Origin: an uncultured Planctomycetia bacterium
Lineage (GTDB): Bacteria; Omnitrophota; Gorgyraeia; 1-14-0-20-64-10
Reading direction: 5' to 3'
Length of the DNA stretch: 64,000 nt
NCBI GenBank assembly: GCA_964597545.1
Contig: CAZQXN010000002.1
Location: forward strand, 88,234 to 152,233
Made by a program: the position numbers and the translations under genes. This document shows positions 1-64,000 of the stretch, in pieces. Numbering within the stretch: position 1 is the first letter of the stretch; each line of letters starts with the position of its first letter. Below the pieces are notes generated by a model that was not told the origin of the DNA, did no database searches, and saw only the letters and a program-made list of their open reading frames with translations.

Positions 1-7
1 CAACACG

Positions 8-3000
8 GTGGATCCTCAAACCCTGGTGGCCGAGTGGGACGTCATCGATCCTGAGACGGGCACTTGGCTGCGGGCCGATGGGCAGGTGGAGATCTCCCTG
101 ATTCCGGATGAAAAGAAGCGCAAGGTCGACGGTTCGCTGGCCGCCTACCGACACTTCGGTTTCAAGGATCCGGTTTCCGCCTATCCGGGTTTGGTGGAGG
201 CGATACGGAATCAACTCAAGCCCGGCGGTGTGGTGTACTACGGTTTCTCCAGCGCGGTGGTCAGCCGCTCTCCGCAGGTGATGATTCGGGCAGTGGCCGA
301 AGCCCTTGCCCGGGAGGATGTGGCGAAGGTGTGGCTCGGCAATGTCACCTGGAACAACGAGACTGCCTTCATGGAGTGGACCGATGAGGCAGACTTCCAT
401 GAGATGGCCACCGGCCTGCCCTTGGCCGAAACCATGGACTACATGGTGGTCAACAGTGAATGGCCGCACGAAGCCGCGCTTGGCGAAGCGCGAGGATTGG
501 CAGAAGCGCTTGAAGGCAGCTATCCGGAGGCCTTGGAGGCGGCGGATCAAGCCATTCAAGAGACCGGAGGTGACAGGGCCGATTTAGCTCAGGAAGCGAT
601 CAAGCGACTCTCAGGGGTTGCGGGCATCAAGAATCCTGTCCGCCAACTCCTGCTGGGCATTTTGCTGTCTGACTGGGGAGACAATTCAACCGGCTGGAAG
701 TTTCGCGGGGGGCGCCCTCTCGGCAAATCGCAGAGCACCGCTCTTCAAAAACGCGGGCTCACCCTGTTGGAGCTTCCCTTTCTCCGGTTGGGGAGATCAC
801 CCATGCGGTTGGGCTACGGCGCGGACCGGAGAGACGTTAATCTGCCCTTGCCGATAGTGGATCCTGCGCAGTTTCGGTTGATTGATAAGATGGTCCGCGG
901 CCACTTTGCCCAGAAGAGCGGGCTGGAGGAGGGCACCCTGGGCAATCCGGATCTGGAGCGTGCGATGATCGAAAGCCCGACTTCGAACCAATGGCACCAG
1001 GCCTTTTTTGAGACGATGCCTACAGGGGCTGATTTCTTCTGGTGGTTTCCAGCGGCGCGCACCTTCATCAAGGACCATCCGCAGGTGATCACGGAAGATT
1101 TCCTGACCCTGCTGTGTGAGTCGGTTTCCAATCCGGGATTCAGCCGCTTCCACCGGCACGCGGCCTTCTGGCTCCTTTCCTCCCTGGCCTCCGAGCCGAT
1201 GGAGCTGCCCCCTGTCGGCGTCATACGGCCGGAGTATGAGTTGATCGTAAGCAACGCCTCACTCCGGCTCGCATGGAAGGATGACGCGCAGGATCAACCC
1301 CTCATTCGGGAGCTTCTTTCGGATGAGGGCATCACGGTGCACTCTCTTGCGATGCTGCCCCGGCAGGGCGCCAATGCGGGAACCTACCGGGCAGAGGTTG
1401 CCATGAGTCCCGGGGCACCCTCCGCAACAGTGGCGGTTAAGATCATCTATCCGATTCGATCCTATCGAGACCGCTTTCCAACCTTCTTCGGGACATTCGC
1501 CGATCTGGATCGCGAGGATCTGGAAGCAGGGCAGGCCAAGCGGCTTGTCTATCAGGAGCTTGCGGGAGATTGGATGGCCCGGCTTTTAAAGACGACCACA
1601 AAGTACCTTGCGTATCAGCACCCCGTGGCCCCTGGGGTGTCGTATCAGGAGGATCCTCCCTACTCTGGGCCAGGACTGGCGGCGACGTTCCCAGAGATCC
1701 ATACCGTTGCTTTAACGCCGCATGTACTCGTTGAGGAGTTTGTGGAGGGGGAGGATCTTGGCTACCTTGTGGAGCGAGGGGAGCACGAACTGCTGCCAGA
1801 TGCTACTCGGGCTGCGCGCTACGCCTATGAGCAGATCTGGGCCCATACGCAGGGTTTTGCCGCAAGCGATCCCAAGCCGACCAACGTGGTGGTTTGGCAG
1901 GAGGCCGGACAATGGCGCGCCAAAGTGGTGGACCTGATCGAGTTTGACCGCAAAACCGATGCAGAACTGCGCAAGCAGCTGGATCACTCTCTCCCGCTTG
2001 CCCTAGCCCGGGTTCCCGGCGGACAGGAGGAGATCCATCAGACGTTCCGGAGGCTGGAGAGCGAGCCCTGGCTGGCGGCTTGGAATGAGGCCTTCCAAGG
2101 TTTTGCCGAGATGGCGTCAGAGCGCCCGGAGCTGTTTGATTCCTTTGGGCTGCTGATTGACCAGAGCGCTGACGGTTTGGGCCAGCATCGGCTTGAGGTC
2201 GTCATCCCTCATCCTGAGCGCCTCAATGACGATGAGCGCGGAATGACGGTGCGCTATCTGGGAGCGATCCTGAACAACGCGGCCTGGCTTTCCATGAAGC
2301 AGCCGAAGGATACCGCCAAATCTCACGCGGTGATTTCTCTTTCCGGCGCATGGGCTCAGCGCGTCAATGACTGGCTGAAGAATGAAACCCGGCTGATTGA
2401 ATCCTTAAGCCCCACCATGCTCTATGGCCCGGTCTCTGTGGAGGTTGTTGGCGCCCTGCCGCCGGCCACCACCACGGCCGCCACCACGCCGGTCGCCTAT
2501 GCCCAGGTCAATGGGAAGAGTTTCAATCCAAGGGCAGGGGTCCCCATTGTGGGGGTGGATCTGGGCGGCACAAACCTCAAGATCAGCATACTTCAGGGCG
2601 GCCGAATGGTTCATGGAGAGGTTATTGCCGATTGGCGTGCCCAGGAGGCCGAGGTTGCCAGAGTAGGGCTGGCTCGATTCCTGGTTGACCAGATTCGCAA
2701 GAGACTCAGCGACGCCGACATTCAAGAGCTGCCCCAGGTGATCGGCATGTCCTGGCCAGGGCCGGTCCGCACCCCCAAGATCCTGGGCTCGGTTTCCATA
2801 GAGACCTTTCTGGCGGGGCTGATTGACAAGGTAAACCAAGGAGAGCTCTCCGGAGATGAGAGCAGGCTTCGCGCAGAGCTTGAGATGATGGAAGCAGGGC
2901 GCTTTATGGCGGCTTTGGGAAGCGCCTTGGACGAGACGGAGATGGAAGAAGTGATCCTCCTGCCTTACCGGGACGCCTTTGCCGAGGCCTTTGGGGTGGC

Positions 3001-4141
3001 GGTGGCCAGCTACCATCCGGCGTTTACGGGCAAAGCCCGCAGCGCCGTGCCCGCTCCAAGGATTGTCATCGTCACCTCCACCCTTGGAACCGGTGTCGCG
3101 ATCTATCTCGTTGAGCCTGACGGTCGGATTGCCCGGGATACACTCCTGTATGAGTTGGGGCGGCTTGTCATCAGCATGGACCCCTCGCAGACCAAGCCCA
3201 ACCGCTCCACGGGGTTGTACGGAACGCTGCGCCAGTTTTTCAGCAACGACGCGGTGCGCCTGGACGATGCCGAACACACCTCGCAAGCCGGTGAGGCGCT
3301 TGCAATGACGGCCCTCGTGCTCGAAGATGCGTTGGGGGCCGGCCGCATGACCCTTTCCGGGGGCAATGCCCGGCTGGAGATCGTCACGGCGGCCGAGGAG
3401 GCGCTGAAATGGATAAACACCTCCACCGAACAACCGACCAGCATGCACATTGAACTCAGCCCTGTTGCTGGGTTGACGGGAGCCGAGCCTATCTACACCC
3501 CCTCGATTGGTGCTGGCTGGGCGGCGTTGGCCGACAGCTTTGCTCCGGTTGAAGAGGAAGCTACTCCGGCAGAGCAGAAGGCCTCTGCGGGTTTGGAGGA
3601 GCTCATCACCATCGCCGAGGACACCATCAACGAGCCCGGCTTTGCCGACGCCTTGGCCTCCGGCCGCGGCACCGTACGCCTTCCCACAGCAGAGGCCAAC
3701 CGCCTCTTCGGCGCCCCCATTGCCCTCATCACCCAAGTCTCGGAGACCACAACCTCCTTCGGCCCTGAGGGCCTGGTCTTCATCGACGACGACCTGATAG
3801 TCAACACCGATGCCTTTGACCCCTTCCCCACGATCTCAACCGGCCCCACCGGAACCGGCACCCTCGCTGTCTTTCCTGAGATCCGCGAAGAGGATTTGGT
3901 TGTTGCCCAGACTGACGACCTCACCCAACTGCAGATCACCACCGCCCTAAACAACACCTTTGCTCCGGGTCAAGCCCCCCGAGTCATCATGGCCGGCTTA
4001 GAAGACGTTCAGACCCTCACCGCCAAGGCCATCGTCACCCTGTGGACCGACCCGAACCTGCCGGATGTGGTGATGATCGGCATTGTTGTGCAGATCAAGA
4101 ATCAGGCTGGAGAGACCTTCCAGCTCATCGTTGCGGCGTAA
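8..4141 (+). CDS. Large multidomain protein (1377 aa within the window; the ORF may continue upstream of position 1). It carries an internal ROK/ASKHA sugar-kinase-like domain at ~nt 2537-3190. Its C-terminal ~180 aa domain is shared with the next ORF.
   Basis: Long uninterrupted ORF. The phosphate-1 motif 'VGVDLGGTNLKISIL', the later 'LGTGVAIYLVEPDG' and 'ELGRLVI' match the ROK glucokinase pattern. An 'AGLEEL' linker precedes a C-terminal domain that is ~85% identical to the C-terminus of ORF 4229..7537. Confidence 0.6.
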   Translation: MDPQTLVAEWDVIDPETGTWLRADGQVEISLIPDEKKRKVDGSLAAYRHFGFKDPVSAYPGLVEAIRNQLKPGGVVYYGFSSAVVSRSPQVMIRAVAEALAREDVAKVWLGNVTWNNETAFMEWTDEADFHEMATGLPLAETMDYMVVNSEWPHEAALGEARGLAEALEGSYPEALEAADQAIQETGGDRADLAQEAIKRLSGVAGIKNPVRQLLLGILLSDWGDNSTGWKFRGGRPLGKSQSTALQKRGLTLLELPFLRLGRSPMRLGYGADRRDVNLPLPIVDPAQFRLIDKMVRGHFAQKSGLEEGTLGNPDLERAMIESPTSNQWHQAFFETMPTGADFFWWFPAARTFIKDHPQVITEDFLTLLCESVSNPGFSRFHRHAAFWLLSSLASEPMELPPVGVIRPEYELIVSNASLRLAWKDDAQDQPLIRELLSDEGITVHSLAMLPRQGANAGTYRAEVAMSPGAPSATVAVKIIYPIRSYRDRFPTFFGTFADLDREDLEAGQAKRLVYQELAGDWMARLLKTTTKYLAYQHPVAPGVSYQEDPPYSGPGLAATFPEIHTVALTPHVLVEEFVEGEDLGYLVERGEHELLPDATRAARYAYEQIWAHTQGFAASDPKPTNVVVWQEAGQWRAKVVDLIEFDRKTDAELRKQLDHSLPLALARVPGGQEEIHQTFRRLESEPWLAAWNEAFQGFAEMASERPELFDSFGLLIDQSADGLGQHRLEVVIPHPERLNDDERGMTVRYLGAILNNAAWLSMKQPKDTAKSHAVISLSGAWAQRVNDWLKNETRLIESLSPTMLYGPVSVEVVGALPPATTTAATTPVAYAQVNGKSFNPRAGVPIVGVDLGGTNLKISILQGGRMVHGEVIADWRAQEAEVARVGLARFLVDQIRKRLSDADIQELPQVIGMSWPGPVRTPKILGSVSIETFLAGLIDKVNQGELSGDESRLRAELEMMEAGRFMAALGSALDETEMEEVILLPYRDAFAEAFGVAVASYHPAFTGKARSAVPAPRIVIVTSTLGTGVAIYLVEPDGRIARDTLLYELGRLVISMDPSQTKPNRSTGLYGTLRQFFSNDAVRLDDAEHTSQAGEALAMTALVLEDALGAGRMTLSGGNARLEIVTAAEEALKWINTSTEQPTSMHIELSPVAGLTGAEPIYTPSIGAGWAALADSFAPVEEEATPAEQKASAGLEELITIAEDTINEPGFADALASGRGTVRLPTAEANRLFGAPIALITQVSETTTSFGPEGLVFIDDDLIVNTDAFDPFPTISTGPTGTGTLAVFPEIREEDLVVAQTDDLTQLQITTALNNTFAPGQAPRVIMAGLEDVQTLTAKAIVTLWTDPNLPDVVMIGIVVQIKNQAGETFQLIVAA
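2537..3190 (+). other. ROK-family (ASKHA fold) sugar-kinase-like domain embedded in the large protein
   Basis: DxGGT-type 'GVDLGGTN', 'MSWPGPV' (cf. ROK 'GIGvPGpv'), 'LGTGVAIY..PDGRI', 'ELGRLVI' (cf. ROK 'EiGH'). Confidence 0.5.
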
Positions 4142-4228
4142 CGTCATCCCCGACTTGATCGGGGATCAGATCCTCGCTTTGACGAGGGTGACAAAAGGAG
4201 TAGCGGGAATGACAGTAAAGGGATTAAA

Positions 4229-7200
4229 TTGAAACGGCTGACAGCGGCATTCCTTGGTTTCTCTTTTGCCCTCTTTCCACAGGTTTTGCCAAAGGTTTGG
4301 GCGGCCGGGACCGACTTGCAAAAGGGGTCAGACCCCTTTACCCCCCGAAGGGGTCAGACCCCTACACTCAGACCTGCTCAGTCTGCAGATCAGAAGGAGA
4401 CCGAAGCCCGCCGGAAAAACCCTGTTTTGGCAGGACTGGAAGAGAGATTAACCGCTCCCTCCGGATTTGACAGACGGGAGTTTCTAAAACGGGGAATAGC
4501 GGGAATGGGGGCTGCAGGCTTGGGGTTGGCCCCTCTCCGGCATCTTCTGGCCCAGGCCGAGCGCGATCCGGAAAAAGCCGCACTGGTAGCGCGCGTTCGC
4601 CGGATGCTGAACCCCGACGATTACAAGGATTCGGTCCGGTTCATCGACAGGCAGCGGATTACAGGGCAGCCCCCTGTGATGCCGATCAACATTCCGGCCG
4701 AGGCCTTAGAGAGGTACCGCCGAGTGCGGGGCAGAGATTTTCGCGGGTTTAATTTCAACGGGCTTCACCGGAGTTACCGATCAGATCCCGATAACCCACA
4801 CTGGGCAGGGCCGGAAGGCTCTGCTCAGATGGCGAAATTCGGGAGGGTTTGGATTTATGATTCAGCCTTGGGTATCAAGGCCGAAGTGGGAGCCGCGCAG
4901 GCAGCCCTGGCCGATGGGCGAAGAGATGACGCCCTTGAACGGTTTAATCTCCTCTGGCGATCATCCCGTGCTTTGGTGGAATTGGGCAAGGACGAGGAGG
5001 CCCTTGGATTCTCCGGCGGCTGGCACTTTTCCTACAACACCGATGGCGACAGCTGGATTGACCCTCGTGCGCCCATGGGCGGGGTCTTGTGGGGCATCAA
5101 CGCTCTGTATGACGCCATCGGTTTTGTATTGACTGCCGACGATCCGGCCATCCGTTCGCATCGACAGGAGGCGCTGGAGCTGTTGGTCTGGGTCGACATG
5201 CTGGTTAAGCGGTTGGTCTTTTTCATGCAGGTGATGGACCCGGACGATCCCAGAGACGGCCTTATCCGGAACATGGTGTACAACAGCTTGATAGATGCAG
5301 GTCTTTCCATGGACGATGCCGGTTACCGCGTTTATGAGGGGCAGCCCAACCGAGCCGGTCAGTTTGTGATCTTTGAACACAATGCCGATTTGGCCGATGT
5401 TCTCCGCAACGCCGCTAAGGTCAATGCCGCAGCCGCCCTGATCGACGCCCGATTCCAGTCTCCGAAATTCCAGAAAGGGTTTATGGACGAGCTGCCGGTG
5501 CGGCACGAGCGGTTGCTCAATGCCCTGTGGGATAAGGCTTGGGTCGGGGACCACTTTGTCACCGCTATGGAGGCGGATGGAACCATCAACACTTCGGTAG
5601 CGCTTGACAACCAGACATGGGTTGCCGGGGTGTTTCTGCCGTACAGCGAGGATCGGGTCTGGCGAGCGCTCGACTATGCCTGGGAGGAATTCCGGACCAA
5701 GGGGCGCGATGGACGGATTGCCACCCGGTTGGGGGACTTGGTGCTGGAGGATGTTCCGGCTGCCGGCAGAAGGTGGGTTCAACAGCTTGCCGACGAGGAA
5801 ATTGCCGCTGTCCACTTCTTTGATTGGAATTTTAAGGACCCGTATGTGGTGGTGCCCGCTGCCCGCCGCCACAAGTTGATCGAGATGGTTCAACCCGAGG
5901 CGAACGAAGGCATTCGGGATCTGCTCATCCGGGTGGCGCTCGTGACGCGAGATCCTCAACGCCGAGAGGCGGCCCTCCGGCGGGCGGAGCTCATCACCAA
6001 GACCCTCTCCATGATCCGGAAGATCTACGGGGGGCTGCCCTATGCCACCAACTATATTCCGGATCTGATGAGCACGCTGCAGGCGATGGCGCCGGAGGCG
6101 AGTTTTGCGACCGTCTCGACCCGCTTGATGGGGGCGCCGGTCGCCCTGATCGGCACAGCTGCGCCGGATCACTTCACCTTCCAGGGGCGCAGGCCCGGCG
6201 AAGCTCCTGCGACGGTTACGCCCATGCGCGAGCCCGCGGTTGAGCCTGCTGTGCCCGCGGTTGAGCCTGCTGTGCCCGCGGTTGAGCCTGCTGTGCCCGC
6301 GGTCCCTGGCAAGCTGTCGGCAAAGGTGCTCGAGCTCAAGCCTGCCTACATGACACTCCAGCTTACAGTCCCCGAGCGCCTCAAGGGCAAGCAGTTCTTC
6401 GCCGTCGCCTTCATCAAGACCGACCAATGGTATCCCCAGCCTTCTATGAGAAAGAGCGAATTGATGAAGCGGGTGCGCTCGAGCGGCGAGGTCACCCTCA
6501 CGACCGTGGTTCCCCGTTCTCCCTTTGTCGGGGGCGGGATCCGCGGCCGGGCGGTTGCCCTCTTTGATAGCGAGGAGGCGTTCGACGCTTTCCTCAAAGA
6601 TTTTTCGAGGGCGGGCGATCGAGCGACCGCGCAGCACGCAGTCCAAATCTTTTTGATCAGCGAAGAGAAACAGGTAACGCCCACCGATCGACTGAGTTTC
6701 CATCACCCATCGATCAACAGCCCTTTGCTCAGCCGCAGCACCTTCCGTGGCCCTGCAGTTGAAGTGGGGCCTGGTTCAGCAGCGTTGGCCGCTGCCCAGC
6801 AGCCTCTCTCGGATACTTTGTTGGCCGAGGTTCTCTCGCCGGCGCCGGCCGGTTCTATGGGGAATCTGCCTCTGGCGATGGGGACCTCGGCCCGACTCTC
6901 TGAAGCGCTCCTCTCGGGCTTGGAAGAAGCCGTTGGTTTCAGCCACACCATTCAGAAGAACCATCTCAGCTTGTCGCAATTGACCGGAAGATTGGAGGAG
7001 CTCATCACCATCGCCGAGGACACCATCAACCAGTCCGGCTTTGCCGACGCCTTGGCCTCCGGCCACGGCACCGTGGTCCTCCCGCCGGCTGAAGCCGGCC
7101 GCCTCTTCGGCGCCCCCATTGCCCTCATCACCCAGGCCGGAGCACCCACCTCAGCCCCTGAGGCGCTGATCTTTGCCGACACCGACCTGATAGGAGTCAA

Positions 7201-7537
7201 CACCACTGCCTTTAGCCCCTTTGCTACTATTCCGGTGGGCTCCACAGGAGACGACATCCTCTCTGCCCTCCCTGAAGTCCGCAAAGGGGATTTGGTTGTT
7301 GCCCAGACTGACGACCTCACCCAACCGCAGATCACCGCCGCCCTAAACAACACCTTTGCTCCGGGCCAAGCCCCCCGAGTGATCATGGCCGGCTTAGAAG
7401 ACGTTCAGACCCTCACCGTCAAGGCCATCGTCACCCTCTGGACCGACCCGAACCTGCCGGATGTCATGGTGATCGGCGTGGTCCTCGAGCTCAAATCCAG
7501 AGCCGGCAACACCTACCTGCTCATCGTTGCGGCGTAA
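4229..7537 (+). CDS. Large secreted protein (1102 aa from the track's TTG start). It has a Sec-like N-terminus, or alternatively a Tat-type signal if translation starts at TTG 4427. It contains an (AVEPAVP)n tandem repeat and a C-terminal ~180 aa domain paralogous to the C-terminus of the first ORF.
   Basis: N-terminus 'MKRLTAAFLGFSFALFPQVLPKVWAAG'. Internal 'SGFDRREFLKRGIAGMGAAGLGLAPLRHLLAQA' looks like a Tat signal. C-terminus 'RLEELITIAEDTINQSGFADALASG...LLIVAA'. Confidence 0.6.
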   Translation: MKRLTAAFLGFSFALFPQVLPKVWAAGTDLQKGSDPFTPRRGQTPTLRPAQSADQKETEARRKNPVLAGLEERLTAPSGFDRREFLKRGIAGMGAAGLGLAPLRHLLAQAERDPEKAALVARVRRMLNPDDYKDSVRFIDRQRITGQPPVMPINIPAEALERYRRVRGRDFRGFNFNGLHRSYRSDPDNPHWAGPEGSAQMAKFGRVWIYDSALGIKAEVGAAQAALADGRRDDALERFNLLWRSSRALVELGKDEEALGFSGGWHFSYNTDGDSWIDPRAPMGGVLWGINALYDAIGFVLTADDPAIRSHRQEALELLVWVDMLVKRLVFFMQVMDPDDPRDGLIRNMVYNSLIDAGLSMDDAGYRVYEGQPNRAGQFVIFEHNADLADVLRNAAKVNAAAALIDARFQSPKFQKGFMDELPVRHERLLNALWDKAWVGDHFVTAMEADGTINTSVALDNQTWVAGVFLPYSEDRVWRALDYAWEEFRTKGRDGRIATRLGDLVLEDVPAAGRRWVQQLADEEIAAVHFFDWNFKDPYVVVPAARRHKLIEMVQPEANEGIRDLLIRVALVTRDPQRREAALRRAELITKTLSMIRKIYGGLPYATNYIPDLMSTLQAMAPEASFATVSTRLMGAPVALIGTAAPDHFTFQGRRPGEAPATVTPMREPAVEPAVPAVEPAVPAVEPAVPAVPGKLSAKVLELKPAYMTLQLTVPERLKGKQFFAVAFIKTDQWYPQPSMRKSELMKRVRSSGEVTLTTVVPRSPFVGGGIRGRAVALFDSEEAFDAFLKDFSRAGDRATAQHAVQIFLISEEKQVTPTDRLSFHHPSINSPLLSRSTFRGPAVEVGPGSAALAAAQQPLSDTLLAEVLSPAPAGSMGNLPLAMGTSARLSEALLSGLEEAVGFSHTIQKNHLSLSQLTGRLEELITIAEDTINQSGFADALASGHGTVVLPPAEAGRLFGAPIALITQAGAPTSAPEALIFADTDLIGVNTTAFSPFATIPVGSTGDDILSALPEVRKGDLVVAQTDDLTQPQITAALNNTFAPGQAPRVIMAGLEDVQTLTVKAIVTLWTDPNLPDVMVIGVVLELKSRAGNTYLLIVAA
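6236..6306 (+). repeat. 21-bp tandem repeat (gcggttgagcctgctgtgccc), ~3.3 copies, in frame, encoding (AVEPAVP)n
   Basis: Direct reading of the sequence: 'PAVEPAVPAVEPAVPAVEPAVPAVPG'. Confidence 0.9.
6992..7537 (+). repeat. ~545-bp direct repeat of 3596..4141 (roughly 85-90% nt identity; includes an exact 37-mer ggaggagctcatcaccatcgccgaggacaccatcaac). It encodes the shared C-terminal domain of the two large ORFs.
   Basis: The nt and aa alignments of the two 3' ends were read directly. Confidence 0.85.
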
Positions 7538-7559
7538 GAGACGAAGTTGCGATAAAATA

Positions 7560-10019
7560 ATGGCTATGCTCCCTGCAAAAGGGTTTAAGCGGTGCGGTTT
7601 ACTGCTGGCCCTCCTCCTGCTTGTTCTTTTGGGATTGCGGATTTCAGGCCCGCAGTCGGATACAGACATGGAGAAACATCCCTCCTTTGTTGAGCCCTCA
7701 GGGGCACCAGCCATTGCTCCCTCCCTGCCTGAGCCCTGCAGGGAGAAGGGCAAGGAGTTGCCCGATCCGATCCTGGTGGATGATTTCGAGACCGGCCAGA
7801 CCCACGGCCTCTTTGCCCAGCGCAAGAACCGCCTGGATGCCTTCCAGGGAACCTGGGCCAGGCGCCCATCCTATACAGTGATCACCAAGGTGCTGGACAG
7901 CCGGCCAGGTTCGGTGGGTAATGCCCTGCGCCTGGAGTACAACAAGGTGGGCGGCTGGTGCGGCTGGTACACCCTCTTAAACGGCATTGACATCTCCTGC
8001 CACAATGCCTTGACCTTCTGGGTTAAGGGAGAGGAAGGGGGGGAGCGCTTTGATATCGGCCTGGCCGATGACACGATGCAGGATTTGCAGATTGACGCCG
8101 TCTACGTCGGATCCATCAAATCTTTTCTGCCGGAGGGCATCACCACCCAATGGCAGCAGGTCAAGATCCCGCTGCAGTCCTTAAGATCGGAGTTGAATCT
8201 GACCCGGATGGGCTCTTTGGTTCTTTGGTTTAGGTACGAAGGCAAGGGGGCGATTGAGGTGGACGACCTTGTCTTTGCCTTTGATGAGGAGATAGAACGG
8301 ATCTTGGAGGAGAATATGCCCCGGGCCCAGCTGGATATCCGCTCTCCCCGGGCCATGTGGGTTTGGAAGTATGATCCGATCAACAATCTGGATGTGCGCG
8401 AGGAGCTCTTAGCCTTCTCTGAGCGCACAGCGATCCAGCGCTTCTATCTCTATCTGGGCGAGGAGCCCATTCCCCAGACGCCTGAAAATTACCAGCAAGG
8501 GTTGGCTGAGTTCCTCCGGCAGTGCCACGCACAGGGGATTGAGGTCCAGGCCCTTCAGGGCAACCCCGTTTGGGCCCTCAAGCGCCACCACTCCAAGGTG
8601 TTGAAGTGGATTGGGGGATTCTTGACTTACAACCGGACGCGCCCCCCCGAGGAATGGATTGACGGGGTGCACATGGACATTGAGCCGTATCTGACCTCTG
8701 AGTGGGAGACCGGCGATCAGAAGAAGCTTAAAGAAGAGTTTTTGGAGCTGATGGCCTCCTGCCGGGAGTTGATCGATGAGGAGAATGGACGCACCGGCGC
8801 TCGCGCCTCGACAGGCTCAGCGCGGACGGAAGATGCCGCGCTGCGGCCGTGGGCTGTGGGGCCGACGGCAGCAATCCCCTTTGTGATGGGGTTGGCGATC
8901 CCGCTTTTCTACGACCGGGAGCCGGAGATGGAGCGTAAACTTCTCGCCTTTCTCGATTACGCTGCCCTCATGGATTACTACGATACCGCCCGGGATATCA
9001 TTGATGCCGGTTGGTCCCATGTTGAGATGGCAAGGGAATTGGGCGTTGCGATGGTGATCGGCATTGAGACCCAGGATTTGATCCAGATGTCGCAGGGCAA
9101 GCGCCGCAACACCTTCATTGAAGAGGGATGGAACGATATGGAGGCGGAGCTGGCCGAAGTCACCAACGCCTTTGCGGGTAACCCCGCCTTTGACGGGTTG
9201 GCGATCCACTGTTATTACGCCTATAAGATTCTTCAGCGGGGGCGAAATGTCCCCACCCGGGAGCGGACCGGTAAGCTCCCCGGATTCACCGCCGCGGAGT
9301 TGCCTTTAGCCGCTCAGATTGACGGGGATCTCTCGGAATGGAACCAAGCCCAGTGGACGCGCATCTTCTTGCGCAAGCAGGCGGTCTATGGCGTCGGGGC
9401 GTGGGAGGGACCGAACGACTATTCCTTCAAGGTCGCTGCCGGCTGGGAGCCGGAGGCCCTCCTGCTGGCCTTTGATGTGACCGACAACACCCACATTCAA
9501 GAAAAACAGAAGGCCGACATGTGGGAGGGGGACCACCTTGAGCTTTGGCTGGATACCGATCTGGAGGGGGACTACGCCGAGGCCGTCAACTCCTCCGACG
9601 ATTTTCAGCTTGGGCTCTCCCCCGGGAATTTCAGCACCTTGCCGCCGGAGGCGCATGTGTGGGTTCCGTCGGTGGATCCCGATGCCTTGGCGGGCATCCA
9701 GGTGGCTGCCCGTAACACCGAAGCCGGATATGCCTTAGAGGTGCGCCTCCCCACAGATTTTCTATTTCAGAATGTTCGAAAGCGCGTAGGGGTGGGACCG
9801 GTGCACTCGGAGATGCCTAAACGGATTACCCCGGAGATGTTCGCCCTGCAGGAGGGGGTGCTCCAGTCGCATCAGCTTACGGCAGGGTTTCGGATGGGGA
9901 TCATGGTGGACGGCTCAGATTCGGATCTGGCCCGGCACCCTCAGAAATGCGTCCTCTCCACCTCAGAGGAACGGCAGTGGGGGGATCCGACCACCTTCAA
10001 TATCTTGGAGTTGCGATGA
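7560..10019 (+). CDS. Membrane-anchored or secreted multidomain glycan-active protein. It contains a 'WCGWYTLL' CBM-like beta-sandwich (~nt 7900-8290), a TIM-barrel glycoside-hydrolase-like domain (~8340-9200) and a CBM9/DOMON-like C-terminal domain (~9300-9800).
   Basis: ATG at 7560 gives 'MAMLPAKGFKRCGLLLALLLLVLLGL' (signal/TM). Motifs 'GGWCGWYTLL...FWVKGEEGGERFDIG...TQWQQVKIPL'. 'GIEVQALQGNPVWA...GVHMDIEPY' is paralogous to ORF 12607..13602. The track start at 7527 overlaps the preceding gene and is less likely. Confidence 0.55.
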   Translation: MAMLPAKGFKRCGLLLALLLLVLLGLRISGPQSDTDMEKHPSFVEPSGAPAIAPSLPEPCREKGKELPDPILVDDFETGQTHGLFAQRKNRLDAFQGTWARRPSYTVITKVLDSRPGSVGNALRLEYNKVGGWCGWYTLLNGIDISCHNALTFWVKGEEGGERFDIGLADDTMQDLQIDAVYVGSIKSFLPEGITTQWQQVKIPLQSLRSELNLTRMGSLVLWFRYEGKGAIEVDDLVFAFDEEIERILEENMPRAQLDIRSPRAMWVWKYDPINNLDVREELLAFSERTAIQRFYLYLGEEPIPQTPENYQQGLAEFLRQCHAQGIEVQALQGNPVWALKRHHSKVLKWIGGFLTYNRTRPPEEWIDGVHMDIEPYLTSEWETGDQKKLKEEFLELMASCRELIDEENGRTGARASTGSARTEDAALRPWAVGPTAAIPFVMGLAIPLFYDREPEMERKLLAFLDYAALMDYYDTARDIIDAGWSHVEMARELGVAMVIGIETQDLIQMSQGKRRNTFIEEGWNDMEAELAEVTNAFAGNPAFDGLAIHCYYAYKILQRGRNVPTRERTGKLPGFTAAELPLAAQIDGDLSEWNQAQWTRIFLRKQAVYGVGAWEGPNDYSFKVAAGWEPEALLLAFDVTDNTHIQEKQKADMWEGDHLELWLDTDLEGDYAEAVNSSDDFQLGLSPGNFSTLPPEAHVWVPSVDPDALAGIQVAARNTEAGYALEVRLPTDFLFQNVRKRVGVGPVHSEMPKRITPEMFALQEGVLQSHQLTAGFRMGIMVDGSDSDLARHPQKCVLSTSEERQWGDPTTFNILELR

Positions 10020-11251
10020 ATCTTTCTATCGCACGATGCATCTTAAGGGTGGGACTAACAGCTTCCCTTGTGGTCACGGGCCCTCAGCGGTCAGCAGCCC
10101 GTGCTGAGGAAGGGGTGCCTGCTGCCGAATCCCCGGCTTTTGCGGGCACTCCATTGGGAGAGATACCCCCCTTTCCGGAGGGGACCCAACTGATTCCCAG
10201 GGTTGCCCGAGTGGCCGAACGGGGCCGGATCGGGGGATATGCGATGCGGCCGTCGAAATATGGTGTATACTATGACGAGCGTAACCACCGACCCGGTTCC
10301 AAGGAAGGGATCTACGTCCGCTACCGCAAGAAACCTTACCCCTCCTTCTGCGGCGCCTATTTGGTCATTGCGGGGGATCTCTCTGCCCATGCCACCATGA
10401 CCTTTTGGGTCAAGGGGGCCAAAGGCGGGGAGGCCTTTGAGATCGGCATGAATGATGTCGTCTCCAACCAGCGGGAGGATGCGGTGATGGTCGGCTCCAT
10501 CTATCGGTACCTTCCGCAAGGGGTGACCACTCAGTGGCAGCAGGTTAAGATTCCGTTGGAGGATTTTTTCGGTGCGGACCTACGCCGGGTCTTCAGCGTG
10601 GTCTTCAACTTCAACGAGACCGGAGAAGGGATCTTCTGGATCGATGAAGTCGCCTTTCATGAGGAGCAGTTGGTCTTCCGGGAGGATGAGATCCTAAGCC
10701 AAGGCCATCTCCTCGTGGACAATTTTGACCACGCCGATGTGAATCTCTTGGGACGCAAGGCCAATGCCTACAAGCGGCTGCCCTCGGTATGCCGCTTTGA
10801 TCGGGTGGAGTCGCCGCGGGTAGGGGACCATGGCCGGAGCTTGCGCTTAAGCTTCGAGAAGAAGTCGACCGGTTGGTGCGGCTATTACACGCTGCTCAAC
10901 CAGATTGACGGCAGCTACTATGACCTGACCCTCTACAAGGAGGTTGCTTTTCAGGTGCGCGGGGGCAAGGGCGGCGAGACCTTCGAGGTCGGAATGGCGG
11001 ATCGATCCTGGCAGACGATCGGCGATTCCGTCAAGGCCGACGCCATCGAGAAATACCTCCCTGCGGGGGTGACCACCCAATGGCAGGAGGCGGTCATACC
11101 GCTGGATGATTTCGGCAAATTGGATTGGACGCAGATGGGTTCCGTGGTCTTTAACTTCCATCGTCCCAGCGCCGGAGAGCTGTACATTGATGATCTGCGT
11201 TTGATCCGCAAAAGCGAGGAGGATCTTCTGGAAGCATGGGACGAAGAATGA
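10016..11251 (+). CDS. Secreted protein with two tandem CBM-like 'WCGYYTLL' beta-sandwich domains
   Basis: ATGA overlap with the upstream stop. Signal 'MNLSIARCILRVGLTASLVVTG'. Two copies of 'FWVKG/FQVRGGKGGE.FE.GM.D...TTQWQ(Q/E)..IPL(E/D)DF'. Confidence 0.6.
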   Translation: MNLSIARCILRVGLTASLVVTGPQRSAARAEEGVPAAESPAFAGTPLGEIPPFPEGTQLIPRVARVAERGRIGGYAMRPSKYGVYYDERNHRPGSKEGIYVRYRKKPYPSFCGAYLVIAGDLSAHATMTFWVKGAKGGEAFEIGMNDVVSNQREDAVMVGSIYRYLPQGVTTQWQQVKIPLEDFFGADLRRVFSVVFNFNETGEGIFWIDEVAFHEEQLVFREDEILSQGHLLVDNFDHADVNLLGRKANAYKRLPSVCRFDRVESPRVGDHGRSLRLSFEKKSTGWCGYYTLLNQIDGSYYDLTLYKEVAFQVRGGKGGETFEVGMADRSWQTIGDSVKADAIEKYLPAGVTTQWQEAVIPLDDFGKLDWTQMGSVVFNFHRPSAGELYIDDLRLIRKSEEDLLEAWDEE

Positions 11252-11862
11252 TGAGACAGGCGGCCGGTATCGGCCTGTGTACCATCGCAGTGGCCCTCTC
11301 GTGCGCTCTTGCCTTGGCGGCAGAGCCGCTTCTCATTGATGACTATGAGGCCGGTGCTGCCAATCGTTTGGGGGGCCGCTCCAACACCTACGTCTCCGCC
11401 CCTTCCCGGGCGTTGGCGATGAAGACCGACAAAGAGGCGCACGCCGGAAAGAGCGCCTTGATGATCAAATACGACAAGAAGAACCAGGGGGGCCCTTATG
11501 GCCAGGGGGGGTGGTGCGGCTACTATACCCTCTTGAAGGTGGGGTCGCGCTACTTTGACGCCACCGAATACAGGGCTTTGACCTTCTGGATCAAGGGGAG
11601 CAGGGGGGGTGAGAATTTCGTGCTGGGGGCTGCCGATCGCCACTGGGAGCAGGTGGGCGATTCGGTGAAGTCCGAGCCGATCGGCAAATATCTGGCCGAA
11701 GGCAAAATCACCGCCGACTGGCAAAAGGCAGTGATTCCCCTGGATACCTTCATGATCGACATGCAGGAGCTTTCCTCCGTTTCCTTTTGTTTTGAGGGTT
11801 CGGTCTTCCCGGCCGGGGCAGGCAAGGGGACCCTCTTTGTGGATGATCTCACACTGGAATAA
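11248..11862 (+). CDS. Secreted single-domain CBM-like ('GGWCGYYTLL') protein
   Basis: ATGA overlap. Signal 'MMRQAAGIGLCTIAVALSCALALAAEP'. Domain motifs 'FWIKGSRGGENFVLG..DRHWEQVGDSVKSEPIGKYL'. Confidence 0.6.
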   Translation: MMRQAAGIGLCTIAVALSCALALAAEPLLIDDYEAGAANRLGGRSNTYVSAPSRALAMKTDKEAHAGKSALMIKYDKKNQGGPYGQGGWCGYYTLLKVGSRYFDATEYRALTFWIKGSRGGENFVLGAADRHWEQVGDSVKSEPIGKYLAEGKITADWQKAVIPLDTFMIDMQELSSVSFCFEGSVFPAGAGKGTLFVDDLTLE

Positions 11863-11891
11863 TAAGCGGAATAATGTTAGGAGGTGTACGA

Positions 11892-12599
11892 ATGAGAAGG
11901 TTGAACGATGCATTAAAACGATGGAGCGCCCTCTCCGTCAAGCTGGCTGCGGCCGGTTTGGCGGTCGGGCTGCTTGCCCTCTCTGCCCGGGCGGCGGCTT
12001 CTCCGCTGCTGGTGGATGATTTTGAGGGGGAAGAAGTGATCAAGAATATGCTTGGCAATCGAGCCAACGTTTTCCTCAAGGCGCCCTCCAAGGCGATGGT
12101 CAGCCGTCGCTCGGAGCAGGTGAACGGCCAGGAAAGCCAGGTCTTGATGCTTCGTTATGACAAGCGCAACTCCGGCGGTCCGTATGACGGCGGGGGGTGG
12201 TGCGGCTATTACACGCTGCTCAAGTCCCCGGGTGCCTTGGTGGCGCCCACCGACGAGAACCCCAATCCCGAACCCCTGGGAGAACAGTACCTTGACGGCA
12301 GCGAGTTGACTCAGGTTTCCTTCTGGGTGCGCGGTGAGAAGGGGGATGAGAATTTTGTCTTAGGGATGTCTGACCGGCACTGGGACAAGATCGGAGATTC
12401 CGTCAAGTCCGAGGAGATCGGCAAGTATCTGCCGCAGGGACGCATCACCACCGAGTGGCAGAAGGCCGTGGTGCCGCTGGACGAGTTCTTCATTGACTAC
12501 GCCCAGTTGGCGGCCGTCTCCGTTGTCTTCGAGGGAGATCTCTTCCCGGAGACCGGCCACGCAGGGACCCTCTACATCGACAACATCACACTTGAATAG
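11892..12599 (+). CDS. Secreted single-domain CBM-like ('GGWCGYYTLL') protein, paralog of the previous ORF
   Basis: AGGAGG Shine-Dalgarno sequence 9 nt upstream of ATG 11892. Signal 'MRRLNDALKRWSALSVKLAAAGLAVGLLALSARAAASP'. 'FWVRGEKGDENFVLGMSDRHWDKIGDSVKSEEIGKYL'. Confidence 0.6.
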   Translation: MRRLNDALKRWSALSVKLAAAGLAVGLLALSARAAASPLLVDDFEGEEVIKNMLGNRANVFLKAPSKAMVSRRSEQVNGQESQVLMLRYDKRNSGGPYDGGGWCGYYTLLKSPGALVAPTDENPNPEPLGEQYLDGSELTQVSFWVRGEKGDENFVLGMSDRHWDKIGDSVKSEEIGKYLPQGRITTEWQKAVVPLDEFFIDYAQLAAVSVVFEGDLFPETGHAGTLYIDNITLE

Positions 12600-12606
12600 G
12601 TCCTGA

Positions 12607-13602
12607 GTGAAGCCAATCTCACCGACTGTCCGTCCCTTCGGGCGGGCTTGCTGCGGGCGGAGGTGGAGGGGGGCAATTGCGCTGGTTTTGGCCGGCTGCC
12701 TCCTCTTGCCCTCCGCCCTGTCAGCTTCTGGGGTTTCTGCCGCGGGCACAGCCTCCAAGGAGCAGGGCGCAGAGCGGCTTGCCCTGTGGGTGTGGGATGC
12801 GCGTGTGGTGACAGAGCCCCGCGCCCAGCATCGCCTGCTCAATTTCTGCAGGCGAGGCGGAGTGGGCATCCTGTATCTGTCTGCCTATGATCTGCGCGCT
12901 CCCATGGATAAGGCTTACCGGTCCTTTAACCGGCGGGCCCATGAGGCCGGGTTGGAGGTCCACGCCTTGGCCGGAGATCCCCGCTGGGCCAAGAGCCGAT
13001 ATCATCACATCCCCTTGAGATGGGCCGACTCGGTTCGCGCCCTCAATCAGAAGGCTCGCCCTGAAGAACGGTTTGACGGACTGCACACCGACATTGAGGC
13101 GTACCTGCTCTCCAAAAGCTGGCGGGAACGCCCCGAGGTGCTCTTGGGCAGCTACCTGGAGTTGACCCGCAAGCTCGCCGGCAAGGCGTGGGAAGCCCCG
13201 CATCCCATCGCCTATGGCGTGGATATCCCCTTCTGGTTTGACGACGACATCTCCTATCGGATTCTTTGGAACGGAAGCATTAAGCCTCCCTCGCATCACG
13301 TGATGGATTTCTCGGACTTTGTCACGGTCATGGCCTATCGGAATTTTGCCGAGGGCCCGGACGGCACCATCCATCTGGTGCGCCTTGAGATGGACTATGG
13401 CGATAAGATCGGCAAGAAGGTCTTTGTGGGACAGGAGACCCAGGAAGACCTTTTCCCCACCTACATTACCTTCGGCGGCACTTCTTGCCGAGTTCTCAAG
13501 CGCGAGATGGGGAAGGTCCGAAGCGCCTACCGGGATCGGACCAGTTTCGGGGGCTTTGCCATCCATCATTATGACAGCTATCGGAAGCTGTGCAGCCAAT
13601 GA
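12607..13602 (+). CDS. Secreted TIM-barrel glycoside-hydrolase-like protein. It is paralogous to the central domain of ORF 7560..10019.
   Basis: Signal 'GAIALVLAGCLLLPSALSASG'. 'GLEVHALAGDPRWA' and 'GLHTDIEAYL' match 'GIEVQALQGNPVWA' and 'GVHMDIEPYL' in the ORF 7560..10019 paralog. The start codon is uncertain. Confidence 0.45.
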   Translation: MKPISPTVRPFGRACCGRRWRGAIALVLAGCLLLPSALSASGVSAAGTASKEQGAERLALWVWDARVVTEPRAQHRLLNFCRRGGVGILYLSAYDLRAPMDKAYRSFNRRAHEAGLEVHALAGDPRWAKSRYHHIPLRWADSVRALNQKARPEERFDGLHTDIEAYLLSKSWRERPEVLLGSYLELTRKLAGKAWEAPHPIAYGVDIPFWFDDDISYRILWNGSIKPPSHHVMDFSDFVTVMAYRNFAEGPDGTIHLVRLEMDYGDKIGKKVFVGQETQEDLFPTYITFGGTSCRVLKREMGKVRSAYRDRTSFGGFAIHHYDSYRKLCSQ

Positions 13603-14513
13603 GTGAGCAGAAGGCAGAAGACAGAAGGCAGAAGGCAAGGGGCCGGGCGGCTGTGGCGTGCTGCTTGCTGTTCGCTGCTTGTTGCTTACCGGTTTTTGCG
13701 GATGTGATCTATGACCTGGAGGGGGGTACCCTCCGAGGTTTGGTGGTGGAAGAGCATTGGGACCGGATCGTGGTGAGCACCGAATGGGGTGAGCAGACGA
13801 TCTTGCGCGAGACGATCGAGGAGATCTTTTTTGACGAGCCTGAGCGCAACCAGCTCTACCTGGGCAACCAAGCCTTAGGGGCGGGGGAGTTCAGCCTTGC
13901 CCAGGGCTTCTTCCGCAAGGCCTTGCGGCTCAACCCCAACTTCCAGGAGGCCAACGATGCCCTCGGCCGCCTTGAGGATCAAGAGGCCAAATTGGCAGCC
14001 CAATTTGACCTTACCCAACCTGTGCCGGTATTGCTCAACCGAATCGGAATGACGGTGGGGTTGACGGATCAGTTTTCCCAGATTCGAATGATCCGCGCAG
14101 ATTCTCCGGCAGATCGGGCGGGCTTGAGCATTGGGGATCTCTTGATAAGTTATTGGGGAGAGTCTCTGGGCTTTCTTCCGGTCGAGGAGATTGCGCGCAG
14201 AATCCTAGGCCCCCCCAGAACCGCCGTTACGCTCACCGTGCAGCGCGAGGTGATGCTCCCCTCTGCTTTGCCCTTTGAGAGGGACTGGCCGGCCATGCAG
14301 ATGGGGATGTCTCGATCCGGGCTTACGGTTCTGGAGGTGACCCCCAAAGGGATGGCTGCCCTGACCGGCTTGCGCTTGGGGGATCGCATTGTCCGGCTCG
14401 ACAAGCAGCCTACCCGCTACATGCCCCTCTCCAAGGCCCGGCGGGTTATGGCAGAGGCCAAGGAAACAGGCGTGACACTGGTCATTCAGCGCGATATAAC
14501 GCTTCAGCGTTAG
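13590..14513 (+). CDS. Secreted protein with an N-terminal TPR-like helix pair and two PDZ domains
   Basis: Signal 'AAVACCLLFAACCLPVFA'. 'FFRKALRLNPNFQEANDALGRL' (TPR-like). 'GLSIGDLLISYWGESLGFLPVEEIARRILGPPRTAVTLTVQRE' and 'GLRLGDRIVRLDKQPTRYMPLSKARRVM' (PDZ-like). Confidence 0.5.
   Translation: MQPMSEQKAEDRRQKARGRAAVACCLLFAACCLPVFADVIYDLEGGTLRGLVVEEHWDRIVVSTEWGEQTILRETIEEIFFDEPERNQLYLGNQALGAGEFSLAQGFFRKALRLNPNFQEANDALGRLEDQEAKLAAQFDLTQPVPVLLNRIGMTVGLTDQFSQIRMIRADSPADRAGLSIGDLLISYWGESLGFLPVEEIARRILGPPRTAVTLTVQREVMLPSALPFERDWPAMQMGMSRSGLTVLEVTPKGMAALTGLRLGDRIVRLDKQPTRYMPLSKARRVMAEAKETGVTLVIQRDITLQR
13608..13640 (+). repeat. Heptanucleotide SSR (cagaagg/cagaaga) x4 in the 5' end of the PDZ-protein gene. 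It lies in the signal-peptide n-region.
   Basis: 'cagaaggcagaagacagaaggcagaaggcaagg'. The unit length is not a multiple of 3. Confidence 0.7.
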
Positions 14514-14562
14514 GAATCGGATTCCATTATTCTATCGATGTCATACAAGGAGGGTTACAGCC

Positions 14563-15132
14563 ATGGCGGAGAAGTTCCGACGAACCCATTACTTAACTGA
14601 TAAGTCTTTACAGATGCGGTATATGGTTTTGACCTTGTTGATGTTGGCGGCCTTCTTCGCTGTCTCCGTAGGGGTCGTCTATGTCACCGGATGGTCGCAC
14701 TTGGTCGAGAAGCTCTCCCAGATTTACCCGCAGGGGCGCTTGGTGGAGATCTTGCGATTGATTTATCTCAGACTCTCCCTGGGTTTCTTGGCCCTGCTTC
14801 CGGTGGCTTTGTTCTTGACCCTTTTCTTCTCGCACACCGTGGCGGGGCCCTTGGTCAGGATCAAGCGCTACCTTCGGCTCATGGCCAAAGGGGAGTTTGA
14901 CTTGGCCCCCTTGGTGCTGAGGCGCTTCGATGAGCTCAAGGATGTGGCGGACTTGATCAACGAAATGACCTCGAAGCTGGGACCCCGCTCTCATGAGCGC
15001 AAACGCCTGATCGACTCCCTTCAGGGGACGGTTCAGGCCCTCCGGCAGGATGTTCAGCGGCTCCCTTCAGCGGGGCAGGAGATTCACCGCAAGGTGAACT
15101 ACCTGGCCGACACCCTGCGCATTTTGGAGTGA
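14563..15132 (+). CDS. Small membrane protein with two TM helices followed by a HAMP-like amphipathic region
   Basis: AAGGAGGG Shine-Dalgarno sequence upstream. Hydrophobic segments 'YMVLTLLMLAAFFAVSVGVVYV' and 'LGFLALLPVALFLTLFF'. HAMP-like 'AGPLVRIKRYLRLMAKGEFDL...DELKDVADLINEMTSKLG'. Confidence 0.45.
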   Translation: MAEKFRRTHYLTDKSLQMRYMVLTLLMLAAFFAVSVGVVYVTGWSHLVEKLSQIYPQGRLVEILRLIYLRLSLGFLALLPVALFLTLFFSHTVAGPLVRIKRYLRLMAKGEFDLAPLVLRRFDELKDVADLINEMTSKLGPRSHERKRLIDSLQGTVQALRQDVQRLPSAGQEIHRKVNYLADTLRILE

Positions 15133-15707
15133 CGATGAAGCGACTACTCATTGCGGCACTGGCGGTTGGGGTGGCTTTTACCCCCCTGGTGCAGGCTCAG
15201 GAGGCGTTGCAGAGGGAGGGGCGGGACAGCGACGAAGACGGCACCCCGGATGAATGGTGGTATTACGGCCCGCTGACACCGGTGCCCGATGAAGATCCGG
15301 AGCTGACCAAGAAGCGAGCCCTGGTTCGGATTGAGCGGGACCGCGACGCCGACGGCAAGCCCGAGGTGTGGATCCATTTTGAAGCCGGCACCCACCTGCG
15401 CTCCGAGGTGGACCGCGATGCCGACGGCTCCCCGGACCTGGTGCGCTTCATGAAGGACGGGCGCCCCGAGCGGGAACAGGCCGACCTCAACTTCGACGGC
15501 ACCCTGGATGCCTGGGTCTTCTATAAGGAAGGGATCAAGGACCTGATGATCATGGACAAGAACTACGACGGCCGCCCCGATGCCTGGTTCTACTACGGGC
15601 AGGGGGGGTGGAAGCTGGTTTCCGGCAAGGTGGATGAGGATTTTGACGGCACCGTAGACCGCGTCTTCGGCCCGCCCCCCGAGGAGGAGACCCGCCAGCC
15701 CTGGTAG
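15129..15707 (+). CDS. Secreted protein with ~6 DxDxDG-type (calcium-binding-like) repeats
   Basis: Signal 'MKRLLIAALAVGVAFTPLVQAQE'. Repeats 'DEDGTPDEWWYY', 'DRDADGKPEVWIHF', 'DRDADGSPDLVRFM', 'DLNFDGTLDAWVFY', 'DKNYDGRPDAWFYY', 'DEDFDGTVDRVF'. Confidence 0.5.
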   Translation: MTMKRLLIAALAVGVAFTPLVQAQEALQREGRDSDEDGTPDEWWYYGPLTPVPDEDPELTKKRALVRIERDRDADGKPEVWIHFEAGTHLRSEVDRDADGSPDLVRFMKDGRPEREQADLNFDGTLDAWVFYKEGIKDLMIMDKNYDGRPDAWFYYGQGGWKLVSGKVDEDFDGTVDRVFGPPPEEETRQPW

Positions 15708-15713
15708 CTCCCC

Positions 15714-15742
15714 TTGACGGGGGTATTCCGCCGTGGTATAAA
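15714..15742 (+). promoter_or_regulatory. Sigma70-like promoter candidate upstream of nagB (TTGACG-N17-TATAAA)
   Basis: -35 TTGACG at 15714-15719, a 17-nt spacer, -10 TATAAA at 15737-15742. An AAGGAGG Shine-Dalgarno sequence sits at ~15841 before ATG 15860. Confidence 0.4.
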
Positions 15743-15859
15743 GTAGATTCTATTTGATGGCCCCATGCAGCGCCAGGGGGCCTTCCGCGTGCCAAGGATT
15801 GTTCCATCTTCTTTGCGCCTACCGAGTTCCAAAGCAAACATAAGGAGGAGTGTTTCAGC

Positions 15860-16627
15860 ATGGAAGTTGTTATCAGAGATACCATTGACGAAGTTTCAAA
15901 GCTGTCCGCAGAGATCATTGCCGACATCATTCGGCGCAAGCCTCGCGCCATCTTGGGGCTGGCTACCGGATCTACGCCGGTTGGAACCTACAAGGAGCTC
16001 ATCCGGCTCCACAAAGAGGAAGGGCTCGATTTCTCTCGGGTCATTACCTTCAACCTCGATGAGTACGTCGGTTTGACGCACGATCATCCCCAGAGCTACC
16101 ACTACTTCATGTGGGATAACCTCTTCAAGCACATCAACGTCAACGCCAAGAATGTCCACATCCCCGATGGAACCGCCAAGGATGTCCCCGGCTTCTGCCG
16201 CGAGTACGAGGAGCAGATTGTCAAGGCCGGCGGATTGGACGCGCAGCTTCTGGGCATCGGCTCCAACGGGCACATCGCCTTCAACGAGCCCGGCTCCTCT
16301 CTGGGGTCCCGCACTCGCGTCAAGACCCTGGATGACCGCACGCGCCAAGACAACGCTCGGTTCTTCAGCAACCTCAACGAGGTTCCCAAGTATGCCATCA
16401 CCATGGGGATCGGCACCATCATGGAAGCTCGTCAGTTGATCTTGCTCGCCAACGGCGCCGGCAAGGCAGAGGCGATCGCCCAGACCTGCGAGGGCCCGAT
16501 TACCGCCATGGTTCCGGCGACCATCGTTCAGCTGCATCCCAAGGCGACCATTGTGGTGGACAAGGCTGCCGGTACGAAGCTCACCCGGGAATATCCCGCA
16601 GAGCCGCACGTACTGGTGCTCCACTAA
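15860..16627 (+). CDS. nagB: Glucosamine-6-phosphate deaminase (isomerase)
   Basis: 'LGLATGSTPVGTYKELI', 'ITFNLDEYVGL', 'LLGIGSNGHIAFNEPGSSLGSRTRVKTL', 'VPKYAITMGIGTIM', 'VQLHPKATIVVD'. These are collinear with E. coli NagB motifs. Confidence 0.9.
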   Translation: MEVVIRDTIDEVSKLSAEIIADIIRRKPRAILGLATGSTPVGTYKELIRLHKEEGLDFSRVITFNLDEYVGLTHDHPQSYHYFMWDNLFKHINVNAKNVHIPDGTAKDVPGFCREYEEQIVKAGGLDAQLLGIGSNGHIAFNEPGSSLGSRTRVKTLDDRTRQDNARFFSNLNEVPKYAITMGIGTIMEARQLILLANGAGKAEAIAQTCEGPITAMVPATIVQLHPKATIVVDKAAGTKLTREYPAEPHVLVLH

Positions 16628-16660
16628 ACGACCCGACAGAAAACGAAACGGATATCAGCG

Positions 16661-18622
16661 ATGAGCCTTCCCAAGTTTGACATCGTAAAGGCCTTGGAGG
16701 AGGCATCCTCCAGTTCAGAGCTTGTCTGTGGCGTCAGATCCGCCAAGAAGCGGACGGCACTGTTAGGCGCCAAGCCGGCCGCTTTACGCAAGGCAGGCTT
16801 TAAACCCCTGACCCCAGCCCAGATCAAAACCCTCAAAGCCCAGGGCAACGCAGCCCAGGACTGGAAGGAGATCTGGGTCGGCTCCGGTTTTGACCCGAAG
16901 CGTGTTCGGCGCTCATCCTTTGCGGGGCCGGTTCTCTTGGAGGCGGCCTCCGGGACCGTCAAGGTCGAGGGGGTAACCTTTCCCAGGGGGCTGTCCCATG
17001 CGACCCTCTCCCACTGCGTGGTGGGCAAGAATGCCCTCATCCAAAATGTCCGGCTTTTAAACCGGACCGTGGTTGAGGAGGGGGCAGTGCTCTTTGATGT
17101 GGGGACGGTCACCAAGGGCAAGCGTGATACCTTTGCCAACGGCCTGGAGGTGTTGGTTGCCGTAGAGACCGGCGGGCGTGAAGTTCCCCTCTTTGCGGAG
17201 CTGACCGTTGACGGGGCTGAGGTGCTCTCTCGCTCCCGCGCAGACAAGGCCCTTTTGGCCGGTTACCAGGAACGGCTGGACAGCTACGTCAAGAGCGTCA
17301 CCTTGCCCTTCAATGTGATCGGCAAGGGGGCTTGCGTGCTTCATACCCCTCGCCTGCAAGATGTCTTCTTGGGAACGGCCGCTGTCATTGACTCTGCCCA
17401 GCAGGTGGAGGATGTGACGGTCTTAAGCAACGAGGAAGAGGCGACCGAGATCTCTCAAGGGGCAATTGTGAAGTCCTCCATCCTCCAGTGGGGTTCTGAA
17501 GTGACCTCCGCTGCTTTGGTGGATTCCTCCCTCTTAACCGAGCACTCCCATGTGGAGCGCAAGGGGTTGGTGACCCATGCGATTTTGGGTCCCAACACCG
17601 GTGTGGCCGAAGGAGAGGTGACCTCAGCCCTATTGGGTCCCTTTGTGGGTTTCCATCACCAGTCCCTCTTGATTGCGGCTCTCTGGCCTGAGGGCAAGGG
17701 CAACGTCGGCTACGGCGCCAACATCGGCTCCAACCACACCGCCAAGGCTCCGGACCAGGAGATCTGGCCCGGGGAGGGAACCTTCTTCGGGCTGGGGGTG
17801 AACATCAAGTTCCCCTCGGACCTGACAGGATCTCCCTACACCATCATCGCCAGCGGGGTGAGCATGCTGCCGCAGAAGGTGGAGTTTCCCTTCTCCCTCA
17901 TCAACACGCCTGCGGTGACGCAGCCTAAGCTCTCTCCGGCCTACAATGAGATCATGCCGGGCTGGGTCCTCTCGGACAACATCTACATGGTCAAAAGGAA
18001 CGAGGGCAAGTATCAGAAGCGCAACAAGGCCCGCCGCTCCAAGTTTGTCTTTGAGGTTTTCCGCCCCGAGGTTGTGGATCTGATGAAGGATGCCCGAAAG
18101 CGCCTTGAGGTCAAAGAGCCCCAAGAGGCGTATACCGGAAAGCAGATTGCTGGTCTTGGCAAGAATTACATGTCAGAGCGCAGCCGCCAGAAGGGGATCG
18201 AGACCTACACCTTCTACATCGGTTGCTATGCCCTCTTGGGACTCAAGCGGCAGTTGGAGGCATTCGTCCACAAGGGTGAGACTTCCCAGATTCCGGGGAT
18301 TCTCGAGCGCAAGAGCGACTGCGCCCGCTGGGAGCATGAGCGGTTGATCCTGGCCGAGGAATTCTCTGGCAAGGATCTCAAAACCCTGCTCATGGATCTG
18401 GTGGAGCGACAGGAGAAGATTGCCGAGCAAGTGCAAAGCTCCAAGGAAAAGGACGACCGCAGGGGCGCTGAAGTGATCTCCGATTACACCGAGGCGCATC
18501 CCCCCGCATCCGAGGACGGCTTTGTCCAGGAAACCCGAAAGGCCACCGACACCCTCAAGCAGGAGGTCCAGCGCCTAGAGGGCATCATTCAAGACCTCTC
18601 CGCACAAGCAACAACCACCTAA
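16661..18622 (+). CDS. 653-aa protein with left-handed beta-helix (hexapeptide-repeat-like) segments and a C-terminal coiled coil. Function unknown.
   Basis: Repeating short beta-strand periodicity ('GKNALIQNVRLLNRTVVEEGAVLFDVGTVT', 'GVAEGEVTSALLGPFVGFHH'). C-terminus 'LKQEVQRLEGIIQDLSAQ'. No catalytic assignment is possible from the sequence alone. Confidence 0.35.
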   Translation: MSLPKFDIVKALEEASSSSELVCGVRSAKKRTALLGAKPAALRKAGFKPLTPAQIKTLKAQGNAAQDWKEIWVGSGFDPKRVRRSSFAGPVLLEAASGTVKVEGVTFPRGLSHATLSHCVVGKNALIQNVRLLNRTVVEEGAVLFDVGTVTKGKRDTFANGLEVLVAVETGGREVPLFAELTVDGAEVLSRSRADKALLAGYQERLDSYVKSVTLPFNVIGKGACVLHTPRLQDVFLGTAAVIDSAQQVEDVTVLSNEEEATEISQGAIVKSSILQWGSEVTSAALVDSSLLTEHSHVERKGLVTHAILGPNTGVAEGEVTSALLGPFVGFHHQSLLIAALWPEGKGNVGYGANIGSNHTAKAPDQEIWPGEGTFFGLGVNIKFPSDLTGSPYTIIASGVSMLPQKVEFPFSLINTPAVTQPKLSPAYNEIMPGWVLSDNIYMVKRNEGKYQKRNKARRSKFVFEVFRPEVVDLMKDARKRLEVKEPQEAYTGKQIAGLGKNYMSERSRQKGIETYTFYIGCYALLGLKRQLEAFVHKGETSQIPGILERKSDCARWEHERLILAEEFSGKDLKTLLMDLVERQEKIAEQVQSSKEKDDRRGAEVISDYTEAHPPASEDGFVQETRKATDTLKQEVQRLEGIIQDLSAQATTT

Positions 18623-18626
18623 GCCT

Positions 18627-18675
18627 GGTACCGGGTACAAATGCTCTTTTTGAGTGTACCCGGTACCGGTTTTTT
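18627..18675 (+). terminator. Perfect 13-bp-stem hairpin (ggtaccgggtaca-N15-tgtacccggtacc) followed by a T7 run. It is a Rho-independent terminator for the upstream gene and also the left REP-like element flanking the RAYT gene.
   Basis: Arms 18627-18639 and 18655-18667 are exact reverse complements. 'ggttttttt' follows immediately, 5 nt after the stop at 18622. Confidence 0.75.
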
Positions 18676-18708
18676 TAGTGCATAGATTGCATTATTAGCA
18701 TACAATTT

Positions 18709-19281
18709 ATGGATATGGGAAGGCAACATCGAATAGTAAGCGAGACTGGCTGCTACCATGTTGTCGCGCGCGGCAATAGCCAAAAAGCGGTCTTCCGGCA
18801 GAAGCAAGATTACTGGGCGTATCGCCATCTCTTAGGGGAATATGGGAGGCGCCATGCCGCACAGATCTACCACTATTGTTTAATGAGTAATCATATCCAC
18901 CTGGCGCTGCGCATTGAGAGCCTGAAGCAGCTTAGTCAGATGATGCATGACGTGCAACGTGCATATTCCCGGCATCGCCAGATGCAGGATCAAGTAACCG
19001 GACAATTGTGGCAGGGGCGGTTCCAAAGCTACCCCATCAATGATGAAAACTATTTTTTGGCATGCGGGCGCTATATTGAACGTAACCCCATAGAAGGTGG
19101 ACTAACAGCCGACCCAGGAAATTATCCTTGGTCAAGCTATCGGTTTTATGCGTATGGCGTAAAGGACTGGATTGTAGTTGCTTCGCCGCTCTATGCAAGT
19201 ATGGGCAGGGTGCCCCAGGAGCGTCAGAGTGCCTATCGCACCTTCATTGACAATGGTACCGGGTACAAATGCCCTTTTTGA
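18709..19281 (+). CDS. IS200-like / REP-associated tyrosine (Y1, HuH) transposase
   Basis: 'YHVVARGNSQKAVF', HuH motif 'CLMSNHIHLAL', 'YIERNPIEGGL...YPWSSY' (catalytic Tyr region). The annotated 3' end reads into the right hairpin, so the true stop may lie slightly upstream or the hairpin is translated. Confidence 0.7.
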   Translation: MDMGRQHRIVSETGCYHVVARGNSQKAVFRQKQDYWAYRHLLGEYGRRHAAQIYHYCLMSNHIHLALRIESLKQLSQMMHDVQRAYSRHRQMQDQVTGQLWQGRFQSYPINDENYFLACGRYIERNPIEGGLTADPGNYPWSSYRFYAYGVKDWIVVASPLYASMGRVPQERQSAYRTFIDNGTGYKCPF

Positions 19282-19305
19282 GTGTACCCGGTACCGGTTT
19301 AGGGG

Positions 19306-21378
19306 TTATTTCCAGTGGGAGGACCAGAGCAGCCAGATCCGGGAGTCTTGGGTCCGGACGTGGTCGTTGTCCCGGTCCTTGTCGTAACGGTATTCGCCGT
19401 TGAGCTCCAGGCGCCACTCGTCAAAGACGTCGTAGCCTAAGCTCAAGCGGGTTGCCAGCAGGGGGCGCTGGGCCAGGTCCGAGTCAAAGTCAGCCAGGTG
19501 CAGATAGACCGAAGGGGTGGCCGACCACTTCCGGCGCTTGTCGCGGCTCAGCTTCCGGTAGGGCCAGATGAAGTTGGCCCCGAAGGAGTGGCCCGTGGCA
19601 TGGCGCAGGTTGCTCTCGGTGGCCGGGACCGGGTCGATGAGCTTGCCGTCCTGAAAGGTGTAGTTAAGCCCGGCAGAGGCGTTGGACCAGAGCCTCAAGG
19701 AGCCCGACGCATTGACCTCGTGCTGCAGGCCGTGGTGCCGGGTCTCATTGAACAGCTCATCGAAGAATTCATAGCGGTACCGGGCGGAGAGGAGCGCCCG
19801 CTTGAATAAGGGCAGGGCCAGGCGGGAGCCGACGGTCCAACGGATCTCATCCTCGAAGGCGGTGCCGTTTTCATGCCGTTCCTCTTTGAGAGGGTGCTCC
19901 CACCAGTACGTTCCAAAGGCCGACCACTGCAGGTGCCCCAGATGATGGGCCAACTCTGCCCGCAAGTTGGTGGTGCGCACCTTGGAGGGGCGCGTGGCCG
20001 GACCCGGAGAGGAGGTGGTGTCGGTCATGCTTGCCCTCATGCGCGGTTTTGGCCAGCCGGCGGGCACCTTGATCCCGAGGTCTGCGTGATACCATGCCTG
20101 CCGGGTCTGCTCTACGTTGTCCTCATCGTCCAAGTCGTTGCGGTACCAACTGGCAGCCAAGTCCAGATCAAAGGGTCCCAGCGGCGCGAAATTGAACTTG
20201 TGGTGCGTGAACTGCCGGCCGGCGCTTAAGCCCTTGACGTTGTTGACGGCACCCGAGGGCAGGTCTGCCAGGAGCAGGTAGTCGGGTCCGGTGCGCTCAA
20301 CGACGGCGTCCCACTTGATCCACGGCTGGATGAAGGTGGACTGCACCAGGAAGGCAAGGTCCTTGAGTTTCTCGTTGTTGCCGAAGCGGTCTTCCTTCAA
20401 GTTGTCATCGGTCTCGCTGTAGCTCTCGTATGCCTTGACGAACCAGGTGTCGGGGATGAAGGTGATCTCCTGGTTTAAGTTGTAGACGGTGTTGTCGCGG
20501 CGCTTATTGGCGATGTTGACCGCATGGATTCTCCCGGTGTCCCGCGTCTTGACGACACTGGCCCCCAGCCGCACGCGGTCTTCAATGATCTTCCAGCGGC
20601 TGCGCACCCCCATGACGCTCCTGGGGTAGATGTATTCGTCGCGGTCCTCCAGCCAGTAAGGATACCCTCCGTAGAGGGCCTGGAAGTCATGCCGCTCGCC
20701 GGTCAAGAGCAGGTTGATCCCCCTCAGGCGCGAGCTCCTCAAGAAATAATAGCTGGGGAAGGTGGCGGTATCTCCCAACCCCAGATGGGAAGCGCCCTCG
20801 GCGCCGTATTCACCGGGTTTCTCGAAGAAATCGGCCAGGAGGGTCCGGTAGCGCAGGTCGTTGTGGCCGTTCCTAAAGCCCTCCAGGTCCAGGCGGATGT
20901 GCGCGTCGATGCCGTCGCGGCCCTCCATGAAGGCTTCCAGGCGCTGGTTGATCTGCCAGCCATGGCTGTCAAAATCTTGGTCGGACTGTCTGTCGGCGTC
21001 GCGGCGCTGTCGAAGGACCCTCAGGCGCTCATGGATGTGGTGCTTGCGGCGCAGAGCGCGCTCAATCACAAACTCCCTCTCTTGAGGGTTCTGGACTCCG
21101 GCCATGGCACGCTCCACGTACTCCTGGAAGAGGGACTGGCTTTGAGTTTCTTTGGAGAGCTTGCCCAGCTCAGCCAGCGCCTGCTCGAACCGCCCCCTGC
21201 GCATCATGTGATCCACCCGCGCCAAGAGAAGGGTCTCTTGCGAGGTCAGGGGCTTTGCGTAAGCAGGCGGAAGGTTGAGGGTGAAAGAGGAAAGGAGCAG
21301 CAGGCAGCAGGCAGCAGGCAGCAGGCAGGCAATCGCTCCTGCTTTCTGCTTGCCGCTTTCTGCCTCCCGGATTTTCAC
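19306..21378 (-). CDS. Outer-membrane protein with an N-terminal helical (TPR-like) periplasmic region and a C-terminal beta-barrel (PgaA/BcsC/Slam-like architecture)
   Basis: Likely GTG start at 21378 giving the signal 'VKIREAESGKQKAGAIACLLPAACCLLLLSSFTLNLPPAYA'. Helical region 'ETLLLARVDHMMRRGRFEQALAELGKL'. The C-terminal half is rich in alternating aromatic residues and ends '...RIWLLWSSHWK'. The track start at 21651 overlaps the upstream gene and is rejected. Confidence 0.45.
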   Translation of the reverse strand: MKIREAESGKQKAGAIACLLPAACCLLLLSSFTLNLPPAYAKPLTSQETLLLARVDHMMRRGRFEQALAELGKLSKETQSQSLFQEYVERAMAGVQNPQEREFVIERALRRKHHIHERLRVLRQRRDADRQSDQDFDSHGWQINQRLEAFMEGRDGIDAHIRLDLEGFRNGHNDLRYRTLLADFFEKPGEYGAEGASHLGLGDTATFPSYYFLRSSRLRGINLLLTGERHDFQALYGGYPYWLEDRDEYIYPRSVMGVRSRWKIIEDRVRLGASVVKTRDTGRIHAVNIANKRRDNTVYNLNQEITFIPDTWFVKAYESYSETDDNLKEDRFGNNEKLKDLAFLVQSTFIQPWIKWDAVVERTGPDYLLLADLPSGAVNNVKGLSAGRQFTHHKFNFAPLGPFDLDLAASWYRNDLDDEDNVEQTRQAWYHADLGIKVPAGWPKPRMRASMTDTTSSPGPATRPSKVRTTNLRAELAHHLGHLQWSAFGTYWWEHPLKEERHENGTAFEDEIRWTVGSRLALPLFKRALLSARYRYEFFDELFNETRHHGLQHEVNASGSLRLWSNASAGLNYTFQDGKLIDPVPATESNLRHATGHSFGANFIWPYRKLSRDKRRKWSATPSVYLHLADFDSDLAQRPLLATRLSLGYDVFDEWRLELNGEYRYDKDRDNDHVRTQDSRIWLLWSSHWK
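21296..21330 (-). repeat. Heptanucleotide SSR (gcagcag)x4.5 on the plus strand (ctgctgc on the coding strand) inside the signal-peptide-coding region of the outer-membrane protein gene
   Basis: 'gcagcaggcagcaggcagcaggcagcaggcaggc'. It encodes 'LLPAACCLLLL'. The unit is 7 nt, so a copy-number change would frameshift. Confidence 0.7.
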
Positions 21379-22409
21379 GGGTTCCACAGCTCCACGATCA
21401 GATTGGCCGAGTAAGAGCCCTCCACGGCGGTGGCGCCGGCATCGGTGGCCATGTAGACCGTGAAGGGGCTGTTGAGGGTGAAGTCGCCGGTCACGTTGGC
21501 GTCGGCCACAAAGCGGCTGTCGGTGGAGTCTTGCCCGATGAGCCGCCGCCAACTGACGGGGTCTCCGGTCATGTCCACCAGATCCGGCAGGCGGACCCAG
21601 CTGGCGGTCATGACACTGCGCCTGTCCTCCAAGAGCTCGGGGCCGATCCAATAGTCATCATCGTCCACCGAAGGGGGGCCGGCCAGCTGGCCGTCCCAGC
21701 CGGTATCCTGGATGTCGGGCCCGTAGTTGAGCATCCAGAGCTTCATGGGGATGAAGAAACGTCCATCCAGAGAAACCAGGCCTGCCGGTGAGAGGCGATG
21801 CAGGGCGTCCCGAACACCATGAAAGCGGGCGGCGTTGTCGGTGTAGATGCGCACGACAAAGGGCTGATCGGTTCTGATCCGGTTGAAGCGGTAGAAGCTC
21901 CACCGGATTTCAATCGGGGTCGGATGCATGAATCGGCCCGGGGGTAAGGTGCCGAGGTTGAGCGCTTCCGGGAAGACCCTCAAGCTCTCTGTTTCGGTGC
22001 CGATGTGCAGGGGGTATTCTCCGGAGAGCCGGTCTGAGACATCGCCGTTACCGTCATACAAGGGAAAGGTCACCGTATAGTTGCCGGCCGCTACGACATA
22101 GCTGTCGGTCAGGACCCGGGTTTCACCGGCCGGGATTGTGGCGGTCAAAACCGGGGTCAGGGTGCTCTCGACCTCGGTGTCGATGTTGGTCAGGGTGATG
22201 TCCACCTCGGCGAACTGAGCGGTCGACTCATTGTTTCTGACGGTGACGTCAAAGCGGATCGTGTCGGTCGGATGATGATGTTGGTCATAGGAATAGGAGA
22301 CGATCTCCAGGTCAAACTGGGCCAGGGCCGGCGTTGCCAAGAGTCCGATGCAGAGCGCTGCCGCGAAGATCTCCGGCAAGCGGGAGCAGTATGATCGAAA
22401 CCGGCTCAT
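21375..22409 (-). CDS. Secreted protein (344 aa), paralog of ORF 23275..23976. Candidate fibre/subunit protein.
   Basis: Signal 'MSRFRSYCSRLPEIFAAALCIGLLATPALAQ'. 'RIYTDNAARFHGVRDAL..LVSLDGRFFIPMKL' aligns with 'RCYTDNLAFGGVLGAV..LISEDGRFSIPLEI' in the paralog. The C-termini 'SYSANLIVELWNP' and 'TYDTVLYIEIIAAP' also match. Confidence 0.45.
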   Translation of the reverse strand: MSRFRSYCSRLPEIFAAALCIGLLATPALAQFDLEIVSYSYDQHHHPTDTIRFDVTVRNNESTAQFAEVDITLTNIDTEVESTLTPVLTATIPAGETRVLTDSYVVAAGNYTVTFPLYDGNGDVSDRLSGEYPLHIGTETESLRVFPEALNLGTLPPGRFMHPTPIEIRWSFYRFNRIRTDQPFVVRIYTDNAARFHGVRDALHRLSPAGLVSLDGRFFIPMKLWMLNYGPDIQDTGWDGQLAGPPSVDDDDYWIGPELLEDRRSVMTASWVRLPDLVDMTGDPVSWRRLIGQDSTDSRFVADANVTGDFTLNSPFTVYMATDAGATAVEGSYSANLIVELWNP

Positions 22410-23278
22410 GGCGTCACCACCACGGTTTCCTCCTTGGTCACCTCAAAGACAAGCTCCTTTTGGAGCAGCTGAGCCTGGTCTGCCTCGGCTGTGATGACCG
22501 CCTTGTACTGACCGGCATCGGGCAGGGGCAGCACGGTTGGGATTTGGAGCGCGGCCTTGGGCAGAATCGGCATCGATCTACCCAGGGCGGTCACCCGCAC
22601 GACATTGCCCTCAGCGTCAAAGAGGGCCACCGTCCCGGAGGGGCGGACGTGCACGCTGCCCCGGTTGCGCAGGGTGGTTGTCAGCCACAGCAGGGTGGGG
22701 GCCTCTTCGGAGAACTCGTCAAATTCACCGACCTGTTCTCGGTGTTGAGCGGTGAGCCCCTCGATTGAAAGCTCGATCCGCTGGCGCCCCTCGATCATCA
22801 CATAGACCGGAAGGGCCAAGCGGGGAACGATGGAGATGACGCCCTGGGGGCGGTCTTTCTTGTCTGCGGCCGATTGGATCGGCAGCTCATCCACCAGGAT
22901 GGCGGCGACATACTCGGCGGCGGTGTCGCGCGCAATGTTGGCCGGCGGGGTCACGGTGTAGGTGACCTCTGCGGCGGATTCCGGCGCCAGCGTGAAGTCC
23001 GAAGGTTCAAAGGCAATCCACGCTTCTGCCGAGGGCAGGGTGATCCCCGTTTGCAGAAAGCGGTAAGGTCCGGTCCTGATCCGTGCGTTGACGGCAACAT
23101 CTTTTGAATTGGTGATGGAGAGCGTTCCGGTGACCGGTTGATCCGGGGCGAGGACCACTTCCAGGCGGGCGGGCTCAACATCGAGCGCCCAAGCTGCCGG
23201 GGCGCAGAGGAGCAGGGCAATGCCGCAGGTCCCTGCGGCCATGAGAGAGCACCAGCGGGTCGCAAGAGGTTTTTTCAT
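22406..23278 (-). CDS. Periplasmic PapD-like (pilus-assembly chaperone-like / MSP-fold) candidate
   Basis: Signal 'MKKPLATRWCSLMAAGTCGIALLLCAPAAWA'. 'LEVVLAPDQPVTGTLSITNSKDVAVNARIRT' and 'IAFEPSDFTLAPESAAEVTYTV' resemble the two conserved strands of the PapD N-domain. The gene is overlap-coupled to its neighbours. Confidence 0.35.
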   Translation of the reverse strand: MKKPLATRWCSLMAAGTCGIALLLCAPAAWALDVEPARLEVVLAPDQPVTGTLSITNSKDVAVNARIRTGPYRFLQTGITLPSAEAWIAFEPSDFTLAPESAAEVTYTVTPPANIARDTAAEYVAAILVDELPIQSAADKKDRPQGVISIVPRLALPVYVMIEGRQRIELSIEGLTAQHREQVGEFDEFSEEAPTLLWLTTTLRNRGSVHVRPSGTVALFDAEGNVVRVTALGRSMPILPKAALQIPTVLPLPDAGQYKAVITAEADQAQLLQKELVFEVTKEETVVVTP

Positions 23279-23976
23279 GGGGCCGCGATGATCTCGATGT
23301 AGAGCACGGTGTCGTAGGTCCCCCGGACAGCCGATTCAGAGACATCGGTGCGAAGGATGAGGGGGAAGGGGGTTCCAATCGTGATGTCCCCCAACGGATT
23401 GTCGTCCGAGGTGTAGAGCACCTCATCCGGGCCGGCAACCCAGAGAGTATTCCTGGGATCAATCCCCATGAGGATCACATCGCTGTACTCCGCCTCTTGG
23501 GTTTCGTTATTCAGCCGGTACGGGATGTAGCCGGGCTCATTGATGTCGGGGATTCGCCTGAAGACATTAACACCGAAATTCGGGGATTGGATCTCCAGGG
23601 GGATCGAGAAGCGCCCGTCCTCTGAGATCAGACCCGAGGGGTTGGGCGTCCGGACGGCCCCCAAGACGCCGCCAAAGGCCAAGTTATCGGTGTAGCAGCG
23701 CATGATCCAGGGATAGGGGCCGTTGTAGAGCCCCTCCACGATGATCTCCCCGATCTGCTGGCGGCCCGGCTCTGTGACGGTAAAGCCCACCGCTTCGGTG
23801 AAGGTGTAGCCGCCGAAGGATTCCACCGCGGCGGTGATGTACACCTCCTGCTGAACGGTTGCCTCGGCCTCCTGAGGGCAGGGCCTCAGGCCCCAGGCGC
23901 CCAGCGCGATGCCGGCAATCAACAGGAGTTTCACAATGGGTGCGGGACGGTTCACGATGAATGATTTCATAGCCAT
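23275..23976 (-). CDS. Secreted protein (233 aa), paralog of ORF 21375..22409
   Basis: Signal 'MAMKSFIVNRPAPIVKLLLIAGIALGAWG'. The paralogy was read directly. Its stop overlaps the chaperone-like gene start by 4 nt. Confidence 0.45.
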   Translation of the reverse strand: MAMKSFIVNRPAPIVKLLLIAGIALGAWGLRPCPQEAEATVQQEVYITAAVESFGGYTFTEAVGFTVTEPGRQQIGEIIVEGLYNGPYPWIMRCYTDNLAFGGVLGAVRTPNPSGLISEDGRFSIPLEIQSPNFGVNVFRRIPDINEPGYIPYRLNNETQEAEYSDVILMGIDPRNTLWVAGPDEVLYTSDDNPLGDITIGTPFPLILRTDVSESAVRGTYDTVLYIEIIAAP

Positions 23977-24629
23977 CCTTTCGCCTGCATGGTTTTCTCA
24001 ATGTCCTCAAAGGTTTCAAAGGGAAGGGTGGTAATGCCCTCCTCCTTACACCAACAGCTCAGCTCATCCTTGGCAAAGGTGTGGGTCGCTGCTTTTGCGG
24101 GGCAGCGGTCGGTGACGCCGTTGCCCACGAAGAGGGTGGTATAACCCTGGTTGTTCCAGGTGCGGATGGGGTCGGCCTTGCAGTGCCCGCAGTCGTGGCA
24201 ACTTTGAGACGGATACGGAAACTCCACCTGCCAGGTGCCGTTGACGCGCGCAATCTTATTGGCCAGGTACGGTACCGGCCACAGGCCGGATGCGCGCATG
24301 ACCGCCTCCACGCAGAGATTGAAGCCGCCGCTTAAGAGCACCACCGGAATGCCTTTGGTCTGCATCCGCTTGAAAAAGGCTGGGAAGGCAGGGTCAAGCT
24401 GCACATCTTCCTTGAGCAGCGCCTCAAGCTCTGCTTGGTTTGCGCGAACTGTCGCCATCTCCTGCTTGAGACCCTCCCGAATGGACAGCGCTCCGGAAAC
24501 AACGCGTCCTTGGATCTCTTTCCAGCCTGGTGCCCCGTAGCGGTTTAAGATCTCCACCAGGGTGTCTTGCCGAGTGACCGTTCCATCAAAGTCACAGGCA
24601 ACCAGTATGCCAGATTCCATCCCTGACAT
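23967..24629 (-). CDS. HAD-superfamily phosphatase of the MtnX type (2-hydroxy-3-keto-5-methylthiopentenyl-1-phosphate phosphatase family)
   Basis: 'ILVACDFDGTVT' (DxDGT nucleophile motif), 'LSIREGLK', 'VLLSGGFNLCVEAV', the Cys cluster 'SCHDCGHCKADP' and 'FVGNGVTDRCPAKAATHTFAKDEL' are collinear with B. subtilis MtnX ('ICDFDGTIT', 'LSIKEG', 'ISGGMDFFV', 'HSCKGTC..CGCCK', 'IGDSVTDVEAAK..FARD'). Confidence 0.6.
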   Translation of the reverse strand: MSGMESGILVACDFDGTVTRQDTLVEILNRYGAPGWKEIQGRVVSGALSIREGLKQEMATVRANQAELEALLKEDVQLDPAFPAFFKRMQTKGIPVVLLSGGFNLCVEAVMRASGLWPVPYLANKIARVNGTWQVEFPYPSQSCHDCGHCKADPIRTWNNQGYTTLFVGNGVTDRCPAKAATHTFAKDELSCWCKEEGITTLPFETFEDIEKTMQAKGWL

Positions 24630-24718
24630 TATCCTGGACTTTTCAAAGCCTTGTCAATCTTTTCAACTCAATGGTAGACTAGGATTTTCGTGAGAAGGCC
24701 GGAAAAATAACCTGATCC

Positions 24719-26974
24719 GTGAAACCTAAATTTCCCTTCCGTTTCGCCAGCCTTCGCTCCTGGGTCCTTCCTTGGATTCTGGGGGCGGTGGGTGCTTTGT
24801 GCCTTGCCCAGCCGATCCAGGCAGCTCGCCAAGAAGTCATAACCCTTAATTTCTGGGAATTGGCGGTCGGCGAGGACCTGATGCGCTCTCTCTTGGACAA
24901 GTTTGAGCGGCAGAATCCCGGCATCCGGGTCCGTTTCCAGCAGCTCTCCTGGGATTATGGGCTGGATAAGATCATTACCGCCGTTGCCGCCGACAACGCG
25001 CCGGATGTTGTGGAGCTGGGGACCGACTGGGTACCGCAGTTTGCCGCCTCCGGGGTGCTGCGAGATCTGACCGAGCCCCTTACCCCCATCAAAGAGCAGT
25101 ATTTCCTCTGGGATCCGGTCACCTACGAGGGAAGGCTCTACGGGATGCCGTGGTTGGCCGGAATCCGGCTCCTCTTTTACAACCGGGAGCTTTTTGCCGA
25201 GGCCGGACTGAATCCGGATCGTCCGCCAACGACCTGGGGAGAGCTCAGCCGCGCTGCCCAGGCGGTGAGCGCCTTAGGGCCGGACATCTACGGCATCGGG
25301 CTCCATGTCGGGGAGGCCTACGCCCCCTGGCAGCAGTTCCTTCCTTTTGTCTGGGGCAACGGCGGCCAGGTCTTAAGTGACGATTGGAGCCGGTGCCTGC
25401 TGGACCAGCCGCCGGCAGTTAACGCCATGCAGTTCTATCATTCCCTCAAGCCCTCTGCCTTGGTAGAGCGCCAGCCCCAGGTCAACCAGCTCTTTGCCGA
25501 GGGCAAGGTGGGAGTTCAGCTCTCAGGCTCCTGGAACTTTGCGGTGATTCCCCGGATGAATCCGACCCTCAACTACGGCGTGGGACTGCTGCCCAGGCCT
25601 GCGCCGCACCGGGGCACCCCTGCCTCTTTTGTGGGGGGCGAAGTTCTCGTCTGCACCAAAAGCTCCCGCCACCCAGAAGCAGCACTCAAACTCATTCGTT
25701 TCCTGGCTGAGCCGGAGCAGGCAATGGCCATTGTGGAGGCCCAGCAGAATATTGTTCCCACAGCCAAGTCGACCATGCGCGATCCCTATTACCAGGCCCA
25801 CCCCGAGCAGAGGCTTTTCTTTGAGCAGGTCCGCTTTGCTGTGGCCCCGCCGGCGCATCCCCGCTGGGTTCGGATGCAGGAGCGGATCACCCGGGCAATC
25901 GAAGAGGTGATCTTCAAGGATGCCGACCCGGCCGAGGTGCTGGGCAGAACCACCGCCGAGATCGACCGGATCTTGGCGCGACCCGAGGTGGAGGACCGGG
26001 TCAGCGATGCCATTGCCTTTGGCACCTTCCTCTTCTTCTTGGCAGGATTGGCCCTGGTGGCCTGGGTGGTGAAGCGCCGCCGGGGGATTCGAGGAAAGGA
26101 GTGGAGCTTGGGGAGCCTGGGGACGAGCGCAGTCTTTATCGGGCCGTGGCTGGCGATCTTCCTGGGATTCAGCTTGATTCCGCTGTTGCACTCTTTTCTG
26201 TTGAGCTTCTCCCGCTACAATCTGCTGACCTCTGAGATCGGTTTTGTGGGGTTGCGCAACTTCACGGAGGTGCTCAGAGAGCCCGAGTTCCTCAAGGCCC
26301 TCTGGCACACCATCTTCTTTGCGATAGGCACCATCCCCCCCACCATGGCGCTGGCCCTCTTTGCGGCGGTTTTGATCAACACCAAGATTCCCTTTAAGCG
26401 CCTCTACCAGGCCGGGATGTTTTTGCCGGTGGCCACCTCGGTGATCGTCATCGCGACCATCTTTACCTATCTCTACGCGCAGGACGGTCTGATCAACCGC
26501 GTTCTGGAGTGGCTGCATCTGCCCAGCCCCTCTCCGGCGTGGCTGCTCAACACGAAGTGGGCGCTGCCGGCGATCATGTTCATGAATGTGTGGGCCAGCT
26601 TCGGCTATTACATGATTCTTTTTTTGGCGGGGCTGCAGACGATCTCCTCCGAGCTCTACGAGGCCGCCTCCATTGACGGAGCCAACGAATGGCAGAAGTT
26701 CTGTTATGTCACCCTGCCGCAGTTAAAACCCATACTTCTCTTGGCGGTGGTCATCAACACCATCCGGGCCCTCCAGGTCTTCCCTGAGATCTTTGCCATG
26801 ACCCAGGGCGGTCCCCTGGGTTCCACCACGACGGTGGTGTACTACCTCTACGAGACCGGGTTCCACCGCTTTGACATGGGCCATGCCGCGGCCGTCGGCT
26901 ACATCCTCTTCTTCATCACGATGGGCTTCTCCTGGCTGCAGATCAGGGCTTTTAAGGTGGAGGAGAACGCCTGA
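24719..26974 (+). CDS. ABC sugar transporter: a family-1 extracellular solute-binding domain (N-terminal ~430 aa) fused in one ORF to a MalF/UgpA-type permease (C-terminal ~320 aa)
   Basis: Signal 'FASLRSWVLPWILGAVGALCLAQPIQA'. SBP-like 'ITLNFWELAVGE...GIRVRFQQLSWDYGLDKI'. Then TM segments and the permease EAA loop 'EAASIDGANEWQKFCYVTLPQLKP'. One continuous 751-aa frame. Confidence 0.7.
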   Translation: MKPKFPFRFASLRSWVLPWILGAVGALCLAQPIQAARQEVITLNFWELAVGEDLMRSLLDKFERQNPGIRVRFQQLSWDYGLDKIITAVAADNAPDVVELGTDWVPQFAASGVLRDLTEPLTPIKEQYFLWDPVTYEGRLYGMPWLAGIRLLFYNRELFAEAGLNPDRPPTTWGELSRAAQAVSALGPDIYGIGLHVGEAYAPWQQFLPFVWGNGGQVLSDDWSRCLLDQPPAVNAMQFYHSLKPSALVERQPQVNQLFAEGKVGVQLSGSWNFAVIPRMNPTLNYGVGLLPRPAPHRGTPASFVGGEVLVCTKSSRHPEAALKLIRFLAEPEQAMAIVEAQQNIVPTAKSTMRDPYYQAHPEQRLFFEQVRFAVAPPAHPRWVRMQERITRAIEEVIFKDADPAEVLGRTTAEIDRILARPEVEDRVSDAIAFGTFLFFLAGLALVAWVVKRRRGIRGKEWSLGSLGTSAVFIGPWLAIFLGFSLIPLLHSFLLSFSRYNLLTSEIGFVGLRNFTEVLREPEFLKALWHTIFFAIGTIPPTMALALFAAVLINTKIPFKRLYQAGMFLPVATSVIVIATIFTYLYAQDGLINRVLEWLHLPSPSPAWLLNTKWALPAIMFMNVWASFGYYMILFLAGLQTISSELYEAASIDGANEWQKFCYVTLPQLKPILLLAVVINTIRALQVFPEIFAMTQGGPLGSTTTVVYYLYETGFHRFDMGHAAAVGYILFFITMGFSWLQIRAFKVEENA

Positions 26975-28266
26975 TGCGCGAGCGGATGCTGATTACCACG
27001 GCGGTCTCGGTGCTGACGGTCATGCTGGTCTTGACCCTCATGCCCCTTTTGATGATGTTCTACACCTCGGTCAAGCCGACCGGCACCCTCTTTGAACGGG
27101 CGCAGGAGGTTCTGGTGGCCGACTTTCAAATCGGAGCCCTCAACTCCATCGGCGGGCCGATTGCCGTCGAAGGGGCCGAGACCTCTGAGATTGAGATGGC
27201 CTTTGTGCCTGCCGTGCCGCAGGCCAGAAGCAATCGGGCGATGGAGATCCGTTTTAATGCCCAGGGGGAGCCGGTGCGCTGGGTCACCCGGGTCGGCCAG
27301 GACATGCGGAAATTCTCCTGGCTGGAGTTCCGGATCAAGGGGGCGGCCGGCGGAGAGAGCTTTACCGTGGATCTGGTGGACCTTAAAGGAAGGCGCACCA
27401 GCCTCGGCATCCAGGAGTTCAAGCGCGGGGGCCTCACCTCCAACTGGGAGACGATCCGCATCCCGATGGAGGCCTTTCACCTGACGCTGCTCACCCCGCG
27501 GCTGGTGGAGCGCCGCGCCCAGGATTTGGCGCTGACCTTCAACCAGGGGGCCGGCACGGTTTACCTGGATGACATCAAGCTCATCTTCAAGGAGTGGACC
27601 CTCAACAACTATTGGGATGTGTTGATCAGCGGTCCCTTTGGCCGCTATGCCGCCAACTCCATGGGGATCTCCCTGGTGGTGACCTTCGGCAACCTCCTTT
27701 TTGCCACCATGGTCGGTTACGCCTTTGCCCGCCGGGACTTTCCCTTTAAGAAGACCCTCTTTTTCATGATCATCGGCTCCATCGCTATCCCTCCGCAGGT
27801 GCTGATGGTGCCGGTCTTTATCCTGATGAAGCACATCGGCTGGCTCAACACCTACTGGGCTTTGACCATCCCGAGCTTGGTCCTGCCCTTCAATGTCTTC
27901 TTCATGCGCCAGTACATCTCCAAATTGCCGACGGCGGTTGAGGAGGCGGCCCGGATTGACGGCGCCAGCGAGTGGCAGATCTTCTGGCGGGTCATCACCC
28001 CCTTGTCTCAGCCGGCGCTGGCGGTGGTGGGGATCAATACCTTTATGGGTTCCTGGAACACCTTTCTCTATCCCTTCCTTTTGACCAATACCGTGGAGAT
28101 GCGCACCCTGCCGGTCGGTCTGGCCCTTTACAAATCCCTCCACGGGGTCGACTGGGTGCATCTGATGGCCGGATCGGCCATTACCGCCATTCCGGTGATC
28201 ATTGCCTTCCTGGTTTTCCAGCGCTACATCATCGAGGGTTTGACGCGAGGTTCGACCGTTGGCTAA
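26974..28266 (+). CDS. ABC transporter permease (MalG/UgpE-type) with a ~115-aa CBM-like beta-sandwich inserted in the first periplasmic loop (~nt 27241-27590)
   Basis: ATGA start overlap. TM1 'LITTAVSVLTVMLVLTLMPLLMM'. Insert 'FRIKGAAGGESFTVDLVD...TSNWETIRIPMEAF...TVYLDDIKLIF' resembles the 'FWVKG..GGE.F..G...TQWQ..IPL..F...LYIDDL' domain of ORFs 7560-12599. EAA loop 'EEAARIDGASEWQIFWRVITPLSQPA'. Confidence 0.65.
   Translation: MRERMLITTAVSVLTVMLVLTLMPLLMMFYTSVKPTGTLFERAQEVLVADFQIGALNSIGGPIAVEGAETSEIEMAFVPAVPQARSNRAMEIRFNAQGEPVRWVTRVGQDMRKFSWLEFRIKGAAGGESFTVDLVDLKGRRTSLGIQEFKRGGLTSNWETIRIPMEAFHLTLLTPRLVERRAQDLALTFNQGAGTVYLDDIKLIFKEWTLNNYWDVLISGPFGRYAANSMGISLVVTFGNLLFATMVGYAFARRDFPFKKTLFFMIIGSIAIPPQVLMVPVFILMKHIGWLNTYWALTIPSLVLPFNVFFMRQYISKLPTAVEEAARIDGASEWQIFWRVITPLSQPALAVVGINTFMGSWNTFLYPFLLTNTVEMRTLPVGLALYKSLHGVDWVHLMAGSAITAIPVIIAFLVFQRYIIEGLTRGSTVG
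27241..27590 (+). other. CBM-like beta-sandwich insert in the periplasmic loop of the MalG-type permease
   Basis: See the CDS 26974..28266 evidence. Confidence 0.5.
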
Positions 28267-28304
28267 GAGTCTGACGCTTTGGTACCGGCAAGAGACCCAT
28301 TGCT

Positions 28305-28331
28305 GTACCAAAGGGTCAGACCCTTTGGTAC
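28305..28331 (+). repeat. 27-bp near-perfect palindrome gtaccaaagggtcagaccctttggtac in the permease-nagA spacer (REP-like; a related half-copy lies at 34553-34579 after the GH94 gene)
   Basis: Self-complementary except at the central base. It shares GTACC ends and a 'gggtcagaccc' core with the 4324-4362 repeats. Confidence 0.75.
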
Positions 28332-28343
28332 AAGTGAGGATGG

Positions 28344-29546
28344 ATGATGCGTAGGCGGGAGTGGTTTCTAGGCAAGGTGGCCACCCCCCTTGATCTTTTC
28401 GAGCAGGGTGCGGTGGGTATCGAAGGGGACCGGATTTTCTATGTCGGCGAGGCTCAGACCGCACCCAGGAGCCCCCAAGAGCCTGCGCGCACTTTCAACG
28501 GTTGGATCACCCCGGGCATGGTTGACGTCCATGTCCACGGCGGCGGCGGCGGTTCCATCCTGGAAGGAACTCCAGAGGCGGTTATCCAAGCCAGCCGCGC
28601 TTTAGTCGCACACGGGGTCACCAGCTTCCTGGCTACGACCGTCACCGGTGAGGATCTCAGCCGCTGCCGGCACCTTGAGGTGGCCGCTGAGACAGCGCAA
28701 CGCCCACCCGACGATGGGGCAAAGATCCTGGGGATCCATGTCGAGGGGCCCTATGTCAACATGGCTCGCCACAATATGATTCATCCAAGCCGGGTGTGGC
28801 CGCCGGAGCGAAAAAGCTTCGAGGGGCTGCTCAAACTCATGCAGGGAAAGCTCAAGATGATGACCATTGCCCCCGAGCTACCGGGCGCCCTGGATTTGAT
28901 CCAGCACTTGAAGGAGAATGGTGTCGTGGCCTCTCTGGGTCACACCGAGGCAACCCTGGAAGAGGCCCGGGCCGGTTTTGCCGCAGGCATTCAACACGTC
29001 ACTCATCTCTACAACGCCATGCAGGGTCTCAGCCACCGTGAGCCCGGCGCGCTGGGAGCTGTCTTGATGGATCACGCGGTGACCGCGCAGATCATCGCGG
29101 ACGGGGTTCATGTGCACCCGGATCTTTTGCGCTGGACTTGCCGGGTTTTGTCTCCGGAACGCCTGGTCTTGATGACCGATGGCCTGCCCTCCTCAGGGTT
29201 GCCGCAAGGGGAAGGGGAGTATGAGGGGGAGCCTTACACCGTGGTTGATGGTGCTGCTTGGTCCAAAGGGGGGGCGGCCAAGGGCAAGTTGATCGGCACC
29301 ACCTTGGCTCTAGATCAGATGGTTGTGCGTGCCATGCGCTTCATGGGGGTTGATTTCCCTCAGGCGGTCGCCATGGCGTCGCTGTACCCGGCCCGCGCGC
29401 TGGGAATGACACATGAGGTCGGCTCCCTGGCCGCAGGCTGCAAGGCCGACTTGACCCTCTGGAGTGAGGATTATCAACTGCAGGAGACCCTTTTGAGCGG
29501 TAGGACGGTCTGGCAGAGAAAGGAAGCACACTGCAATGTCTCTTGA
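28344..29546 (+). CDS. nagA: N-acetylglucosamine-6-phosphate deacetylase
   Basis: 'GMVDVHVHGGGGGS', 'ILGIHVEGPYVN', 'MTIAPELPGA', 'SLGHTEATLEEARAGFAAGIQHVTHLYNAM', 'REPGALGAVL', 'IADGVHVHPD', 'LMTDG', 'SLYPARALGM'. These are collinear with E. coli NagA. Confidence 0.9.
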   Translation: MMRRREWFLGKVATPLDLFEQGAVGIEGDRIFYVGEAQTAPRSPQEPARTFNGWITPGMVDVHVHGGGGGSILEGTPEAVIQASRALVAHGVTSFLATTVTGEDLSRCRHLEVAAETAQRPPDDGAKILGIHVEGPYVNMARHNMIHPSRVWPPERKSFEGLLKLMQGKLKMMTIAPELPGALDLIQHLKENGVVASLGHTEATLEEARAGFAAGIQHVTHLYNAMQGLSHREPGALGAVLMDHAVTAQIIADGVHVHPDLLRWTCRVLSPERLVLMTDGLPSSGLPQGEGEYEGEPYTVVDGAAWSKGGAAKGKLIGTTLALDQMVVRAMRFMGVDFPQAVAMASLYPARALGMTHEVGSLAAGCKADLTLWSEDYQLQETLLSGRTVWQRKEAHCNVS

Positions 29547-30534
29547 GCTGGGTATCAGCTACTACGGAAACCGTATCCCTTGGCGCGTTCAGGAAGACCT
29601 CAGGGCCATTCAAGAGAGTGGGTGCACCTATGTGCTCCATACCTTCAGCGAAGAGGATGTGGAGTTTTACCAGGGGGCAGTGGCCGAGATTGCGGAGCTG
29701 ACCCGCAAAGCGGGCCTTAAGGTCTGGCTGGATCCCTGGGGGGTAGGGCAGATCTTTGGGGGGGAGACCTACTCCAATCTGATTGCCACCAACTTGTCGG
29801 TCCGGCAGATGAGTTCAGAGGGACAATCCCTTCCGATTGCCTGCATCAACCACCCGGCACTCAAGGAGTATCTCCACCACTGGATTACCGCTGCTGCCCG
29901 CGCAAAACCTGATGTTCTCTTTTGGGATGAGCCGCACTTTAAGATCTACCCCGAGCCTGGGGGGGCACCCCCCAAGACATGGGCCTGCCGCTGTCCCATT
30001 TGTGAGGCCCGATTTAAGAAGCTGACCGGCAGCGCCATGCCCAAGGAGTTTGACCCTCAGGTGCAGGCCTTTAAGGAAGACTCCCTGGTGGAGTTGACCC
30101 GGTGGCTGTGCGATGAGACCCGGGCGCGCGGCATCCGCCCGGCAGTGTGCCTGCTTCCTTTTGAGAACTCCTCTACCGTCAACGATTGGGAAAAAATAGC
30201 TGCCATTGACTCCCTGGAGATCATCGGCACCGACCCCTACTGGAAGCCGCATCAGCCTGAGGTGGACAAGCATGTGGGGCGTTTTTCCAAGCGGATTGCA
30301 GAGCTGGCCCGCCGGCATAAAAAGGAAGGACAGATCTGGATCTTGAACTTCAATATCCCCAAGGGAGAGGAGGGGACGATCCGCACCGCGATTGACGCTG
30401 CCTATCAAGAGGGGATCCGCAACTTCGCCGCCTGGAGCTATTATGGGGCCAGCTACATCCGGCTGCGGGCCGAAGATCCACCGGCAGTTTGGAAAACTCT
30501 GTCGGACTGCTACCACCAACTTAAGAAGCAATAG
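29536..30534 (+). CDS. Hypothetical protein (332 aa), possibly a TIM-barrel glycosidase-like fold. Function unknown.
   Basis: It sits in an operon-like position between nagA and the terminator hairpin. 'GLKVWLDPWGVGQIFGG', 'CRCPICEARF'. I recognise no diagnostic motif. Confidence 0.3.
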   Translation: MSLELGISYYGNRIPWRVQEDLRAIQESGCTYVLHTFSEEDVEFYQGAVAEIAELTRKAGLKVWLDPWGVGQIFGGETYSNLIATNLSVRQMSSEGQSLPIACINHPALKEYLHHWITAAARAKPDVLFWDEPHFKIYPEPGGAPPKTWACRCPICEARFKKLTGSAMPKEFDPQVQAFKEDSLVELTRWLCDETRARGIRPAVCLLPFENSSTVNDWEKIAAIDSLEIIGTDPYWKPHQPEVDKHVGRFSKRIAELARRHKKEGQIWILNFNIPKGEEGTIRTAIDAAYQEGIRNFAAWSYYGASYIRLRAEDPPAVWKTLSDCYHQLKKQ

Positions 30535-30601
30535 GGGACGGTCCATTTTGGGACAGTCTGGCTATGGTGTGTCCCCAAATGGAGCGTCCCCAGTCCTTTT
30601 T
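30534..30601 (+). terminator. Long imperfect hairpin (ggggacggtccattttgggaca / loop / gtgtccccaaatggagcgtcccc) followed by a T-run. Rho-independent terminator candidate.
   Basis: Arms 30534-30555 and 30569-30591 are near reverse complements. 'cctttttcc' follows. It starts at the stop codon of the upstream gene. Confidence 0.6.
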
Positions 30602-30603
30602 CC

Positions 30604-30633
30604 TTGACAGGGCAGGATAACTCAGGGTATTTA
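30604..30633 (+). promoter_or_regulatory. Promoter candidate (TTGACA-N18-TATTTA) in an AT-rich leader upstream of the ROK regulator gene
   Basis: TTGACA at 30604-30609 and 'tattta' at 30628-30633. The 30600-30700 interval is markedly AT-rich relative to the window. Confidence 0.3.
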
Positions 30634-30717
30634 TAACTGTTTGAATACATTACAATTCGGTATCAGGGGCTGCAGCCTACAGCGCCTGATGCTGCAACCT
30701 AAAGGGACTTCCCACAC

Positions 30718-31920
30718 ATGAGGACGACTGAATTGGAAGCACACTCCCTGACAGAACGCGAACGCAAAAACGTATCCATCCTTGAAGCCATCAAGCGCTA
30801 CGGCCCTATTTCCCGAACAGACATTTCGAAGCTGACCAAGCTCAACATCGTCACGGTCTCCAACTACGTCAACAACTTCATCGAGCAGGGGATTGTCATT
30901 GAAAAGGGTTTGGACATCTCCTCCGGCGGTCGGCGCCCCACCATCGTGGTCCTCAACCCCAAGGCGGTCTATGTGGTGGGGGTGGATCTGGGTGTCTTTG
31001 TGGTGCGCACGGTCTTGGCCGACCTGGAGGGCAACGTCATTGCCCAGGCCGAGGCCCCCCGCCCCCGGGATACCGCAGATTCGGTGGTCCGGGTCTTGAC
31101 CGGCGAGATCGAGCGCGTCATTGCCCAGGCCGAGATCGACACCAAGAAGCTTAAAGGCATTCAGATCGGAGCTTCCGGGGTGATTGATCGTGAGGTCGGC
31201 ACCATCCGCTGCACCGAAGGGGTCGCCTCCATCTACGTTCCGATCACCGCCCTGCTCCAGGAGAAGTTCAAGCTGCCGGTCAAGCTCGAGCACGACGTCA
31301 CCACCGCTGCCTACGGGGAATGGTCCCTGGGGGCCGGCACCGATGTGGACATCATGCTCTTTATGTACTCCGGGGTAGGCTGCGGGATGATCATCAACGG
31401 AGAGATCTACCACGGCATCAGCGGAACGGCCGGAGAGGTGTCGATTCGAGATCAGCTGGATATCGGCGACGTCTGGATCGGCAACATCGCCGCCCTCAAG
31501 CCCTGGGCGGCCCATCTCGGGATTCCGGATGATGCCCGCGAGGCCCTGGAGAAGGGCGCGGTTTCCAAGATCTCGGAGCTGATTCAAGGGGATTTGGATA
31601 AGATCACGATCGAGACCGTCTTTGAGGCGGTCAAGGCCGGAGACAAAATCGCCACCGAAATCGTGCAGAAGGCCGGAGAGCGGCTGGGGGTGAGGATCTC
31701 CTTCTTGGTCAACCTCTTAAACCCCGGCGCCGTTGTGATCGGCGGCGGAGTCGAGGCCGCGGGTCCGGCTCTGATTGAGTCGGTCAAGAAGATGATCCGC
31801 CTGTGCGCCTTTGAAGAGATGGCCAATGCAGTCAAGGTAGTGCCCGCCCGCTTAGGCAACAACTGCGTTGCCCTGGGCGCTGCCAGCCTTGTGATTCGGG
31901 ACGTCTTCGCTTCGGTGTAA
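30718..31920 (+). CDS. ROK-family transcriptional regulator (NagC/Mlc-like: N-terminal wHTH plus ROK sugar-kinase-like domain)
   Basis: HTH 'ERERKNVSILEAIKRYGPISRTDISKLTKLNIVTVSNYVNNFIEQGIV'. ROK motifs 'VGVDLGVFVVRTVLADLEGNVI', 'IGASGVIDREVGTIR', 'GAGTDVDIMLFMYSGVGCGMIINGEIYHGISGTAGEVS', 'LGAASL'. Confidence 0.8.
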   Translation: MRTTELEAHSLTERERKNVSILEAIKRYGPISRTDISKLTKLNIVTVSNYVNNFIEQGIVIEKGLDISSGGRRPTIVVLNPKAVYVVGVDLGVFVVRTVLADLEGNVIAQAEAPRPRDTADSVVRVLTGEIERVIAQAEIDTKKLKGIQIGASGVIDREVGTIRCTEGVASIYVPITALLQEKFKLPVKLEHDVTTAAYGEWSLGAGTDVDIMLFMYSGVGCGMIINGEIYHGISGTAGEVSIRDQLDIGDVWIGNIAALKPWAAHLGIPDDAREALEKGAVSKISELIQGDLDKITIETVFEAVKAGDKIATEIVQKAGERLGVRISFLVNLLNPGAVVIGGGVEAAGPALIESVKKMIRLCAFEEMANAVKVVPARLGNNCVALGAASLVIRDVFASV

Positions 31921-32070
31921 GGGGTTACCCGCCTGCGCGTATTCCCTTAAGGTGCGGGGTCGCACCATCCGCGGTTGACGAATGGGTTAAAGGCGCTTGA
32001 GGCGCCAAAGACAAGAGCGGTACCATGTAGTCCGCAACTTCTTCTAAGACAACTCGTTACAACAACATCC

Positions 32071-32102
32071 GGTACCTGGTACCAATTACAGGTACCGATT
32101 TT
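32071..32102 (+). promoter_or_regulatory. Palindromic GGTACC-core motif (ggtacctggtacc ... ggtaccgattt) 15-45 nt upstream of the GH94 start codon. Candidate operator, or a REP-family element.
   Basis: The same 'aaatcggtacc(a/t)ggtacc' unit recurs at 45785, 45927 and 45954 in this window. Confidence 0.35.
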
Positions 32103-32117
32103 AACGTTGGAGGCTTC

Positions 32118-34568
32118 ATGCAGTACGGACATTTCAGCTCAGATGGGCGCGAATACATCGTAACCCGCCCCAACACCCCCCGCCCATGGTTCAACTACCT
32201 CTTTAACGACGTCTACCACTGTTTGATCTCCCAGACCGGCGGCGGTTTTTCCTATTACCGGGATCCCAAGTACTATCGGGTCCATCGCTACGACCACATC
32301 AGCTCAGACCGACCCGGCCGCTACCTCTTCCTCAAGGATGTGACCAAGGGCTCGGCTGCGAAGGAGCCGATCTGGTCGCTCAACTGGCAGCCGTCCTGCA
32401 AGAAGCTGGACCGCTGGGAAGCGCGGCACGGCCTGGGTTACACCAAAATTTCCTCGACCCACAACGGCATCCAGGGAGAGATCACCTACTTTGTGGCCAA
32501 GGAGGCCCCGGTAGAGCTGTGGCTGGTCTCCTTGAAGAATGCCTCCAAGCGCAAGCGCACCCTCTCGGTCTATCCCTTTGTGGAGTTTGTCAGCGGCGAC
32601 GTGGCCCTGGAAACCCATTACCGGAACATCCTCTGCCTCTACAACGAGGCCGCTTTTGATCCCAAGTCCAAGGCGATTATCTCCTTCAAGCATCCCTTCA
32701 AGAAGGAGCACAAGCCGGGCTTCGCTTTCTTTTCAACCACGCTTCCCGTTGACAGCTGGGAGGCCCACCAGGAGCACTTCCTGGGTCCCTACGGCCACCG
32801 CTCTACTCCGAAGGGGTTGACCCAGACGCGCCTGGGCCGCCATGCCGTGCGCGGCGAGGACATGGTGGGTGTCTTCCAGAGCACCGTGACCTTGAAGCCC
32901 GGAGAGTCCAAGGAGTTCGCCGTGGTCTTAGGAATGACCGAGATGCGGGATGAGATCTCCAAGCACCTCAAGCATTTTCGCTCGGTGGAGCAGGTGCGCC
33001 GGGAGCTCGACTGCGTCCGGGAATACTGGAGAGAATCCTTGGAGTCGATCTGGGTTGACACACCGGACAAGGATTTCAATCTCATGGTCAATCTCTGGGG
33101 GAAATATCAACTCTTTGCCATTACCCACTGGCGGGGCACCTCCCATTACCACGGGGCCGAAGGGGGCCAGGGGTACCGCGACACCTGCCAGGATGTGGAG
33201 GGGCTCTTAAGCCTGGACACTCCCACCTCCCTGGAGAAGCTGGAGCGGCTGCTTTACTATCAGTACAAATCCGGCCATGCGGTCTCGGGGTTCTCCGAGG
33301 TCGAAGGCACTTGGGAGAACACCGGAGCAGCCGGGGTCATCAAGAAGGCAGATGTGGCGGTCTGGCTGCCCTACAGCGTCGTTGCCTACATCAAGGAGAC
33401 CGGGGACACCGATTTCCTTAAGAAAGAGATTCCTTTCCACGACACCGGATCAGCCACCGTCTATGAGCATGTGCTTCGCGCTGTGCGCTACCTCTACAGC
33501 GCCCGCGGCAAGCACGGCCTGCCCCTGATCGGTCACGCCGACTGGAACGATGCCTACGACCATGTGGGCGTCAAGGGCAAGGGTGAGAGCATCTGGCTTG
33601 GGATGGCGCTGGTTCGGGCCTGCAAGCAGGTGGCCGAGCTTGCCGAATTCATCAAGGATGAGAAGGTGGCCCAAGAGATGAAGGAAAAGGCCGAGGCCTT
33701 GACCCGCATTGTCAACCGGGAGGGATGGGAGGATTCCTGGTACCTGGCTGCCTTCAATGACGAAGGCCGAAAGATCGGCTCCAAGCAGAACAAAGAGGGC
33801 AAGGTACCCTTGAACTCCCAAACCTGGGCGATCCTCTCCGGGGTGGTGTCGCAGGAACGGCTGCCCAAGATCCTAGACCGGATTGACCGGACGCTGGGCA
33901 CCCCTTATGGGCCGGCTCTCTTCCTGCCCAGCTATACCGCCTTCAATCCCGGGATCGGGCGGGTGACCGCCTTTGCCGCCGGCACCAAGGAGAATGCAGC
34001 GGTCTTTTCTCATGCCTGCGCTTTCAAGGTGGTGGCTGACTGCACCATTGACCGCGGCGAGCAGGCGTACGACACCTTCGCGAAACTCATGCCCACTTCC
34101 AAGGCCAAACGGGACCACGACCGGTACAAGGTTGAGCCCTTTGTCTGGTCTGAGTATGTGATCGGCCCGGGCTCGGCAGATCGTTTCGGGGAAGGGGCCT
34201 TCACCTGGAACACCGGGACCACCCCCTGGATGTACAACGCCGCCACCGAGTGGATGCTGGGGGCCCGGCGGGAATTCAAGGGCCTCTTGATTGACCCCTG
34301 TTTGCCGAAGCGGTGGAAGTGGGCCAAGATCAAGCGTCCGTTCCGGGGGGCGACCTACGAGATCACCATACGCAATCCCGAAGGGGTGACCTCCGGGGTC
34401 AAGAAGCTTACCGTCGACGGTGTCGAGCAGGAGGATTGCCTGATCGAACCGCACGGAGACGGAGAGACCCATGAGGTTCAAGTGGTTTTAGGTCGCGCAG
34501 GCGGGAAAAACCGCCGCAAGAGGAATACCTCGACAGCTCGACAATCCGGTTTGTACCAAAGGGTCTGA
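32118..34568 (+). CDS. GH94-family glycoside phosphorylase (cellobiose / N,N'-diacetylchitobiose phosphorylase-like)
   Basis: N-terminus 'MQYGHFSSDGREYIVTRPNTPRPWFNYLFNDVYHCLISQTGGGFSYYRDPKYYRVHRY...GRYLFLKD' closely parallels the cellobiose phosphorylase N-terminus ('MRYGHFDD..REYVITTPHTPYPWINYLG...LSHQAGGYSFYRDAK..RLTRY...GRYLYV'). Its ~800-aa length fits. Substrate assignment to chitobiose is only suggested by the nag context. Confidence 0.8.
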   Translation: MQYGHFSSDGREYIVTRPNTPRPWFNYLFNDVYHCLISQTGGGFSYYRDPKYYRVHRYDHISSDRPGRYLFLKDVTKGSAAKEPIWSLNWQPSCKKLDRWEARHGLGYTKISSTHNGIQGEITYFVAKEAPVELWLVSLKNASKRKRTLSVYPFVEFVSGDVALETHYRNILCLYNEAAFDPKSKAIISFKHPFKKEHKPGFAFFSTTLPVDSWEAHQEHFLGPYGHRSTPKGLTQTRLGRHAVRGEDMVGVFQSTVTLKPGESKEFAVVLGMTEMRDEISKHLKHFRSVEQVRRELDCVREYWRESLESIWVDTPDKDFNLMVNLWGKYQLFAITHWRGTSHYHGAEGGQGYRDTCQDVEGLLSLDTPTSLEKLERLLYYQYKSGHAVSGFSEVEGTWENTGAAGVIKKADVAVWLPYSVVAYIKETGDTDFLKKEIPFHDTGSATVYEHVLRAVRYLYSARGKHGLPLIGHADWNDAYDHVGVKGKGESIWLGMALVRACKQVAELAEFIKDEKVAQEMKEKAEALTRIVNREGWEDSWYLAAFNDEGRKIGSKQNKEGKVPLNSQTWAILSGVVSQERLPKILDRIDRTLGTPYGPALFLPSYTAFNPGIGRVTAFAAGTKENAAVFSHACAFKVVADCTIDRGEQAYDTFAKLMPTSKAKRDHDRYKVEPFVWSEYVIGPGSADRFGEGAFTWNTGTTPWMYNAATEWMLGARREFKGLLIDPCLPKRWKWAKIKRPFRGATYEITIRNPEGVTSGVKKLTVDGVEQEDCLIEPHGDGETHEVQVVLGRAGGKNRRKRNTSTARQSGLYQRV

Positions 34569-34687
34569 CCCCTACGTACAAGAAGGTAACCCGTTACCCC
34601 TTTCGGGGTAAGAGAAAATGTTAGGTATAATTAAATCTAGTTCACACCCTTGACTTTTAACGGGTTAGAGGGTATATTTTAACTACA

Positions 34688-36475
34688 ATGGTTGCTCATC
34701 CCAAACCCATACATCCCCGAGTGGGTTGTAGCCGAGCGGCTGCCGGGCTTGCGCTTCTTCTTGCCGGAGCATCCCTTGCTCTGGCAGCCCCCGAAGAGCC
34801 CCCCGCCACCTTCTGGGAGCGGCACGGCAAGGTTGAGGAAGAAAAACCCGCTTCCACCACCGCCACCGATTACCGCCCCCAGGGCCCGATTGAGCAGATC
34901 CCCTTAACCTTAGCCACCTTACGCATCCCCACCCAGCACGGCTCCTTAAAGCGTGACCATTCCGCACGGGAGCCGATCATCGTTCACATCCAGGATGCCC
35001 ATGCCAACTATGAAGCCCAGAAGCACCTGGCCGCGATCTTAGAGCACCTGATCCTCTCGCATGGCCTCTCCCTGGTTTTGGTGGAGGGGGGTTCCCGCAA
35101 CGACTCTCTTTCCTACATGCGCACCTATGCGCCTTTGCAGAAGCGGCGCGAGGTGGCAGAGGAGTTCTTAAAGGCCGGCAAGATCTCCGGCGAAAATTAC
35201 CTGGATTTGACCAGCGACTACGATTTCACCGTCTACGGCATCGAGCGGCCTGAGCTTTACGACGAGAACATGGAGGCCTTCTTCAATGTGGAGCGGGTCC
35301 AGAAGAGCGCTTTGGCGGCCATCTCAGGGTTCCGAGAGGCGGTCGCCACCCTCAAGACCCAGCTTTACCCCCAAGCGGTGCTGGATCTGGAGGCCAAGGA
35401 GCAGGAGGTCAAGGACGGCCTCATCCCCCTGGCCCACCATTACGAACAGCTTTCCAATGAGGCCAAAGGGGCAGGGGTGAAGGTGGATGAGGAGGAGCTT
35501 CCCAACTTCATGCGCTTCTTGAATGCCAGCCGCCTGGAGCGGGAGATGGACTTCAAGGCCGTGGAGGCGGAGCGGACCAAATTCCTGGAATCGCTCACCC
35601 GAACCTTACCCAAAGCAGAGATGGATTCCCTCCTGGATCAGAGCCTGGAGCTCAAGCGCGGCCTCATCACCCCCGCCTCGTTCTACGGGCACTTAAAGAG
35701 CTATTTCAAGCCCGAGGCGGAGGGGGACTACCCGGTCTTGACCCGCTACATCCGGTACCTGGAGCTTTTCGATGGGATCGACCACGCCGCCCTCTTCACC
35801 GAGGTTGAAACCCTGAGTGACAAGATCAAGATGAGCTACCTGAACAACCGTTCCCAGAAAAAGCTTTTCCAGGTGGCCAAGGATGTGGGGGTATTGGGAG
35901 ACCTGCTGGACCTGAAGCTGACCCCGGATGCCTATGAGTATTACCGCACCCACAAGCGGGAATTCAGGCCCGATCGCTGGGCCGACACCCTTCGGGGCCT
36001 GGGCAGGCGGCAGAAGCCCAAGCTCACCTTTGCCTTGACCCCGGGTCCCTTGAATGCCGCCATGCCGGCGATGTCGAGCTTCTACGAGGTGGCCCGCAAA
36101 AGGGACGAGGCGATGGTCGCCAACGCCTTAAAGCAGATCGAGGCCTTTGAGGTGCCCTTTGCCGTGCTGATCGCCGGAGGTTTCCACACCCCGGCCTTTG
36201 AGCGCCTCTTCAGAAAGAGCAAGGTTTCCTACGCGGTGGTGGCTCCCAAGGTGGGCAAGGTGACCGCCGCCGACACCGAGAAGTACCACCGGGTCTTAAA
36301 GGAGACCTATGTTCCGATGTCAGAGAAGTACCGCAAGAAGATGGGAGTTGCCCCTGTCGCCGCACCCCTGCGCGCTGCGCGTGAGACAGAGCCGATTTCC
36401 GGCGCAGGCGCAGTGACCTCAAGGCCGCCCACATCCTCGGAGGGCGTGGCAGTCGCCTTCGCCCCAGAGGAGTAA
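34688..36475 (+). CDS. Secreted hypothetical protein (595 aa) immediately upstream of the 3089-aa gene
   Basis: Signal 'AAAGLALLLAGASLALAAPEEP'. I recognise no catalytic motif. Confidence 0.35.
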   Translation: MVAHPKPIHPRVGCSRAAAGLALLLAGASLALAAPEEPPATFWERHGKVEEEKPASTTATDYRPQGPIEQIPLTLATLRIPTQHGSLKRDHSAREPIIVHIQDAHANYEAQKHLAAILEHLILSHGLSLVLVEGGSRNDSLSYMRTYAPLQKRREVAEEFLKAGKISGENYLDLTSDYDFTVYGIERPELYDENMEAFFNVERVQKSALAAISGFREAVATLKTQLYPQAVLDLEAKEQEVKDGLIPLAHHYEQLSNEAKGAGVKVDEEELPNFMRFLNASRLEREMDFKAVEAERTKFLESLTRTLPKAEMDSLLDQSLELKRGLITPASFYGHLKSYFKPEAEGDYPVLTRYIRYLELFDGIDHAALFTEVETLSDKIKMSYLNNRSQKKLFQVAKDVGVLGDLLDLKLTPDAYEYYRTHKREFRPDRWADTLRGLGRRQKPKLTFALTPGPLNAAMPAMSSFYEVARKRDEAMVANALKQIEAFEVPFAVLIAGGFHTPAFERLFRKSKVSYAVVAPKVGKVTAADTEKYHRVLKETYVPMSEKYRKKMGVAPVAAPLRAARETEPISGAGAVTSRPPTSSEGVAVAFAPEE

Positions 36476-36504
36476 CCGAGTCGACAACCCGGGAGGTTGA
36501 ATTC

Positions 36505-39500
36505 GTGAAACGACAACAGAGTGGTTGTGCGCGCCGATTGATTTCCGCACTTACAATCCTTTCCTTTATCTTTACACAAGCTGTTCCGGCGTGGGCACTG
36601 CGGCCGACGCAAGAGGAGGCCTCGCCACGCGCCTCTGCGCTGCGGGAGTCCCAGGAAGACAAGACCCTTCTTCAACTGCGCCAGGCCTTGTTTCAAGTAG
36701 GACGCTTTTTCCGACCGGCTTCAGCCTCCCCCGCGACAGGATTGGAGGAGACTCTAAGGGTCGCAGCCTCCATTCATCCACCCATTACCCTGCGAATCGG
36801 TGCGGATAGAATCTCCACCCTTCATGCCGGCCGCCACACCCGTGTTGAGCGTGGAGATTGCGGTTGTTTTGTCCGGGTGGGAAAGCCGCAGAGCCAGGGG
36901 GGGCTTGATCCCAATGAACTGGTTTTGACCGCGGCTCGGGCTTTGGAGCCCCGCGGCTATCAATCGGCCAGCGCCGGGGTCATTACGCTTGGAGATGATC
37001 CCAGCTTCGACGTTCGCAAGGTACTCGGAGGTGCGGATGAGTTGGAGCCGATCCTTAGCGGACATCCCCTGCCGGATGGCGGCGTGCAATTGGTCCACCT
37101 TCGGTGGCCGACAGAGGGAAAGCCTTCAGAGGATAACCAGCATCCCACCATCATTCGGCCGGATCAGACCAACCCGGCCGAGGTCGAGTTCATCTTTAAT
37201 GGGGACATCACGAACTTTCGGGAGATCGATGATTTTCTGGCGGAGCACGGTATTCACCGGCCCAGCGGCGTGGAGACCGATGCCTGGTCGGCAGCGGCGC
37301 TGATCTGGTACTACTTCCAGCTGCCCTCTGAAGAGCAGATTTCGGGCAGGGCCAAGGCAATCTACATGAGGGATCGGATCGAGGGCAGGGATAAAGAGAA
37401 TTGGGAACAGGCCGCAGAAGAGCTTAAGGCCGAAGGAGTTCACATGCCTTTGCTGGAGGCGGTTCATCTGGCCTATGGTCGCCTGGAAGGGGACTTCGCC
37501 CTGATCGCAGTTTCCGAGAAGGAGCCGGGCAAGGCCATCGGCGCTCTCAAGGGACAGAAGCCCCTTGTGGCGGGGCGGGGTCAAGATGCCGAAACCGGAA
37601 ACTTCCTTGCCTCAGAGGCCTCCACCTTCATTGATTATACCGACCAGAATCAAACCCTTCAGTCGGGAGACATCGTGGTGCTCACGCAGGATGAGGTGAC
37701 CTTTTATCGCCGGAGGGAGGAGGGTCACCCGGGCAGGTTGGCCTTGGAGGTGATCCCCCCCGAGGAGCGCCCCATTCAACCGCTTGATATTGAAGAGGTG
37801 AAGGTGAGCAAGGTGTTCCGGGGCAGGGAATTCTCAACCTTTACCGAGAAGGAGGTTGCTGAGGGAGGGGAAGCCATACGCAGAACCATAGAGCATCAGG
37901 GTCGACTCCCTGTCCTGCGGGACCGGATTGAGGGCCGCGCAGAGCCGATGCCCGGATTGAATCTTACGGATGAAGACTGGCGAAAGGCCCGCGGACTTCT
38001 TCTGGTTGCCATGGGAACGGCCAACTATGCTGCGGAAGCGGCTGCCCCTCACCTGTTCGGCGATCTGGCTCTGGGGGGGGATTCTCCGGAGCCTTTTTCC
38101 GTGCGCGTTGAAACCGGCACCACTCTCTTCGATGTCTTAAGGGCTCAGATTCTCACGCTTGTCCGCCGGTCCGATCCAAACGTGAGGCAGCCAACCGACT
38201 TAGACGGCTGGGTGGCACTGATTAAGCAGCACCAAGGCGGTGCGCTCAAGCCCCTGTTTGCTCAATACCAAGGATTCATCGGAATTGCCGTCAGCCAGTC
38301 CGGCAACACCATGGATACCAACCAGATTGTGATCTTGCTTCAGGCGCTCGGGGTTCGCTTCATTGGGGTGGTGAACAAGCCGATCGATACACCCCTGCCC
38401 CGGTTGACCAAGGAGGATGGAGGGCTCTTTAGAACCAAGGCCGGGGCAGAGATGGGTGTGGCCTCGACAAAGGCCTTTGTCGCGCAAGTGATTGCGCTCA
38501 GACTCATCTCTGTCTATGCGGGTCTGGTCCGGGAGACCCTCCCCCCGGATGAGGCCGCCATGCAATTGGGGGCAATCCACAACCTGCCCGGCATTGTTGA
38601 GAAGTGGCTTGCAGACCCGAGCAAGCAGGAAGCGATCCGGAGGATTGCCCGCTTGCTCGCCAATCAGCAGACCTTGATGTTTCTTTCCCGCGGAGTGCAG
38701 GTTCCCGTCTCCAAGGAGGGGGCGCTGAAGCTGCTTGAGCTGGCTTATCTGTTTACCGTGGGGATGGATGCCGCCTTGATGAAACACGGTTTTATCGCCT
38801 ATTTCCCTGAGTCCCGGGACCCAGCTTTCACTAAGTTTGCTGTGGCGATTTTGACGGACCGGGTCAGCTTAAAGGAAACCTTGACCAATCTGAGTGAGGC
38901 TCGGAGCCGTTATGGACATGTGGTGGGCATCGCCTTTGAGAGCGACCGCGCAGAAGTGCTTCCTCACGTCGATGATCTCATCACCATCCCCGATGTTCCC
39001 GATGAGTTGGCCGCCATCGTAGGCGTTTTGCCTCTTCAAGCTTTGGCTGTTGAAACCACCAAGCGGATCAACAGAACCGGGGAGAATCTTGCTGCTTGGG
39101 CGGAGATGCTCTATTGGAAGCTCCGACAGTTGGAAACCGGAGTCAGCGGGGTTACTCAGCAGGAGCTTTTCAAGACCGCAAAGAGTGTTTTAGAACATTA
39201 CAGCCGGTTTACAGATGACGGACGCCTCGAGCTGCTGCCCACCGCCAAGACGCGTCAGGTTTACTACCTGATCAAGGCCGCGGTTGAGGCGGGAGAGCAG
39301 GGAGAGTATTCACAGATGGAGGCGGGTGTCCGGGATGCAATCCGCGCCCTTCGAGGACAGAGCCTCTCTCTGATCATGTTTTTTGATCATGAACTGGCCC
39401 GTCTTGCAGCCCCTGATCAGGATGAGTCGGATGCCATTCTGACGGCGCAAGAGCGGGCACAGGTGGTCCGTATCATGGGAGATGTTTCCTTCGAGGAGGG

Positions 39501-42500
39501 GAATACCCCCTCCGAAGTGCTCAAGAAGCTTTCGGCAGATCTGGCTGTCTTCTACAGCCAGGCGGTCAGCCGGGGTAGCACCATGAAGGGGCGGTGGAGG
39601 GATTGGCGGTTTAACAAGGGGCTGGGTACATTCCTTGGACGGGATCTGGATAAGCCCCGAGGGCTGGCCAAGGAGGTGACCGTGGATCTGCTTGAAGCGG
39701 ATCTGCGGAGCCAATTGGCCAACCTGGGGGTTCCGGAGGATCAGCTGGATACCACATTCCTCGGTCTTCAGGAGTTGCTGCCGGGGGGACAGATTCATGA
39801 GCAGCCCGGGGTACTGAAGGTTGTTGCTCGGCTTTCAGGTGTCCCTGAGGGAACGCTGCGCCGCCGAGCCATGATGCATGAACAGGCCCACCAGATATTG
39901 CGCCGGGCCGCCCCATCGCAGGATCTGCTTTGGGCCGTGCATCAGGCGGTTGAGGCGGCCGATCTCAGGCGCGTCGAGGAAGATCCCCGCTCCTTCGTCC
40001 CTTTTCAAGCCGCCTTCGAAAAAAGGTTTCGCGGCGGCCACTTTCCCACACGGCAGAAGTTTCTTGAGGAGCTGGTGGCCAAGTACGCCCTTGCCCGACT
40101 GACCGGCACTGCAGAAACGCGCTATGCGCAGGTCGCCCCGGAGATGGAGCAGCTCTTCAACGGCACGAATCTTGATTGGCTGCCTGATGTGAAGGAGGCA
40201 TTGGCGGCTGATCTGGGCATTCCTGCGGAGCGGATGGATCAAGCGGGCATGATGCCCGGGACCTTTGGCCAGCTTTTTGATCCCAGCTTCCGCCCAGAGT
40301 GGGACCAGCGGGCTTCCACTGCCACCCCGGAGGTGATCAAGGCCAGGCAGATGAGCCGGCTGGGGCGAGCACTCGGTTTACAACCGGGGTTGGGGTGGGA
40401 CGCCAGAGAGATGCGGCTCCAGAGATCATTGGCCCGTTACGACCGCGCCCTGCGGACAGCGGCTCCGATTCCAAAGGTCGACCCCGCTGTTCAGGCGGGC
40501 CAGGAGGAGGGGGGGCTCGTTGTTTTCGAGGTGGGCGAGGTCGCCCTGGACAACGAGGTTCGCTACACCCCAGCGAAGCGTTACGCAGATCGACAGTACA
40601 GGCTGGACCGCGCTTTGATGGATATGGTCCGTCCTTGGTTGGAGGCGATTGGGGCGGAGATCAGCGTCAAGTATGGCGATTCTTTGGCCAGGAGCTGGAG
40701 ACACCCGCAGCCTTCCGGCTCTGATCAGAGGCGCTTCTTTAGACTGGAACGGGGAGATGCAGTTGCAACCATCGCTCCGGCCTATCGAGGCCCAATGGCA
40801 GCAACGGCTCATCGGATCTTGCTGGTTGCTGTCAAGGATTCCCCTCAGGAGCCAACGCGCTACTGGCTGCTGCCTTCGGACAGCCGCCTCCAGAACAGAT
40901 TGCAGCGGCTCGCAGGGCATTTCCTGAAGGGCGAGCCCATTCCGGGGCCCCTGCTGTCCGGCTTCCTCTCCCCAGAGCTTCGGTTCGCAACCGATGTTCT
41001 TGATGCCGCAGCGGAGCGTTTCATCCAGCTTCAGTGGGAGCATTCCGAGGAGGTGAGACTCACCTTTGGCGATGCGATCCCCGGGCCCCAAGCGAATCAG
41101 ACCACCCTTTTCATCATAGGACCGCGCCATTCGCACGGCATGCTTGATGCCTTGACGACACCATTGAATCCGGACCATGCGGATCTGAATATCTCAGCGT
41201 CTCGTTCGATCGATAACGTTGCCGCCTTTCCCTTTGATTTCTGCTACGTTGTTGTCGACGCACCCCCGGAGCAGTTGCGGCAGCCGCGCGACACCTTAGA
41301 CGGACAGAGCGTTCTGGGTGCGATTCGAGAACGGGTTGATACCTTGAACCGCTTACGAACCCCTCAAGCACTTCCTGTAAAGCCCGCCACTTCATCTCCG
41401 CCAGCCGTGACTGCCGGCGGCCTGGAGGAGCTGGTTGTAGGGCGGGACTATGCGGATGCTCGGCACGTTGCGGGAATCCAATTTTTGCAGGCTGTCCAGC
41501 TCAGCGGCCGCACGCGGCTTGGCAGCGGGATCTATCTGGATCCCACCCATGGAGGGCAATTTCCGGATGCGGTGATCACGATCGGCGAAGGAACGGTTCT
41601 CTTTGATAATGCCAAGCTCTACGGCCCCATGGTCATTGGCAGAAGTGCCGAGGTCGGCGGGATTCTGGCGGGGACCGCCGAGAGTCCCCTGATTGTCGGC
41701 GCGGGAGCCACGATTCACCGATCGAACGCCGACGTTAAACGAAGTGTTATCGGGCCGGAGGCCGTGGTGGATGGAGCCGACATCGCCGATTCGACTGTGG
41801 TGCCGTTTCTGCGGGGAGTTCGGATTATTGCTCCGGCCGCGGCGGACACCGGCGCTGTTCTGGAGGGAGGCGCAGTTGCCTTCGGAGGGACTGTCGGGAC
41901 CCACGTCAAGCTACGGCGCCATTCGGTGGTAGGCCCCTTTGCCGCATTGGGCAATGCATCAGAGCACAAAGGGGTGGTTTTCATCGGGGCGACCCCGGAT
42001 GCCAATATTGAATTCCCCCATGCCGGTTTTACCGCATCGCTCATGGCGACCGCATTTCTCCCTGAAGGAGATCCGGGTTCCAAGGCGTATTACGACTCTT
42101 ACCGGCAGACCCTTCGGGCGGTGATGTTTGGCGAGTTGGTTGATGCGCGAAAAGCCGACCTCCCATCCCGCTCACCGGTGTCTGGCTCGGGTGCCGCGTG
42201 GCAGTTGGTCTACGCGGTGGATGATTCGGACGTTTCCTTCATGGCGATCCGAGATAACTTCGGGGCTTTTACAGCCGTCAGTGACTACAATTCGTTCACC
42301 GGAGAGAAATCCGGCTCCACCGCCGAAGGGGGAACGGCAACCGGAGTCCACTCGGCTCTGAAGGCCCCAGTTGCGCTGCGCCACCTGATTGCCGTTGGCA
42401 ATCTAAGCCAGGCCACAGGGGATGTGGCCGCCGGGACGCTGACTGCGGGGACGGATCAATTCACCCTTCCGGAATACCGCAGCCTCGAGAGGCCCTTTGC

Positions 42501-45500
42501 CCTCGGCAGTCACTTTGACCAGGATGTGGCTGTTCAGATGGATTACTTCAGGCGGCTTCAAGTGATGGCCGAGGTATTCCTGGAGGGCGCTCAGCGGGCG
42601 CAGGATCCATTTACCTTGGCCGGTTTTACGGCCTCCCTTGAGGCGGTTCGAGGCCAATACCAGGAGCTGGGTCCGCGGTTTCGCAAGGCGCTGGAAGGGG
42701 GCCTGGACCGCACCATTGAAGCGGTTACCGCCAGGATTCAATCTGTCTCCTCTGACGAAGGGGAACGCCTCGGTGAGCGGCTGGATCGCTTCAAGCAGGT
42801 TGTTGAGGGCAGGCCTCAAGTCATTTCCGAGCTAGAGACCATCGGTGAGGCCATCGGCAGCGCTGCCGACGCTGTTGCGCCCGCCACCCAAGCGTCCATT
42901 GCCCAGGCGGTTGTCCAGCAGACCATTAATCCCGGCTCTGTCTGGGTCAATCCGCTGGCTGCCTCCGGTCTGGAGGAGGAGCCGCTGGATAAGGTGATTG
43001 AGCATCTGCTCGCCGTCCCGGCCGGACTCTCCATCCAGAACCCTCAGGCTTATTGGCTTGAGCAGATGGCGGCGGCTCAGGTGAGCGACCTTGATTCGCT
43101 GGAGGTTTTTTTGTCGGATAGGGCAGTTCCGAATGATGCCCTGGATTTCCAACAGCGGCAGCGTTTGCTGGATCTTCTGGACAACTACGACGCCCTCCAC
43201 CAGGTTTTCCGGGTGAACATGGAGATGAGCCGCCTAGAGACGGTCAATCTGATCCTGGCCCAGGCGCAAGCCAACGATTCAACGTTCGCGCAGGAGGTCC
43301 GGGGCGTTCTGGATGTTCCGGATTCCGCGCTGCCCACCGGCGGCGAGCTTGAGGAGATCATCCGTTTGGCCGAGGTGCTGATTGAAGCCGGCGGCAACAG
43401 CGCCCGGGCAGTCCGGGAGATGGCCCGGGCGGCCCAACGGGTTGCCATCAGCGAAACCCCGGTCCATGACGACGGCGGCAACTACGGCAAGTGGCGCTTC
43501 TTGCTGGAGGAGCTCTTTGGCCGGTTTCTGGTTTCATTGGGAGGGGACCTTGCCAACCACCGGACCGTGGAGCCGACACATTTGATTCGGCAGGTCATGG
43601 CCGACCGGCTCCCGCAGAAGGGAACGGAGGCCTGGACCGATGCCGATACCCCTCGATCCCTTCTGATCAAGGAGATCGCCACCGCCTTTGCTTCTTACCG
43701 GCTTCAGCACGGTGAGCCGGATTTTTCAGAGGAAGCGTTCCTGGTGCGGACGCTGGCCAGCTTGATCTCCGCGCACCGGATCTTAAGCAGCGCCTTCCCT
43801 GACATCCTGGAAACCAAAGTCCTCTCCAAGGCAAGCAGCCAGAATGTAGCCGGTGTGGCGGTCGCGCTGCGCTCCGGCTTCCTGGTTCCGCAGACGCAGA
43901 CGGTCAACCCCGAGCAGCTTGCCAGAGCCCTTCTTCTCTGGAACCGTCTGTTGGGGTTGTCCAAGCGGGACGGGATGGTGCTGCCGGCGACCCTGGACGG
44001 GGCACGGCTCTATTTTGTCTACTCGGATCGCCTCGCGGCGGAGGAAGCGTCTCCAGAGGGTGTTGTAGAGTCCATTCGGCTGGGAGATGCCGAGATCGAT
44101 CCAAACGATTACTTCGTCCTTGCGCTGCCCGGCAAGAGCCTGGTCTTGACCGATGGATTGGGCCGGCGGCTGCAGTACGAGGCGGGTGAGCGCGCCTATG
44201 TCGCTCGAGAAGACGGCGAAATAGTCAACCGCTTCGAGGCGTTTCCCGCCCAGATCAGCAAGGCGATCCACCAGCGGCTCAGAACGGTCGATGAGATCTC
44301 CCTGGTTCGCGGGGAGGACCACGCCAGCGAAGAAGACACCCTCTACAAAGATGCCCAGGTCATCGCCTGGGGGGCAGAGTTCCCCTACAGAGCTCTGCCT
44401 CAGGCAAGCCCTGTTTCGCAGCGGCTGTATCAGGCGATTCTGGACGGTGAAACGCAAATGGAGACCATCGTCTTTGGACCCGGCTCTGAGGGTACCTCCA
44501 TCGCACCCCTCTTCTGGCGTCGAGAAACAGTGGAGTTTCTCCGGCAGCTTGCTAAGCGCAGGAGGGATGGCAGGCGGGTACCCAGGGCGGTCTTCATCTT
44601 CAATCCAACCGAGACCAACGACTCCTTTGGCCTGGGGGTTGAAGGGCAGATCCGCAACCACGAGATGATCATGCGCGAGGTCCTCAAGGATGAGACAGTT
44701 CAGTTTGAGGAGCTCTTTCCGGAGATCCTGCTCTTTGACCACACCGATCCCTGGGTGACCGCACCGAACCCGGCGGTGGCCAAGGAGATGGAGCAGATCA
44801 CAGGCAAACCGGTTGCGCCTGAGGATGTGGATTATGCTCGGATTCTCGGCCCTTCAGCGGATGAGGAGGCGGCCGGAGTGATGCACGGCCGCGTCAAGAA
44901 AAACCGCCGGCCGCTCCCTGTTGACGATGCGCTCATCCAACGACTCAGAGATCGGTTCGAGGCGGCCGGAGGAAAAGTCCATCTGGCTCCCTTTGCCGAT
45001 GTTCGGGCAACGGTGGAGTCCAGCCGGGGCAAGATCTCCATTGAGGCACGCGTGCAGGCCATCACCCACCGAGCGGCTCCCATACTCTTTCCAAAGAGCA
45101 GGGACCTTCTGCTTCAGGCCGCTGTCCGGCAAGAGGGCCGGATCTACGAGCAGAAGCACGGAACGCTCCCAGCCCCGCAGCAGCTGGCAGAGTTCCTCAA
45201 CAAGTTCGGGTATGAGACAAATGCCGACGAGGTTGCTGCCATCGCCGCCGGCCAGGAGGAGGCGGATCTGCTTGTCAGTGAAGCCATCGCCTCGGGCCAG
45301 CTTGCCGCCCAAGATTTCTACGCCAAGCCCAGTTCCGCGGGGGGGACCACCTACGTGGTCCCGGTTCCGGCCCGGCAGGAACCAGCCCCCATGGAGCTGT
45401 GGTGGCAGGCCGGCCTTGAGGAGCCCAAGACAGTACCCCCTCACACACGGAAGATCCTCTACGCTGCCACCCTCGCCGCAGCCATAGCTCAGCGCAACGA

Positions 45501-45774
45501 TCAGCCCCCCGCAGAGAACGCCCGATTTGTCCTCAATGAAGCTGTTGCCGGGGGCAACCCGGCCCTCTGGCTGCCGAGCCGGCATCCTCTGCCACCCTCC
45601 ATCACCCTGACCGAGGAGCTTTCCATTCAACTGGTGGCCTCTGCGCAGGAGTTTCCCCGGACCATTGCCCTTTTGCTGGATTTGGCCGAGAAGGCCGGCA
45701 TGACGCTTCGGATCAACGCGCTCCGTTTCTTCACGGTGGAGAATCAGGTCTATGCCATCGTGACAGCGACGTAA
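36505..45774 (+). CDS. Giant secreted multidomain protein (3089 aa). It has a signal peptide and the conserved post-signal module. It embeds a full-length diverged GlmS-like region (GATase-II-like plus two SIS domains) at ~36859-39110 and a left-handed beta-helix at ~41521-42030. Recurrent G-L/Q-E-E linkers punctuate it.
   Basis: Single uninterrupted frame. N-terminus 'RRLISALTILSFIFTQAVPAWALRP..RASALRESQ'. See the domain features below. Confidence 0.7.
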   Translation: MKRQQSGCARRLISALTILSFIFTQAVPAWALRPTQEEASPRASALRESQEDKTLLQLRQALFQVGRFFRPASASPATGLEETLRVAASIHPPITLRIGADRISTLHAGRHTRVERGDCGCFVRVGKPQSQGGLDPNELVLTAARALEPRGYQSASAGVITLGDDPSFDVRKVLGGADELEPILSGHPLPDGGVQLVHLRWPTEGKPSEDNQHPTIIRPDQTNPAEVEFIFNGDITNFREIDDFLAEHGIHRPSGVETDAWSAAALIWYYFQLPSEEQISGRAKAIYMRDRIEGRDKENWEQAAEELKAEGVHMPLLEAVHLAYGRLEGDFALIAVSEKEPGKAIGALKGQKPLVAGRGQDAETGNFLASEASTFIDYTDQNQTLQSGDIVVLTQDEVTFYRRREEGHPGRLALEVIPPEERPIQPLDIEEVKVSKVFRGREFSTFTEKEVAEGGEAIRRTIEHQGRLPVLRDRIEGRAEPMPGLNLTDEDWRKARGLLLVAMGTANYAAEAAAPHLFGDLALGGDSPEPFSVRVETGTTLFDVLRAQILTLVRRSDPNVRQPTDLDGWVALIKQHQGGALKPLFAQYQGFIGIAVSQSGNTMDTNQIVILLQALGVRFIGVVNKPIDTPLPRLTKEDGGLFRTKAGAEMGVASTKAFVAQVIALRLISVYAGLVRETLPPDEAAMQLGAIHNLPGIVEKWLADPSKQEAIRRIARLLANQQTLMFLSRGVQVPVSKEGALKLLELAYLFTVGMDAALMKHGFIAYFPESRDPAFTKFAVAILTDRVSLKETLTNLSEARSRYGHVVGIAFESDRAEVLPHVDDLITIPDVPDELAAIVGVLPLQALAVETTKRINRTGENLAAWAEMLYWKLRQLETGVSGVTQQELFKTAKSVLEHYSRFTDDGRLELLPTAKTRQVYYLIKAAVEAGEQGEYSQMEAGVRDAIRALRGQSLSLIMFFDHELARLAAPDQDESDAILTAQERAQVVRIMGDVSFEEGNTPSEVLKKLSADLAVFYSQAVSRGSTMKGRWRDWRFNKGLGTFLGRDLDKPRGLAKEVTVDLLEADLRSQLANLGVPEDQLDTTFLGLQELLPGGQIHEQPGVLKVVARLSGVPEGTLRRRAMMHEQAHQILRRAAPSQDLLWAVHQAVEAADLRRVEEDPRSFVPFQAAFEKRFRGGHFPTRQKFLEELVAKYALARLTGTAETRYAQVAPEMEQLFNGTNLDWLPDVKEALAADLGIPAERMDQAGMMPGTFGQLFDPSFRPEWDQRASTATPEVIKARQMSRLGRALGLQPGLGWDAREMRLQRSLARYDRALRTAAPIPKVDPAVQAGQEEGGLVVFEVGEVALDNEVRYTPAKRYADRQYRLDRALMDMVRPWLEAIGAEISVKYGDSLARSWRHPQPSGSDQRRFFRLERGDAVATIAPAYRGPMAATAHRILLVAVKDSPQEPTRYWLLPSDSRLQNRLQRLAGHFLKGEPIPGPLLSGFLSPELRFATDVLDAAAERFIQLQWEHSEEVRLTFGDAIPGPQANQTTLFIIGPRHSHGMLDALTTPLNPDHADLNISASRSIDNVAAFPFDFCYVVVDAPPEQLRQPRDTLDGQSVLGAIRERVDTLNRLRTPQALPVKPATSSPPAVTAGGLEELVVGRDYADARHVAGIQFLQAVQLSGRTRLGSGIYLDPTHGGQFPDAVITIGEGTVLFDNAKLYGPMVIGRSAEVGGILAGTAESPLIVGAGATIHRSNADVKRSVIGPEAVVDGADIADSTVVPFLRGVRIIAPAAADTGAVLEGGAVAFGGTVGTHVKLRRHSVVGPFAALGNASEHKGVVFIGATPDANIEFPHAGFTASLMATAFLPEGDPGSKAYYDSYRQTLRAVMFGELVDARKADLPSRSPVSGSGAAWQLVYAVDDSDVSFMAIRDNFGAFTAVSDYNSFTGEKSGSTAEGGTATGVHSALKAPVALRHLIAVGNLSQATGDVAAGTLTAGTDQFTLPEYRSLERPFALGSHFDQDVAVQMDYFRRLQVMAEVFLEGAQRAQDPFTLAGFTASLEAVRGQYQELGPRFRKALEGGLDRTIEAVTARIQSVSSDEGERLGERLDRFKQVVEGRPQVISELETIGEAIGSAADAVAPATQASIAQAVVQQTINPGSVWVNPLAASGLEEEPLDKVIEHLLAVPAGLSIQNPQAYWLEQMAAAQVSDLDSLEVFLSDRAVPNDALDFQQRQRLLDLLDNYDALHQVFRVNMEMSRLETVNLILAQAQANDSTFAQEVRGVLDVPDSALPTGGELEEIIRLAEVLIEAGGNSARAVREMARAAQRVAISETPVHDDGGNYGKWRFLLEELFGRFLVSLGGDLANHRTVEPTHLIRQVMADRLPQKGTEAWTDADTPRSLLIKEIATAFASYRLQHGEPDFSEEAFLVRTLASLISAHRILSSAFPDILETKVLSKASSQNVAGVAVALRSGFLVPQTQTVNPEQLARALLLWNRLLGLSKRDGMVLPATLDGARLYFVYSDRLAAEEASPEGVVESIRLGDAEIDPNDYFVLALPGKSLVLTDGLGRRLQYEAGERAYVAREDGEIVNRFEAFPAQISKAIHQRLRTVDEISLVRGEDHASEEDTLYKDAQVIAWGAEFPYRALPQASPVSQRLYQAILDGETQMETIVFGPGSEGTSIAPLFWRRETVEFLRQLAKRRRDGRRVPRAVFIFNPTETNDSFGLGVEGQIRNHEMIMREVLKDETVQFEELFPEILLFDHTDPWVTAPNPAVAKEMEQITGKPVAPEDVDYARILGPSADEEAAGVMHGRVKKNRRPLPVDDALIQRLRDRFEAAGGKVHLAPFADVRATVESSRGKISIEARVQAITHRAAPILFPKSRDLLLQAAVRQEGRIYEQKHGTLPAPQQLAEFLNKFGYETNADEVAAIAAGQEEADLLVSEAIASGQLAAQDFYAKPSSAGGTTYVVPVPARQEPAPMELWWQAGLEEPKTVPPHTRKILYAATLAAAIAQRNDQPPAENARFVLNEAVAGGNPALWLPSRHPLPPSITLTEELSIQLVASAQEFPRTIALLLDLAEKAGMTLRINALRFFTVENQVYAIVTAT
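36859..39110 (+). other. GlmS-like (glutamine--fructose-6-phosphate aminotransferase-like) region inside the giant protein: a degenerate class-II glutaminase-like domain followed by two SIS domains
   Basis: 'CGCFVRVG' (cf. N-terminal CGIVG), 'LEPRGYQSASAGVI' (cf. 'LEYRGYDSAGLAV'), 'LVHLRWPTEGKPSEDNQHP' (cf. 'IAHTRWATHGEPSEANAHP'), 'IFNGDITNF' (cf. 'VHNGIIENH'), 'IAVSQSGNTMDT' (cf. 'SQSGETADT'), 'GVASTKAFVAQV' (cf. 'GVASTKAFTTQL'), 'KEGALKLLELAYL' (cf. 'LEGALKLKEISYI'), 'PLQALAV' (cf. 'PLQLLAY'). Several catalytic positions are substituted (T to E in 'WPTEG', E to N in 'SQSGNT'). Confidence 0.65.
41521..42030 (+). other. Left-handed parallel beta-helix (hexapeptide-repeat, acyltransferase-like) domain inside the giant protein
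   Basis: 'VITIGEGTVLFDNAKLYGPMVIGRSAEVGGILAGTAESPLIVGAGATIHRSNADVKRSVIGPEAVVDGADIADSTVV' shows the [LIV]-G-x-x-x-x periodicity. Confidence 0.5.
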
Positions 45775-45784
45775 CCTTAAAATC

Positions 45785-45797
45785 GGTACCAGGTACC
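45785..45797 (+). repeat. ggtaccaggtacc palindrome in the 46-nt spacer between the two largest genes. It is the first of three closely spaced copies; the others are at 45927 and 45954.
   Basis: 'aaatcggtaccaggtaccaaag' in the intergenic spacer. Confidence 0.8.
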
Positions 45798-45820
45798 AAA
45801 GAAAAAGACACGACGAGATT

Positions 45821-48800
45821 ATGAATGGTTTAGACAACAGAAAAATCTGGATTCGACTCAGCGCCTGGGTGGTGATCCAGGCGCTGGTTGTTACCCATCT
45901 TTCCCCGGCCTTTGCTGAACCCAAAATCGGTACCAGGTACCAAGATCAGAAATCGGTACCTGGTACCAAGACCTTGCGGGCAAGCCAACGGGAGTCCAAG
46001 GGGGGCCTTGAGGAACTCAGAGAGGCCCTCACCGAAGACGCTCCTCAGGCGCCTACCGAAACTTCCCCTGCTTCCGGTTTGGAAGAGACGATGGTGGATG
46101 CAGGGGGAGTTCATGGCCCCGGTTTCGGGCTTCTGCTTGAAGCGGATGAGGCGGCGTTGGGGCGTTATGGGACGGAAGCGGCCAAGGAGTTTGCGAAAAC
46201 AGGAGTTCCGGTTCCCAAGCTGGGCGAGGGCGAACGGGTCGGACGCTCCAGTTTGTCTTTTTCCGGAAGGGCGAACGGAATCTTCGGCCGCGCCAAGATC
46301 GGGCAGTTTCAGCTGAATGCAGAGGAGCGCCACCGCCGGCCGCAGGCGGCAGCGACCCGAAACCGGCTTCAAGCGGGCTTGAACTTCTTAGCCGGTCAGC
46401 AGCGGCGCGAGAGAGCCCAAAGTGAACTCGTCCTTGAACTGCTCCCCTTAATCACCCCCCTGGTTCGCCTTAACGCCTCTGCGGCGGCGCTGAGGAGCGC
46501 TGAGCGCCGGATGGATGAGCTCATTGATCGGTTGGATGCTCTCGGGGAGGGCAGGGGAGTCCGCGCTGAGGTTGCCCGTCAGCTTCAGGCACATCTTGAG
46601 GCGTGGAGAGGCGGCGCCGGGGAAAATCAACTCATGACTCAGGCGCAGAGAGTTCTGCTCGCCCAGCGCGTGGATGCCTTAATCCTGGAGGGTCAGCTCT
46701 CTGCTGGGGCGTTGCAGCAAGCAGAGCGGCTCCAAGAACAGCTGGAGCAGGAGCGCTACGGGGTCTATGAAGATCAAGCGCCAGAGAAGCAAAAAGGGAT
46801 TTCTTTCAACGGAGTCTCTTTGATCGCGCATCTGATCTCTTTTGCCCGGATTCCGACCCAGCGCTTAGCCCAGCGCCTTGCCCAGAGCAGCGCCAAAGGG
46901 AGAATCCCCTTGGAGCTGTGGGTAGATCACGATCGCCTGCTGGACATTCCGCCGTTGTCTGATTTGCGGTACCGGGGCGAGGAGCGGGTGATGCGCCTGG
47001 ATTTGACCACTCCTCACAGGGTCAACGGTTTTGATGCTGGCGGGCAGTTGTATGGTTTGGCCCTCTTTAATCAACTTCAGGCTGTGGTTCAAGCCGCTGA
47101 GCCGGCCGGACCCACTCCTCCCTGGTTGGACCCGGTGGAGTTGGGCGCCAAGGAGAATCTCTTAACGAGCTTTACCTGCTATGAGACCTGGGCCCCTCAA
47201 GCTCAGCAGGCCCTTGCTCAGACCTTGAAGGATCGCCACATCGACAGCGGCCACCATTTCAGATGGTTCCTGACCAGCGGCGCTTATGGGACGCCGCTGG
47301 AGAAGGAGTTGGCGGCCGAGCGGCTCATGGGCCGGACACGGCTTGTCCTGGAATATGACCAGGGTGATCCGGATGATCCCGAGTCGATCATCTCCATACT
47401 CGAATCCGAAACCGATCTGGAGGTTTTGAGCGATCGGATCGCACCCCTACTCACAGGCAGCGCCAGTCCGGCAATGGCCGCGGCCAATGCCGCACGAGTA
47501 GGGCGCTGGGCGCAGAGCACCGGCCGACTGCTGGTGGGCACCCGAGCGGGACTTGCCTCCTTTGTGGAGGCGATTGCGATGGCCGGAGCCCGCCAGCTTT
47601 CCGTGAAGGAGTTGGAAGCCCAAGTCCGGGGCTTGGTGGCTTGGCTGGATGAAACCCGGGTGGATCTCCAGACTCCGGAGCTTGGGGCGGTTAGAGATTT
47701 CAGTGCGGTCAGAGGGGTTGCGATGGAGTTGGTGAACCTCGCCGGCCAGAAGACCGTCTTTGATGCCCAGCTTCAGGGGGCGATTCAGCGCTTTGACGCG
47801 CGGCTTGGAGAATTCCATGCCTCGGTAGTGAAGGAGCTGCGCTCCTTAAGAACAGAACAGGCCGGGGTCATAGCGCGAGAGAAGGCGGCGAGCGGCCGCT
47901 CCAGGCGCGAGAGCCGTTTGGCCCGGGATCTTGCCGTGATCCAAAAGAAGGTGGACCAGCTGGATGGCATCATGAGCGCTCTTAAAGAGGCGCGGGCTCA
48001 AGCTCCCAAGGGAGAGCCCGTCCAGGTCATCATCTTCCAGCGGCCTTCGGCCAGAGGGGTGCGCAACATTGCCGTGGGCGCTACCGGCAAGGACATCTAC
48101 TTCTCTACCGATCCCAAGCTGAATGCTCTCTTAGCGAAAGGCGCCCACAACGCCCACTTCACCCCATTTGAGCGGGTTTATATTGCCGTGGTGGATGTCC
48201 TGGTCGAACCCCTTCCGGCATACGCCAATTTCTTCATGCTTGAGCTGAAGGGCGGCCGGAATGAGCTGGTTCCCTTTGTGGACCGCAAGGCGATGCTCGC
48301 GATGTTTTCCAACTCATCCGACAGCATGCGCCAGAACATCCGGCACCGGTTTGAGTCGTGGTGGATCGGCATGGCCCAGCGGATTGTGGCGCGCCAGATG
48401 CAGGCAGAGGACGAAGTGGAGCGGATCCAGCGAGAGCACGGGGTGGATGAGGCCGATGCGCTCCGTTGGCTCATCTGGGAAAGGGGTTGGGAGCCGCTGG
48501 TGGGGCAGGTGGCGGCGGTTGCGGAGCGGACGCGCGATAATCTTCTAGAGCAGGTTTTTTCCCTCAAGGGAAAGTACCTGATCGATGAGCGGGATGCCTT
48601 GGAATTGGCGGTTCGGGATGATAGCTCAACCCAGAATCTCTTAGGCCGCCTGCGGGATCAGGCGGAGGCGGCCGATGAGCCGTTTGACCAGTTTCTGGAC
48701 ACCTTTACCAGGAGGCACCGCCTGATTCAGCGGGGCAGGGTACTGGCTCAGCGCGCCCTGGAGAGACCCCAAGGCATGTTCCAGGTCCATAATCTCACCA

Positions 48801-51800
48801 CCATGGGTCCTTTTGAGACCGCGACCAGCAACCGGGAGGTGCTGGAACGATCTTTCGCGGCCGGCAATGTGGTGGATCATTACCGGCTGGACGGCAAAGT
48901 CCGAGCCATCTTAAGACATTGGAATGACCGGACGACCGCCGTCGCTGAAACTGTAGTCCGGGAGTTGGATTACAGCGGCTATCTGGATGAGGCGATTGAA
49001 GAGTTTCGCGGCAGCCCCTCCAATCCGAAAGATCGGGCACGCGGATTGCGCTCCATCATGGACAGCTACCCTGAGGTGGGGGATGAGGTGATCAAGATCG
49101 TCCTGCTCCTTGAAGCGCAGGAAAAGCGGCGCTGGGAGGGGCGGCTGGTTGAAGCGGCCGGAACACTCATGGAAAGCGCCCCCTACCAGAAAGAAGCAGA
49201 GGATCTTGAAGCTGTTGCCGGGGAGAACGGCTGGGATCTCCAGACCCCGGAGGGGCGTTTCCGGGCCACCTTTGAGGTATTAAAGCGTTCCTCTCCCTTG
49301 CGCGAGGCGGCAATCTCCCAAGCTGGACCGATTCGCTCGGCTGCAGGGGATCTTGTGGAGATTGAGGCGGTCGAGGAGAGGGTCAGGTTTCATACCGAGA
49401 GTCCGACCCAACAAGAAGACTGGCGGCTTCGGGCTGCGCGGGCAGTGCTGGATGACTTCGGGGTGGAGCCTGCTTCCGGAAAGAACCCTCTTGAAACCGT
49501 TGAGGCAAACCCCGATTACCAGAGGGCCTACCGCGCCTCTCTCTATTCCTGGGCCAGGGATGAAGTGATCGAGACACTTGGTTTGGCAGAGGCGCAGGAG
49601 GATTTTCTCTATCTTCGCAATGCCGGCTCCACCGGAATGGGGCTTTTGACCGCTCGCGAGCAGGCGATCTGGGAGACGGGCTTAAGTCACGAGCTGGACA
49701 ATCCCCGCTTTCAGTATAACGCCACCGGACCCGCCCAAGGTTTTCTCCAGGGAGCTTCCATGAGCCAGATCGACACCGGAAGGGATCAAGTTCCCTCGGT
49801 GATTGGGCTCAGGAAGATGGTGGCCGGTCTGGACGTCAGGGCGACAGCCGAGGCAGCGCGCGTCTATGAGACCTTTAACCTGGCTGGGGTTACCCGGATG
49901 AATGATCCCAGGATAGAGGAGATCTTGAAGGTTGTCGCCAACTTGCTCTGGGGAGCCCATCACTACCTCACAGAGGGGATCCACGTCAATATCCAGGCAG
50001 TGGGCGGGGACACGATGCCGATGGCGCATGAGCAGGCGGTGGCTGAGAACATGGCCGCTGACCTGGGGGCAGCGATCAGGCGGCACGCGCCCGCCGGCTT
50101 TAACTGGACCCTGGAGCGGTTTGTGAGGGAGTGGAACCTTCGCTTGGACCGGCTGATCAAGAACGGGCTTTGGTTCTACGGGGGTTTTTGCATCTTAAAG
50201 GAGCCCAACCTCCTTTTTGCGGCGATCAAGGCAACACTGCATCCGGAAACGCGCAATCAGATGCTGGAGGCCTTTGGGGTGCCTCCCCAACTGCGGCCGG
50301 AGGTGCTGGCGGATCTTCGGCGCGCCATGCGGATGCGTCAGGCCTTTGAGAGCGAGGAGGAGTGGACCGAGCATGCCCACCGCTTCTTGATGAGCCGACA
50401 AAAGGTCTATTTTGAGAAGCTTCTTCCGGTCGCAGAAACCCAAGGGCCGGGCACCACCCTTTCAACCACCCTGCATCTTCCGCGGCTTCCGGCCCTGCTA
50501 AAGTATCTGCAGCTTCGGGGGATCATTGCGGAGTCGGGGAGGCGCCAGGATGAGCGGACCCTTCAGTTCCGGTTGGCCGATTGGGTCAACAAAATGCTGG
50601 CGCAGGCCAGCATCGTCAACCGGATGGGGCTGGTGCGCAAAATTCATGAGACCCGCCGGGTCCTGGAGGAGCTGGGGGTTCCAATGTCTGAGGCGGTCAT
50701 CGTCAGGGGCGCTCCTTATAAGGCCGGCTCTGAGCTGGAGTACGACGCTTTTCTTAAAGCCATTTTTGCGATCACCGATGTGCGGGGTTCCCCGGGCATT
50801 TACATCCTTTTGATCGACAGTTTGCTTGGCAAGGATGGATTTTTCGATGAGTTTGATCGCGAGGGGAAGGAGCTGGTGCGGGAGCTTCTAGGCGGAGATG
50901 CCGGGTTCATTCCGCCGGCGGATGTCCGGTTTGTCGGACCGGGTAGCATCGGAGATGCCTACGATTTTGTTCCCCGGAACATACAGCAGAAGCATTATGG
51001 CGGAATGGATCTCAACACCATTCACAAGGAGGCGGTTGAACTGCTTGGACGGCACGGGATCAGCAGGGAGCAGATCCGCGCCGCCGCGCAAGAGCATGGG
51101 GCTGATCTGACCAAGTGGAGCGTCTTGAACGACCTTGATGCAGGGGACCGGGAGGAGGTGCTTCAGGCATTGGCCGGTTGGCGGTTGATCCTAGCCAACG
51201 GAGAGCGAGGTCTTTTCCGCAGCTACGCCCAGGCGATCCAGGGAGCCCATGTCATTGATCTGGGCATTCCAGAGCCGGAGCTGCTGGATTTGCTGGATGA
51301 GCCAACTCGGCTTCTAGGCCTGGCGCGCCAGGGCCGGGGACCGGACGCGCCGGTGGCCTTGATTGACGCGACCGCCGGATCCGCTGACTCTGCCTTAGGG
51401 ATCCGGCAGCCGATTTGGCCCAAGCTCAAGGAGCTCCTCGCCCTGGGGAGGAGGGTGGATGTCGAGGGTAAACCCTATTACACGGTGGGCTACGGAGGCT
51501 CTATCGATGAGACAGTTCAGCAGGCCCGGATAGAGCAGGAGGCCCAGGGCACCTTCGGGGAGGATCTGGAGGCGGCCCTCCTTGCCGGTGATTATGAAAC
51601 AGCGGATCGGCTCTTCACGAACTTTCAGGGCTGGGTCCGCAACAACAACAAGCACAATGAGGCGCAGGACGATCTAAGCTGGGTTATCGGAAAGCGCATG
51701 GGCGGGCAGGATGCCAGGACTGAGCCGACCCTTCCTGGGGAGAAGGGCCTCCGTACCGTCCGCAGGTTTGACATCCAGGCGCGCGTGATGAGCCGGCTGG

Positions 51801-54800
51801 CCGCCGAGGATTTTTCCCTGGCGCAGGCGAATACGGCGGATCTGGTGATGGCAGGGTTGTTTTATCGGTTGAACGGCCGGCTCAGCCGAGAGGAGCTGGA
51901 TGCACGCCTCTCAAGGCTGGCCCAGGCGCTTGAGGATTACCGGACCCATACCGGAGGAGATCCAACCAGGAAACCGGCGATTGTCAATGTCAGCCAAGAC
52001 GACGTTGATTTTGTTGCCCAAAAGGTTCTCTTGACCCGCTATGAGCCGGATCGAGAGGAAGAGCAGGAGCGGGTTCTTGCTACTGGGCAGCGCGGTGCCG
52101 GAAAAGCGGTAGAACAGGGGGCCGAACGCGCAGTGCAGGCCAAACGCGCGGCTCGGGTTTCAAGCAGCCGGGTTGCGGCTCAGCGCACTCAGCAGAGGAA
52201 GGCTTTCCAGGCGGCCAGGGACGGGAAGGCCGGCAGCGGATTGGAAGAGGTGTCTGAGGGGGTGGATCAGGCCATGGAGGCAGTTTCAGCCCATGGCGTG
52301 CCGTTGGCTCAGATTACCCCTGAGGCCTTCGGGCGGTTTCTGGGGCATGCCCAAACAGCGGTGGAGGCGCTGGTGGATGCTGTGCTGCCGCCGGATACCT
52401 CCTTGACCGCTGAGCAGGCCGAACTCAGGCGCCAGGCCCTCGAGTTTTCGCACCAGTTCTTCAATGACGGAGGGGCAATTCGCCGGGAAGCGTATTACGA
52501 GAGGCAGGGGGGCGCCAATGTCGGTTTGGGTCCGGCGCTCGGAGAGCTGGCCTGGCAGGCCAGGGAGGATGAGGGGCTTCGCGAGACAGTGGCCCAGGTG
52601 GAAGTGCTCCTTCAAACTGCGATGTTTGTGGATGCCATGGTCGAGGTCGAAACCCCGGCCCGGTTCTATGAGCAGCTGGTGGAGATCTTTGAGATGACGC
52701 TTGACAGCCATCGCTTTTACGCCTTGCCTTACCTCTGGTCTGAGCGGGAGCGGGGGCTGGCCTTTTCCGGCTATTCCTACGATGAGAAGTTTGCCCTCTC
52801 TCGCCGTCTCTACGGATGGCTCTACCGGTATCTGCATGCCCAGTTCCTGGAAAGGACCGAATTCGGACAGATGCCGGCGGAATACGTTGATGCCGTGCTG
52901 GGCGATGCCACCCGGGGTGTCTGGCACATCGGGATTGGCCATCTAGAAAACGAAGACCTTCAGCACTGGATGAGTTTCAAGCGGTTCCGAGACCTGGCCT
53001 TCTGGAGGAATGAGCATTACATGCTTCCCTTTGTGCTGACGGGGGCCTCTCCGACTGTCTTTAAAATGGAGAGCCGAACCAACCTCATCTTTACCTACGG
53101 AATGGGGGATATGACGGTGGCCACCCACTTGACCCGCGCCCCTCTGCTGGAGAAGCACGATACCAATGTTTTTCAGACGGCCTATCCTGTCCATGCCGAA
53201 ACCGGTGATGACACGCACCCGCTGGAGCCCCAGATCCATGACGGGCTGACCTATGTTTCGCTGAGACGCCTTCACGAGATCTTGGCCGGCATCGGCACGC
53301 CGGGCGCTGAGATAGACAGAATTTCCGGCGGAATTGTCCGGCAATTTGAGGAGGAGATGCGGCGTCAGGGTTACAACGAGCGCCAGATAGAAGCTGTCAA
53401 GGCCAGTCCCCACGGGATTGCTGTGCCGATCCTCGTTCAATTCTCGCAGCCGGCGGCGGTTCACGGAGGATATGTCCATGATTTCCGGCGGGAGAGAGGC
53501 CCGTTTGATCGTGACGGAGGTCACTGGAACCAGACCACCTTGACCAACGCCTTTACCTTTGCCGAGAGATTCACCTGGGAGTCGCTGGCCGGAAGCGGTG
53601 TGATGCGCCCCTGGCAGATGAACATTCTTCACCAGGAATACAGGGATTGGGTGGAGGAGGGGCTCAGCACAGAGCAGATTGCCGATAAACTGCTGGCGCG
53701 CATCGTTGATTTCATGAACAGCACCCCGCGCTTAACCCATGAAGGGCGCTTGGTCACTCGGGCAGAGATGGAGTCGGGCGGGCGCCAGATGCTGATTGCG
53801 CTGTTGATGCAGGGCAGGGAGTTTGTCGAGAAGGATCTTGAGTTGGTTGTGCACCACGCCTTAGGTATATTGCGGGGACAGAATGCGGTCTTCAAGGAGT
53901 TCTTAGAGTCCTACGCGACCCAGTACTTGACGCGTGAAGCCCAAGAGATGATCGCCGAGTGGTTTTCCAGGGTGCGCGGCATCCCCGTCAGCCTCGACCA
54001 CTATCCGCTCACCGCCCTCTTTGATTACAGCAGGGCGATCATGGTGCTGGGACCTGACGGATACGAAGTCCCCTACCTCATTCTGGTCCTTGCCACGCAG
54101 GAGATCGCCAACTTCGGCATGCAGGGGGGGCTCTTTGTCTTAACCCCGGAGATGATCCGCCCCCACTATCGGGAAGCGTACATGGATGCTTTGGTGGGGG
54201 CTGCCGACGCCTCTATCAAATCCGAGAACCAATTCTTGGACGATGCGCAGCGCCGCGAAGAGATCCTAAGAGAGTTTGGCAGATTGTATGAGGTAGAGGA
54301 GCTTGACGACATCATCGCAACTCCCAGGAGAAATCTTGCCGGGGTGGCCGATTCCGACTCTCACTACCAGATGGTAGATGCGAAGCTCATGCTCACGGAT
54401 GATGCCGAGGGGAATCTGCGCTGGTATTGGGACGAGGTCGCCGAGCGCCGCCTCTTTCTCTTTGATCTGGAAGACAACCCCAATGCCGACGTTGCCATCT
54501 TTGATGAGAGCGGTTCGCCGGTCACATGGGATGCTGAGCATCCCATCCCGATGTGGGAGAAGCCCGATCCAGCGGATGAGAGCACCTGGAAGCCAATCCC
54601 TTATTATTACAAGGATGCTACCGGCCAACAGCATCAAATCCAGATCGCCTACGCGGCCAAGCTCGAGCGTAACCCCGGCCAAGGGCTGATGGGCCCTTAC
54701 GACAGGATGCTTCCGCTTCACCGAAAAGGAGAGGGGGCAGAGCGCTTGCTTGCCGCCATGGGGCAGATGGGCGCCCAGGTCATGGCAAACCGCGCCAGTA

Positions 54801-57800
54801 TCGCAGCCGCCCCTACGCCCGCGCCCAACGATCTCCAACCACAACTGTTGGTCAATCCCACCTACACGCCGATTCCCACGGGGGAGCGAATCTCCCTGGA
54901 GGCCGGTGAGACCGGTGAGGAGTGGGCGCAGTGGGCTTGGGAGAGGGCCAGTGCGGATCTGGGTCTGTCCGGGCTCGAGGAGGGTGACGCCATTGCACCG
55001 GCAAGCTTAAGCGTGGTGCTCACCCATTACCTGGTTGCCGGGGTCACTGCCCGCTACAACTCCTCACCTGCTGACCTTCAGGAGGCGCTGAGAAATCCCA
55101 CTCGCGCTGCCCACATGGCCCGCGCTGCAGAACGCTTCCTGGCTGACGCAGAGCTTGCAGGCCACCTGGAGGAGGCAGGTGTCCGGCTGACAGGGGATCA
55201 GCCGATCACCGCCACCCTACAGGATTCTTCGTACAGGAGCCGCGTTGTCCAATTGGCGATGGATTATCTTCAGTTGGAGGAACGGTTCACGCCGCTGGCG
55301 GTGGCACCCGAGCCCTTAAGCGCTGAAGAGCTTGAGACCCTCTTTACGGATCAGACCGTATACGCCGGAATCTTCTCTGTCAGCCCCTTGGCAGAGCAGT
55401 TGGAGCTGGCGACTCTGCAGAGGGATTTTGACCGATTCTCGCCAGACGGCAAGGCAGTCCGGGTGATCGGGGTCTCCAAGGAGGATCTCAATCGCGACGC
55501 TACCGCGAACCGCTTCCTGGTGGCGGACCCCTCTGGCCGGGTGAGAGAGGTTCGTTCGCTCGATTCCGTCAAGATCGACCGGGCGCATGTCTTAGAGCTG
55601 GACCATGCCAAGGAATTGGCTGACCACCGGGAGATCTGGGAGCTCCTCGACGCTCTTCTGGTGCCGGTAGTCAACCCCTGGGAGTCGGCGGCCAAGGCCG
55701 ACGACAAGTTCCAAACCCATGCAATCTTGCGCGACGCCGGTATCGCAACCCCCTTAGCCGAGAAGGCCGTCGGGATTATCTCTGCCCGTAAGAAGGTGGA
55801 GGAGGCGCTGACCTCACTGGTGAGGAGGCATCTTGAGCGGCAGGGAGCCCTTCAGCAGCCGGGAGTCCACCCCGTGAGCCTCTTTGCCCAGCCCAACATC
55901 GGAAGCCGCGGGGAGAATCTTGGCTTCGGCGCCTTTGAGGTTGTCGTCAGAGAAGGTGAGGCGCTGGAGATTCATCCGGAACAGCGCGGCTGGAGCGATC
56001 TACTGGAGCATGCCGACCGGCTCATTAAGAGACGTGATGCCGTGCTCACCGAGGAACGGGGAAGCGCAACCTACCAAGGCCGGAATGTGGTCTTGAAGCT
56101 CCTTGCCCTCTCTCCGGACGGGGGCCGGAGCTTCCAGGTGGAGTCGGGCGTGGCGCTGGTGGCCCGAGGCCCAGGGGAGTTCGCCTCTCCTGCACACGGG
56201 GCTGAGTTTGTTGAGATCAATGCCGCACTGCGGGATCTTAGATTTCCCGAGGGCCAGTCCCTTACACAGGGATCACTCAGCGCGATTCTTGGGACTGCTG
56301 CCGAAGCAGCCAGGGTCATTGGAGCCGGCCAGATCCTCGGCGTGGATCTCCTGCTGGAGTTTCAAGAGGATCGGATGGTTGCGGTGGTCAAAGAGGTTAA
56401 TGCCCGGCCCGGTGAGCTGTGGCGGTTCAATCGCATTGAGCCCCTCGATGAACCGGCCACAGGTCCTTCGACGCCGCTCAGGACAGGCCTGGAGGAAGGA
56501 GCCTCGGCTCCGCTCACCTCCTCCCTGCTGCCCCAAATGGCCGCTCCCGGCGTTACCGGAATTCGGAAGACCTACCCCCTCTGGCAATGGCAGAGGATGG
56601 TTTCTGATCCGGAGGGAAGTGGATTCAAAGCGATGCTGGCTGAGGAGTTTCATGCGGATCAGATTGATGAAGAGATTGTGCGCGTCAGAACGCTAATTGA
56701 TGCTGCGATGGGAAGAGAGGTCCAGATCAGAAGCCAAGAAGCCGAGCCCCTCTTTGATCCTGGCGCTCCGGTGGCGCTGAGCTTCGCCCCGGGGCGAGTC
56801 CGCTACAAGGGCGGCCACACCGATATTAAGGGGTCAGGAGAAAAGACCATCAACGCCGCCACCCATTTTGGCGTGTGGGCCCTGACCCAAGTCCTCCACG
56901 ACCCCAAGACCGCCGGCCGCGTGATCGCAGATAACCTTGCGCCCGAGCATGACCCATTCGCTTTTGGCCTCTTTGATGAGGGGATATTACCCCCTGTGGG
57001 GATTCGCCAGATTCGTCCGGATTGGCTTAATTTTGCTGAGACCCACGGCAGCCCCTACAAGTGGGAGGCCAACATCAAGGGGGTTCCGGCATTTATTCGG
57101 ACCGATTATCTGGATCCGACCGGAGACCGCCGCCGGGCCATGGAGGGGTGGGGAATCCGCCTGCTCTTGTCTGAGAGCACCATTCCGACCGGCAAGGGTC
57201 TGTCCACCTCCTCGGCATTACCGGCGGTCTTTGTTTGGGGGATTCAGCCCTTTTTGCCCCCCGAAGTCCGGCTGAGTCCGCAGCAGTTGAATGATGTGGA
57301 TTACGTCGCCTATTACGGCGGCGACCGAGCCGGAACCGCGGACATGACAACGATCAATCTGGGAGCGCTCGACACCATTCTGGTACTGGACTCTTTCCCT
57401 GAGGGTGTTGCCGCTACAGTAACACTACCCCCTGATTTTAGATACCTGATCGTTGACTCTGGAATTGAACGGTTAGACGCCGCTTCTCAGGAGATAAGGA
57501 CTCAAAACTTTGCCGCCTTCATTAAATCTATGACCGGAATGGGGCCGGCCTTTGCCACGATCTGGCTGAGGCATCTGTCCAGGAGCCGGCCGAGGGAGTA
57601 CAGACAGCTTGAGGAGCTTCTGCTGACCCACGAGGCAGGGCATCCCTTTGGCCTTTTGCGCGAGTTAAGCGAAACCGGCGCACTGACCGATCCCCGCTAT
57701 AACCCGATGGTAGACGGCGACACCGCTGATGCGCGGGAGGAATTTATTCGCAAGGTCATGGGAGAGATTCCAAATGGCATGACCGTTGAAGACATCCGGA

Positions 57801-60800
57801 CGGCCGTTGTCGAGGAGGACCTGCAGGGGTTGCTGGACGGTTTGCTGGCCGGTTTCACCCCTCTTCTGGGGGCGCATCAGGGTCAAGACGCAAAGGCTTT
57901 TCGGAGGCAAGAGCCGCAGGTTTTTAGCGCGCTTCAGATGCAGTCGGTCATCCCCATGCGCCAAATGGCGCTCTATCAATACGAAGAGGGTAGGCGTATT
58001 CAAGCCTATGTTGAGGCTGCCCGGCGAGGGGATGCCAAAACTCTTGTTGAGCTCTACCGTCAGGCCCATGACGGAGACCGGGCGCTCTGGAGTTTGGGGC
58101 CGGGCGGTGAGTTCGTCTTGACCCCTTGGGGTGAGAGCCAACCCAAAGAGGCCTTCTTCCGGAGCATCCCTGAGATGGATGAGCTTGCGGATCAATTCCG
58201 GGCGCACATGGAAGGCCTTTTTGCAGAGAGGATGGGCACCCCGGTCGCGGAGCTGCGCGTCTTGGCGGCCGGTTTGGGCGGGGCCTTTGCTCTGGGTGTT
58301 CGAGGGACAGATGAGGTACCTGTTGAGGAGGCGGTAGCTGCCGCGAAGAGGTGGTTTGACGAGCGCAAGCTGGAGGTCATTGAGGTCAGGCCCGGCGGGG
58401 GGGCAATGACCGTCGAGATGCCCACTTCACCCCCCACCTCCGCTTCTGCCACCGGCCAGGAGGAGATGTTGGGAGGGGTGCAAGAGCAGATTCGGCAGGC
58501 CAGCCCGCCAGGGGTGACGTTCGATCCCCGGCCTCGCGGCATCCAAGCGAATGGCAGGACGGCTTCTCAACAGGAGTTCAGCCTCCTCAGTTTTGTCTGG
58601 CAGCCATCTTCCGCGGTGGATGGTCTAAGCGCCGCAGAGCAGCTGCGGGCGGCCTGGCGCCAGGAAGGATTTCCTCCGGAGGCGCGGATACAAGGGGGCC
58701 CACATTTCCTCAATGTAGCCCTCCTGGATAAGCTCGATACGATGAAGAGTATTCTAAGGGAAGAGCTTCCAGACAGAGAGGTGGCTATCATTGCGGGGGA
58801 TGTCCCTGTCGTGGACTTCATCCGAGAGGATCAATTGGAGCAGTTTCCGCTTCAAGATTTTGTTCAGGTTTTGGTTCAGGGGCGGGGTGCGCCGGAACCA
58901 GAAGAGTACCCCCATGTTGCCCACGCCGGCAAAGGTGGCGACGGTGTAGATGATCTGCTTCGGGCCCTCACAGAGGCGATGGCAGAGGAGGGTGCGACGT
59001 ACGGAGACCTTCCCGAGTGGTTGTCCGGGTCCCTGCCGGATACGATGAAGCAAAAGCCCATCGACCCCCAGAAACTGGCGCTCTTTCTTGATGTGGACGG
59101 TACGGTGCTGGAACCGAAAGACACCTTTGATCCGGCGCAGGACGGTGTCCAAGGCCAGCATTTTCAAGGCGAGCGGGTGAAGCTGCTGACACAGCTTGCA
59201 GGCAAAGGGGTTGAGACCGCATTCCTCACAGCCAAGAATGCATTTGGCGATGTTGCTGCGGGGGGCGTTCATGACGATAGCCTGCGGCTGGTTGTTCCTC
59301 TGGGCAGTGCCCTGGAGGCGGCCGGTGTCCCTCAAGGGAGGATTCGATACGACGGGCTTTTTGGGCAGCAGCAAGCGCGGTACCAACCCGCCGGAGGGCT
59401 TCTCTGGAGTCGGGCAGAACTGCCGGAAGGCAGGCAACCCTTCACCCTCCGGGAAGCGGCAGCCATTCTTCGCAAACAGCTGGAGGTTGTCCAAGCCAAT
59501 CTTCAATCTGCCGGCTTGCAGGAGAATCCCCTTTCCCAGGTGGAAGGAGAGATCCGGGATGCAGGCAAACAGTTGGGATTGGACCTCTATCCGCAGTGGG
59601 GTGCCATCGATCCGGATGGCAGAGATGCTGCTCACAATCCGCTCTTTCTGGTCATCGAGTGGGACTCTGACCGATCCAACGCCGTTGATGCTGAGAAAGC
59701 TGGCGAGCAATTAAAGACCGATTTAAAAGCAATCCATCCCCTATTACCAGGCAGGGTGGTTCCGAGAGGCAACCTACTCAGCGTGGTTCTGCCATCAAAG
59801 CTGTGGAGTTTAAAGAGCATTGTAGAAACAGGATTTCCAAACAAACGAGTGGTGTTGGTCATTGGGGACCGGCTGAATACAGATTTCTACCATCCAGGGT
59901 TGGGTCACTCATTTCTGGACGCTCCTTACGCCTATGCGCAATTATTGCTGCGCAAGGTCGATCCAGCCTCGATACAACCTTATCCTAACCTTGTGATGAC
60001 CGAACAGGAAACAGAGGCAGGTTTCGATCAGGTCATGCAAGTGTTGCTCGATGCCATCGCCTCAAAGGGGCGCTATGAAACGCTGCCTTTCCTAGGTCCT
60101 GCCTTGAGCGCTCAGGGGGTGACAGGGCCGATCCAGCCGTCAGAGATCCTGATCTTTTCCGATGTGGATGGCACGATTTTGAGCTCCTTGGATACGTTTG
60201 TAGAGGCTGAGGATGGTGTGCAGGAGCAGACATTCCAGGCAGATCGGCTGGATCGAATGGTTCAGCTGGTTGGTCGCGGGGTTGGTTTCCAAACTTTGGG
60301 GGGGAAGGTGCTCCACGACCTCTCGGGGACCCGCGTTCGGACGGATGCCCAGCGGCTCATGGATCCCTTTGTGGCCACCCTATTGGATCGGAAGATCCCC
60401 TTGCGTGAAGTGGCCTACAATGGCGGTTTAGGGGTTCAGCGGGCTCAACCCATTGCCGCCGGTGAGTACAATTTCAGTAGGGGTGGTTTCCCAACGGAGT
60501 TGGAGGAGCTCACCGATCAGCAAGCGATTCAAGTTTTTCACCTGATGCTGGAGGCCATCCAGGCGAACATTCGTCCGGATGCCACCGGCCAAGAGGAGGT
60601 CATCCCGCTTCCTGCGGGGGCTGCCCAAGGGCACCTTGTTATTCTAACTCCCGATATGGTTGAACCTGCGATCGGGGCCTTGTCTATCTTGAAGCCTCCA
60701 CCCGGCGAAACCCTACAACTGGCCGCCATTGTTTCCAATGCACGTCAGGCAGCCGTGGTTACTGTCGGTTTGGAAGAGGCAGGGTTAACCCTTGCCCACC

Positions 60801-61009
60801 CGATGGTGAATCTCCAGGAAACCGGTTGGACCTTGGGAGAAGCGATCGTGGATATCCAAATTCGCGCCTGGGCCGATGCCATAGAGACTTTTGTGGTACA
60901 AACCTTCGGCCAGCTTAAAGGTTTGGGAGCTTACCTTAAGATCCCAGCTGCCTCCATTCGCACCTGGTTCAAGCGAGTCGAACGAGCCGTGCTGGGGATT
61001 CAAGCATAA
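45821..61009 (+). CDS. Giant secreted multidomain protein (5062 aa). It has a signal peptide and the conserved post-signal module. Embedded enzyme-like folds: an ATP-grasp (~55600-56415), a GHMP kinase (~56900-58420) and two HAD-like DxDGT modules (~59070-59330 and ~60140-60400). Recurrent G-L/Q-E-E linkers punctuate it.
   Basis: Single 15-kb frame with ATG start. N-terminus 'IWIRLSAWVVIQALVVTHLSPAFAEPK...LRASQRESKGGLEEL'. Confidence 0.7.
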   Translation: MNGLDNRKIWIRLSAWVVIQALVVTHLSPAFAEPKIGTRYQDQKSVPGTKTLRASQRESKGGLEELREALTEDAPQAPTETSPASGLEETMVDAGGVHGPGFGLLLEADEAALGRYGTEAAKEFAKTGVPVPKLGEGERVGRSSLSFSGRANGIFGRAKIGQFQLNAEERHRRPQAAATRNRLQAGLNFLAGQQRRERAQSELVLELLPLITPLVRLNASAAALRSAERRMDELIDRLDALGEGRGVRAEVARQLQAHLEAWRGGAGENQLMTQAQRVLLAQRVDALILEGQLSAGALQQAERLQEQLEQERYGVYEDQAPEKQKGISFNGVSLIAHLISFARIPTQRLAQRLAQSSAKGRIPLELWVDHDRLLDIPPLSDLRYRGEERVMRLDLTTPHRVNGFDAGGQLYGLALFNQLQAVVQAAEPAGPTPPWLDPVELGAKENLLTSFTCYETWAPQAQQALAQTLKDRHIDSGHHFRWFLTSGAYGTPLEKELAAERLMGRTRLVLEYDQGDPDDPESIISILESETDLEVLSDRIAPLLTGSASPAMAAANAARVGRWAQSTGRLLVGTRAGLASFVEAIAMAGARQLSVKELEAQVRGLVAWLDETRVDLQTPELGAVRDFSAVRGVAMELVNLAGQKTVFDAQLQGAIQRFDARLGEFHASVVKELRSLRTEQAGVIAREKAASGRSRRESRLARDLAVIQKKVDQLDGIMSALKEARAQAPKGEPVQVIIFQRPSARGVRNIAVGATGKDIYFSTDPKLNALLAKGAHNAHFTPFERVYIAVVDVLVEPLPAYANFFMLELKGGRNELVPFVDRKAMLAMFSNSSDSMRQNIRHRFESWWIGMAQRIVARQMQAEDEVERIQREHGVDEADALRWLIWERGWEPLVGQVAAVAERTRDNLLEQVFSLKGKYLIDERDALELAVRDDSSTQNLLGRLRDQAEAADEPFDQFLDTFTRRHRLIQRGRVLAQRALERPQGMFQVHNLTTMGPFETATSNREVLERSFAAGNVVDHYRLDGKVRAILRHWNDRTTAVAETVVRELDYSGYLDEAIEEFRGSPSNPKDRARGLRSIMDSYPEVGDEVIKIVLLLEAQEKRRWEGRLVEAAGTLMESAPYQKEAEDLEAVAGENGWDLQTPEGRFRATFEVLKRSSPLREAAISQAGPIRSAAGDLVEIEAVEERVRFHTESPTQQEDWRLRAARAVLDDFGVEPASGKNPLETVEANPDYQRAYRASLYSWARDEVIETLGLAEAQEDFLYLRNAGSTGMGLLTAREQAIWETGLSHELDNPRFQYNATGPAQGFLQGASMSQIDTGRDQVPSVIGLRKMVAGLDVRATAEAARVYETFNLAGVTRMNDPRIEEILKVVANLLWGAHHYLTEGIHVNIQAVGGDTMPMAHEQAVAENMAADLGAAIRRHAPAGFNWTLERFVREWNLRLDRLIKNGLWFYGGFCILKEPNLLFAAIKATLHPETRNQMLEAFGVPPQLRPEVLADLRRAMRMRQAFESEEEWTEHAHRFLMSRQKVYFEKLLPVAETQGPGTTLSTTLHLPRLPALLKYLQLRGIIAESGRRQDERTLQFRLADWVNKMLAQASIVNRMGLVRKIHETRRVLEELGVPMSEAVIVRGAPYKAGSELEYDAFLKAIFAITDVRGSPGIYILLIDSLLGKDGFFDEFDREGKELVRELLGGDAGFIPPADVRFVGPGSIGDAYDFVPRNIQQKHYGGMDLNTIHKEAVELLGRHGISREQIRAAAQEHGADLTKWSVLNDLDAGDREEVLQALAGWRLILANGERGLFRSYAQAIQGAHVIDLGIPEPELLDLLDEPTRLLGLARQGRGPDAPVALIDATAGSADSALGIRQPIWPKLKELLALGRRVDVEGKPYYTVGYGGSIDETVQQARIEQEAQGTFGEDLEAALLAGDYETADRLFTNFQGWVRNNNKHNEAQDDLSWVIGKRMGGQDARTEPTLPGEKGLRTVRRFDIQARVMSRLAAEDFSLAQANTADLVMAGLFYRLNGRLSREELDARLSRLAQALEDYRTHTGGDPTRKPAIVNVSQDDVDFVAQKVLLTRYEPDREEEQERVLATGQRGAGKAVEQGAERAVQAKRAARVSSSRVAAQRTQQRKAFQAARDGKAGSGLEEVSEGVDQAMEAVSAHGVPLAQITPEAFGRFLGHAQTAVEALVDAVLPPDTSLTAEQAELRRQALEFSHQFFNDGGAIRREAYYERQGGANVGLGPALGELAWQAREDEGLRETVAQVEVLLQTAMFVDAMVEVETPARFYEQLVEIFEMTLDSHRFYALPYLWSERERGLAFSGYSYDEKFALSRRLYGWLYRYLHAQFLERTEFGQMPAEYVDAVLGDATRGVWHIGIGHLENEDLQHWMSFKRFRDLAFWRNEHYMLPFVLTGASPTVFKMESRTNLIFTYGMGDMTVATHLTRAPLLEKHDTNVFQTAYPVHAETGDDTHPLEPQIHDGLTYVSLRRLHEILAGIGTPGAEIDRISGGIVRQFEEEMRRQGYNERQIEAVKASPHGIAVPILVQFSQPAAVHGGYVHDFRRERGPFDRDGGHWNQTTLTNAFTFAERFTWESLAGSGVMRPWQMNILHQEYRDWVEEGLSTEQIADKLLARIVDFMNSTPRLTHEGRLVTRAEMESGGRQMLIALLMQGREFVEKDLELVVHHALGILRGQNAVFKEFLESYATQYLTREAQEMIAEWFSRVRGIPVSLDHYPLTALFDYSRAIMVLGPDGYEVPYLILVLATQEIANFGMQGGLFVLTPEMIRPHYREAYMDALVGAADASIKSENQFLDDAQRREEILREFGRLYEVEELDDIIATPRRNLAGVADSDSHYQMVDAKLMLTDDAEGNLRWYWDEVAERRLFLFDLEDNPNADVAIFDESGSPVTWDAEHPIPMWEKPDPADESTWKPIPYYYKDATGQQHQIQIAYAAKLERNPGQGLMGPYDRMLPLHRKGEGAERLLAAMGQMGAQVMANRASIAAAPTPAPNDLQPQLLVNPTYTPIPTGERISLEAGETGEEWAQWAWERASADLGLSGLEEGDAIAPASLSVVLTHYLVAGVTARYNSSPADLQEALRNPTRAAHMARAAERFLADAELAGHLEEAGVRLTGDQPITATLQDSSYRSRVVQLAMDYLQLEERFTPLAVAPEPLSAEELETLFTDQTVYAGIFSVSPLAEQLELATLQRDFDRFSPDGKAVRVIGVSKEDLNRDATANRFLVADPSGRVREVRSLDSVKIDRAHVLELDHAKELADHREIWELLDALLVPVVNPWESAAKADDKFQTHAILRDAGIATPLAEKAVGIISARKKVEEALTSLVRRHLERQGALQQPGVHPVSLFAQPNIGSRGENLGFGAFEVVVREGEALEIHPEQRGWSDLLEHADRLIKRRDAVLTEERGSATYQGRNVVLKLLALSPDGGRSFQVESGVALVARGPGEFASPAHGAEFVEINAALRDLRFPEGQSLTQGSLSAILGTAAEAARVIGAGQILGVDLLLEFQEDRMVAVVKEVNARPGELWRFNRIEPLDEPATGPSTPLRTGLEEGASAPLTSSLLPQMAAPGVTGIRKTYPLWQWQRMVSDPEGSGFKAMLAEEFHADQIDEEIVRVRTLIDAAMGREVQIRSQEAEPLFDPGAPVALSFAPGRVRYKGGHTDIKGSGEKTINAATHFGVWALTQVLHDPKTAGRVIADNLAPEHDPFAFGLFDEGILPPVGIRQIRPDWLNFAETHGSPYKWEANIKGVPAFIRTDYLDPTGDRRRAMEGWGIRLLLSESTIPTGKGLSTSSALPAVFVWGIQPFLPPEVRLSPQQLNDVDYVAYYGGDRAGTADMTTINLGALDTILVLDSFPEGVAATVTLPPDFRYLIVDSGIERLDAASQEIRTQNFAAFIKSMTGMGPAFATIWLRHLSRSRPREYRQLEELLLTHEAGHPFGLLRELSETGALTDPRYNPMVDGDTADAREEFIRKVMGEIPNGMTVEDIRTAVVEEDLQGLLDGLLAGFTPLLGAHQGQDAKAFRRQEPQVFSALQMQSVIPMRQMALYQYEEGRRIQAYVEAARRGDAKTLVELYRQAHDGDRALWSLGPGGEFVLTPWGESQPKEAFFRSIPEMDELADQFRAHMEGLFAERMGTPVAELRVLAAGLGGAFALGVRGTDEVPVEEAVAAAKRWFDERKLEVIEVRPGGGAMTVEMPTSPPTSASATGQEEMLGGVQEQIRQASPPGVTFDPRPRGIQANGRTASQQEFSLLSFVWQPSSAVDGLSAAEQLRAAWRQEGFPPEARIQGGPHFLNVALLDKLDTMKSILREELPDREVAIIAGDVPVVDFIREDQLEQFPLQDFVQVLVQGRGAPEPEEYPHVAHAGKGGDGVDDLLRALTEAMAEEGATYGDLPEWLSGSLPDTMKQKPIDPQKLALFLDVDGTVLEPKDTFDPAQDGVQGQHFQGERVKLLTQLAGKGVETAFLTAKNAFGDVAAGGVHDDSLRLVVPLGSALEAAGVPQGRIRYDGLFGQQQARYQPAGGLLWSRAELPEGRQPFTLREAAAILRKQLEVVQANLQSAGLQENPLSQVEGEIRDAGKQLGLDLYPQWGAIDPDGRDAAHNPLFLVIEWDSDRSNAVDAEKAGEQLKTDLKAIHPLLPGRVVPRGNLLSVVLPSKLWSLKSIVETGFPNKRVVLVIGDRLNTDFYHPGLGHSFLDAPYAYAQLLLRKVDPASIQPYPNLVMTEQETEAGFDQVMQVLLDAIASKGRYETLPFLGPALSAQGVTGPIQPSEILIFSDVDGTILSSLDTFVEAEDGVQEQTFQADRLDRMVQLVGRGVGFQTLGGKVLHDLSGTRVRTDAQRLMDPFVATLLDRKIPLREVAYNGGLGVQRAQPIAAGEYNFSRGGFPTELEELTDQQAIQVFHLMLEAIQANIRPDATGQEEVIPLPAGAAQGHLVILTPDMVEPAIGALSILKPPPGETLQLAAIVSNARQAAVVTVGLEEAGLTLAHPMVNLQETGWTLGEAIVDIQIRAWADAIETFVVQTFGQLKGLGAYLKIPAASIRTWFKRVERAVLGIQA
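45923..45970 (+). repeat. Two tandem near-palindromic 19-nt units (atcggtaccaggtaccaag / atcggtacctggtaccaag) lying in frame in the post-signal-peptide linker of the 5062-aa gene
   Basis: They encode 'KIGTRYQDQKSVPGTK'. The units differ only at the central base, and each contains two KpnI-like GGTACC sites. Confidence 0.8.
55600..56415 (+). other. ATP-grasp-like domain
   Basis: 'VVNPWESAAKADDKFQTHAILRDAGIATPLAEKAV', 'LFAQPNIGSRGENLGF', 'ILGVDLLLEFQEDRMVAVVKEVNARPG' match the ATP-grasp B/C-subdomain pattern (K-loop, 'vvKP..Gs.G.Gv', 'GvD......g.yvlEvN..PG'). Confidence 0.5.
56900..58420 (+). other. GHMP-kinase-like domain (sugar / small-molecule kinase fold)
   Basis: Motif II 'IPTGKGLSTSSALPAV' (P-x-G-x-G-L-S-S-S-A) at ~57183-57221. 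C-terminal motif 'LRVLAAGLGGAFALGV' at ~58264-58299. Confidence 0.5.
59070..60400 (+). other. Two repeated HAD-like modules (DxDGT nucleophile motif) inside the 5062-aa protein
   Basis: 'LALFLDVDGTVLEPKDTFDPAQDGVQGQHFQGERVKLLTQLAGKGV' and 'ILIFSDVDGTILSSLDTFVEAEDGVQEQTFQADRLDRMVQLVGRGV' are internal paralogs ~1.1 kb apart. Confidence 0.45.
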
Positions 61010-61017
61010 AGCATAAT

Positions 61018-61039
61018 GGGGACGGTCCATTTTGGGACA
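61018..61039 (+). repeat. 22-nt exact repeat 'ggggacggtccattttgggaca', identical to the left arm of the terminator hairpin at 30534-30555. Here it has no right arm. It lies between the two giant genes and overlaps the start of the third giant gene.
   Basis: Direct comparison of the two loci. Confidence 0.85.
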
Positions 61040-64000
61040 CTCTAACATTCGCACAATACGTTGGATTCGCCTCAGCGCCTGGATTACTTTCCAGGCGCTG
61101 ATTGTTACCGGCCTTTCTTCTGCCTTTGCCGAACCAAAAGCCAGTATCGGGTACAAGCTTGTACCCGATACTGAAGCGCTGCGAGCGCCCCAGCGCCAAG
61201 AGGGCGGGCTTGAGGAGATCCAAACATCCCTGTCCGCCGGCCAGGAGGAGATGCCTACCCGGTCTGAAGGGGCGTTTGATGTTGTGGATGGCCCCACCAC
61301 GTTGGTGAAGAATTTGCCCTCAGATACTACCCCTGAACGGCCCTACCGGGGAGATGTGGCGAGTTCAGTCCTAGGATTGGCCGACAAGATTCTGCCGAGG
61401 CGGGTTGATACCCAGATTGCCTTTGTGGCGGTGTACAACGATGCGGGGATCGCTGATTCCTTTGTGTTCGACATCGCAGATCCCATCGCCAGTGTCCGCG
61501 ACTTTGCCGAGGCCAAGGGGATTGCGCTTGATCAGCTTATGGTTGCCATGGATGTGAGCTCTTCTGCGGTCAACACCGAATGGCTCCCCGATGCGCTGGT
61601 GGAGATCGGAATCCCCCGAGACAACATCATCGCTTTCCCCCAGATCCAGCAGGCGATCAACGTGGCCCTCAACAACAATCCCCGCCGGAAGCTGCATGAG
61701 CGCTCCCCGTGGTTTACCAAGTCGTTCGACATCTTGATTGGGAGTGTGGGGGCAACCGAAGTGTCCGGATGGATCAATGCCATTGCGCCCCTGCCCGGCG
61801 TGCACGCCCGCCTTTTCTTTGCACCATCTGCCGCCCGAAAGGGTCCTCGTCAAGCCCGAGATATGGACTCCCTTTACAGCATGCGGTTGACGAATCAGAG
61901 GAATGTTGCCGGCGAGCGAAGGACGACGTTCGAACTGGCGGATCTGGTTGACATGGGTGACCCCCACAAGATGTACGCCTCCACCCTGGTGACCGGCTAC
62001 ATGAATATTCCGGGAATAGAGTATGACACCATGGGGGTGACCACTTACACCAAGGTGTTTCAGCAGGGGTGCGATCCGGTCATCTTGGTGGATCGTTTCA
62101 ACTACGCGATCTCAAGGCAGGATGCCCGGGCGCAAGCCATCGCTGTCACTGAGGGTTTCGAGGGGCGGTATCCAGACGTTTACGAGTGGCTGCTGCATCA
62201 TGGGGGATCGATTCCGCCTCGTCCGGTCCAGCACGACGTCGTTAAAGCGGCTTCAGCTGCAGCGATCCCGACTCAGTGGGACAAATCCGGATGGCCGGAG
62301 GAGTTTTTGGGGCTGAGTCTGGTTTCCTCCCGGGGGTATGACCTTCAAGGCAATCCTGTAAAGACGCCGTTTCCCATCCGGGGCGACGGACACCGGGATA
62401 CCCAGGCCGCTGCCATTGCCTCCGGCTGGCTGCGCGGAATAGCAATCGGCGGCCAAGTGGATGCTGAGCAAGCCAAGCAGGCGGCCGACCGGCTTGCGCG
62501 GGATGCCATGGGCGAGAGGATAGCGTTGAACCCTGCCCCCCACCCAGTGACAGTGGGGGCCTTTGAGGGGGCCAGAGACGGTTCTGCTTCCTGGAAATAT
62601 GGGATGGTGCTGGACGCCGGCCAGGAGGAGCGCTCAGAGCTTCAGCAGAGGGTGGCCGAGGTGCCGAAAGGGAGCCTGTTTCTGCCCCTGGAGCTTGGCG
62701 GCACGACCCTAAGGGCTGCCCTGGCGGATGCGGGGACGAATGAGGTGCTTACATCGTTGGAGCGCGAATGGAAGTTTCTTCCCGGAAGCAAGCCGAGCGG
62801 CTCAGAGAATATAGCCCCCGTGAATGAACAGATCCGCGCTCTCGTTGAGGAGCTCACCCGTTTGGCGGGAATCGACATTCAGGATGTGAGCCGCTTGCCG
62901 ATCAGCGCCACAGGGGAGTTTAACGAAGGGACGACCGGGGGCACTTTTGAACGGCGGGCCGGGTATGTCCGGCTTCAGTTTTATTTGCCCTATACCAGGC
63001 TCAATATGCTGGCACACATTGCGGGCACTCTGGGTGTCGCAGAGGATCGGTTCAGTCTGTACAGCGATGTAAAAACCGCCCTCGTTGCTGAGGAGCGTTT
63101 CGGAGGGCACGGTTTAGGGCCGGGCAGGGCAGGGTATCTGACGGTCAGCACCGGCGTCGATTTGGCCCTGATGAGCACAGACGGCGAGCCCATTCCCATA
63201 GAGCTGGAGCAGTACCCTGTGAGCGGCGGTAAGAATGTCGGACACTTCGCCTCAGGAGCCCACTTGGCCGGCTTGGCAAGGGAGGAGATTGGACGCACCG
63301 GGGATAGCGTCATCATGGAGTTGGTGGGTGATGACCCCTCCCAGATCGACACTCAGGTCTTGGGTCAAGCATTTCGAGCAGGAAGCGCGCTTGCCATTCG
63401 GTTGTACCAGCAGGCGGCTCAAGTCATAGGAGAGGCCATTGTTCAGGCGGTCCAGAAAGAGGAAGACCACCTCGCAAGGGAAGGGGGCCTTCGAATCGTT
63501 GCCGGCGGCGGGGTCATAGAAGGGGTTAACAGTTTTATGCCGCTGAGCGGTTCTGAGCGGCGCACCATGGTCACAATGCTTCAGGATGCCGTGGATGGCG
63601 CTCGCTATTCTGCCGGCATGGAAAGAGAGATTGAGATCGCGCTTTCTCGGTTGAAGCCCAACCACCGCGGTTTGCTTGGAGCTGTGGCGCTGGCCAGCGC
63701 CGGCCTGGAGGAGACGCCCGCCGCTTCTCTGGCTCATAAGATTACCCAGAATCTCAGCGGCGACATCGCCTCTCTGCTGCCGGCCCTGCAGATTCAAAGC
63801 ATGGATTTTATGGAAAGCGGAATTCCCGGGTGGGAGCGGCTGGTTTATACCCTTGCCGACGGATCCCACTGGAGGGGCGGCATCGTGCATGAGGATGTCC
63901 CGCGCGATCAGATTCATAAGACCGCCGCTGTCAGCCCCGGCAGCATGGTAAGGGGGGCTGCTACCCGGCTGAAGGCAGGCGCCACGGTCCTCAATACCGC
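61032..64000 (+). CDS. Third giant-family gene (3'-partial, >980 aa, runs off the window). It has a signal peptide and the conserved post-signal module, and a ROK/BadF-type ASKHA kinase-like domain at ~62680-63530.
   Basis: The six-frame track omits it because it has no stop. The frame was verified by translating several stretches ('WIRLSAWITFQALIVTGLSSAFAEPK', 'LQQRVAEVPKGSLFLPLELGGTTLRAALADAG', 'LTVSTGVDLALM', 'IVAGGGVIEG'). Probable TTG start at 61032. Recurrent 'GGLEEI', 'AGQEE' and 'SAGLEET' motifs. Confidence 0.6.
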   Translation, partial: MGHSNIRTIRWIRLSAWITFQALIVTGLSSAFAEPKASIGYKLVPDTEALRAPQRQEGGLEEIQTSLSAGQEEMPTRSEGAFDVVDGPTTLVKNLPSDTTPERPYRGDVASSVLGLADKILPRRVDTQIAFVAVYNDAGIADSFVFDIADPIASVRDFAEAKGIALDQLMVAMDVSSSAVNTEWLPDALVEIGIPRDNIIAFPQIQQAINVALNNNPRRKLHERSPWFTKSFDILIGSVGATEVSGWINAIAPLPGVHARLFFAPSAARKGPRQARDMDSLYSMRLTNQRNVAGERRTTFELADLVDMGDPHKMYASTLVTGYMNIPGIEYDTMGVTTYTKVFQQGCDPVILVDRFNYAISRQDARAQAIAVTEGFEGRYPDVYEWLLHHGGSIPPRPVQHDVVKAASAAAIPTQWDKSGWPEEFLGLSLVSSRGYDLQGNPVKTPFPIRGDGHRDTQAAAIASGWLRGIAIGGQVDAEQAKQAADRLARDAMGERIALNPAPHPVTVGAFEGARDGSASWKYGMVLDAGQEERSELQQRVAEVPKGSLFLPLELGGTTLRAALADAGTNEVLTSLEREWKFLPGSKPSGSENIAPVNEQIRALVEELTRLAGIDIQDVSRLPISATGEFNEGTTGGTFERRAGYVRLQFYLPYTRLNMLAHIAGTLGVAEDRFSLYSDVKTALVAEERFGGHGLGPGRAGYLTVSTGVDLALMSTDGEPIPIELEQYPVSGGKNVGHFASGAHLAGLAREEIGRTGDSVIMELVGDDPSQIDTQVLGQAFRAGSALAIRLYQQAAQVIGEAIVQAVQKEEDHLAREGGLRIVAGGGVIEGVNSFMPLSGSERRTMVTMLQDAVDGARYSAGMEREIEIALSRLKPNHRGLLGAVALASAGLEETPAASLAHKITQNLSGDIASLLPALQIQSMDFMESGIPGWERLVYTLADGSHWRGGIVHEDVPRDQIHKTAAVSPGSMVRGAATRLKAGATVLNT
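61143..61172 (+). repeat. Perfect 30-bp palindrome agtatcgggtacaagcttgtacccgatact lying in frame in the post-signal linker of the third giant gene. Its arms (cgggtaca/tgtacccg) match the REP arms flanking the RAYT gene.
   Basis: The sequence is self-complementary. It encodes 'SIGYKLVPDT'. It occupies the same protein position as the GGTACC units in the 5062-aa gene. Confidence 0.85.

Follow-up and report, generated by a model that had tools for sequence, protein, structure and literature searches.

Within a 64-kb stretch of DNA from a high-GC Candidatus Omnitrophota bacterium (hereafter the window, taken at its full length), we identified a giant leader-bearing protein, ORF A, that contains a full-length homolog of glucosamine-6-phosphate synthase (GlmS) whose catalytic cysteine lies deep inside the translated chain. 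We favor, with moderate confidence, the reading that ORF A carries, at residues 119-1061, a working though enlarged glutamine:fructose-6-phosphate amidotransferase (a glutamine-dependent, GlmS-type GlcN-6-P synthase), one of several modules of a chain that also holds others resembling amino-sugar-pathway enzymes, and that this module is matured by self-cleavage between Asp118 and Cys119.

A full-length GlmS homolog within a giant protein

ORF A begins with a GTG codon, 7 nt downstream of the sequence GGGAGG. Its GlmS homolog extends from Cys119 (36859) to Asp1061 (39687), spanning 943 residues, and aligns collinearly with the whole of E. coli GlmS, Cys1 to C-terminal tail, with insertions chiefly of 39, 27 and 189 residues, the last directly before the tail. 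The NCBIfam model NF001484 matched ORF A at E = 2e-87 (294 bits) and TIGR01135 at E = 1.1e-76 (258.7 bits), scores that fall below the respective curated cut-offs of 381 and 418.05 because of the insertions and sequence divergence. E. coli GlmS (2j6h) matched in three collinear stretches (E = 8e-33), and a purpose-built HMM of canonical GlmS matched the module at E = 1e-89. MAFFT alignment placed Cys119 opposite Cys1, and LDKPRGLAKEVTVD (aa 1048-1061) opposite the GlmS C-terminus VDQPRNLAKSVTVE. Sequence comparison thereby establishes homology along the entire enzyme, and the predicted structure agrees: an AF2 model of the module (mean pLDDT 77) adopts a GlmS fold, superposes on the closed full-length enzyme and retrieved full-length GlmS/GFAT structures in Foldseek (2j6h_A: E = 1.6e-36, TM (target) 0.84, 750 aligned columns).

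These results bear out the central proposal of a first-pass annotation of this DNA, namely that the giant ORF contains a GlmS homolog; they exclude a similarity limited to the SIS domains, the alignment running from Cys1 to the C-terminus. The extent given there (~750 residues, 36859-39110) was too short, missing both the 189-residue insertion and the catalytic C-tail. This insertion, predicted by AF2 to be helical at low to moderate confidence, also occurs in the relatives P0049, P0050, P0052, P0053, P0054 and P0057 (see below) and, judged by sequence, is a hallmark of an expanded GlmS subfamily. Smaller insertions were found in the glutaminase domain (39 residues, aa 274-312) and in SIS1 (13 and 27 residues). 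The C-tail is not the end of the chain, and 2,028 further residues follow it. No canonical glmS was found elsewhere in the 64-kb window, where tblastn with E. coli GlmS (in a sequence consistent with the PDB alignment) matched ORF A only.

Table 1. Coordinates of genes, domains and motifs, in positions of the window.
Feature	Position	Strand	Basis
nagB, GlcN-6-P deaminase	15860..16627	+	TIGR00502, 330.7 bits vs cut-off 236.9
nagA, GlcNAc-6-P deacetylase	28344..29546	+	TIGR00221, 283.9 bits vs cut-off 225.65
ROK-family regulator with HTH, NagC/Mlc-like	30718..31920	+	Pfam ROK and HTH_24
GH94 disaccharide phosphorylase (chitobiose/cellobiose phosphorylase family)	32118..34568	+	Pfam
595-aa conserved partner, N-terminal hydrophobic segment, no known family	34688..36475	+	
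ORF A, 3,089-aa leader-bearing multi-module protein with GlmS module	36505..45774	+	open frame, 3,089 codons
N-terminal leader, aa 1-33: basic n-region, hydrophobic LISALTILSFIFTQAV, PAWA/LRP (slash, predicted cut)	36505..36603	+	hydropathy and motif
Pro-region, aa 34-118, ending R-G-D	36604..36858	+	pLDDT < 35 for aa 84-117 (AF2)
GLEE, aa 79-82 (within T-G-L-E-E, aa 78-82)	36739..36750	+	in pro-region
Codon of Cys119 (TGC), equivalent of catalytic Cys1	36859..36861	+	aligned with Cys1 of seven canonical GlmS sequences
Class-II (Ntn) glutaminase domain, aa 119-434 = E. coli 1-239	36859..37806	+	mapped residues; pLDDT mostly > 85
Isomerase part, two SIS domains, aa 444-854 = E. coli 249-590	37834..39066	+	Pfam SIS, E = 9.5e-10
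189-aa insertion, predicted helical, aa 855-1043, last SIS helix to C-tail	39067..39633	+	alignment gap after E. coli residue 590
GlmS C-terminal tail, aa 1044-1061, …LDKPRGLAKEVTVD, K1056 = K603	39634..39687	+	alignment, HMM, tblastn
~270-aa domain, aa 1062-1331, H1125-E1126-x-x-H1129 … E1189 … Y1194, candidate LF/PPEP/MtfA-like zincin	39688..40497	+	
Module aa 1639-2154, between G-G-L-E-E and S-G-L-E-E, left-handed beta-helix (hexapeptide repeats)	41419..42966	+	
ORF B, 5,062-aa leader-bearing multi-module protein	45821..61009	+	motif-bounded ATP-grasp, GHMP-kinase-like and HAD-IIB-like modules

The catalytic cysteine is internal

GlmS is a textbook class-II amidotransferase, in which removal of the initiator Met alone frees the nucleophile. 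Class-II enzymes employ an N-terminal Cys as this nucleophile (PMC7948480). In ORF A, the equivalent Cys119 sits in the context R-G-D-C-G-C-F-V-R-V-G. The possibility of an internal start placing Met before Cys119 was rejected, as codon 118 reads GAT and the in-frame starts closest to it are codons 80 (TTG) and 125 (GTG); with no ATG, GTG or TTG directly 5′ of its codon, the Cys is therefore internal in the primary translation product, as the first-pass annotation had noted for the CGCFVRVG context.

The surrounding active sites are largely intact, with 20 of the 22 GlmS residues that we checked being retained. In the glutaminase domain these comprise R150 (E. coli R26), R200 (R73), W201 (W74), T203 (T76), H213 (H86), N232 (N98), G233 (G99) and D259 (D123), and in the isomerase part T505 (T302), S597-Q598-S599 (S347-Q348-S349), T602 (T352), S654 (S401), K742 (K485), E745 (E488) and H761 (H504). 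The two changes are H77 to E204 and S303 to A506. Each of the eight residues singled out for mapping beforehand (C1, R26, W74, N98, G99, E488, H504 and K603) is among those retained.

A family of Omnitrophota proteins with internal GlmS cysteines

Relatives of the module were found only by exhaustive HMMER search and by synteny from the GH94 neighbor: a word search of 5.8 billion proteins for close relatives returned canonical 600-650-aa GlmS only, and a word/8-mer pattern scan of GTDB genomes for close relatives returned no match. The sole match from the metagenome scan, 33 residues within a 215-aa ORF (L001), was judged spurious. The gene order GH94 – 595-aa protein – leader-bearing giant gene is repeated in at least 12 relatives, and the GlmS module is present in all of those syntenic giants as well as in eight further database proteins; all named family members belong to Candidatus Omnitrophota. 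The result is a phylum-restricted clade in which the catalytic-Cys equivalent appears to be obligatorily internal, at residue 12 to 1229, mostly preceded by G-D, S-D or G-C. In ~18 proteins a Cys-Gly start is kept at an internal position ahead of the R26 motif; the residue before the Cys is Asp in 8, Cys in 6 and otherwise small.

The P0049 ortholog is 53% identical to ORF A over the leader and the entire GlmS module, and the mapped residues are nearly all retained in eight close relatives at no more than 53% identity, including P0049, P0050, P0052, P0053, P0054, P0055 and P0057, which are 34-53% identical to the ORF A module. Among these, P0052 is a stand-alone, complete gene of 992 codons in a 29-kb contig, with 11 residues before the Cys and a C-terminus formed by the GlmS tail (…NLAKVVTVK, then stop); it has no leader, no zincin domain and no GLEE motif before the Cys. 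From this layout, the functional unit would therefore run from the Cys to VTV[EDK], and the unfused form too would need N-terminal processing. Some relatives show functional associations, among them with hexosamine-phosphate mutase-like domains: in P0053 the module is fused to a glutamine synthetase catalytic domain, the gene 3′ of P0054 encodes PGM_PMM_I and AMG1_III domains, and the gene 3′ of P0052 encodes hexapeptide-repeat and PGM/PMM domains. Q348 and H504 are substituted in syntenic orthologs of greater divergence (L006, L009 and L010), and isomerase chemistry may therefore be altered or lost in at least part of the family.

Leader, pro-region and GLEE-type motifs

The ORF A leader plausibly resembles a Sec signal peptide, its 19-residue hydrophobic stretch (aa 12-30; mean Kyte-Doolittle 1.64) being the only such segment outside folded domains. 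Leaders of the same type are found on ORF B, on an ORF starting at 61032 and on the syntenic giants of at least 11 relatives. The pro-region varies in sequence among orthologs, save for its final residues, [VE]xxG-D; its low pLDDT (< 35) renders the AF2 model silent on the scissile bond.

The GLEE motif of the pro-region belongs to a wider set, G[LQ]EE, that is ~26-fold enriched in leader-type ORFs and located at module borders. The first-pass annotation had raised, as one of two possibilities, that cleavage at GLEE-type sites exposes the catalytic Cys. Distance rules this out, the site lying 36 residues upstream of Cys119 here and hundreds of residues upstream in relatives; the break that is required is the one between Asp118 and Cys119. 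An explanation of the motif as a nucleotide signal (an internal Shine-Dalgarno GGAGG plus start) was also rejected, since its Gly, Leu and Glu codons vary synonymously; the Glu codons occur at roughly background frequencies.

A model for maturation, and its alternatives

We propose that the module is translated as a precursor, with the signal-peptide-like leader and an 85-residue pro-region ahead of the nucleophile, and that the glutaminase would become active once the Asp118-Cys119 bond is broken to leave a free alpha-amino group on Cys119, and not before. The most likely route would be self-cleavage in cis, the Cys thiol cutting its own chain, as in propeptide-bearing PurF-type class-II amidotransferases, and the conserved context G-D/C-G (or G-C/C-G, the slash marking the cut) points to this type of cleavage. 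The mature module would hydrolyze glutamine and pass the ammonia to Fru-6-P in the SIS domains, with the K1056-bearing C-tail closing over the bound Fru-6-P, to yield GlcN-6-P; neighboring mutase-like and hexapeptide-repeat (acetyltransferase-like) modules may then convert this product into a UDP-GlcNAc-type compound. The data show the homology, the fold, the retained active-site residues, the internal Cys with its conservation across the family, and the domain associations, and we infer self-cleavage, enzyme activity, a pathway role and a compartment of action. The first-pass annotation had posed the alternative aptly, the domain being either inactive or exposed by proteolysis; the retained residues, the conserved internal Cys-Gly and the P0053 fusion favor the proteolytic branch. 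The glutamine synthetase, PGM/PMM-type and hexapeptide domains lend functional support to an active module, the first of them as a supplier of the GlmS substrate. Several features weigh against this reading, including the sub-cut-off scores, the changes at H77 and S303, the substitutions in L006, L009 and L010, and the leader, which predicts export to a compartment that would offer no glutamine, Fru-6-P or ATP. Furthermore, the C-tail is internal and 189 residues from SIS2, which could hinder closing of the lid unless the chain is also cut or the insertion accommodated. We know of no described GlmS with a propeptide, and self-cleavage is not known for any GlmS.

Two alternatives concern the cleavage itself. 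Exposure of the Cys in trans, by a separate or embedded protease cutting exactly between Asp118 and Cys119 with no self-cleavage, seems to us improbable. Candidates would be the lethal-factor-like HExxH domain, or an enzyme recognizing [AGST]-G-[LQ]-E-E followed by aminopeptidase trimming, and cutting of giant Omnitrophota proteins by protease domains has been proposed by West-Roberts et al. (bioRxiv 10.1101/2023.11.21.568195). The enrichment of G[LQ]EE at module borders is consistent with such an activity, as is the placement of an HExxH…E…Y domain, its motif residues invariant or nearly so among relatives, directly after the C-tail in 7 of the 9 close relatives that are fused, together with its absence from the stand-alone P0052. 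However, P0052 has an internal Cys yet neither the zincin domain nor an upstream GLEE motif, and the residues preceding the Cys (GD, GC, AG, AS, GA) are unlike that motif; moreover, the second His of HExxH is lost in P0055 and P0057, the domain is wholly absent from the divergent syntenic giants, and its nearest structures (PPEP-3, PPEP-2, lethal-factor domains and MtfA) match weakly (Z <= 6.1). We also think it quite unlikely that the glutaminase half is never unblocked and that the module works without glutamine, be it as an ammonia-dependent aminotransferase, a NagB-II-like GlcN-6-P deaminase/sugar-phosphate isomerase, or a sugar-phosphate-binding or regulatory scaffold. Such a role would fit a Cys that is internal in all fused forms, scores beneath the GlmS cut-offs, a weak NagB-II match across the SIS part (NF046059, E = 1e-7), the absence of Q348 and H504 from the three divergent orthologs and a locus whose remaining genes are catabolic (GH94, nagA, nagB and an ABC transporter). 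A dead glutaminase would not be expected to keep its full residue set, the ammonia-channel Trp and the Cys-Gly start at 34-53% identity, nor to be fused to glutamine synthetase in one relative, and the superposition of the AF2 model on the closed enzyme likewise argues against it.

Two further proposals concern the location and wider processing of the protein and are held more tentatively than self-cleavage of an active module. The whole ORF A protein might be exported through its Sec-type leader, with the GlmS module acting in the periplasm, at the cell surface, or in a host or prey cell as an effector diverting host Fru-6-P and glutamine; this is a statement about location, compatible with self-cleavage, and we regard it as possible though doubtful. 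In the leader, a basic n-region is joined by an h-region and an AXA site, and leaders of this kind recur on several long ORFs of this DNA and of relatives; a signal peptide or TM helices have been predicted for 94% of long Omnitrophota proteins, multi-enzyme metabolic ones included (bioRxiv 10.64898/2026.06.07.730766), and members of the phylum have been described as host-dependent or predatory (PMC10066038; bioRxiv 10.1101/2023.11.21.568195). Set against this are the need of the module for cytoplasmic glutamine and Fru-6-P, the need of the glutamine synthetase, ATP-grasp, ROK-kinase-like and GHMP-kinase-like modules for ATP, the leaderless stand-alone P0052, and the marginal hydrophobicity of the leader. 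Finally, we entertain, as a speculative extension, that high-GC Omnitrophota make central amino-sugar enzymes as metabolic polyproteins that are cut post-translationally by three kinds of event: Ntn self-cleavage at G-D/C-G would free and activate GlmS, the embedded lethal-factor-like zincin would release the GlmS C-tail, and a dedicated activity would cut at the [AGST]-G-[LQ]-E-E border motif, while the conserved leader might also send modules outside the cytoplasm or into prey. Core metabolism of a bacterium would then use polyproteins in the manner of viruses.

Relation to known systems

The module shares with GlmS/GFAT (TIGR01135, NF001484) the Ntn glutaminase, the two SIS domains, the C-tail and the fold. 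It differs in having its Cys at 119 and not right after the initiator Met, in a C-tail that runs on into further domains, and in being embedded in a leader-bearing protein of 3,089 residues. Residues translated before the catalytic Cys are instead known from PurF precursors (MEROPS C44, e.g. B. subtilis PurF and Arabidopsis GPRAT2). Many PurF enzymes remove their propeptide autocatalytically to expose the Cys, as for Cys87 of Arabidopsis GPRAT2 in E. coli (PMC7056826), a residue that sits behind a targeting peptide (PMC7056826, PMC3207474), and MEROPS lists propeptide removal in family C44 as cleavage in cis (PMC3207474). PurF falls in another branch of the superfamily, its second domain being a PRTase where the ORF A module has SIS domains; its known propeptides are short or lie behind organelle transit peptides, whereas the extension comprises 118 residues in ORF A and 11 to 1,228 in relatives and may itself contain folded domains. 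For the candidate zincin domain after the GlmS tail, with its HExxH and downstream Glu and Tyr, the closest known systems are lethal-factor-like/PPEP/MtfA zincins (M34-type gluzincins).

From sequence, both ORF A and ORF B combine several unrelated predicted enzyme domains with an N-terminal hydrophobic leader. In this they resemble the multi-enzyme long proteins of the same phylum, which carry unrelated sugar-metabolism domains (ROK-kinase-like, HAD-like, PGM-like) on one chain, an N-terminal signal-like segment and suspected post-translational cutting (bioRxiv 10.64898/2026.06.07.730766; bioRxiv 10.1101/2023.11.21.568195). ORF A and ORF B, from a high-GC lineage, are far shorter (3-5 kaa versus 10-147 kaa). 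Text searches of these two preprints returned no GATase, SIS or amidotransferase terms and no mention of an embedded GlmS, an internal Ntn Cys or the [AGST]G[LQ]EE border motif, and 'glmS' appears only as a KEGG pathway count (bioRxiv 10.64898/2026.06.07.730766).

If correct, our proposal would extend PurF-type self-processing to GlmS and provide the first concrete, sequence-defined cleavage site within an Omnitrophota long protein, bearing on a question that the giant-gene literature states as open, namely whether such proteins act as a single chain or are cut. The family also offers naturally occurring GlmS variants in which a helical insert of 189 residues precedes the catalytic lid, and its fusions to glutamine synthetase, mutase-like and hexapeptide modules hint at channeled UDP-GlcNAc-type synthesis in ultra-small, host-dependent bacteria.

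Genomic context and other modules

The first-pass annotation had placed GlmS next to nagA and nagB and remarked that these degrade the metabolite that GlmS makes. The genes do share a neighborhood with ORF A but are not adjacent to it, nagA lying 7 kb and nagB 20 kb upstream, and a NagC-like ROK regulator lies between; synthesis and breakdown within one locus follow the usual regulatory logic and pose no paradox. A nagB adjoining nagA was rejected, as the ORF at 29536..30534 and antisense ORFs match no family. The ROK regulator matches NF047937 (NagC) at E = 7e-53, under the curated cut-off. The GH94 gene product (Pfam catalytic domain E = 4e-99, supersandwich domain E = 9e-64) is 59-76% identical to those of Omnitrophota MAGs (some records being labeled 'uncultured Planctomycetia'), with conserved synteny. 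In 16 relatives, a counterpart of its 595-aa partner with 61-72% identity likewise sits between GH94 and the giant gene. The partner also occurs upstream of P0054, and in P0057 and P0055 a homologous domain is fused to the N-terminal side of the GlmS module.

Pfam and NCBIfam gave nearly no matches over the remainder of ORF A, ORF B and the other long ORFs, and a word-index search with the HExxH domain, which ends at A-G-Q-E-E (aa 1331-1335), returned no match. ORF B matched a RimK family (7e-5), galactokinase (3e-7) and HAD-IIB (1e-3) in NCBIfam. The hexapeptide module of ORF A has repeats such as those of the GlmU C-terminal part and DUF4954, with NCBIfam GlmU/EpsC matches at E ~3e-3 over aa 1659-1761 and a Pfam Hexapep match at E = 0.011; its likeness to the DUF4954 protein of the window, at E = 0.008 only, was set aside. 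The module is 40% identical to a segment of the L014 syntenic giant, in a match bounded by the two flanking motifs.

A divergent GlmS module within a leader-bearing giant protein

ORF A, the 3,089-codon multi-module gene, opens on the + strand at a GTG codon with GGGAGG 7 nt upstream. Base 36859 is the first base of its codon 119, TGC, in the context R-G-D-C-G-C-F-V-R-V-G; the catalytic cysteine that a first-pass annotation had placed internally, in a CGCFVRVG context about 117 residues into the chain, is thus Cys119. Similarity to GlmS is far above chance level, and homology is firm: ORF A matched NCBIfam NF001484 (E = 2e-87), TIGR01135 (E = 1.1e-76), an HMM that we trained on canonical GlmS sequences (E = 1e-89) and E. 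coli GlmS structures (E = 8e-33), the last in three collinear stretches that span the glutaminase as well as the isomerase half, which disposes of the possibility that only the SIS domains are similar.

In a MAFFT alignment of ORF A with seven canonical enzymes, Cys119 aligned on Cys1 and LDKPRGLAKEVTVD (aa 1048-1061) on the canonical C-terminal VDQPRNLAKSVTVE, and the module therefore comprises 943 aa. The collinearity first proposed stands, but not its extent of ~750 aa to 39110: that end coincides with the last SIS helix and leaves out both the catalytic tail and a 189-aa insertion between helix and tail. Further insertions of 6-39 aa follow E. coli residues 13, 89, 137, 232, 266, 307, 328, 341 and 515 in the alignment. 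The module falls short of the curated cut-off in both GlmS models, and a strict annotation rule therefore classes it as a divergent, expanded relative of GlmS instead of an equivalog.

The active site is firmly intact: C1, R26, W74, N98, G99, E488, H504 and K603, the positions the first-pass annotation had picked out for mapping, are all kept. In the structure prediction that it had proposed, an AlphaFold2 model of aa 84-1075 (mean pLDDT 77, >85 across most canonical parts) matches the full-length GlmS/GFAT fold, its best PDB matches being the full-length structures of human GFAT-1 and E. coli GlmS (2j6h_A: E = 1.6e-36, TM 0.84 on target, 750 columns). Residues preceding Cys119 are disordered in the model (pLDDT <35), and the 189-aa insert is helical at low to moderate confidence.

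Equivalence of E. coli GlmS active-site residues in ORF A
E. coli GlmS	ORF A	State
C1	C119	kept
R26	R150	kept
R73	R200	kept
W74	W201	kept
T76	T203	kept
H77	E204	changed
H86	H213	kept
N98	N232	kept
G99	G233	kept
D123	D259	kept
T302	T505	kept
S303	A506	changed
S347	S597	kept
Q348	Q598	kept
S349	S599	kept
T352	T602	kept
S401	S654	kept
K485	K742	kept
E488	E745	kept
H504	H761	kept
K603	K1056	kept

Features in window coordinates and ORF A residues
Feature	Window	ORF A aa	Remark
Leader-type long ORF	8..4141		
C-terminal domain of this ORF	3590..4141		
Leader-type long ORF	4229..7537		
C-terminal domain of this ORF	6990..7537		
Carbohydrate-binding cluster	7527..12599; 26974..28266		
DUF4954 hexapeptide-repeat protein	16661..18622		directly downstream of nagB
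332-aa ORF	29536..30534		overlaps nagA end by 11 nt; upstream of ROK regulator
595-aa protein	34688..36475		no known family
ORF A, leader-type	36505..45774 (+)		3,089 aa
GlmS module	36859..39687	119-1061	943 aa
Insertion in GlmS module		855-1043	189 aa
H-E-x-x-H…E…Y domain	39688..40497	1062-1331	~270 aa; directly after GlmS C-tail
Hexapeptide-repeat module		1639-2154	left-handed beta-helix
ORF B, leader-type	45821..61009 (+)		5,062 aa
Leader-type long ORF	61032..end		

An internal nucleophile shared across an Omnitrophota family

The GH94 gene near ORF A shares 59-76% identity with genes from Candidatus Omnitrophota MAGs, of which some are recorded as 'uncultured Planctomycetia'. Next after GH94, these relatives encode a homolog of the 595-aa protein (61-72% identity); in at least 11 a giant gene then follows, whose product has the ORF A leader type (…LTILSFTxTQAxPAWALRP…[AG]GLEE). 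BLAST with ORF A as query found no GlmS module in these syntenic giants; profile searches found it in 11 of the 11 tested, NCBIfam models in 9 of 10 and the HMM built here in all. Huge insertions split the module in some of them, and the divergent orthologs L006, L009 and L010 have an insert of ~360 aa in the GlmS 50-60 region. All three keep the glutaminase residues but lack Q348, which has become Trp, and H504, which has become Asn, Arg or Trp; isomerase chemistry may be altered or lost in this sub-clade. In relatives the gene order is invariably GH94, 595-aa protein, GlmS-bearing giant, and a domain homologous to the 595-aa protein is fused N-terminal of the GlmS module in P0057 and P0055, implying a functional link.

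An exhaustive HMMER search of 1.84 billion representatives revealed closer relatives: P0049 (2,084 aa, 53% identity across the whole module, leader as in ORF A), P0050, P0051, P0052, P0053 (3,018 aa), P0054, P0055 (6,232 aa), P0057 and P0087. Every family member with an organism name belongs to Candidatus Omnitrophota, and database annotation reads merely 'SIS domain-containing protein', 'hypothetical protein' or an automatic GlmS name. Nearly all catalytic residues are kept in the close subfamily, 34-53% identical to the window's module.

The internal cysteine is firmly a family-wide trait. In ~18 proteins, with L004 as an additional, uncertain assignment, a Cys-Gly start and the R26 motif after it are retained, the start lying at chain positions 12 to 1229. 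The cysteine is preceded by G-D in the window, P0049, P0050, P0053, P0054 and L003, by S-D in L005 and L014, by G-C or W-C in L006, L008, L009, L010, L012 and L041, and by A-G, G-A or A-S in P0052, P0055, L013 and P0057. Stand-alone P0052, a complete 992-aa gene within a 29-kb contig, runs from MLILCDDDHAG|CGVF… to a stop codon preceded by …NLAKVVTVK, indicating that the functional unit spans Cys to VTV tail; this unfused protein, too, has an extension of 11 residues ahead of Cys.

Probable exposure of the catalytic cysteine

The nucleophile of class-II amidotransferases is an N-terminal Cys (PMC7948480), and an active glutaminase must have the Asp118|Cys119 bond broken. No start codon adjoins codon 119 of ORF A. 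Signal peptidase, acting at A-W-A (aa 31|32), would cut 87 residues from Cys119, and a cut at the T-G-L-E-E motif (aa 78-82) would fall 36 residues from it, so neither would yield an N-terminal Cys; the latter distance, which reaches hundreds of residues in relatives, rules out the initial suggestion that proteolysis at an upstream GLEE-type site exposes the nucleophile.

Self-cleavage is favoured by precedent in the PurF branch and by the conserved Asp ahead of the GlmS-module Cys. This Asp resembles that of glycosylasparaginase, in which the Asp preceding the Thr assists self-cleavage. PurF-type enzymes, with a self-cleaved propeptide ahead of Cys, offer a precedent for the ORF A module: the propeptide, present on 'all eukaryotic and many microbial' enzymes of the branch, is removed autocatalytically, Arabidopsis GPRAT2 in E. 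coli matures to Cys87 (PMC7056826), and MEROPS family C44 enters this maturation as cis-cleavage (PMC3207474). Self-cleavage at Asp118|Cys119 would expose the Cys119 nucleophile. We lean towards an active GlmS-type module matured by cis-cleavage, inferring cleavage mechanism, activity and location alike.

Multi-enzyme long proteins of Omnitrophota, and speculation on their cutting, have already been described (bioRxiv 10.1101/2023.11.21.568195; 10.64898/2026.06.07.730766); searching the text of both preprints gave no mention of GATase, SIS or amidotransferase, and 'glmS' only as a pathway count. Self-processing of the propeptide is likewise known for PurF-type enzymes. New here are the fusion of GlmS into leader-bearing multi-module proteins, a GlmS clade whose nucleophile is conserved and obligatorily internal, and the 189-aa insert ahead of the GlmS catalytic lid.

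A conserved leader and the question of compartment

With its basic n-region, 19-aa h-region (mean hydropathy 1.64) and A-W-A, the ORF A leader looks like a Sec signal. A well-conserved leader is common to the N-termini at 36505, 45821, 61032 and 4229 and to loci L003-L014, consisting of a basic stretch, a hydrophobic …LTILS.T.TQA.PAWA|LRP or …AFA|EPK, 20-50 residues and GLEE. Such conservation is above that usual for Sec signal peptides, suggesting a targeting or processing system dedicated to these proteins. Of Omnitrophota long proteins, 94% reportedly have a signal peptide or TM helices (bioRxiv 10.64898/2026.06.07.730766). An export-type leader conflicts with the fused GlmS, glutamine synthetase, ATP-grasp and kinase-like chemistry, which needs cytoplasmic substrates; possibly the leader is a tether or is removed before export, possibly the modules act in a substrate-rich foreign cytoplasm, and possibly the signal-peptide prediction is wrong.

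Association with amino-sugar genes

Three independent gene arrangements tie the GlmS module to amino-sugar nucleotide synthesis and glutamine supply: P0053 includes a glutamine synthetase catalytic domain within its chain, a gene with PGM_PMM_I and AMG1_III domains follows P0054, and one with hexapeptide-repeat and PGM/PMM domains follows stand-alone P0052. ORF A contributes a hexapeptide-repeat module of its own, which shares 40% identity with part of the L014 giant, and the module associations follow GlmS, GlmM, GlmU logic.

The locus also encodes an ABC sugar transporter, nagA, a NagC-like ROK regulator and GH94; nagB lies 20 kb upstream and, contrary to what had been supposed, does not adjoin the GlmS domain. 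E. coli NagC controls nag genes and glmUS alike, so it is normal for genes of synthesis and of breakdown to share a regulated neighbourhood, which had seemed odd in the first pass. The 332-aa ORF at the nagA end has no Pfam or NCBIfam match and was ruled out as nagB. The DUF4954 protein is weakly similar to the ORF A hexapeptide-repeat module (E = 0.008). Elsewhere, a cluster of secreted-looking proteins carries CBM30, CBM11 and CBM9-like carbohydrate-binding domains, and an ABC permease in this region contains an inserted CBM30-like domain.

A putative zincin and a border motif of long proteins

Nine relatives all keep the H, E, E and Y of the ORF A HExxH domain, and the second His is present in seven. 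Most fused relatives have the domain; stand-alone P0052 and the divergent syntenic giants lack it. Its structural neighbours, weak but consistent, are anthrax lethal-factor-like, PPEP and MtfA zincins, making it no more than a candidate zincin that might free the GlmS C-tail.

The window's five leader-type long ORFs, 11,619 aa in all, contain 23 copies of the motif [AGST]-G-[LQ]-E-E, against a shuffling expectation of 0.87 (maximum 5 in 2,000 trials); no copy occurs in ten ordinary neighbour proteins. The motif's codons vary synonymously, so the signal lies at the protein level. Sites coincide with homology-defined module borders. In ORF A they flank the hexapeptide-repeat module and close the HExxH domain, the latter site being conserved in P0049 and P0051; in ORF B they bound the ATP-grasp, GHMP-like and HAD-like modules; and in L003 one immediately follows the GlmS tail (…VTVE-TGLEE). 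In leader-type long proteins the motif may serve as a processing site or as a linker signature.

Motif-bounded segments of ORF B gave weak ATP-grasp (RimK-like), GHMP-kinase (galactokinase-like) and HAD-IIB matches, and its first 3,050 residues have no Pfam or NCBIfam match. The two leader-type ORFs at the start of the window end in near-identical C-terminal domains of ~185 aa (LEELITIAEDTIN…LIVAA) after a GLEE-type motif, which may reflect a recent duplication or a shared targeting or anchoring module.

Follow-up and report, generated by a model that had tools for sequence, protein, structure and literature searches.

Rickettsia palindromic elements (RPEs) were reportedly described by Ogata et al. 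in 2000 as selfish palindromic DNA in protein-coding genes, essential ones included; their in-frame sites are usually surface loops or termini. RPEs are not known to have a RAYT partner or to occur outside Rickettsia. They are also mentioned by Di Nocera et al. 2013 (PMC3733652), who described intragenic (codogenic) REPs, e.g. in Opitutus terrae. In the same account a GTAG or CGTC tag defines the two described REP superfamilies and not all REPs (PMC3733652). REPIN-RAYT systems, in turn, have been described from Pseudomonas and E. coli (Bertels & Rainey 2011, PMC3116915; PMC3337134). In-frame insertion of a selfish palindrome is thus a type of event already known, both from intragenic REPs and from the RPEs of Rickettsia.

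Within the 64-kb window (i.e. the whole stretch of DNA analysed, from an Omnitrophota bacterium), palindromic DNA is carried in frame directly after the signal peptide by three genes: the second and third of three giant genes (G2 and G3; the first is G1) and a shorter gene, P1. Our preferred reading, to which we assign a probability of roughly 0.78, is that these post-signal palindromes are mobile REP/REPIN copies, inserted in frame and likely neutral, and that a nearby hairpin, H1, is a separate and conserved element. This reading draws on direct observations of family identity, RAYT association, reading frame and absence of the inserts from homologues.

A RAYT-like Y1 (HUH) transposase gene lies at 18709–19281 on the plus strand (Pfam Y1_Tnp, E=2.2e-13). 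Its top-scoring NCBIfam family was REP_Tyr_transpos (NF047646), at 67.7 bits against a curated cutoff of 80, which was not reached; IS200 scored only 18.2 bits. The translation contains SNHIHLAL and the stretch YIERNP, which we take to be the putative catalytic motifs of the RAYT, the former being its HxH (HUH-type) motif. The gene sits between palindromes of identical type: a REP hairpin on its 5' side at 18627–18667 (GGTACCGGGTACA-N15-TGTACCCGGTACC; DNA fold −17.3 kcal/mol, z=−6.4) and another at its 3' end at 19255–19295, into which the ORF runs; over 47 nt the two copies are 98% identical. When one genome per species was scanned, this hairpin was located at 114 loci or more in many phyla; at ten of these, in other phyla, a RAYT homologue (25–36% identity) lies beside or between the hairpins. 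The palindrome arms in the giant genes had been predicted to match the RAYT-flanking hairpins, and the G2 and G3 arms each share 11 of 13 positions with the arm found at the RAYT gene. Judged from these sequences, the GGTACC-type palindromes are REP/REPIN-type elements of a family associated with a RAYT, and they may owe their mobilisation to the putative RAYT at 18709–19281.

The family is well represented in the window, where GGTACCNGGTAC occurred at eight sites (16 matches over both strands, 0.35 expected) and GGTACCWGGTACC four times (0.04 expected). Metagenomes in which distant homologues of P1 and G2 occur as well yielded a further 53 unique G2-type doublets, and across both sources the element is a short palindromic unit that is repeated. 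The unit reads (A)AATC-GGTACC-N-GGTACC-AA(G) or GGTACCGGGTACA, and many units are extended palindromes (AAATCGGTACCWGGTACCGATTT), so the orientation of intragenic copies is ambiguous. Neither GTAG nor CGTC, the tags of the two described superfamilies, is present in the GGTACC units examined, which, like the RAYT score below the cutoff, counts against the preferred reading. No description of a GGTACC-core REP class was found in the literature searched. Complementary centre bases were present in 46 of the 53 doublets, and the consensus doublet is free of stop codons in all six frames. A single unit at 45779–45799 occupies the space between G1 and G2 and ends 21 nt 5' of the G2 start codon, while units at 32071–32096 precede the Shine-Dalgarno sequence and ATG of a GH94 gene (GGTACCGATTTTAA-cgtt-GGAGG-cttc-ATG). 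The latter placement is common among the metagenome copies: 12 of the 53 doublets lie no more than 45 nt upstream of a Shine-Dalgarno sequence and start codon, compared with 11% of random positions, a modest difference obtained with a crude gene model.

G2 (45821–61009) begins with a signal peptide of 32 residues (MNGLDNRKIWIRLSAWVVIQALVVTHLSPAFA; 45821–45916, plus strand), followed at 45926–45970 by a REPIN-like doublet that is translated as IGTRYQDQKSVPGTK (aa 36–50; DNA fold −14.5 kcal/mol, z=−7). Its 13-nt arms, GGTACCAGGTACC (45929–45941) and GGTACCTGGTACC (45955–45967), are 100% complementary and lie 13 nt apart. With the unit sequence aaatcGGTACCwGGTACCaag, the doublet fits the consensus of the 53 doublets and is 87–91% identical to the copies in L083 and L093. 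Being two inverted REPs able to form a hairpin, the G2 element corresponds to a REPIN; that of G3 is loop-less and atypical. G3 starts with TTG at 61032, the same start as in P0009, and its signal peptide (aa 1–33, 61032–61130, plus strand) is followed by a perfect 32-nt palindrome (16+16) at 61142–61173, within ASIGYKLVPDTE (aa 37–48; DNA fold −15.6 kcal/mol, z=−7.4). The arms are AGTATCGGGTACA and TGTACCCGATACT, and the core has a chance expectation of 0.01 occurrences; both mismatches with the RAYT arm are compensated in the opposite arm. P1 (gene 4229–7537, 1102 aa) carries a second palindrome family, AAGGGGTCAGACCCCTT twice at 4323–4363, translated as KGSDPFTPRRGQTP and located in the same relative place as the inserts of G2 and G3.

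All three giants have the n- and h-regions, AxA end, LRxxQ and GLEE that the original prediction attributed to them, and palindromes after the AxA site were confirmed in G2 and G3 and found to be absent from G1. The motifs are LRASQ (45974–45988) and GLEE (46004–46015) in G2, and LRAPQ (61179–61193) and GLEE (61206–61217) in G3, all on the plus strand. In G1 (leader at 36505–36750, plus strand), ...AVPAWA leads directly into LRPTQ (36598–36612), with GLEE at 36739–36750. The P1 leader (4229–4444, plus strand) has a signal peptide ending in ...KVWA, LRPAQ at 4367–4381 and GLEE at 4433–4444. The first ~90 nt of G2 and G3, said to be ~80% identical, measured 77% over 93 nt.

A profile of this leader (signal peptide, spacer of 0–12 aa, LRxxQ, GLEE) matched 37 proteins, 36 of them convincingly at the N-terminus and one weakly and off-register. 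The family consists of secreted, often giant proteins, most of the 36 being thousands of residues long; the three members with a source name are from Omnitrophota/Omnitrophica and the rest are metagenome proteins. The signal peptides of the window proteins are of Sec type, with 2–4 K/R before the core, 12-aa Kyte-Doolittle maxima of 1.8–2.5 and AFA/AWA/VWA ends, and cleavage is predicted at this AxA-type end; the region beyond it is ~80–85% polar or small residues. With residues 1–500 of G2 as query, no homologue was returned, G2 itself included, and the leader peptide patterns of G2 and G3 gave 203 pattern matches in metagenomes, of which none was confirmed. GLEE was also considered as a Shine-Dalgarno sequence (GGAGG) serving an internal start, and rejected: its codons are not always GGAGG, no consistently spaced start follows, and the motif is kept via synonymous changes.

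Palindrome-coded spacer residues occur only in G2, G3 and P1, and are absent at the same spot in the 33 other members. The closest counterparts thereby provide empty sites: P0010 (...VPAYA/LRQPE), with a signal peptide identical to that of G2 at 25 of 32 residues (a protein-level comparison); P0032 (...LWA/ADT-LRTPQRQEGGLEE) for G3; and P0005 (...VYG/LRPGQ) and P0006 (...VFG/LRPAQ), homologues of P1. The palindrome-coded stretches measure 45 nt (G2), 36 nt (G3) and 42 nt (P1), all of them whole codons and stop-free, and are missing from the collinear P0010, P0032, P0005, P0006 and G1. Short mobile REP/REPIN copies would thus have entered, as whole codons, the variable spacer between the AxA end and LRxxQ...GLEE, and would then have been translated as 12–16 additional residues (IGTRYQDQKSVPGTK, ASIGYKLVPDTE and KGSDPFTPRRGQTP in G2, G3 and P1, respectively). 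Simple translation would be expected, since all six frames of the GGTACC core are free of stops and spacer length already ranges between 0 and 12 residues among family members. Most likely the inserts are neutral passengers without effect.

Whether the palindromes are translated at all depends on where G2 and G3 start, and the annotated start codons of both agree with public annotation (P0008, P0009). Were the palindromes 5'-UTR instead, translation would begin downstream of them, and what looks like a signal peptide would be spurious or belong to another ORF further upstream. Such an arrangement has some precedent, as REPs assigned to the N-terminal end of an ORF frequently turn out to be extragenic (PMC3733652); in addition, no strong Shine-Dalgarno sequence precedes the annotated starts, and in P1 a Tat-like motif occurs at a more downstream position. 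Against this, a single frame spans signal peptide, palindromes and LRxxQ/GLEE, and the interval from palindrome to LRxxQ offers no consistent start codon. The substitutions between G2 and G3 also point to translation on both flanks: 5' of the palindromes they are typical of a signal peptide, and 3' of them the codons differ synonymously at 8 of the 10 conserved residues (LRAxQR, GGLEE). The blocks on either side are both protein-constrained in the same frame with no stop codon between them, and signal peptide, LRxxQ and GLEE are conserved as an N-terminal unit in 36 proteins. A start 3' of the palindromes was rejected on the continuous frame, the substitution pattern and the leader conservation, and we give the 5'-UTR reading next to no credence.

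Tolerance of the family within coding sequence extends well beyond the leaders, as many of the 53 metagenome doublets are in frame in essential genes. In-frame copies of the GGTACC family were found in MurF, UppP, GltB, RsmD, MurE, TauE and ComEC, where the Pfam match spans or flanks the insert; in EamA and MutY the insert lies outside the best Pfam match, and in BamA the copy is in frame within the n-region of the signal peptide. The in-frame copy in GatA was confirmed, with a clean 15-aa gap relative to PDB 3h0l_A, and judging from the flanking translation there are others in apparent MutS, LeuRS, IleRS, RlmN, NadE and ATP synthase gamma subunit genes. Of the two options in the original prediction, a tolerated in-frame REP insertion into a linker and a conserved 5' RNA/DNA structure, the former suits the GGTACC palindromes: they belong to a RAYT-associated family, are absent in 33 other leaders, stand between constrained protein blocks in one frame and have relatives in frame in housekeeping genes. 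The latter failed for the REP palindromes, given that the leader family does without them, yet suits a 10-bp inverted repeat, H1.

For G3 one could also suppose that the palindrome arose from native codons, by inverted duplication on a local scale or by template switching that corrected a quasi-palindrome, with no REP involved. The spacer xDT-LR is common; ...DT-LR precedes the motif in P0011, P0017, P0032 and P0007, and the right arm of the palindrome encodes ...PDTEA-LR. A perfect palindrome without a loop is, moreover, unusual for a REP, and AGTATCGGGTACA is single-copy within the window. On the other side, each arm has 11 of 13 positions, CGGGTACAA included, in common with the REP that flanks the RAYT gene, the encoded peptide aligns with the REP-coded peptide of G2 (IG.Y...VP.T), and the site is exactly that of a bona fide REPIN in the paralogue G2. 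We consider an origin from native codons improbable. Separate targeting of one site in G2 and G3 was found to be unneeded, since the aligned inserts are equally explained by insertion before the leader was duplicated.

H1 is an element separate from the REP palindromes. The original prediction had pointed out an extra 10-bp inverted repeat at 45859–45886 and 61073–61100, and both copies were recovered (two matches, 0.02 expected). In G2 the hairpin, CAGCGCCTGG-N8-CCAGGCGCTG, lies inside the signal-peptide codons on the plus strand, and in G3 the arms extend to 12 bp (61072–61101, plus strand). H1 is kept in eight leaders from at least four assemblies, and in all eight its stability beats that of synonymous-codon shuffles (fractions of shuffles at least as stable: 0, 0.001, 0.002, 0.019, 0.037, 0.065, 0.081 and 0.137). 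In the alignment 91% of cells are paired, compared with 28–40% when the register is slid, and three pairs have changed on both sides; several cells are G-U, so their pairing is possible in the sense RNA only. Synonymous sites appear constrained to preserve H1, which is probably a functional RNA hairpin conserved in a sub-family of the leaders and most likely acts in the mRNA.

RNA folding of the 5' regions, one of the checks proposed originally, gave z=−4.4 for G2 and z=−6.6 for G3 versus z=+0.49 for G1; the 5' region of P1 had no unusual overall structure (z=−1.3). The suggested attenuation was not borne out: the sense-strand hairpins are preceded by an A-run and lack a following U-run, and terminator-like shapes were seen on the minus strand only. 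Classical sense-strand attenuation, which calls for an intrinsic terminator (hairpin, then U-run), was rejected. Rfam 15 yielded no match at gathering score anywhere in the window, and a tRNA scan found none.

The strong predicted structure in G2 and G3 bears on another possibility, namely that the REP hairpins have been co-opted, so that they and H1 jointly make up a programmed module of RNA structure within the leading ~150 nt of the mRNA. Such a module might slow the ribosome at codons ~36–50 as the signal peptide emerges, favouring co-translational targeting of multi-thousand-residue proteins, or might stabilise or process the 5' end of the cistron. Besides the folding scores, the adjacent conserved H1 and the placement of doublets upstream of start codons in relatives would suit co-option. 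All three intragenic palindromes in the 64 kb share the leader spacer despite many other low-complexity linkers; this placement is non-random, and pure tolerance does not obviously predict it. The G3 palindrome has likewise kept perfect pairing through its two compensated differences from the RAYT arm, which neutral decay would not be expected to retain. Yet the 33 other leaders, the closest (P0010 and P0032) included, manage without palindromes, the P1 region shows no unusual fold, the inserts are no dedicated motif but ordinary copies from two distinct REP families, and the same elements sit in arbitrary loops of cytoplasmic housekeeping proteins. We thus regard co-option as unlikely. A wider version, in which H1 is a cis-acting element setting the time at which very long secreted proteins are translated or targeted, and REPs were recruited to reinforce or tune it, selfish palindromes being thereby domesticated, is in our view similarly doubtful.

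Under the preferred reading, i.e. mobile REP/REPIN copies in frame beside an independent H1, a GGTACC-core REP class found in many phyla, with a doublet stop-free in six frames, is added to the selfish palindromes known within genes. Palindrome-coded VPGT and GTRY peptides in these lineages would be annotated as insertions rather than as domain features. The N-terminal leader common to 36 proteins is newly defined, and if H1 controls translation or export, it would bear on how cells handle proteins thousands of residues long.

With respect to known systems, mRNA-programmed translation pauses near signal or transmembrane segments are said to have been reported in E. coli by Fluman et al. in 2014 and in yeast by Pechmann et al. 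in 2014. Known programmed pauses use Shine-Dalgarno-like sequences or rare codons, not stable hairpins, and the likeness to the present elements is one of position only: H1 covers codons ~13–22 and the REP hairpin codons ~36–50, where the signal peptide is made or emerges. RPEs resemble the present elements in being selfish palindromes that coding genes tolerate in frame, but are longer (~100–150 bp) and unrelated in sequence to the GGTACC elements. Resemblance to the REPIN-RAYT systems lies in the REP hairpins that flank a single-copy Y1 transposase gene and in a dispersed unit made of two inverted REPs; in Pseudomonas and E. coli, however, REPINs are almost wholly extragenic and their sequences are unrelated (PMC3116915; PMC3337134), and the RAYT score here stays below the REP_Tyr_transpos cutoff. 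The REPs of Di Nocera et al. are, like the present family, short RAYT-associated palindromes, single or dimeric, that occur in frame in ORFs and contribute ~10–30 residues; many lie near ORF N-termini, and most copies are intergenic, near gene ends (PMC3733652). They differ in their tags, the core here being GGTACC-N-GGTAC(C/A) without GTAG or CGTC, and in that, of the 53 related doublets, about one third seem to lie in the reading frame of conserved genes (an estimate by eye, not a systematic count). Furthermore, the N-terminal coding status of the present copies can be positively argued, and an insert downstream of a signal peptide makes a clean case for doing so.

The three consecutive giant genes G1 (36505-45774, 3089 aa), G2 (45821-61009, 5062 aa) and G3 (from a TTG start at 61032 to beyond the end of the window; public protein of 2232 aa) each encode an N-terminus in which a basic n-region and a hydrophobic core lead up to an AxA end, as the original prediction had it. 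Palindromic DNA was found after the AxA site in G2 and G3, and nothing comparable in G1, also as predicted. In G2, two units of the form aaatcGGTACC(a/t)GGTACCaag follow AFA|EPK; their cores (45929-45941 and 45955-45967) are 100% complementary with 13 nt between them, and a third unit of this type lies in the G1/G2 spacer (45779-45799). The G3 palindrome (61142-61173) is perfect over 16+16 nt. The sequence GGTACCWGGTACC occurs four times in the window versus 0.04 expected, and the chance expectation for the G3 core is 0.01 occurrences. A 10-bp inverted repeat, CAGCGCCTGG-N8-CCAGGCGCTG (hereafter H1), was confirmed within the signal-peptide codons of G2 (45859-45886) and G3 (61073-61100), with two matches versus 0.02 expected. 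Neither the palindromes nor the inverted repeat are due to chance.

A fourth gene of the same layout, P1 (4229-7537, 1102 aa), carries a different palindrome family, with two copies of AAGGGGTCAGACCCCTT directly after ...KVWA (4323-4363). Further copies of this second family are intergenic (28265-28332) or span the stop codon of the GH94 gene (34552-34582); both are composite palindromes, TGTACCAAAGGGTC(A/T)GACCC(TTTGGTACA), in which a GTAC motif is joined to the GGGTCAGACCC motif of the family. A 51-bp stretch between P1 and its neighbor P0 (4142-4192) has counterparts of 92% identity in the metagenome loci L119 and L174, and is another short repeat with small hairpins that is common to relatives.

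The ORF at 18709-19281 encodes a Y1/HUH transposase (Pfam Y1_Tnp, E=2e-13), for which the top NCBIfam family was the REP-associated tyrosine transposase (RAYT) at 67.7 bits, under the cutoff of 80. On either side of this ORF lies GGTACCGGGTACA-N15-TGTACCCGGTACC. The predicted resemblance between these REP hairpins and the palindromes of the giants was borne out: the arms in G2 (GGTACCAGGTACC) and G3 (AGTATCGGGTACA) each match the RAYT-flank arm at 11 of 13 positions, and pairing in G3 stays perfect because both departures are mirrored in the opposite arm (TGTACCCGATACT). The RAYT ORF runs into its own 3' REP at 19255-19281 (...NGTGYKCPF-stop), so that the C-terminus of the transposase is REP-encoded. 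When one genome per species was scanned for the pattern of the RAYT-type hairpin, at least 114 loci were identified, in Bacillota, Actinomycetota, Acidobacteriota, Bdellovibrionota, Gemmatimonadota, Omnitrophota, Planctomycetia-labelled MAGs and others. A homologue of the window RAYT (25-36% identity) was located beside or between hairpins in 10 of these loci, so that the link of the GGTACC hairpin to this RAYT clade is old and general.

The G2 doublet shares 87-91% identity with copies in two loci of one MAG labelled 'uncultured Planctomycetia'. Scanning metagenomes with the doublet pattern produced 76 loci and 53 unique doublets (consensus AAAATCGGTACCAGGTACCAAAnnGnCAATCGGTACCTGGTACC), with complementary center bases in 46 of the 53; the same loci also encode proteins related to P1 and G2 (32-38% identity). 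Of the P1 homologues, the closest (P0002, 60% identity) belongs to a 'Planctomycetia'-labelled MAG, and others carry the name Candidatus Omnitrophota. GCA_964373295.1 and its sister MAGs ('uncultured Planctomycetia'; L078, L083, L093, L105, L111, L192) contain the same REP doublets together with the closest P1 homologue, and their taxonomic label may be wrong.

REP copies were found in frame within MurF, UppP, GltB, RsmD, MurE, TauE and ComEC, where a Pfam domain match spans or flanks the insert; in EamA and MutY, where it falls outside the best Pfam match; and within a BamA signal peptide, in the n-region. Judged from flanking translation, metagenome doublets also lie in frame in putative MutS, LeuRS, IleRS, RlmN, NadE, RecJ, RibF and ArgS, and twice in a putative ATP synthase gamma subunit. 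A copy in GatA was confirmed against the solved Aquifex enzyme (3h0l_A): KSVPGTEVRRSVPGT coincides exactly with a clean gap of 15 residues in the alignment. The survival of such copies is explained by the consensus doublet being free of stop codons in all six frames. Single genes hold two or three separate in-frame inserts (L123/L149, L093, L083, L029), including an ATP synthase gamma-like ORF, GltB, ComEC and a glutamate-synthase-like protein, named from flanking sequence or Pfam. Orthologous inserts persist across assemblies, as with RsmD in L105 and L177 (identical site, slightly diverged sequence). The G2 element is a canonical member of the GGTACC family, which is often found inside genes.

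Similarity between G2 and G3 is confined to residues 10-84. Over the 26 codons before the palindromes (WIRLSAW...AFAEPK), the two genes differ by four synonymous and six replacement changes, several of the latter conservative (V/I twice, I/F); after the palindromes, LRAxQR and GGLEE are encoded by differing synonymous codons at 8 of their 10 conserved residues. This pattern argues that both blocks are protein-constrained in one frame. No stop separates them in either gene, no consistent start codon was found between the palindromes and LRxxQ, and public gene calls use identical starts, all of which points to translation of the palindromes.

A set of 1.84 billion representative proteins was searched with a profile built from eight leaders (E<=1e-3). 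The profile matched 37 proteins, many of them 2,000-5,000 aa long, 36 at the N-terminus; the remaining match was weak and internal, in a protein whose N-terminus has none of the motifs. The consensus leader is a signal peptide ending in P-A-[WYF]-A, a spacer of 0-12 residues (often x-P-x-x-x-T or DT), LRxxQ, 3-12 residues, and [AS]GLEE. Within the family, palindrome-coded spacer peptides occur only in the three window proteins, and several members provide empty sites. In P1 homologues the signal peptide leads directly into LRPxQ and GLEE (P0005, ...SSVYG|LRPGQPAESAGLEEL; P0006, ...APVFG|LRPAQNPEGSGLEEL). P0010 reads MNGLGNRKIWIRLSAWIVIQALVFTQTVPAYA|LRQPELAEQRAGLEE, with a signal peptide identical to that of G2 at 25 of 32 residues; P0032, read from DNA, has ...LWA|ADT-LRTPQRQEGGLEEL versus ...AFA|EPK[ASIGYKLVPDTE]A-LRAPQRQEGGLEEI in G3; and G1 itself has ...AWA|LRPTQ. 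The comparison suggests that the palindromes are insertions into the spacer of a leader family.

We consider it probable (about 0.78) that REP or REPIN (inverted REP doublet) copies, presumably moved by the RAYT, entered the variable leader spacer in lengths equal to a whole number of codons and are carried along as 12-16 extra residues. The tolerated in-frame insertion proposed originally is the best explanation given the RAYT family, the reading frame and the empty sites. The G2 and G3 inserts can be aligned to each other (IG.Y...VP.T), so one insertion before leader duplication is as likely as two separate hits.

Tolerance alone leaves two observations unexplained, and both would favor co-option of the palindromes for a structural role. 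All three intragenic palindromes in the 64 kb lie within leader spacers, although low-complexity linkers are numerous elsewhere in the giants, and the G3 palindrome has stayed perfect through two compensated differences. A preference for 5'-proximal insertion would help explain the clustering: the other GGTACC copies in the window either flank the RAYT gene or lie in the 5' leader of GH94 or G2, and among relatives 12 of 53 doublets lie <=45 nt upstream of a Shine-Dalgarno sequence and start codon, versus 11% of random positions. With the palindromes absent from other leaders, the conserved 5' structure raised as an option in the original prediction does not extend to them, and we regard a structural role as unlikely; that option was upheld for H1 only.

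H1 is an element distinct from the REP palindromes. When the 5' regions of the transcripts were folded, H1 and the REP hairpin were the two dominant helices in G2 and G3 (z=-4.4 and -6.6), and G1 had no excess structure (z=+0.49). H1 was compared across G2, G3 and six further leaders in the '...AW...QA[LF]' sub-family, whose DNA came from three other assemblies; all six have the hairpin, weaker in L194 and L196a, with varying loop sequences. With amino acids fixed and codons resampled from each gene's own usage, real H1 exceeded the mean stability of the shuffles in 8 of 8 cases (fractions of shuffles that equalled or exceeded it: 0, 0.0013, 0.0023, 0.019, 0.037, 0.065, 0.081 and 0.137). In the eight-sequence alignment 91% of cells pair versus 28-40% in slid register, three pairs are changed on both sides (e.g. 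GCC/CAG to GCU/CAA in L196b), and several cells are G-U pairs, able to pair only in sense RNA. Pair counts exceed shuffle controls only moderately (21-36 of 500). The evidence that H1 is a conserved hairpin kept at synonymous sites is good, yet not conclusive since the compared sequences are relatives of one another. With no match in Rfam and no sense-strand U-run, H1 is not an attenuator of the classical kind; it may act in translation timing, in mRNA stability or in protein binding.

Apart from the leader, the giants have nothing in common but a C-terminal domain of about 150 aa. It is preceded by GLEE and lies at the C-termini of P0009-P0012, P0018, P0026 and P0031. P0 and P1 have 74% identity over a shared C-terminal domain of 183 aa (3593-4141, 6992-7537). 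Proteins of this build, with a variable middle between leader and C-terminal domain, look like the substrates of a dedicated export or sorting system. P0, P1 and G1-G3, about 12,600 residues together, contain 16 copies of the tetrapeptide GLEE (4433-4444, 36739-36750, 46004-46015, 46076-46087, 61206-61217 and 11 further sites) versus roughly 0.5 expected by our own estimate, usually after a P/A/S/T-rich linker and ahead of a new module; GLEE recurs in homologues and may mark a domain boundary or processing site. P1 has a Tat-like motif after its Sec-like leader (SGFDRREFLKRGIAGMGAAGLGLAPL, 4478-4540, aa ~84-104), as do the homologues P0003, P0004 and P0007 (RRQFLG or RRDFNK), P0004 having Pfam TAT_signal matches on record. 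Longer relatives contain further internal GLEE/GVEE and RRxFL units (L160, nt ~850-900 and ~2700-2760); a Sec signal followed by Tat-like signals within one ORF is odd. In the secreted giant G1, aa 191-668 hold a GlmS-like region (SIS domain, E=1e-9; weak GATase_6 match), and amino-sugar genes abound in the neighborhood (by Pfam, a NagA-like amidohydrolase, ROK and GH94), with a NagB-like ORF at 15860-16627 judged from its translation.

The classic parallel to these in-frame palindromes is the Rickettsia palindromic element. Within the literature searched, the GGTACC-core sequence was not mentioned as a repeat, nor GLEE or the palindromes in work on Omnitrophota giant proteins, where signal peptides are mentioned. 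The two REP superfamilies described so far carry a GTAG or CGTC tag (PMC3733652), whereas the GGTACC core has neither; intragenic, codogenic REPs, many of them at ORF N-termini, have already been described (PMC3733652). On the favored reading, the palindromes are a new instance of a known phenomenon, in a REP class absent from the literature searched. Greater novelty lies in two by-products of this work, the LRxxQ/GLEE leader family and a hairpin preserved at synonymous sites.
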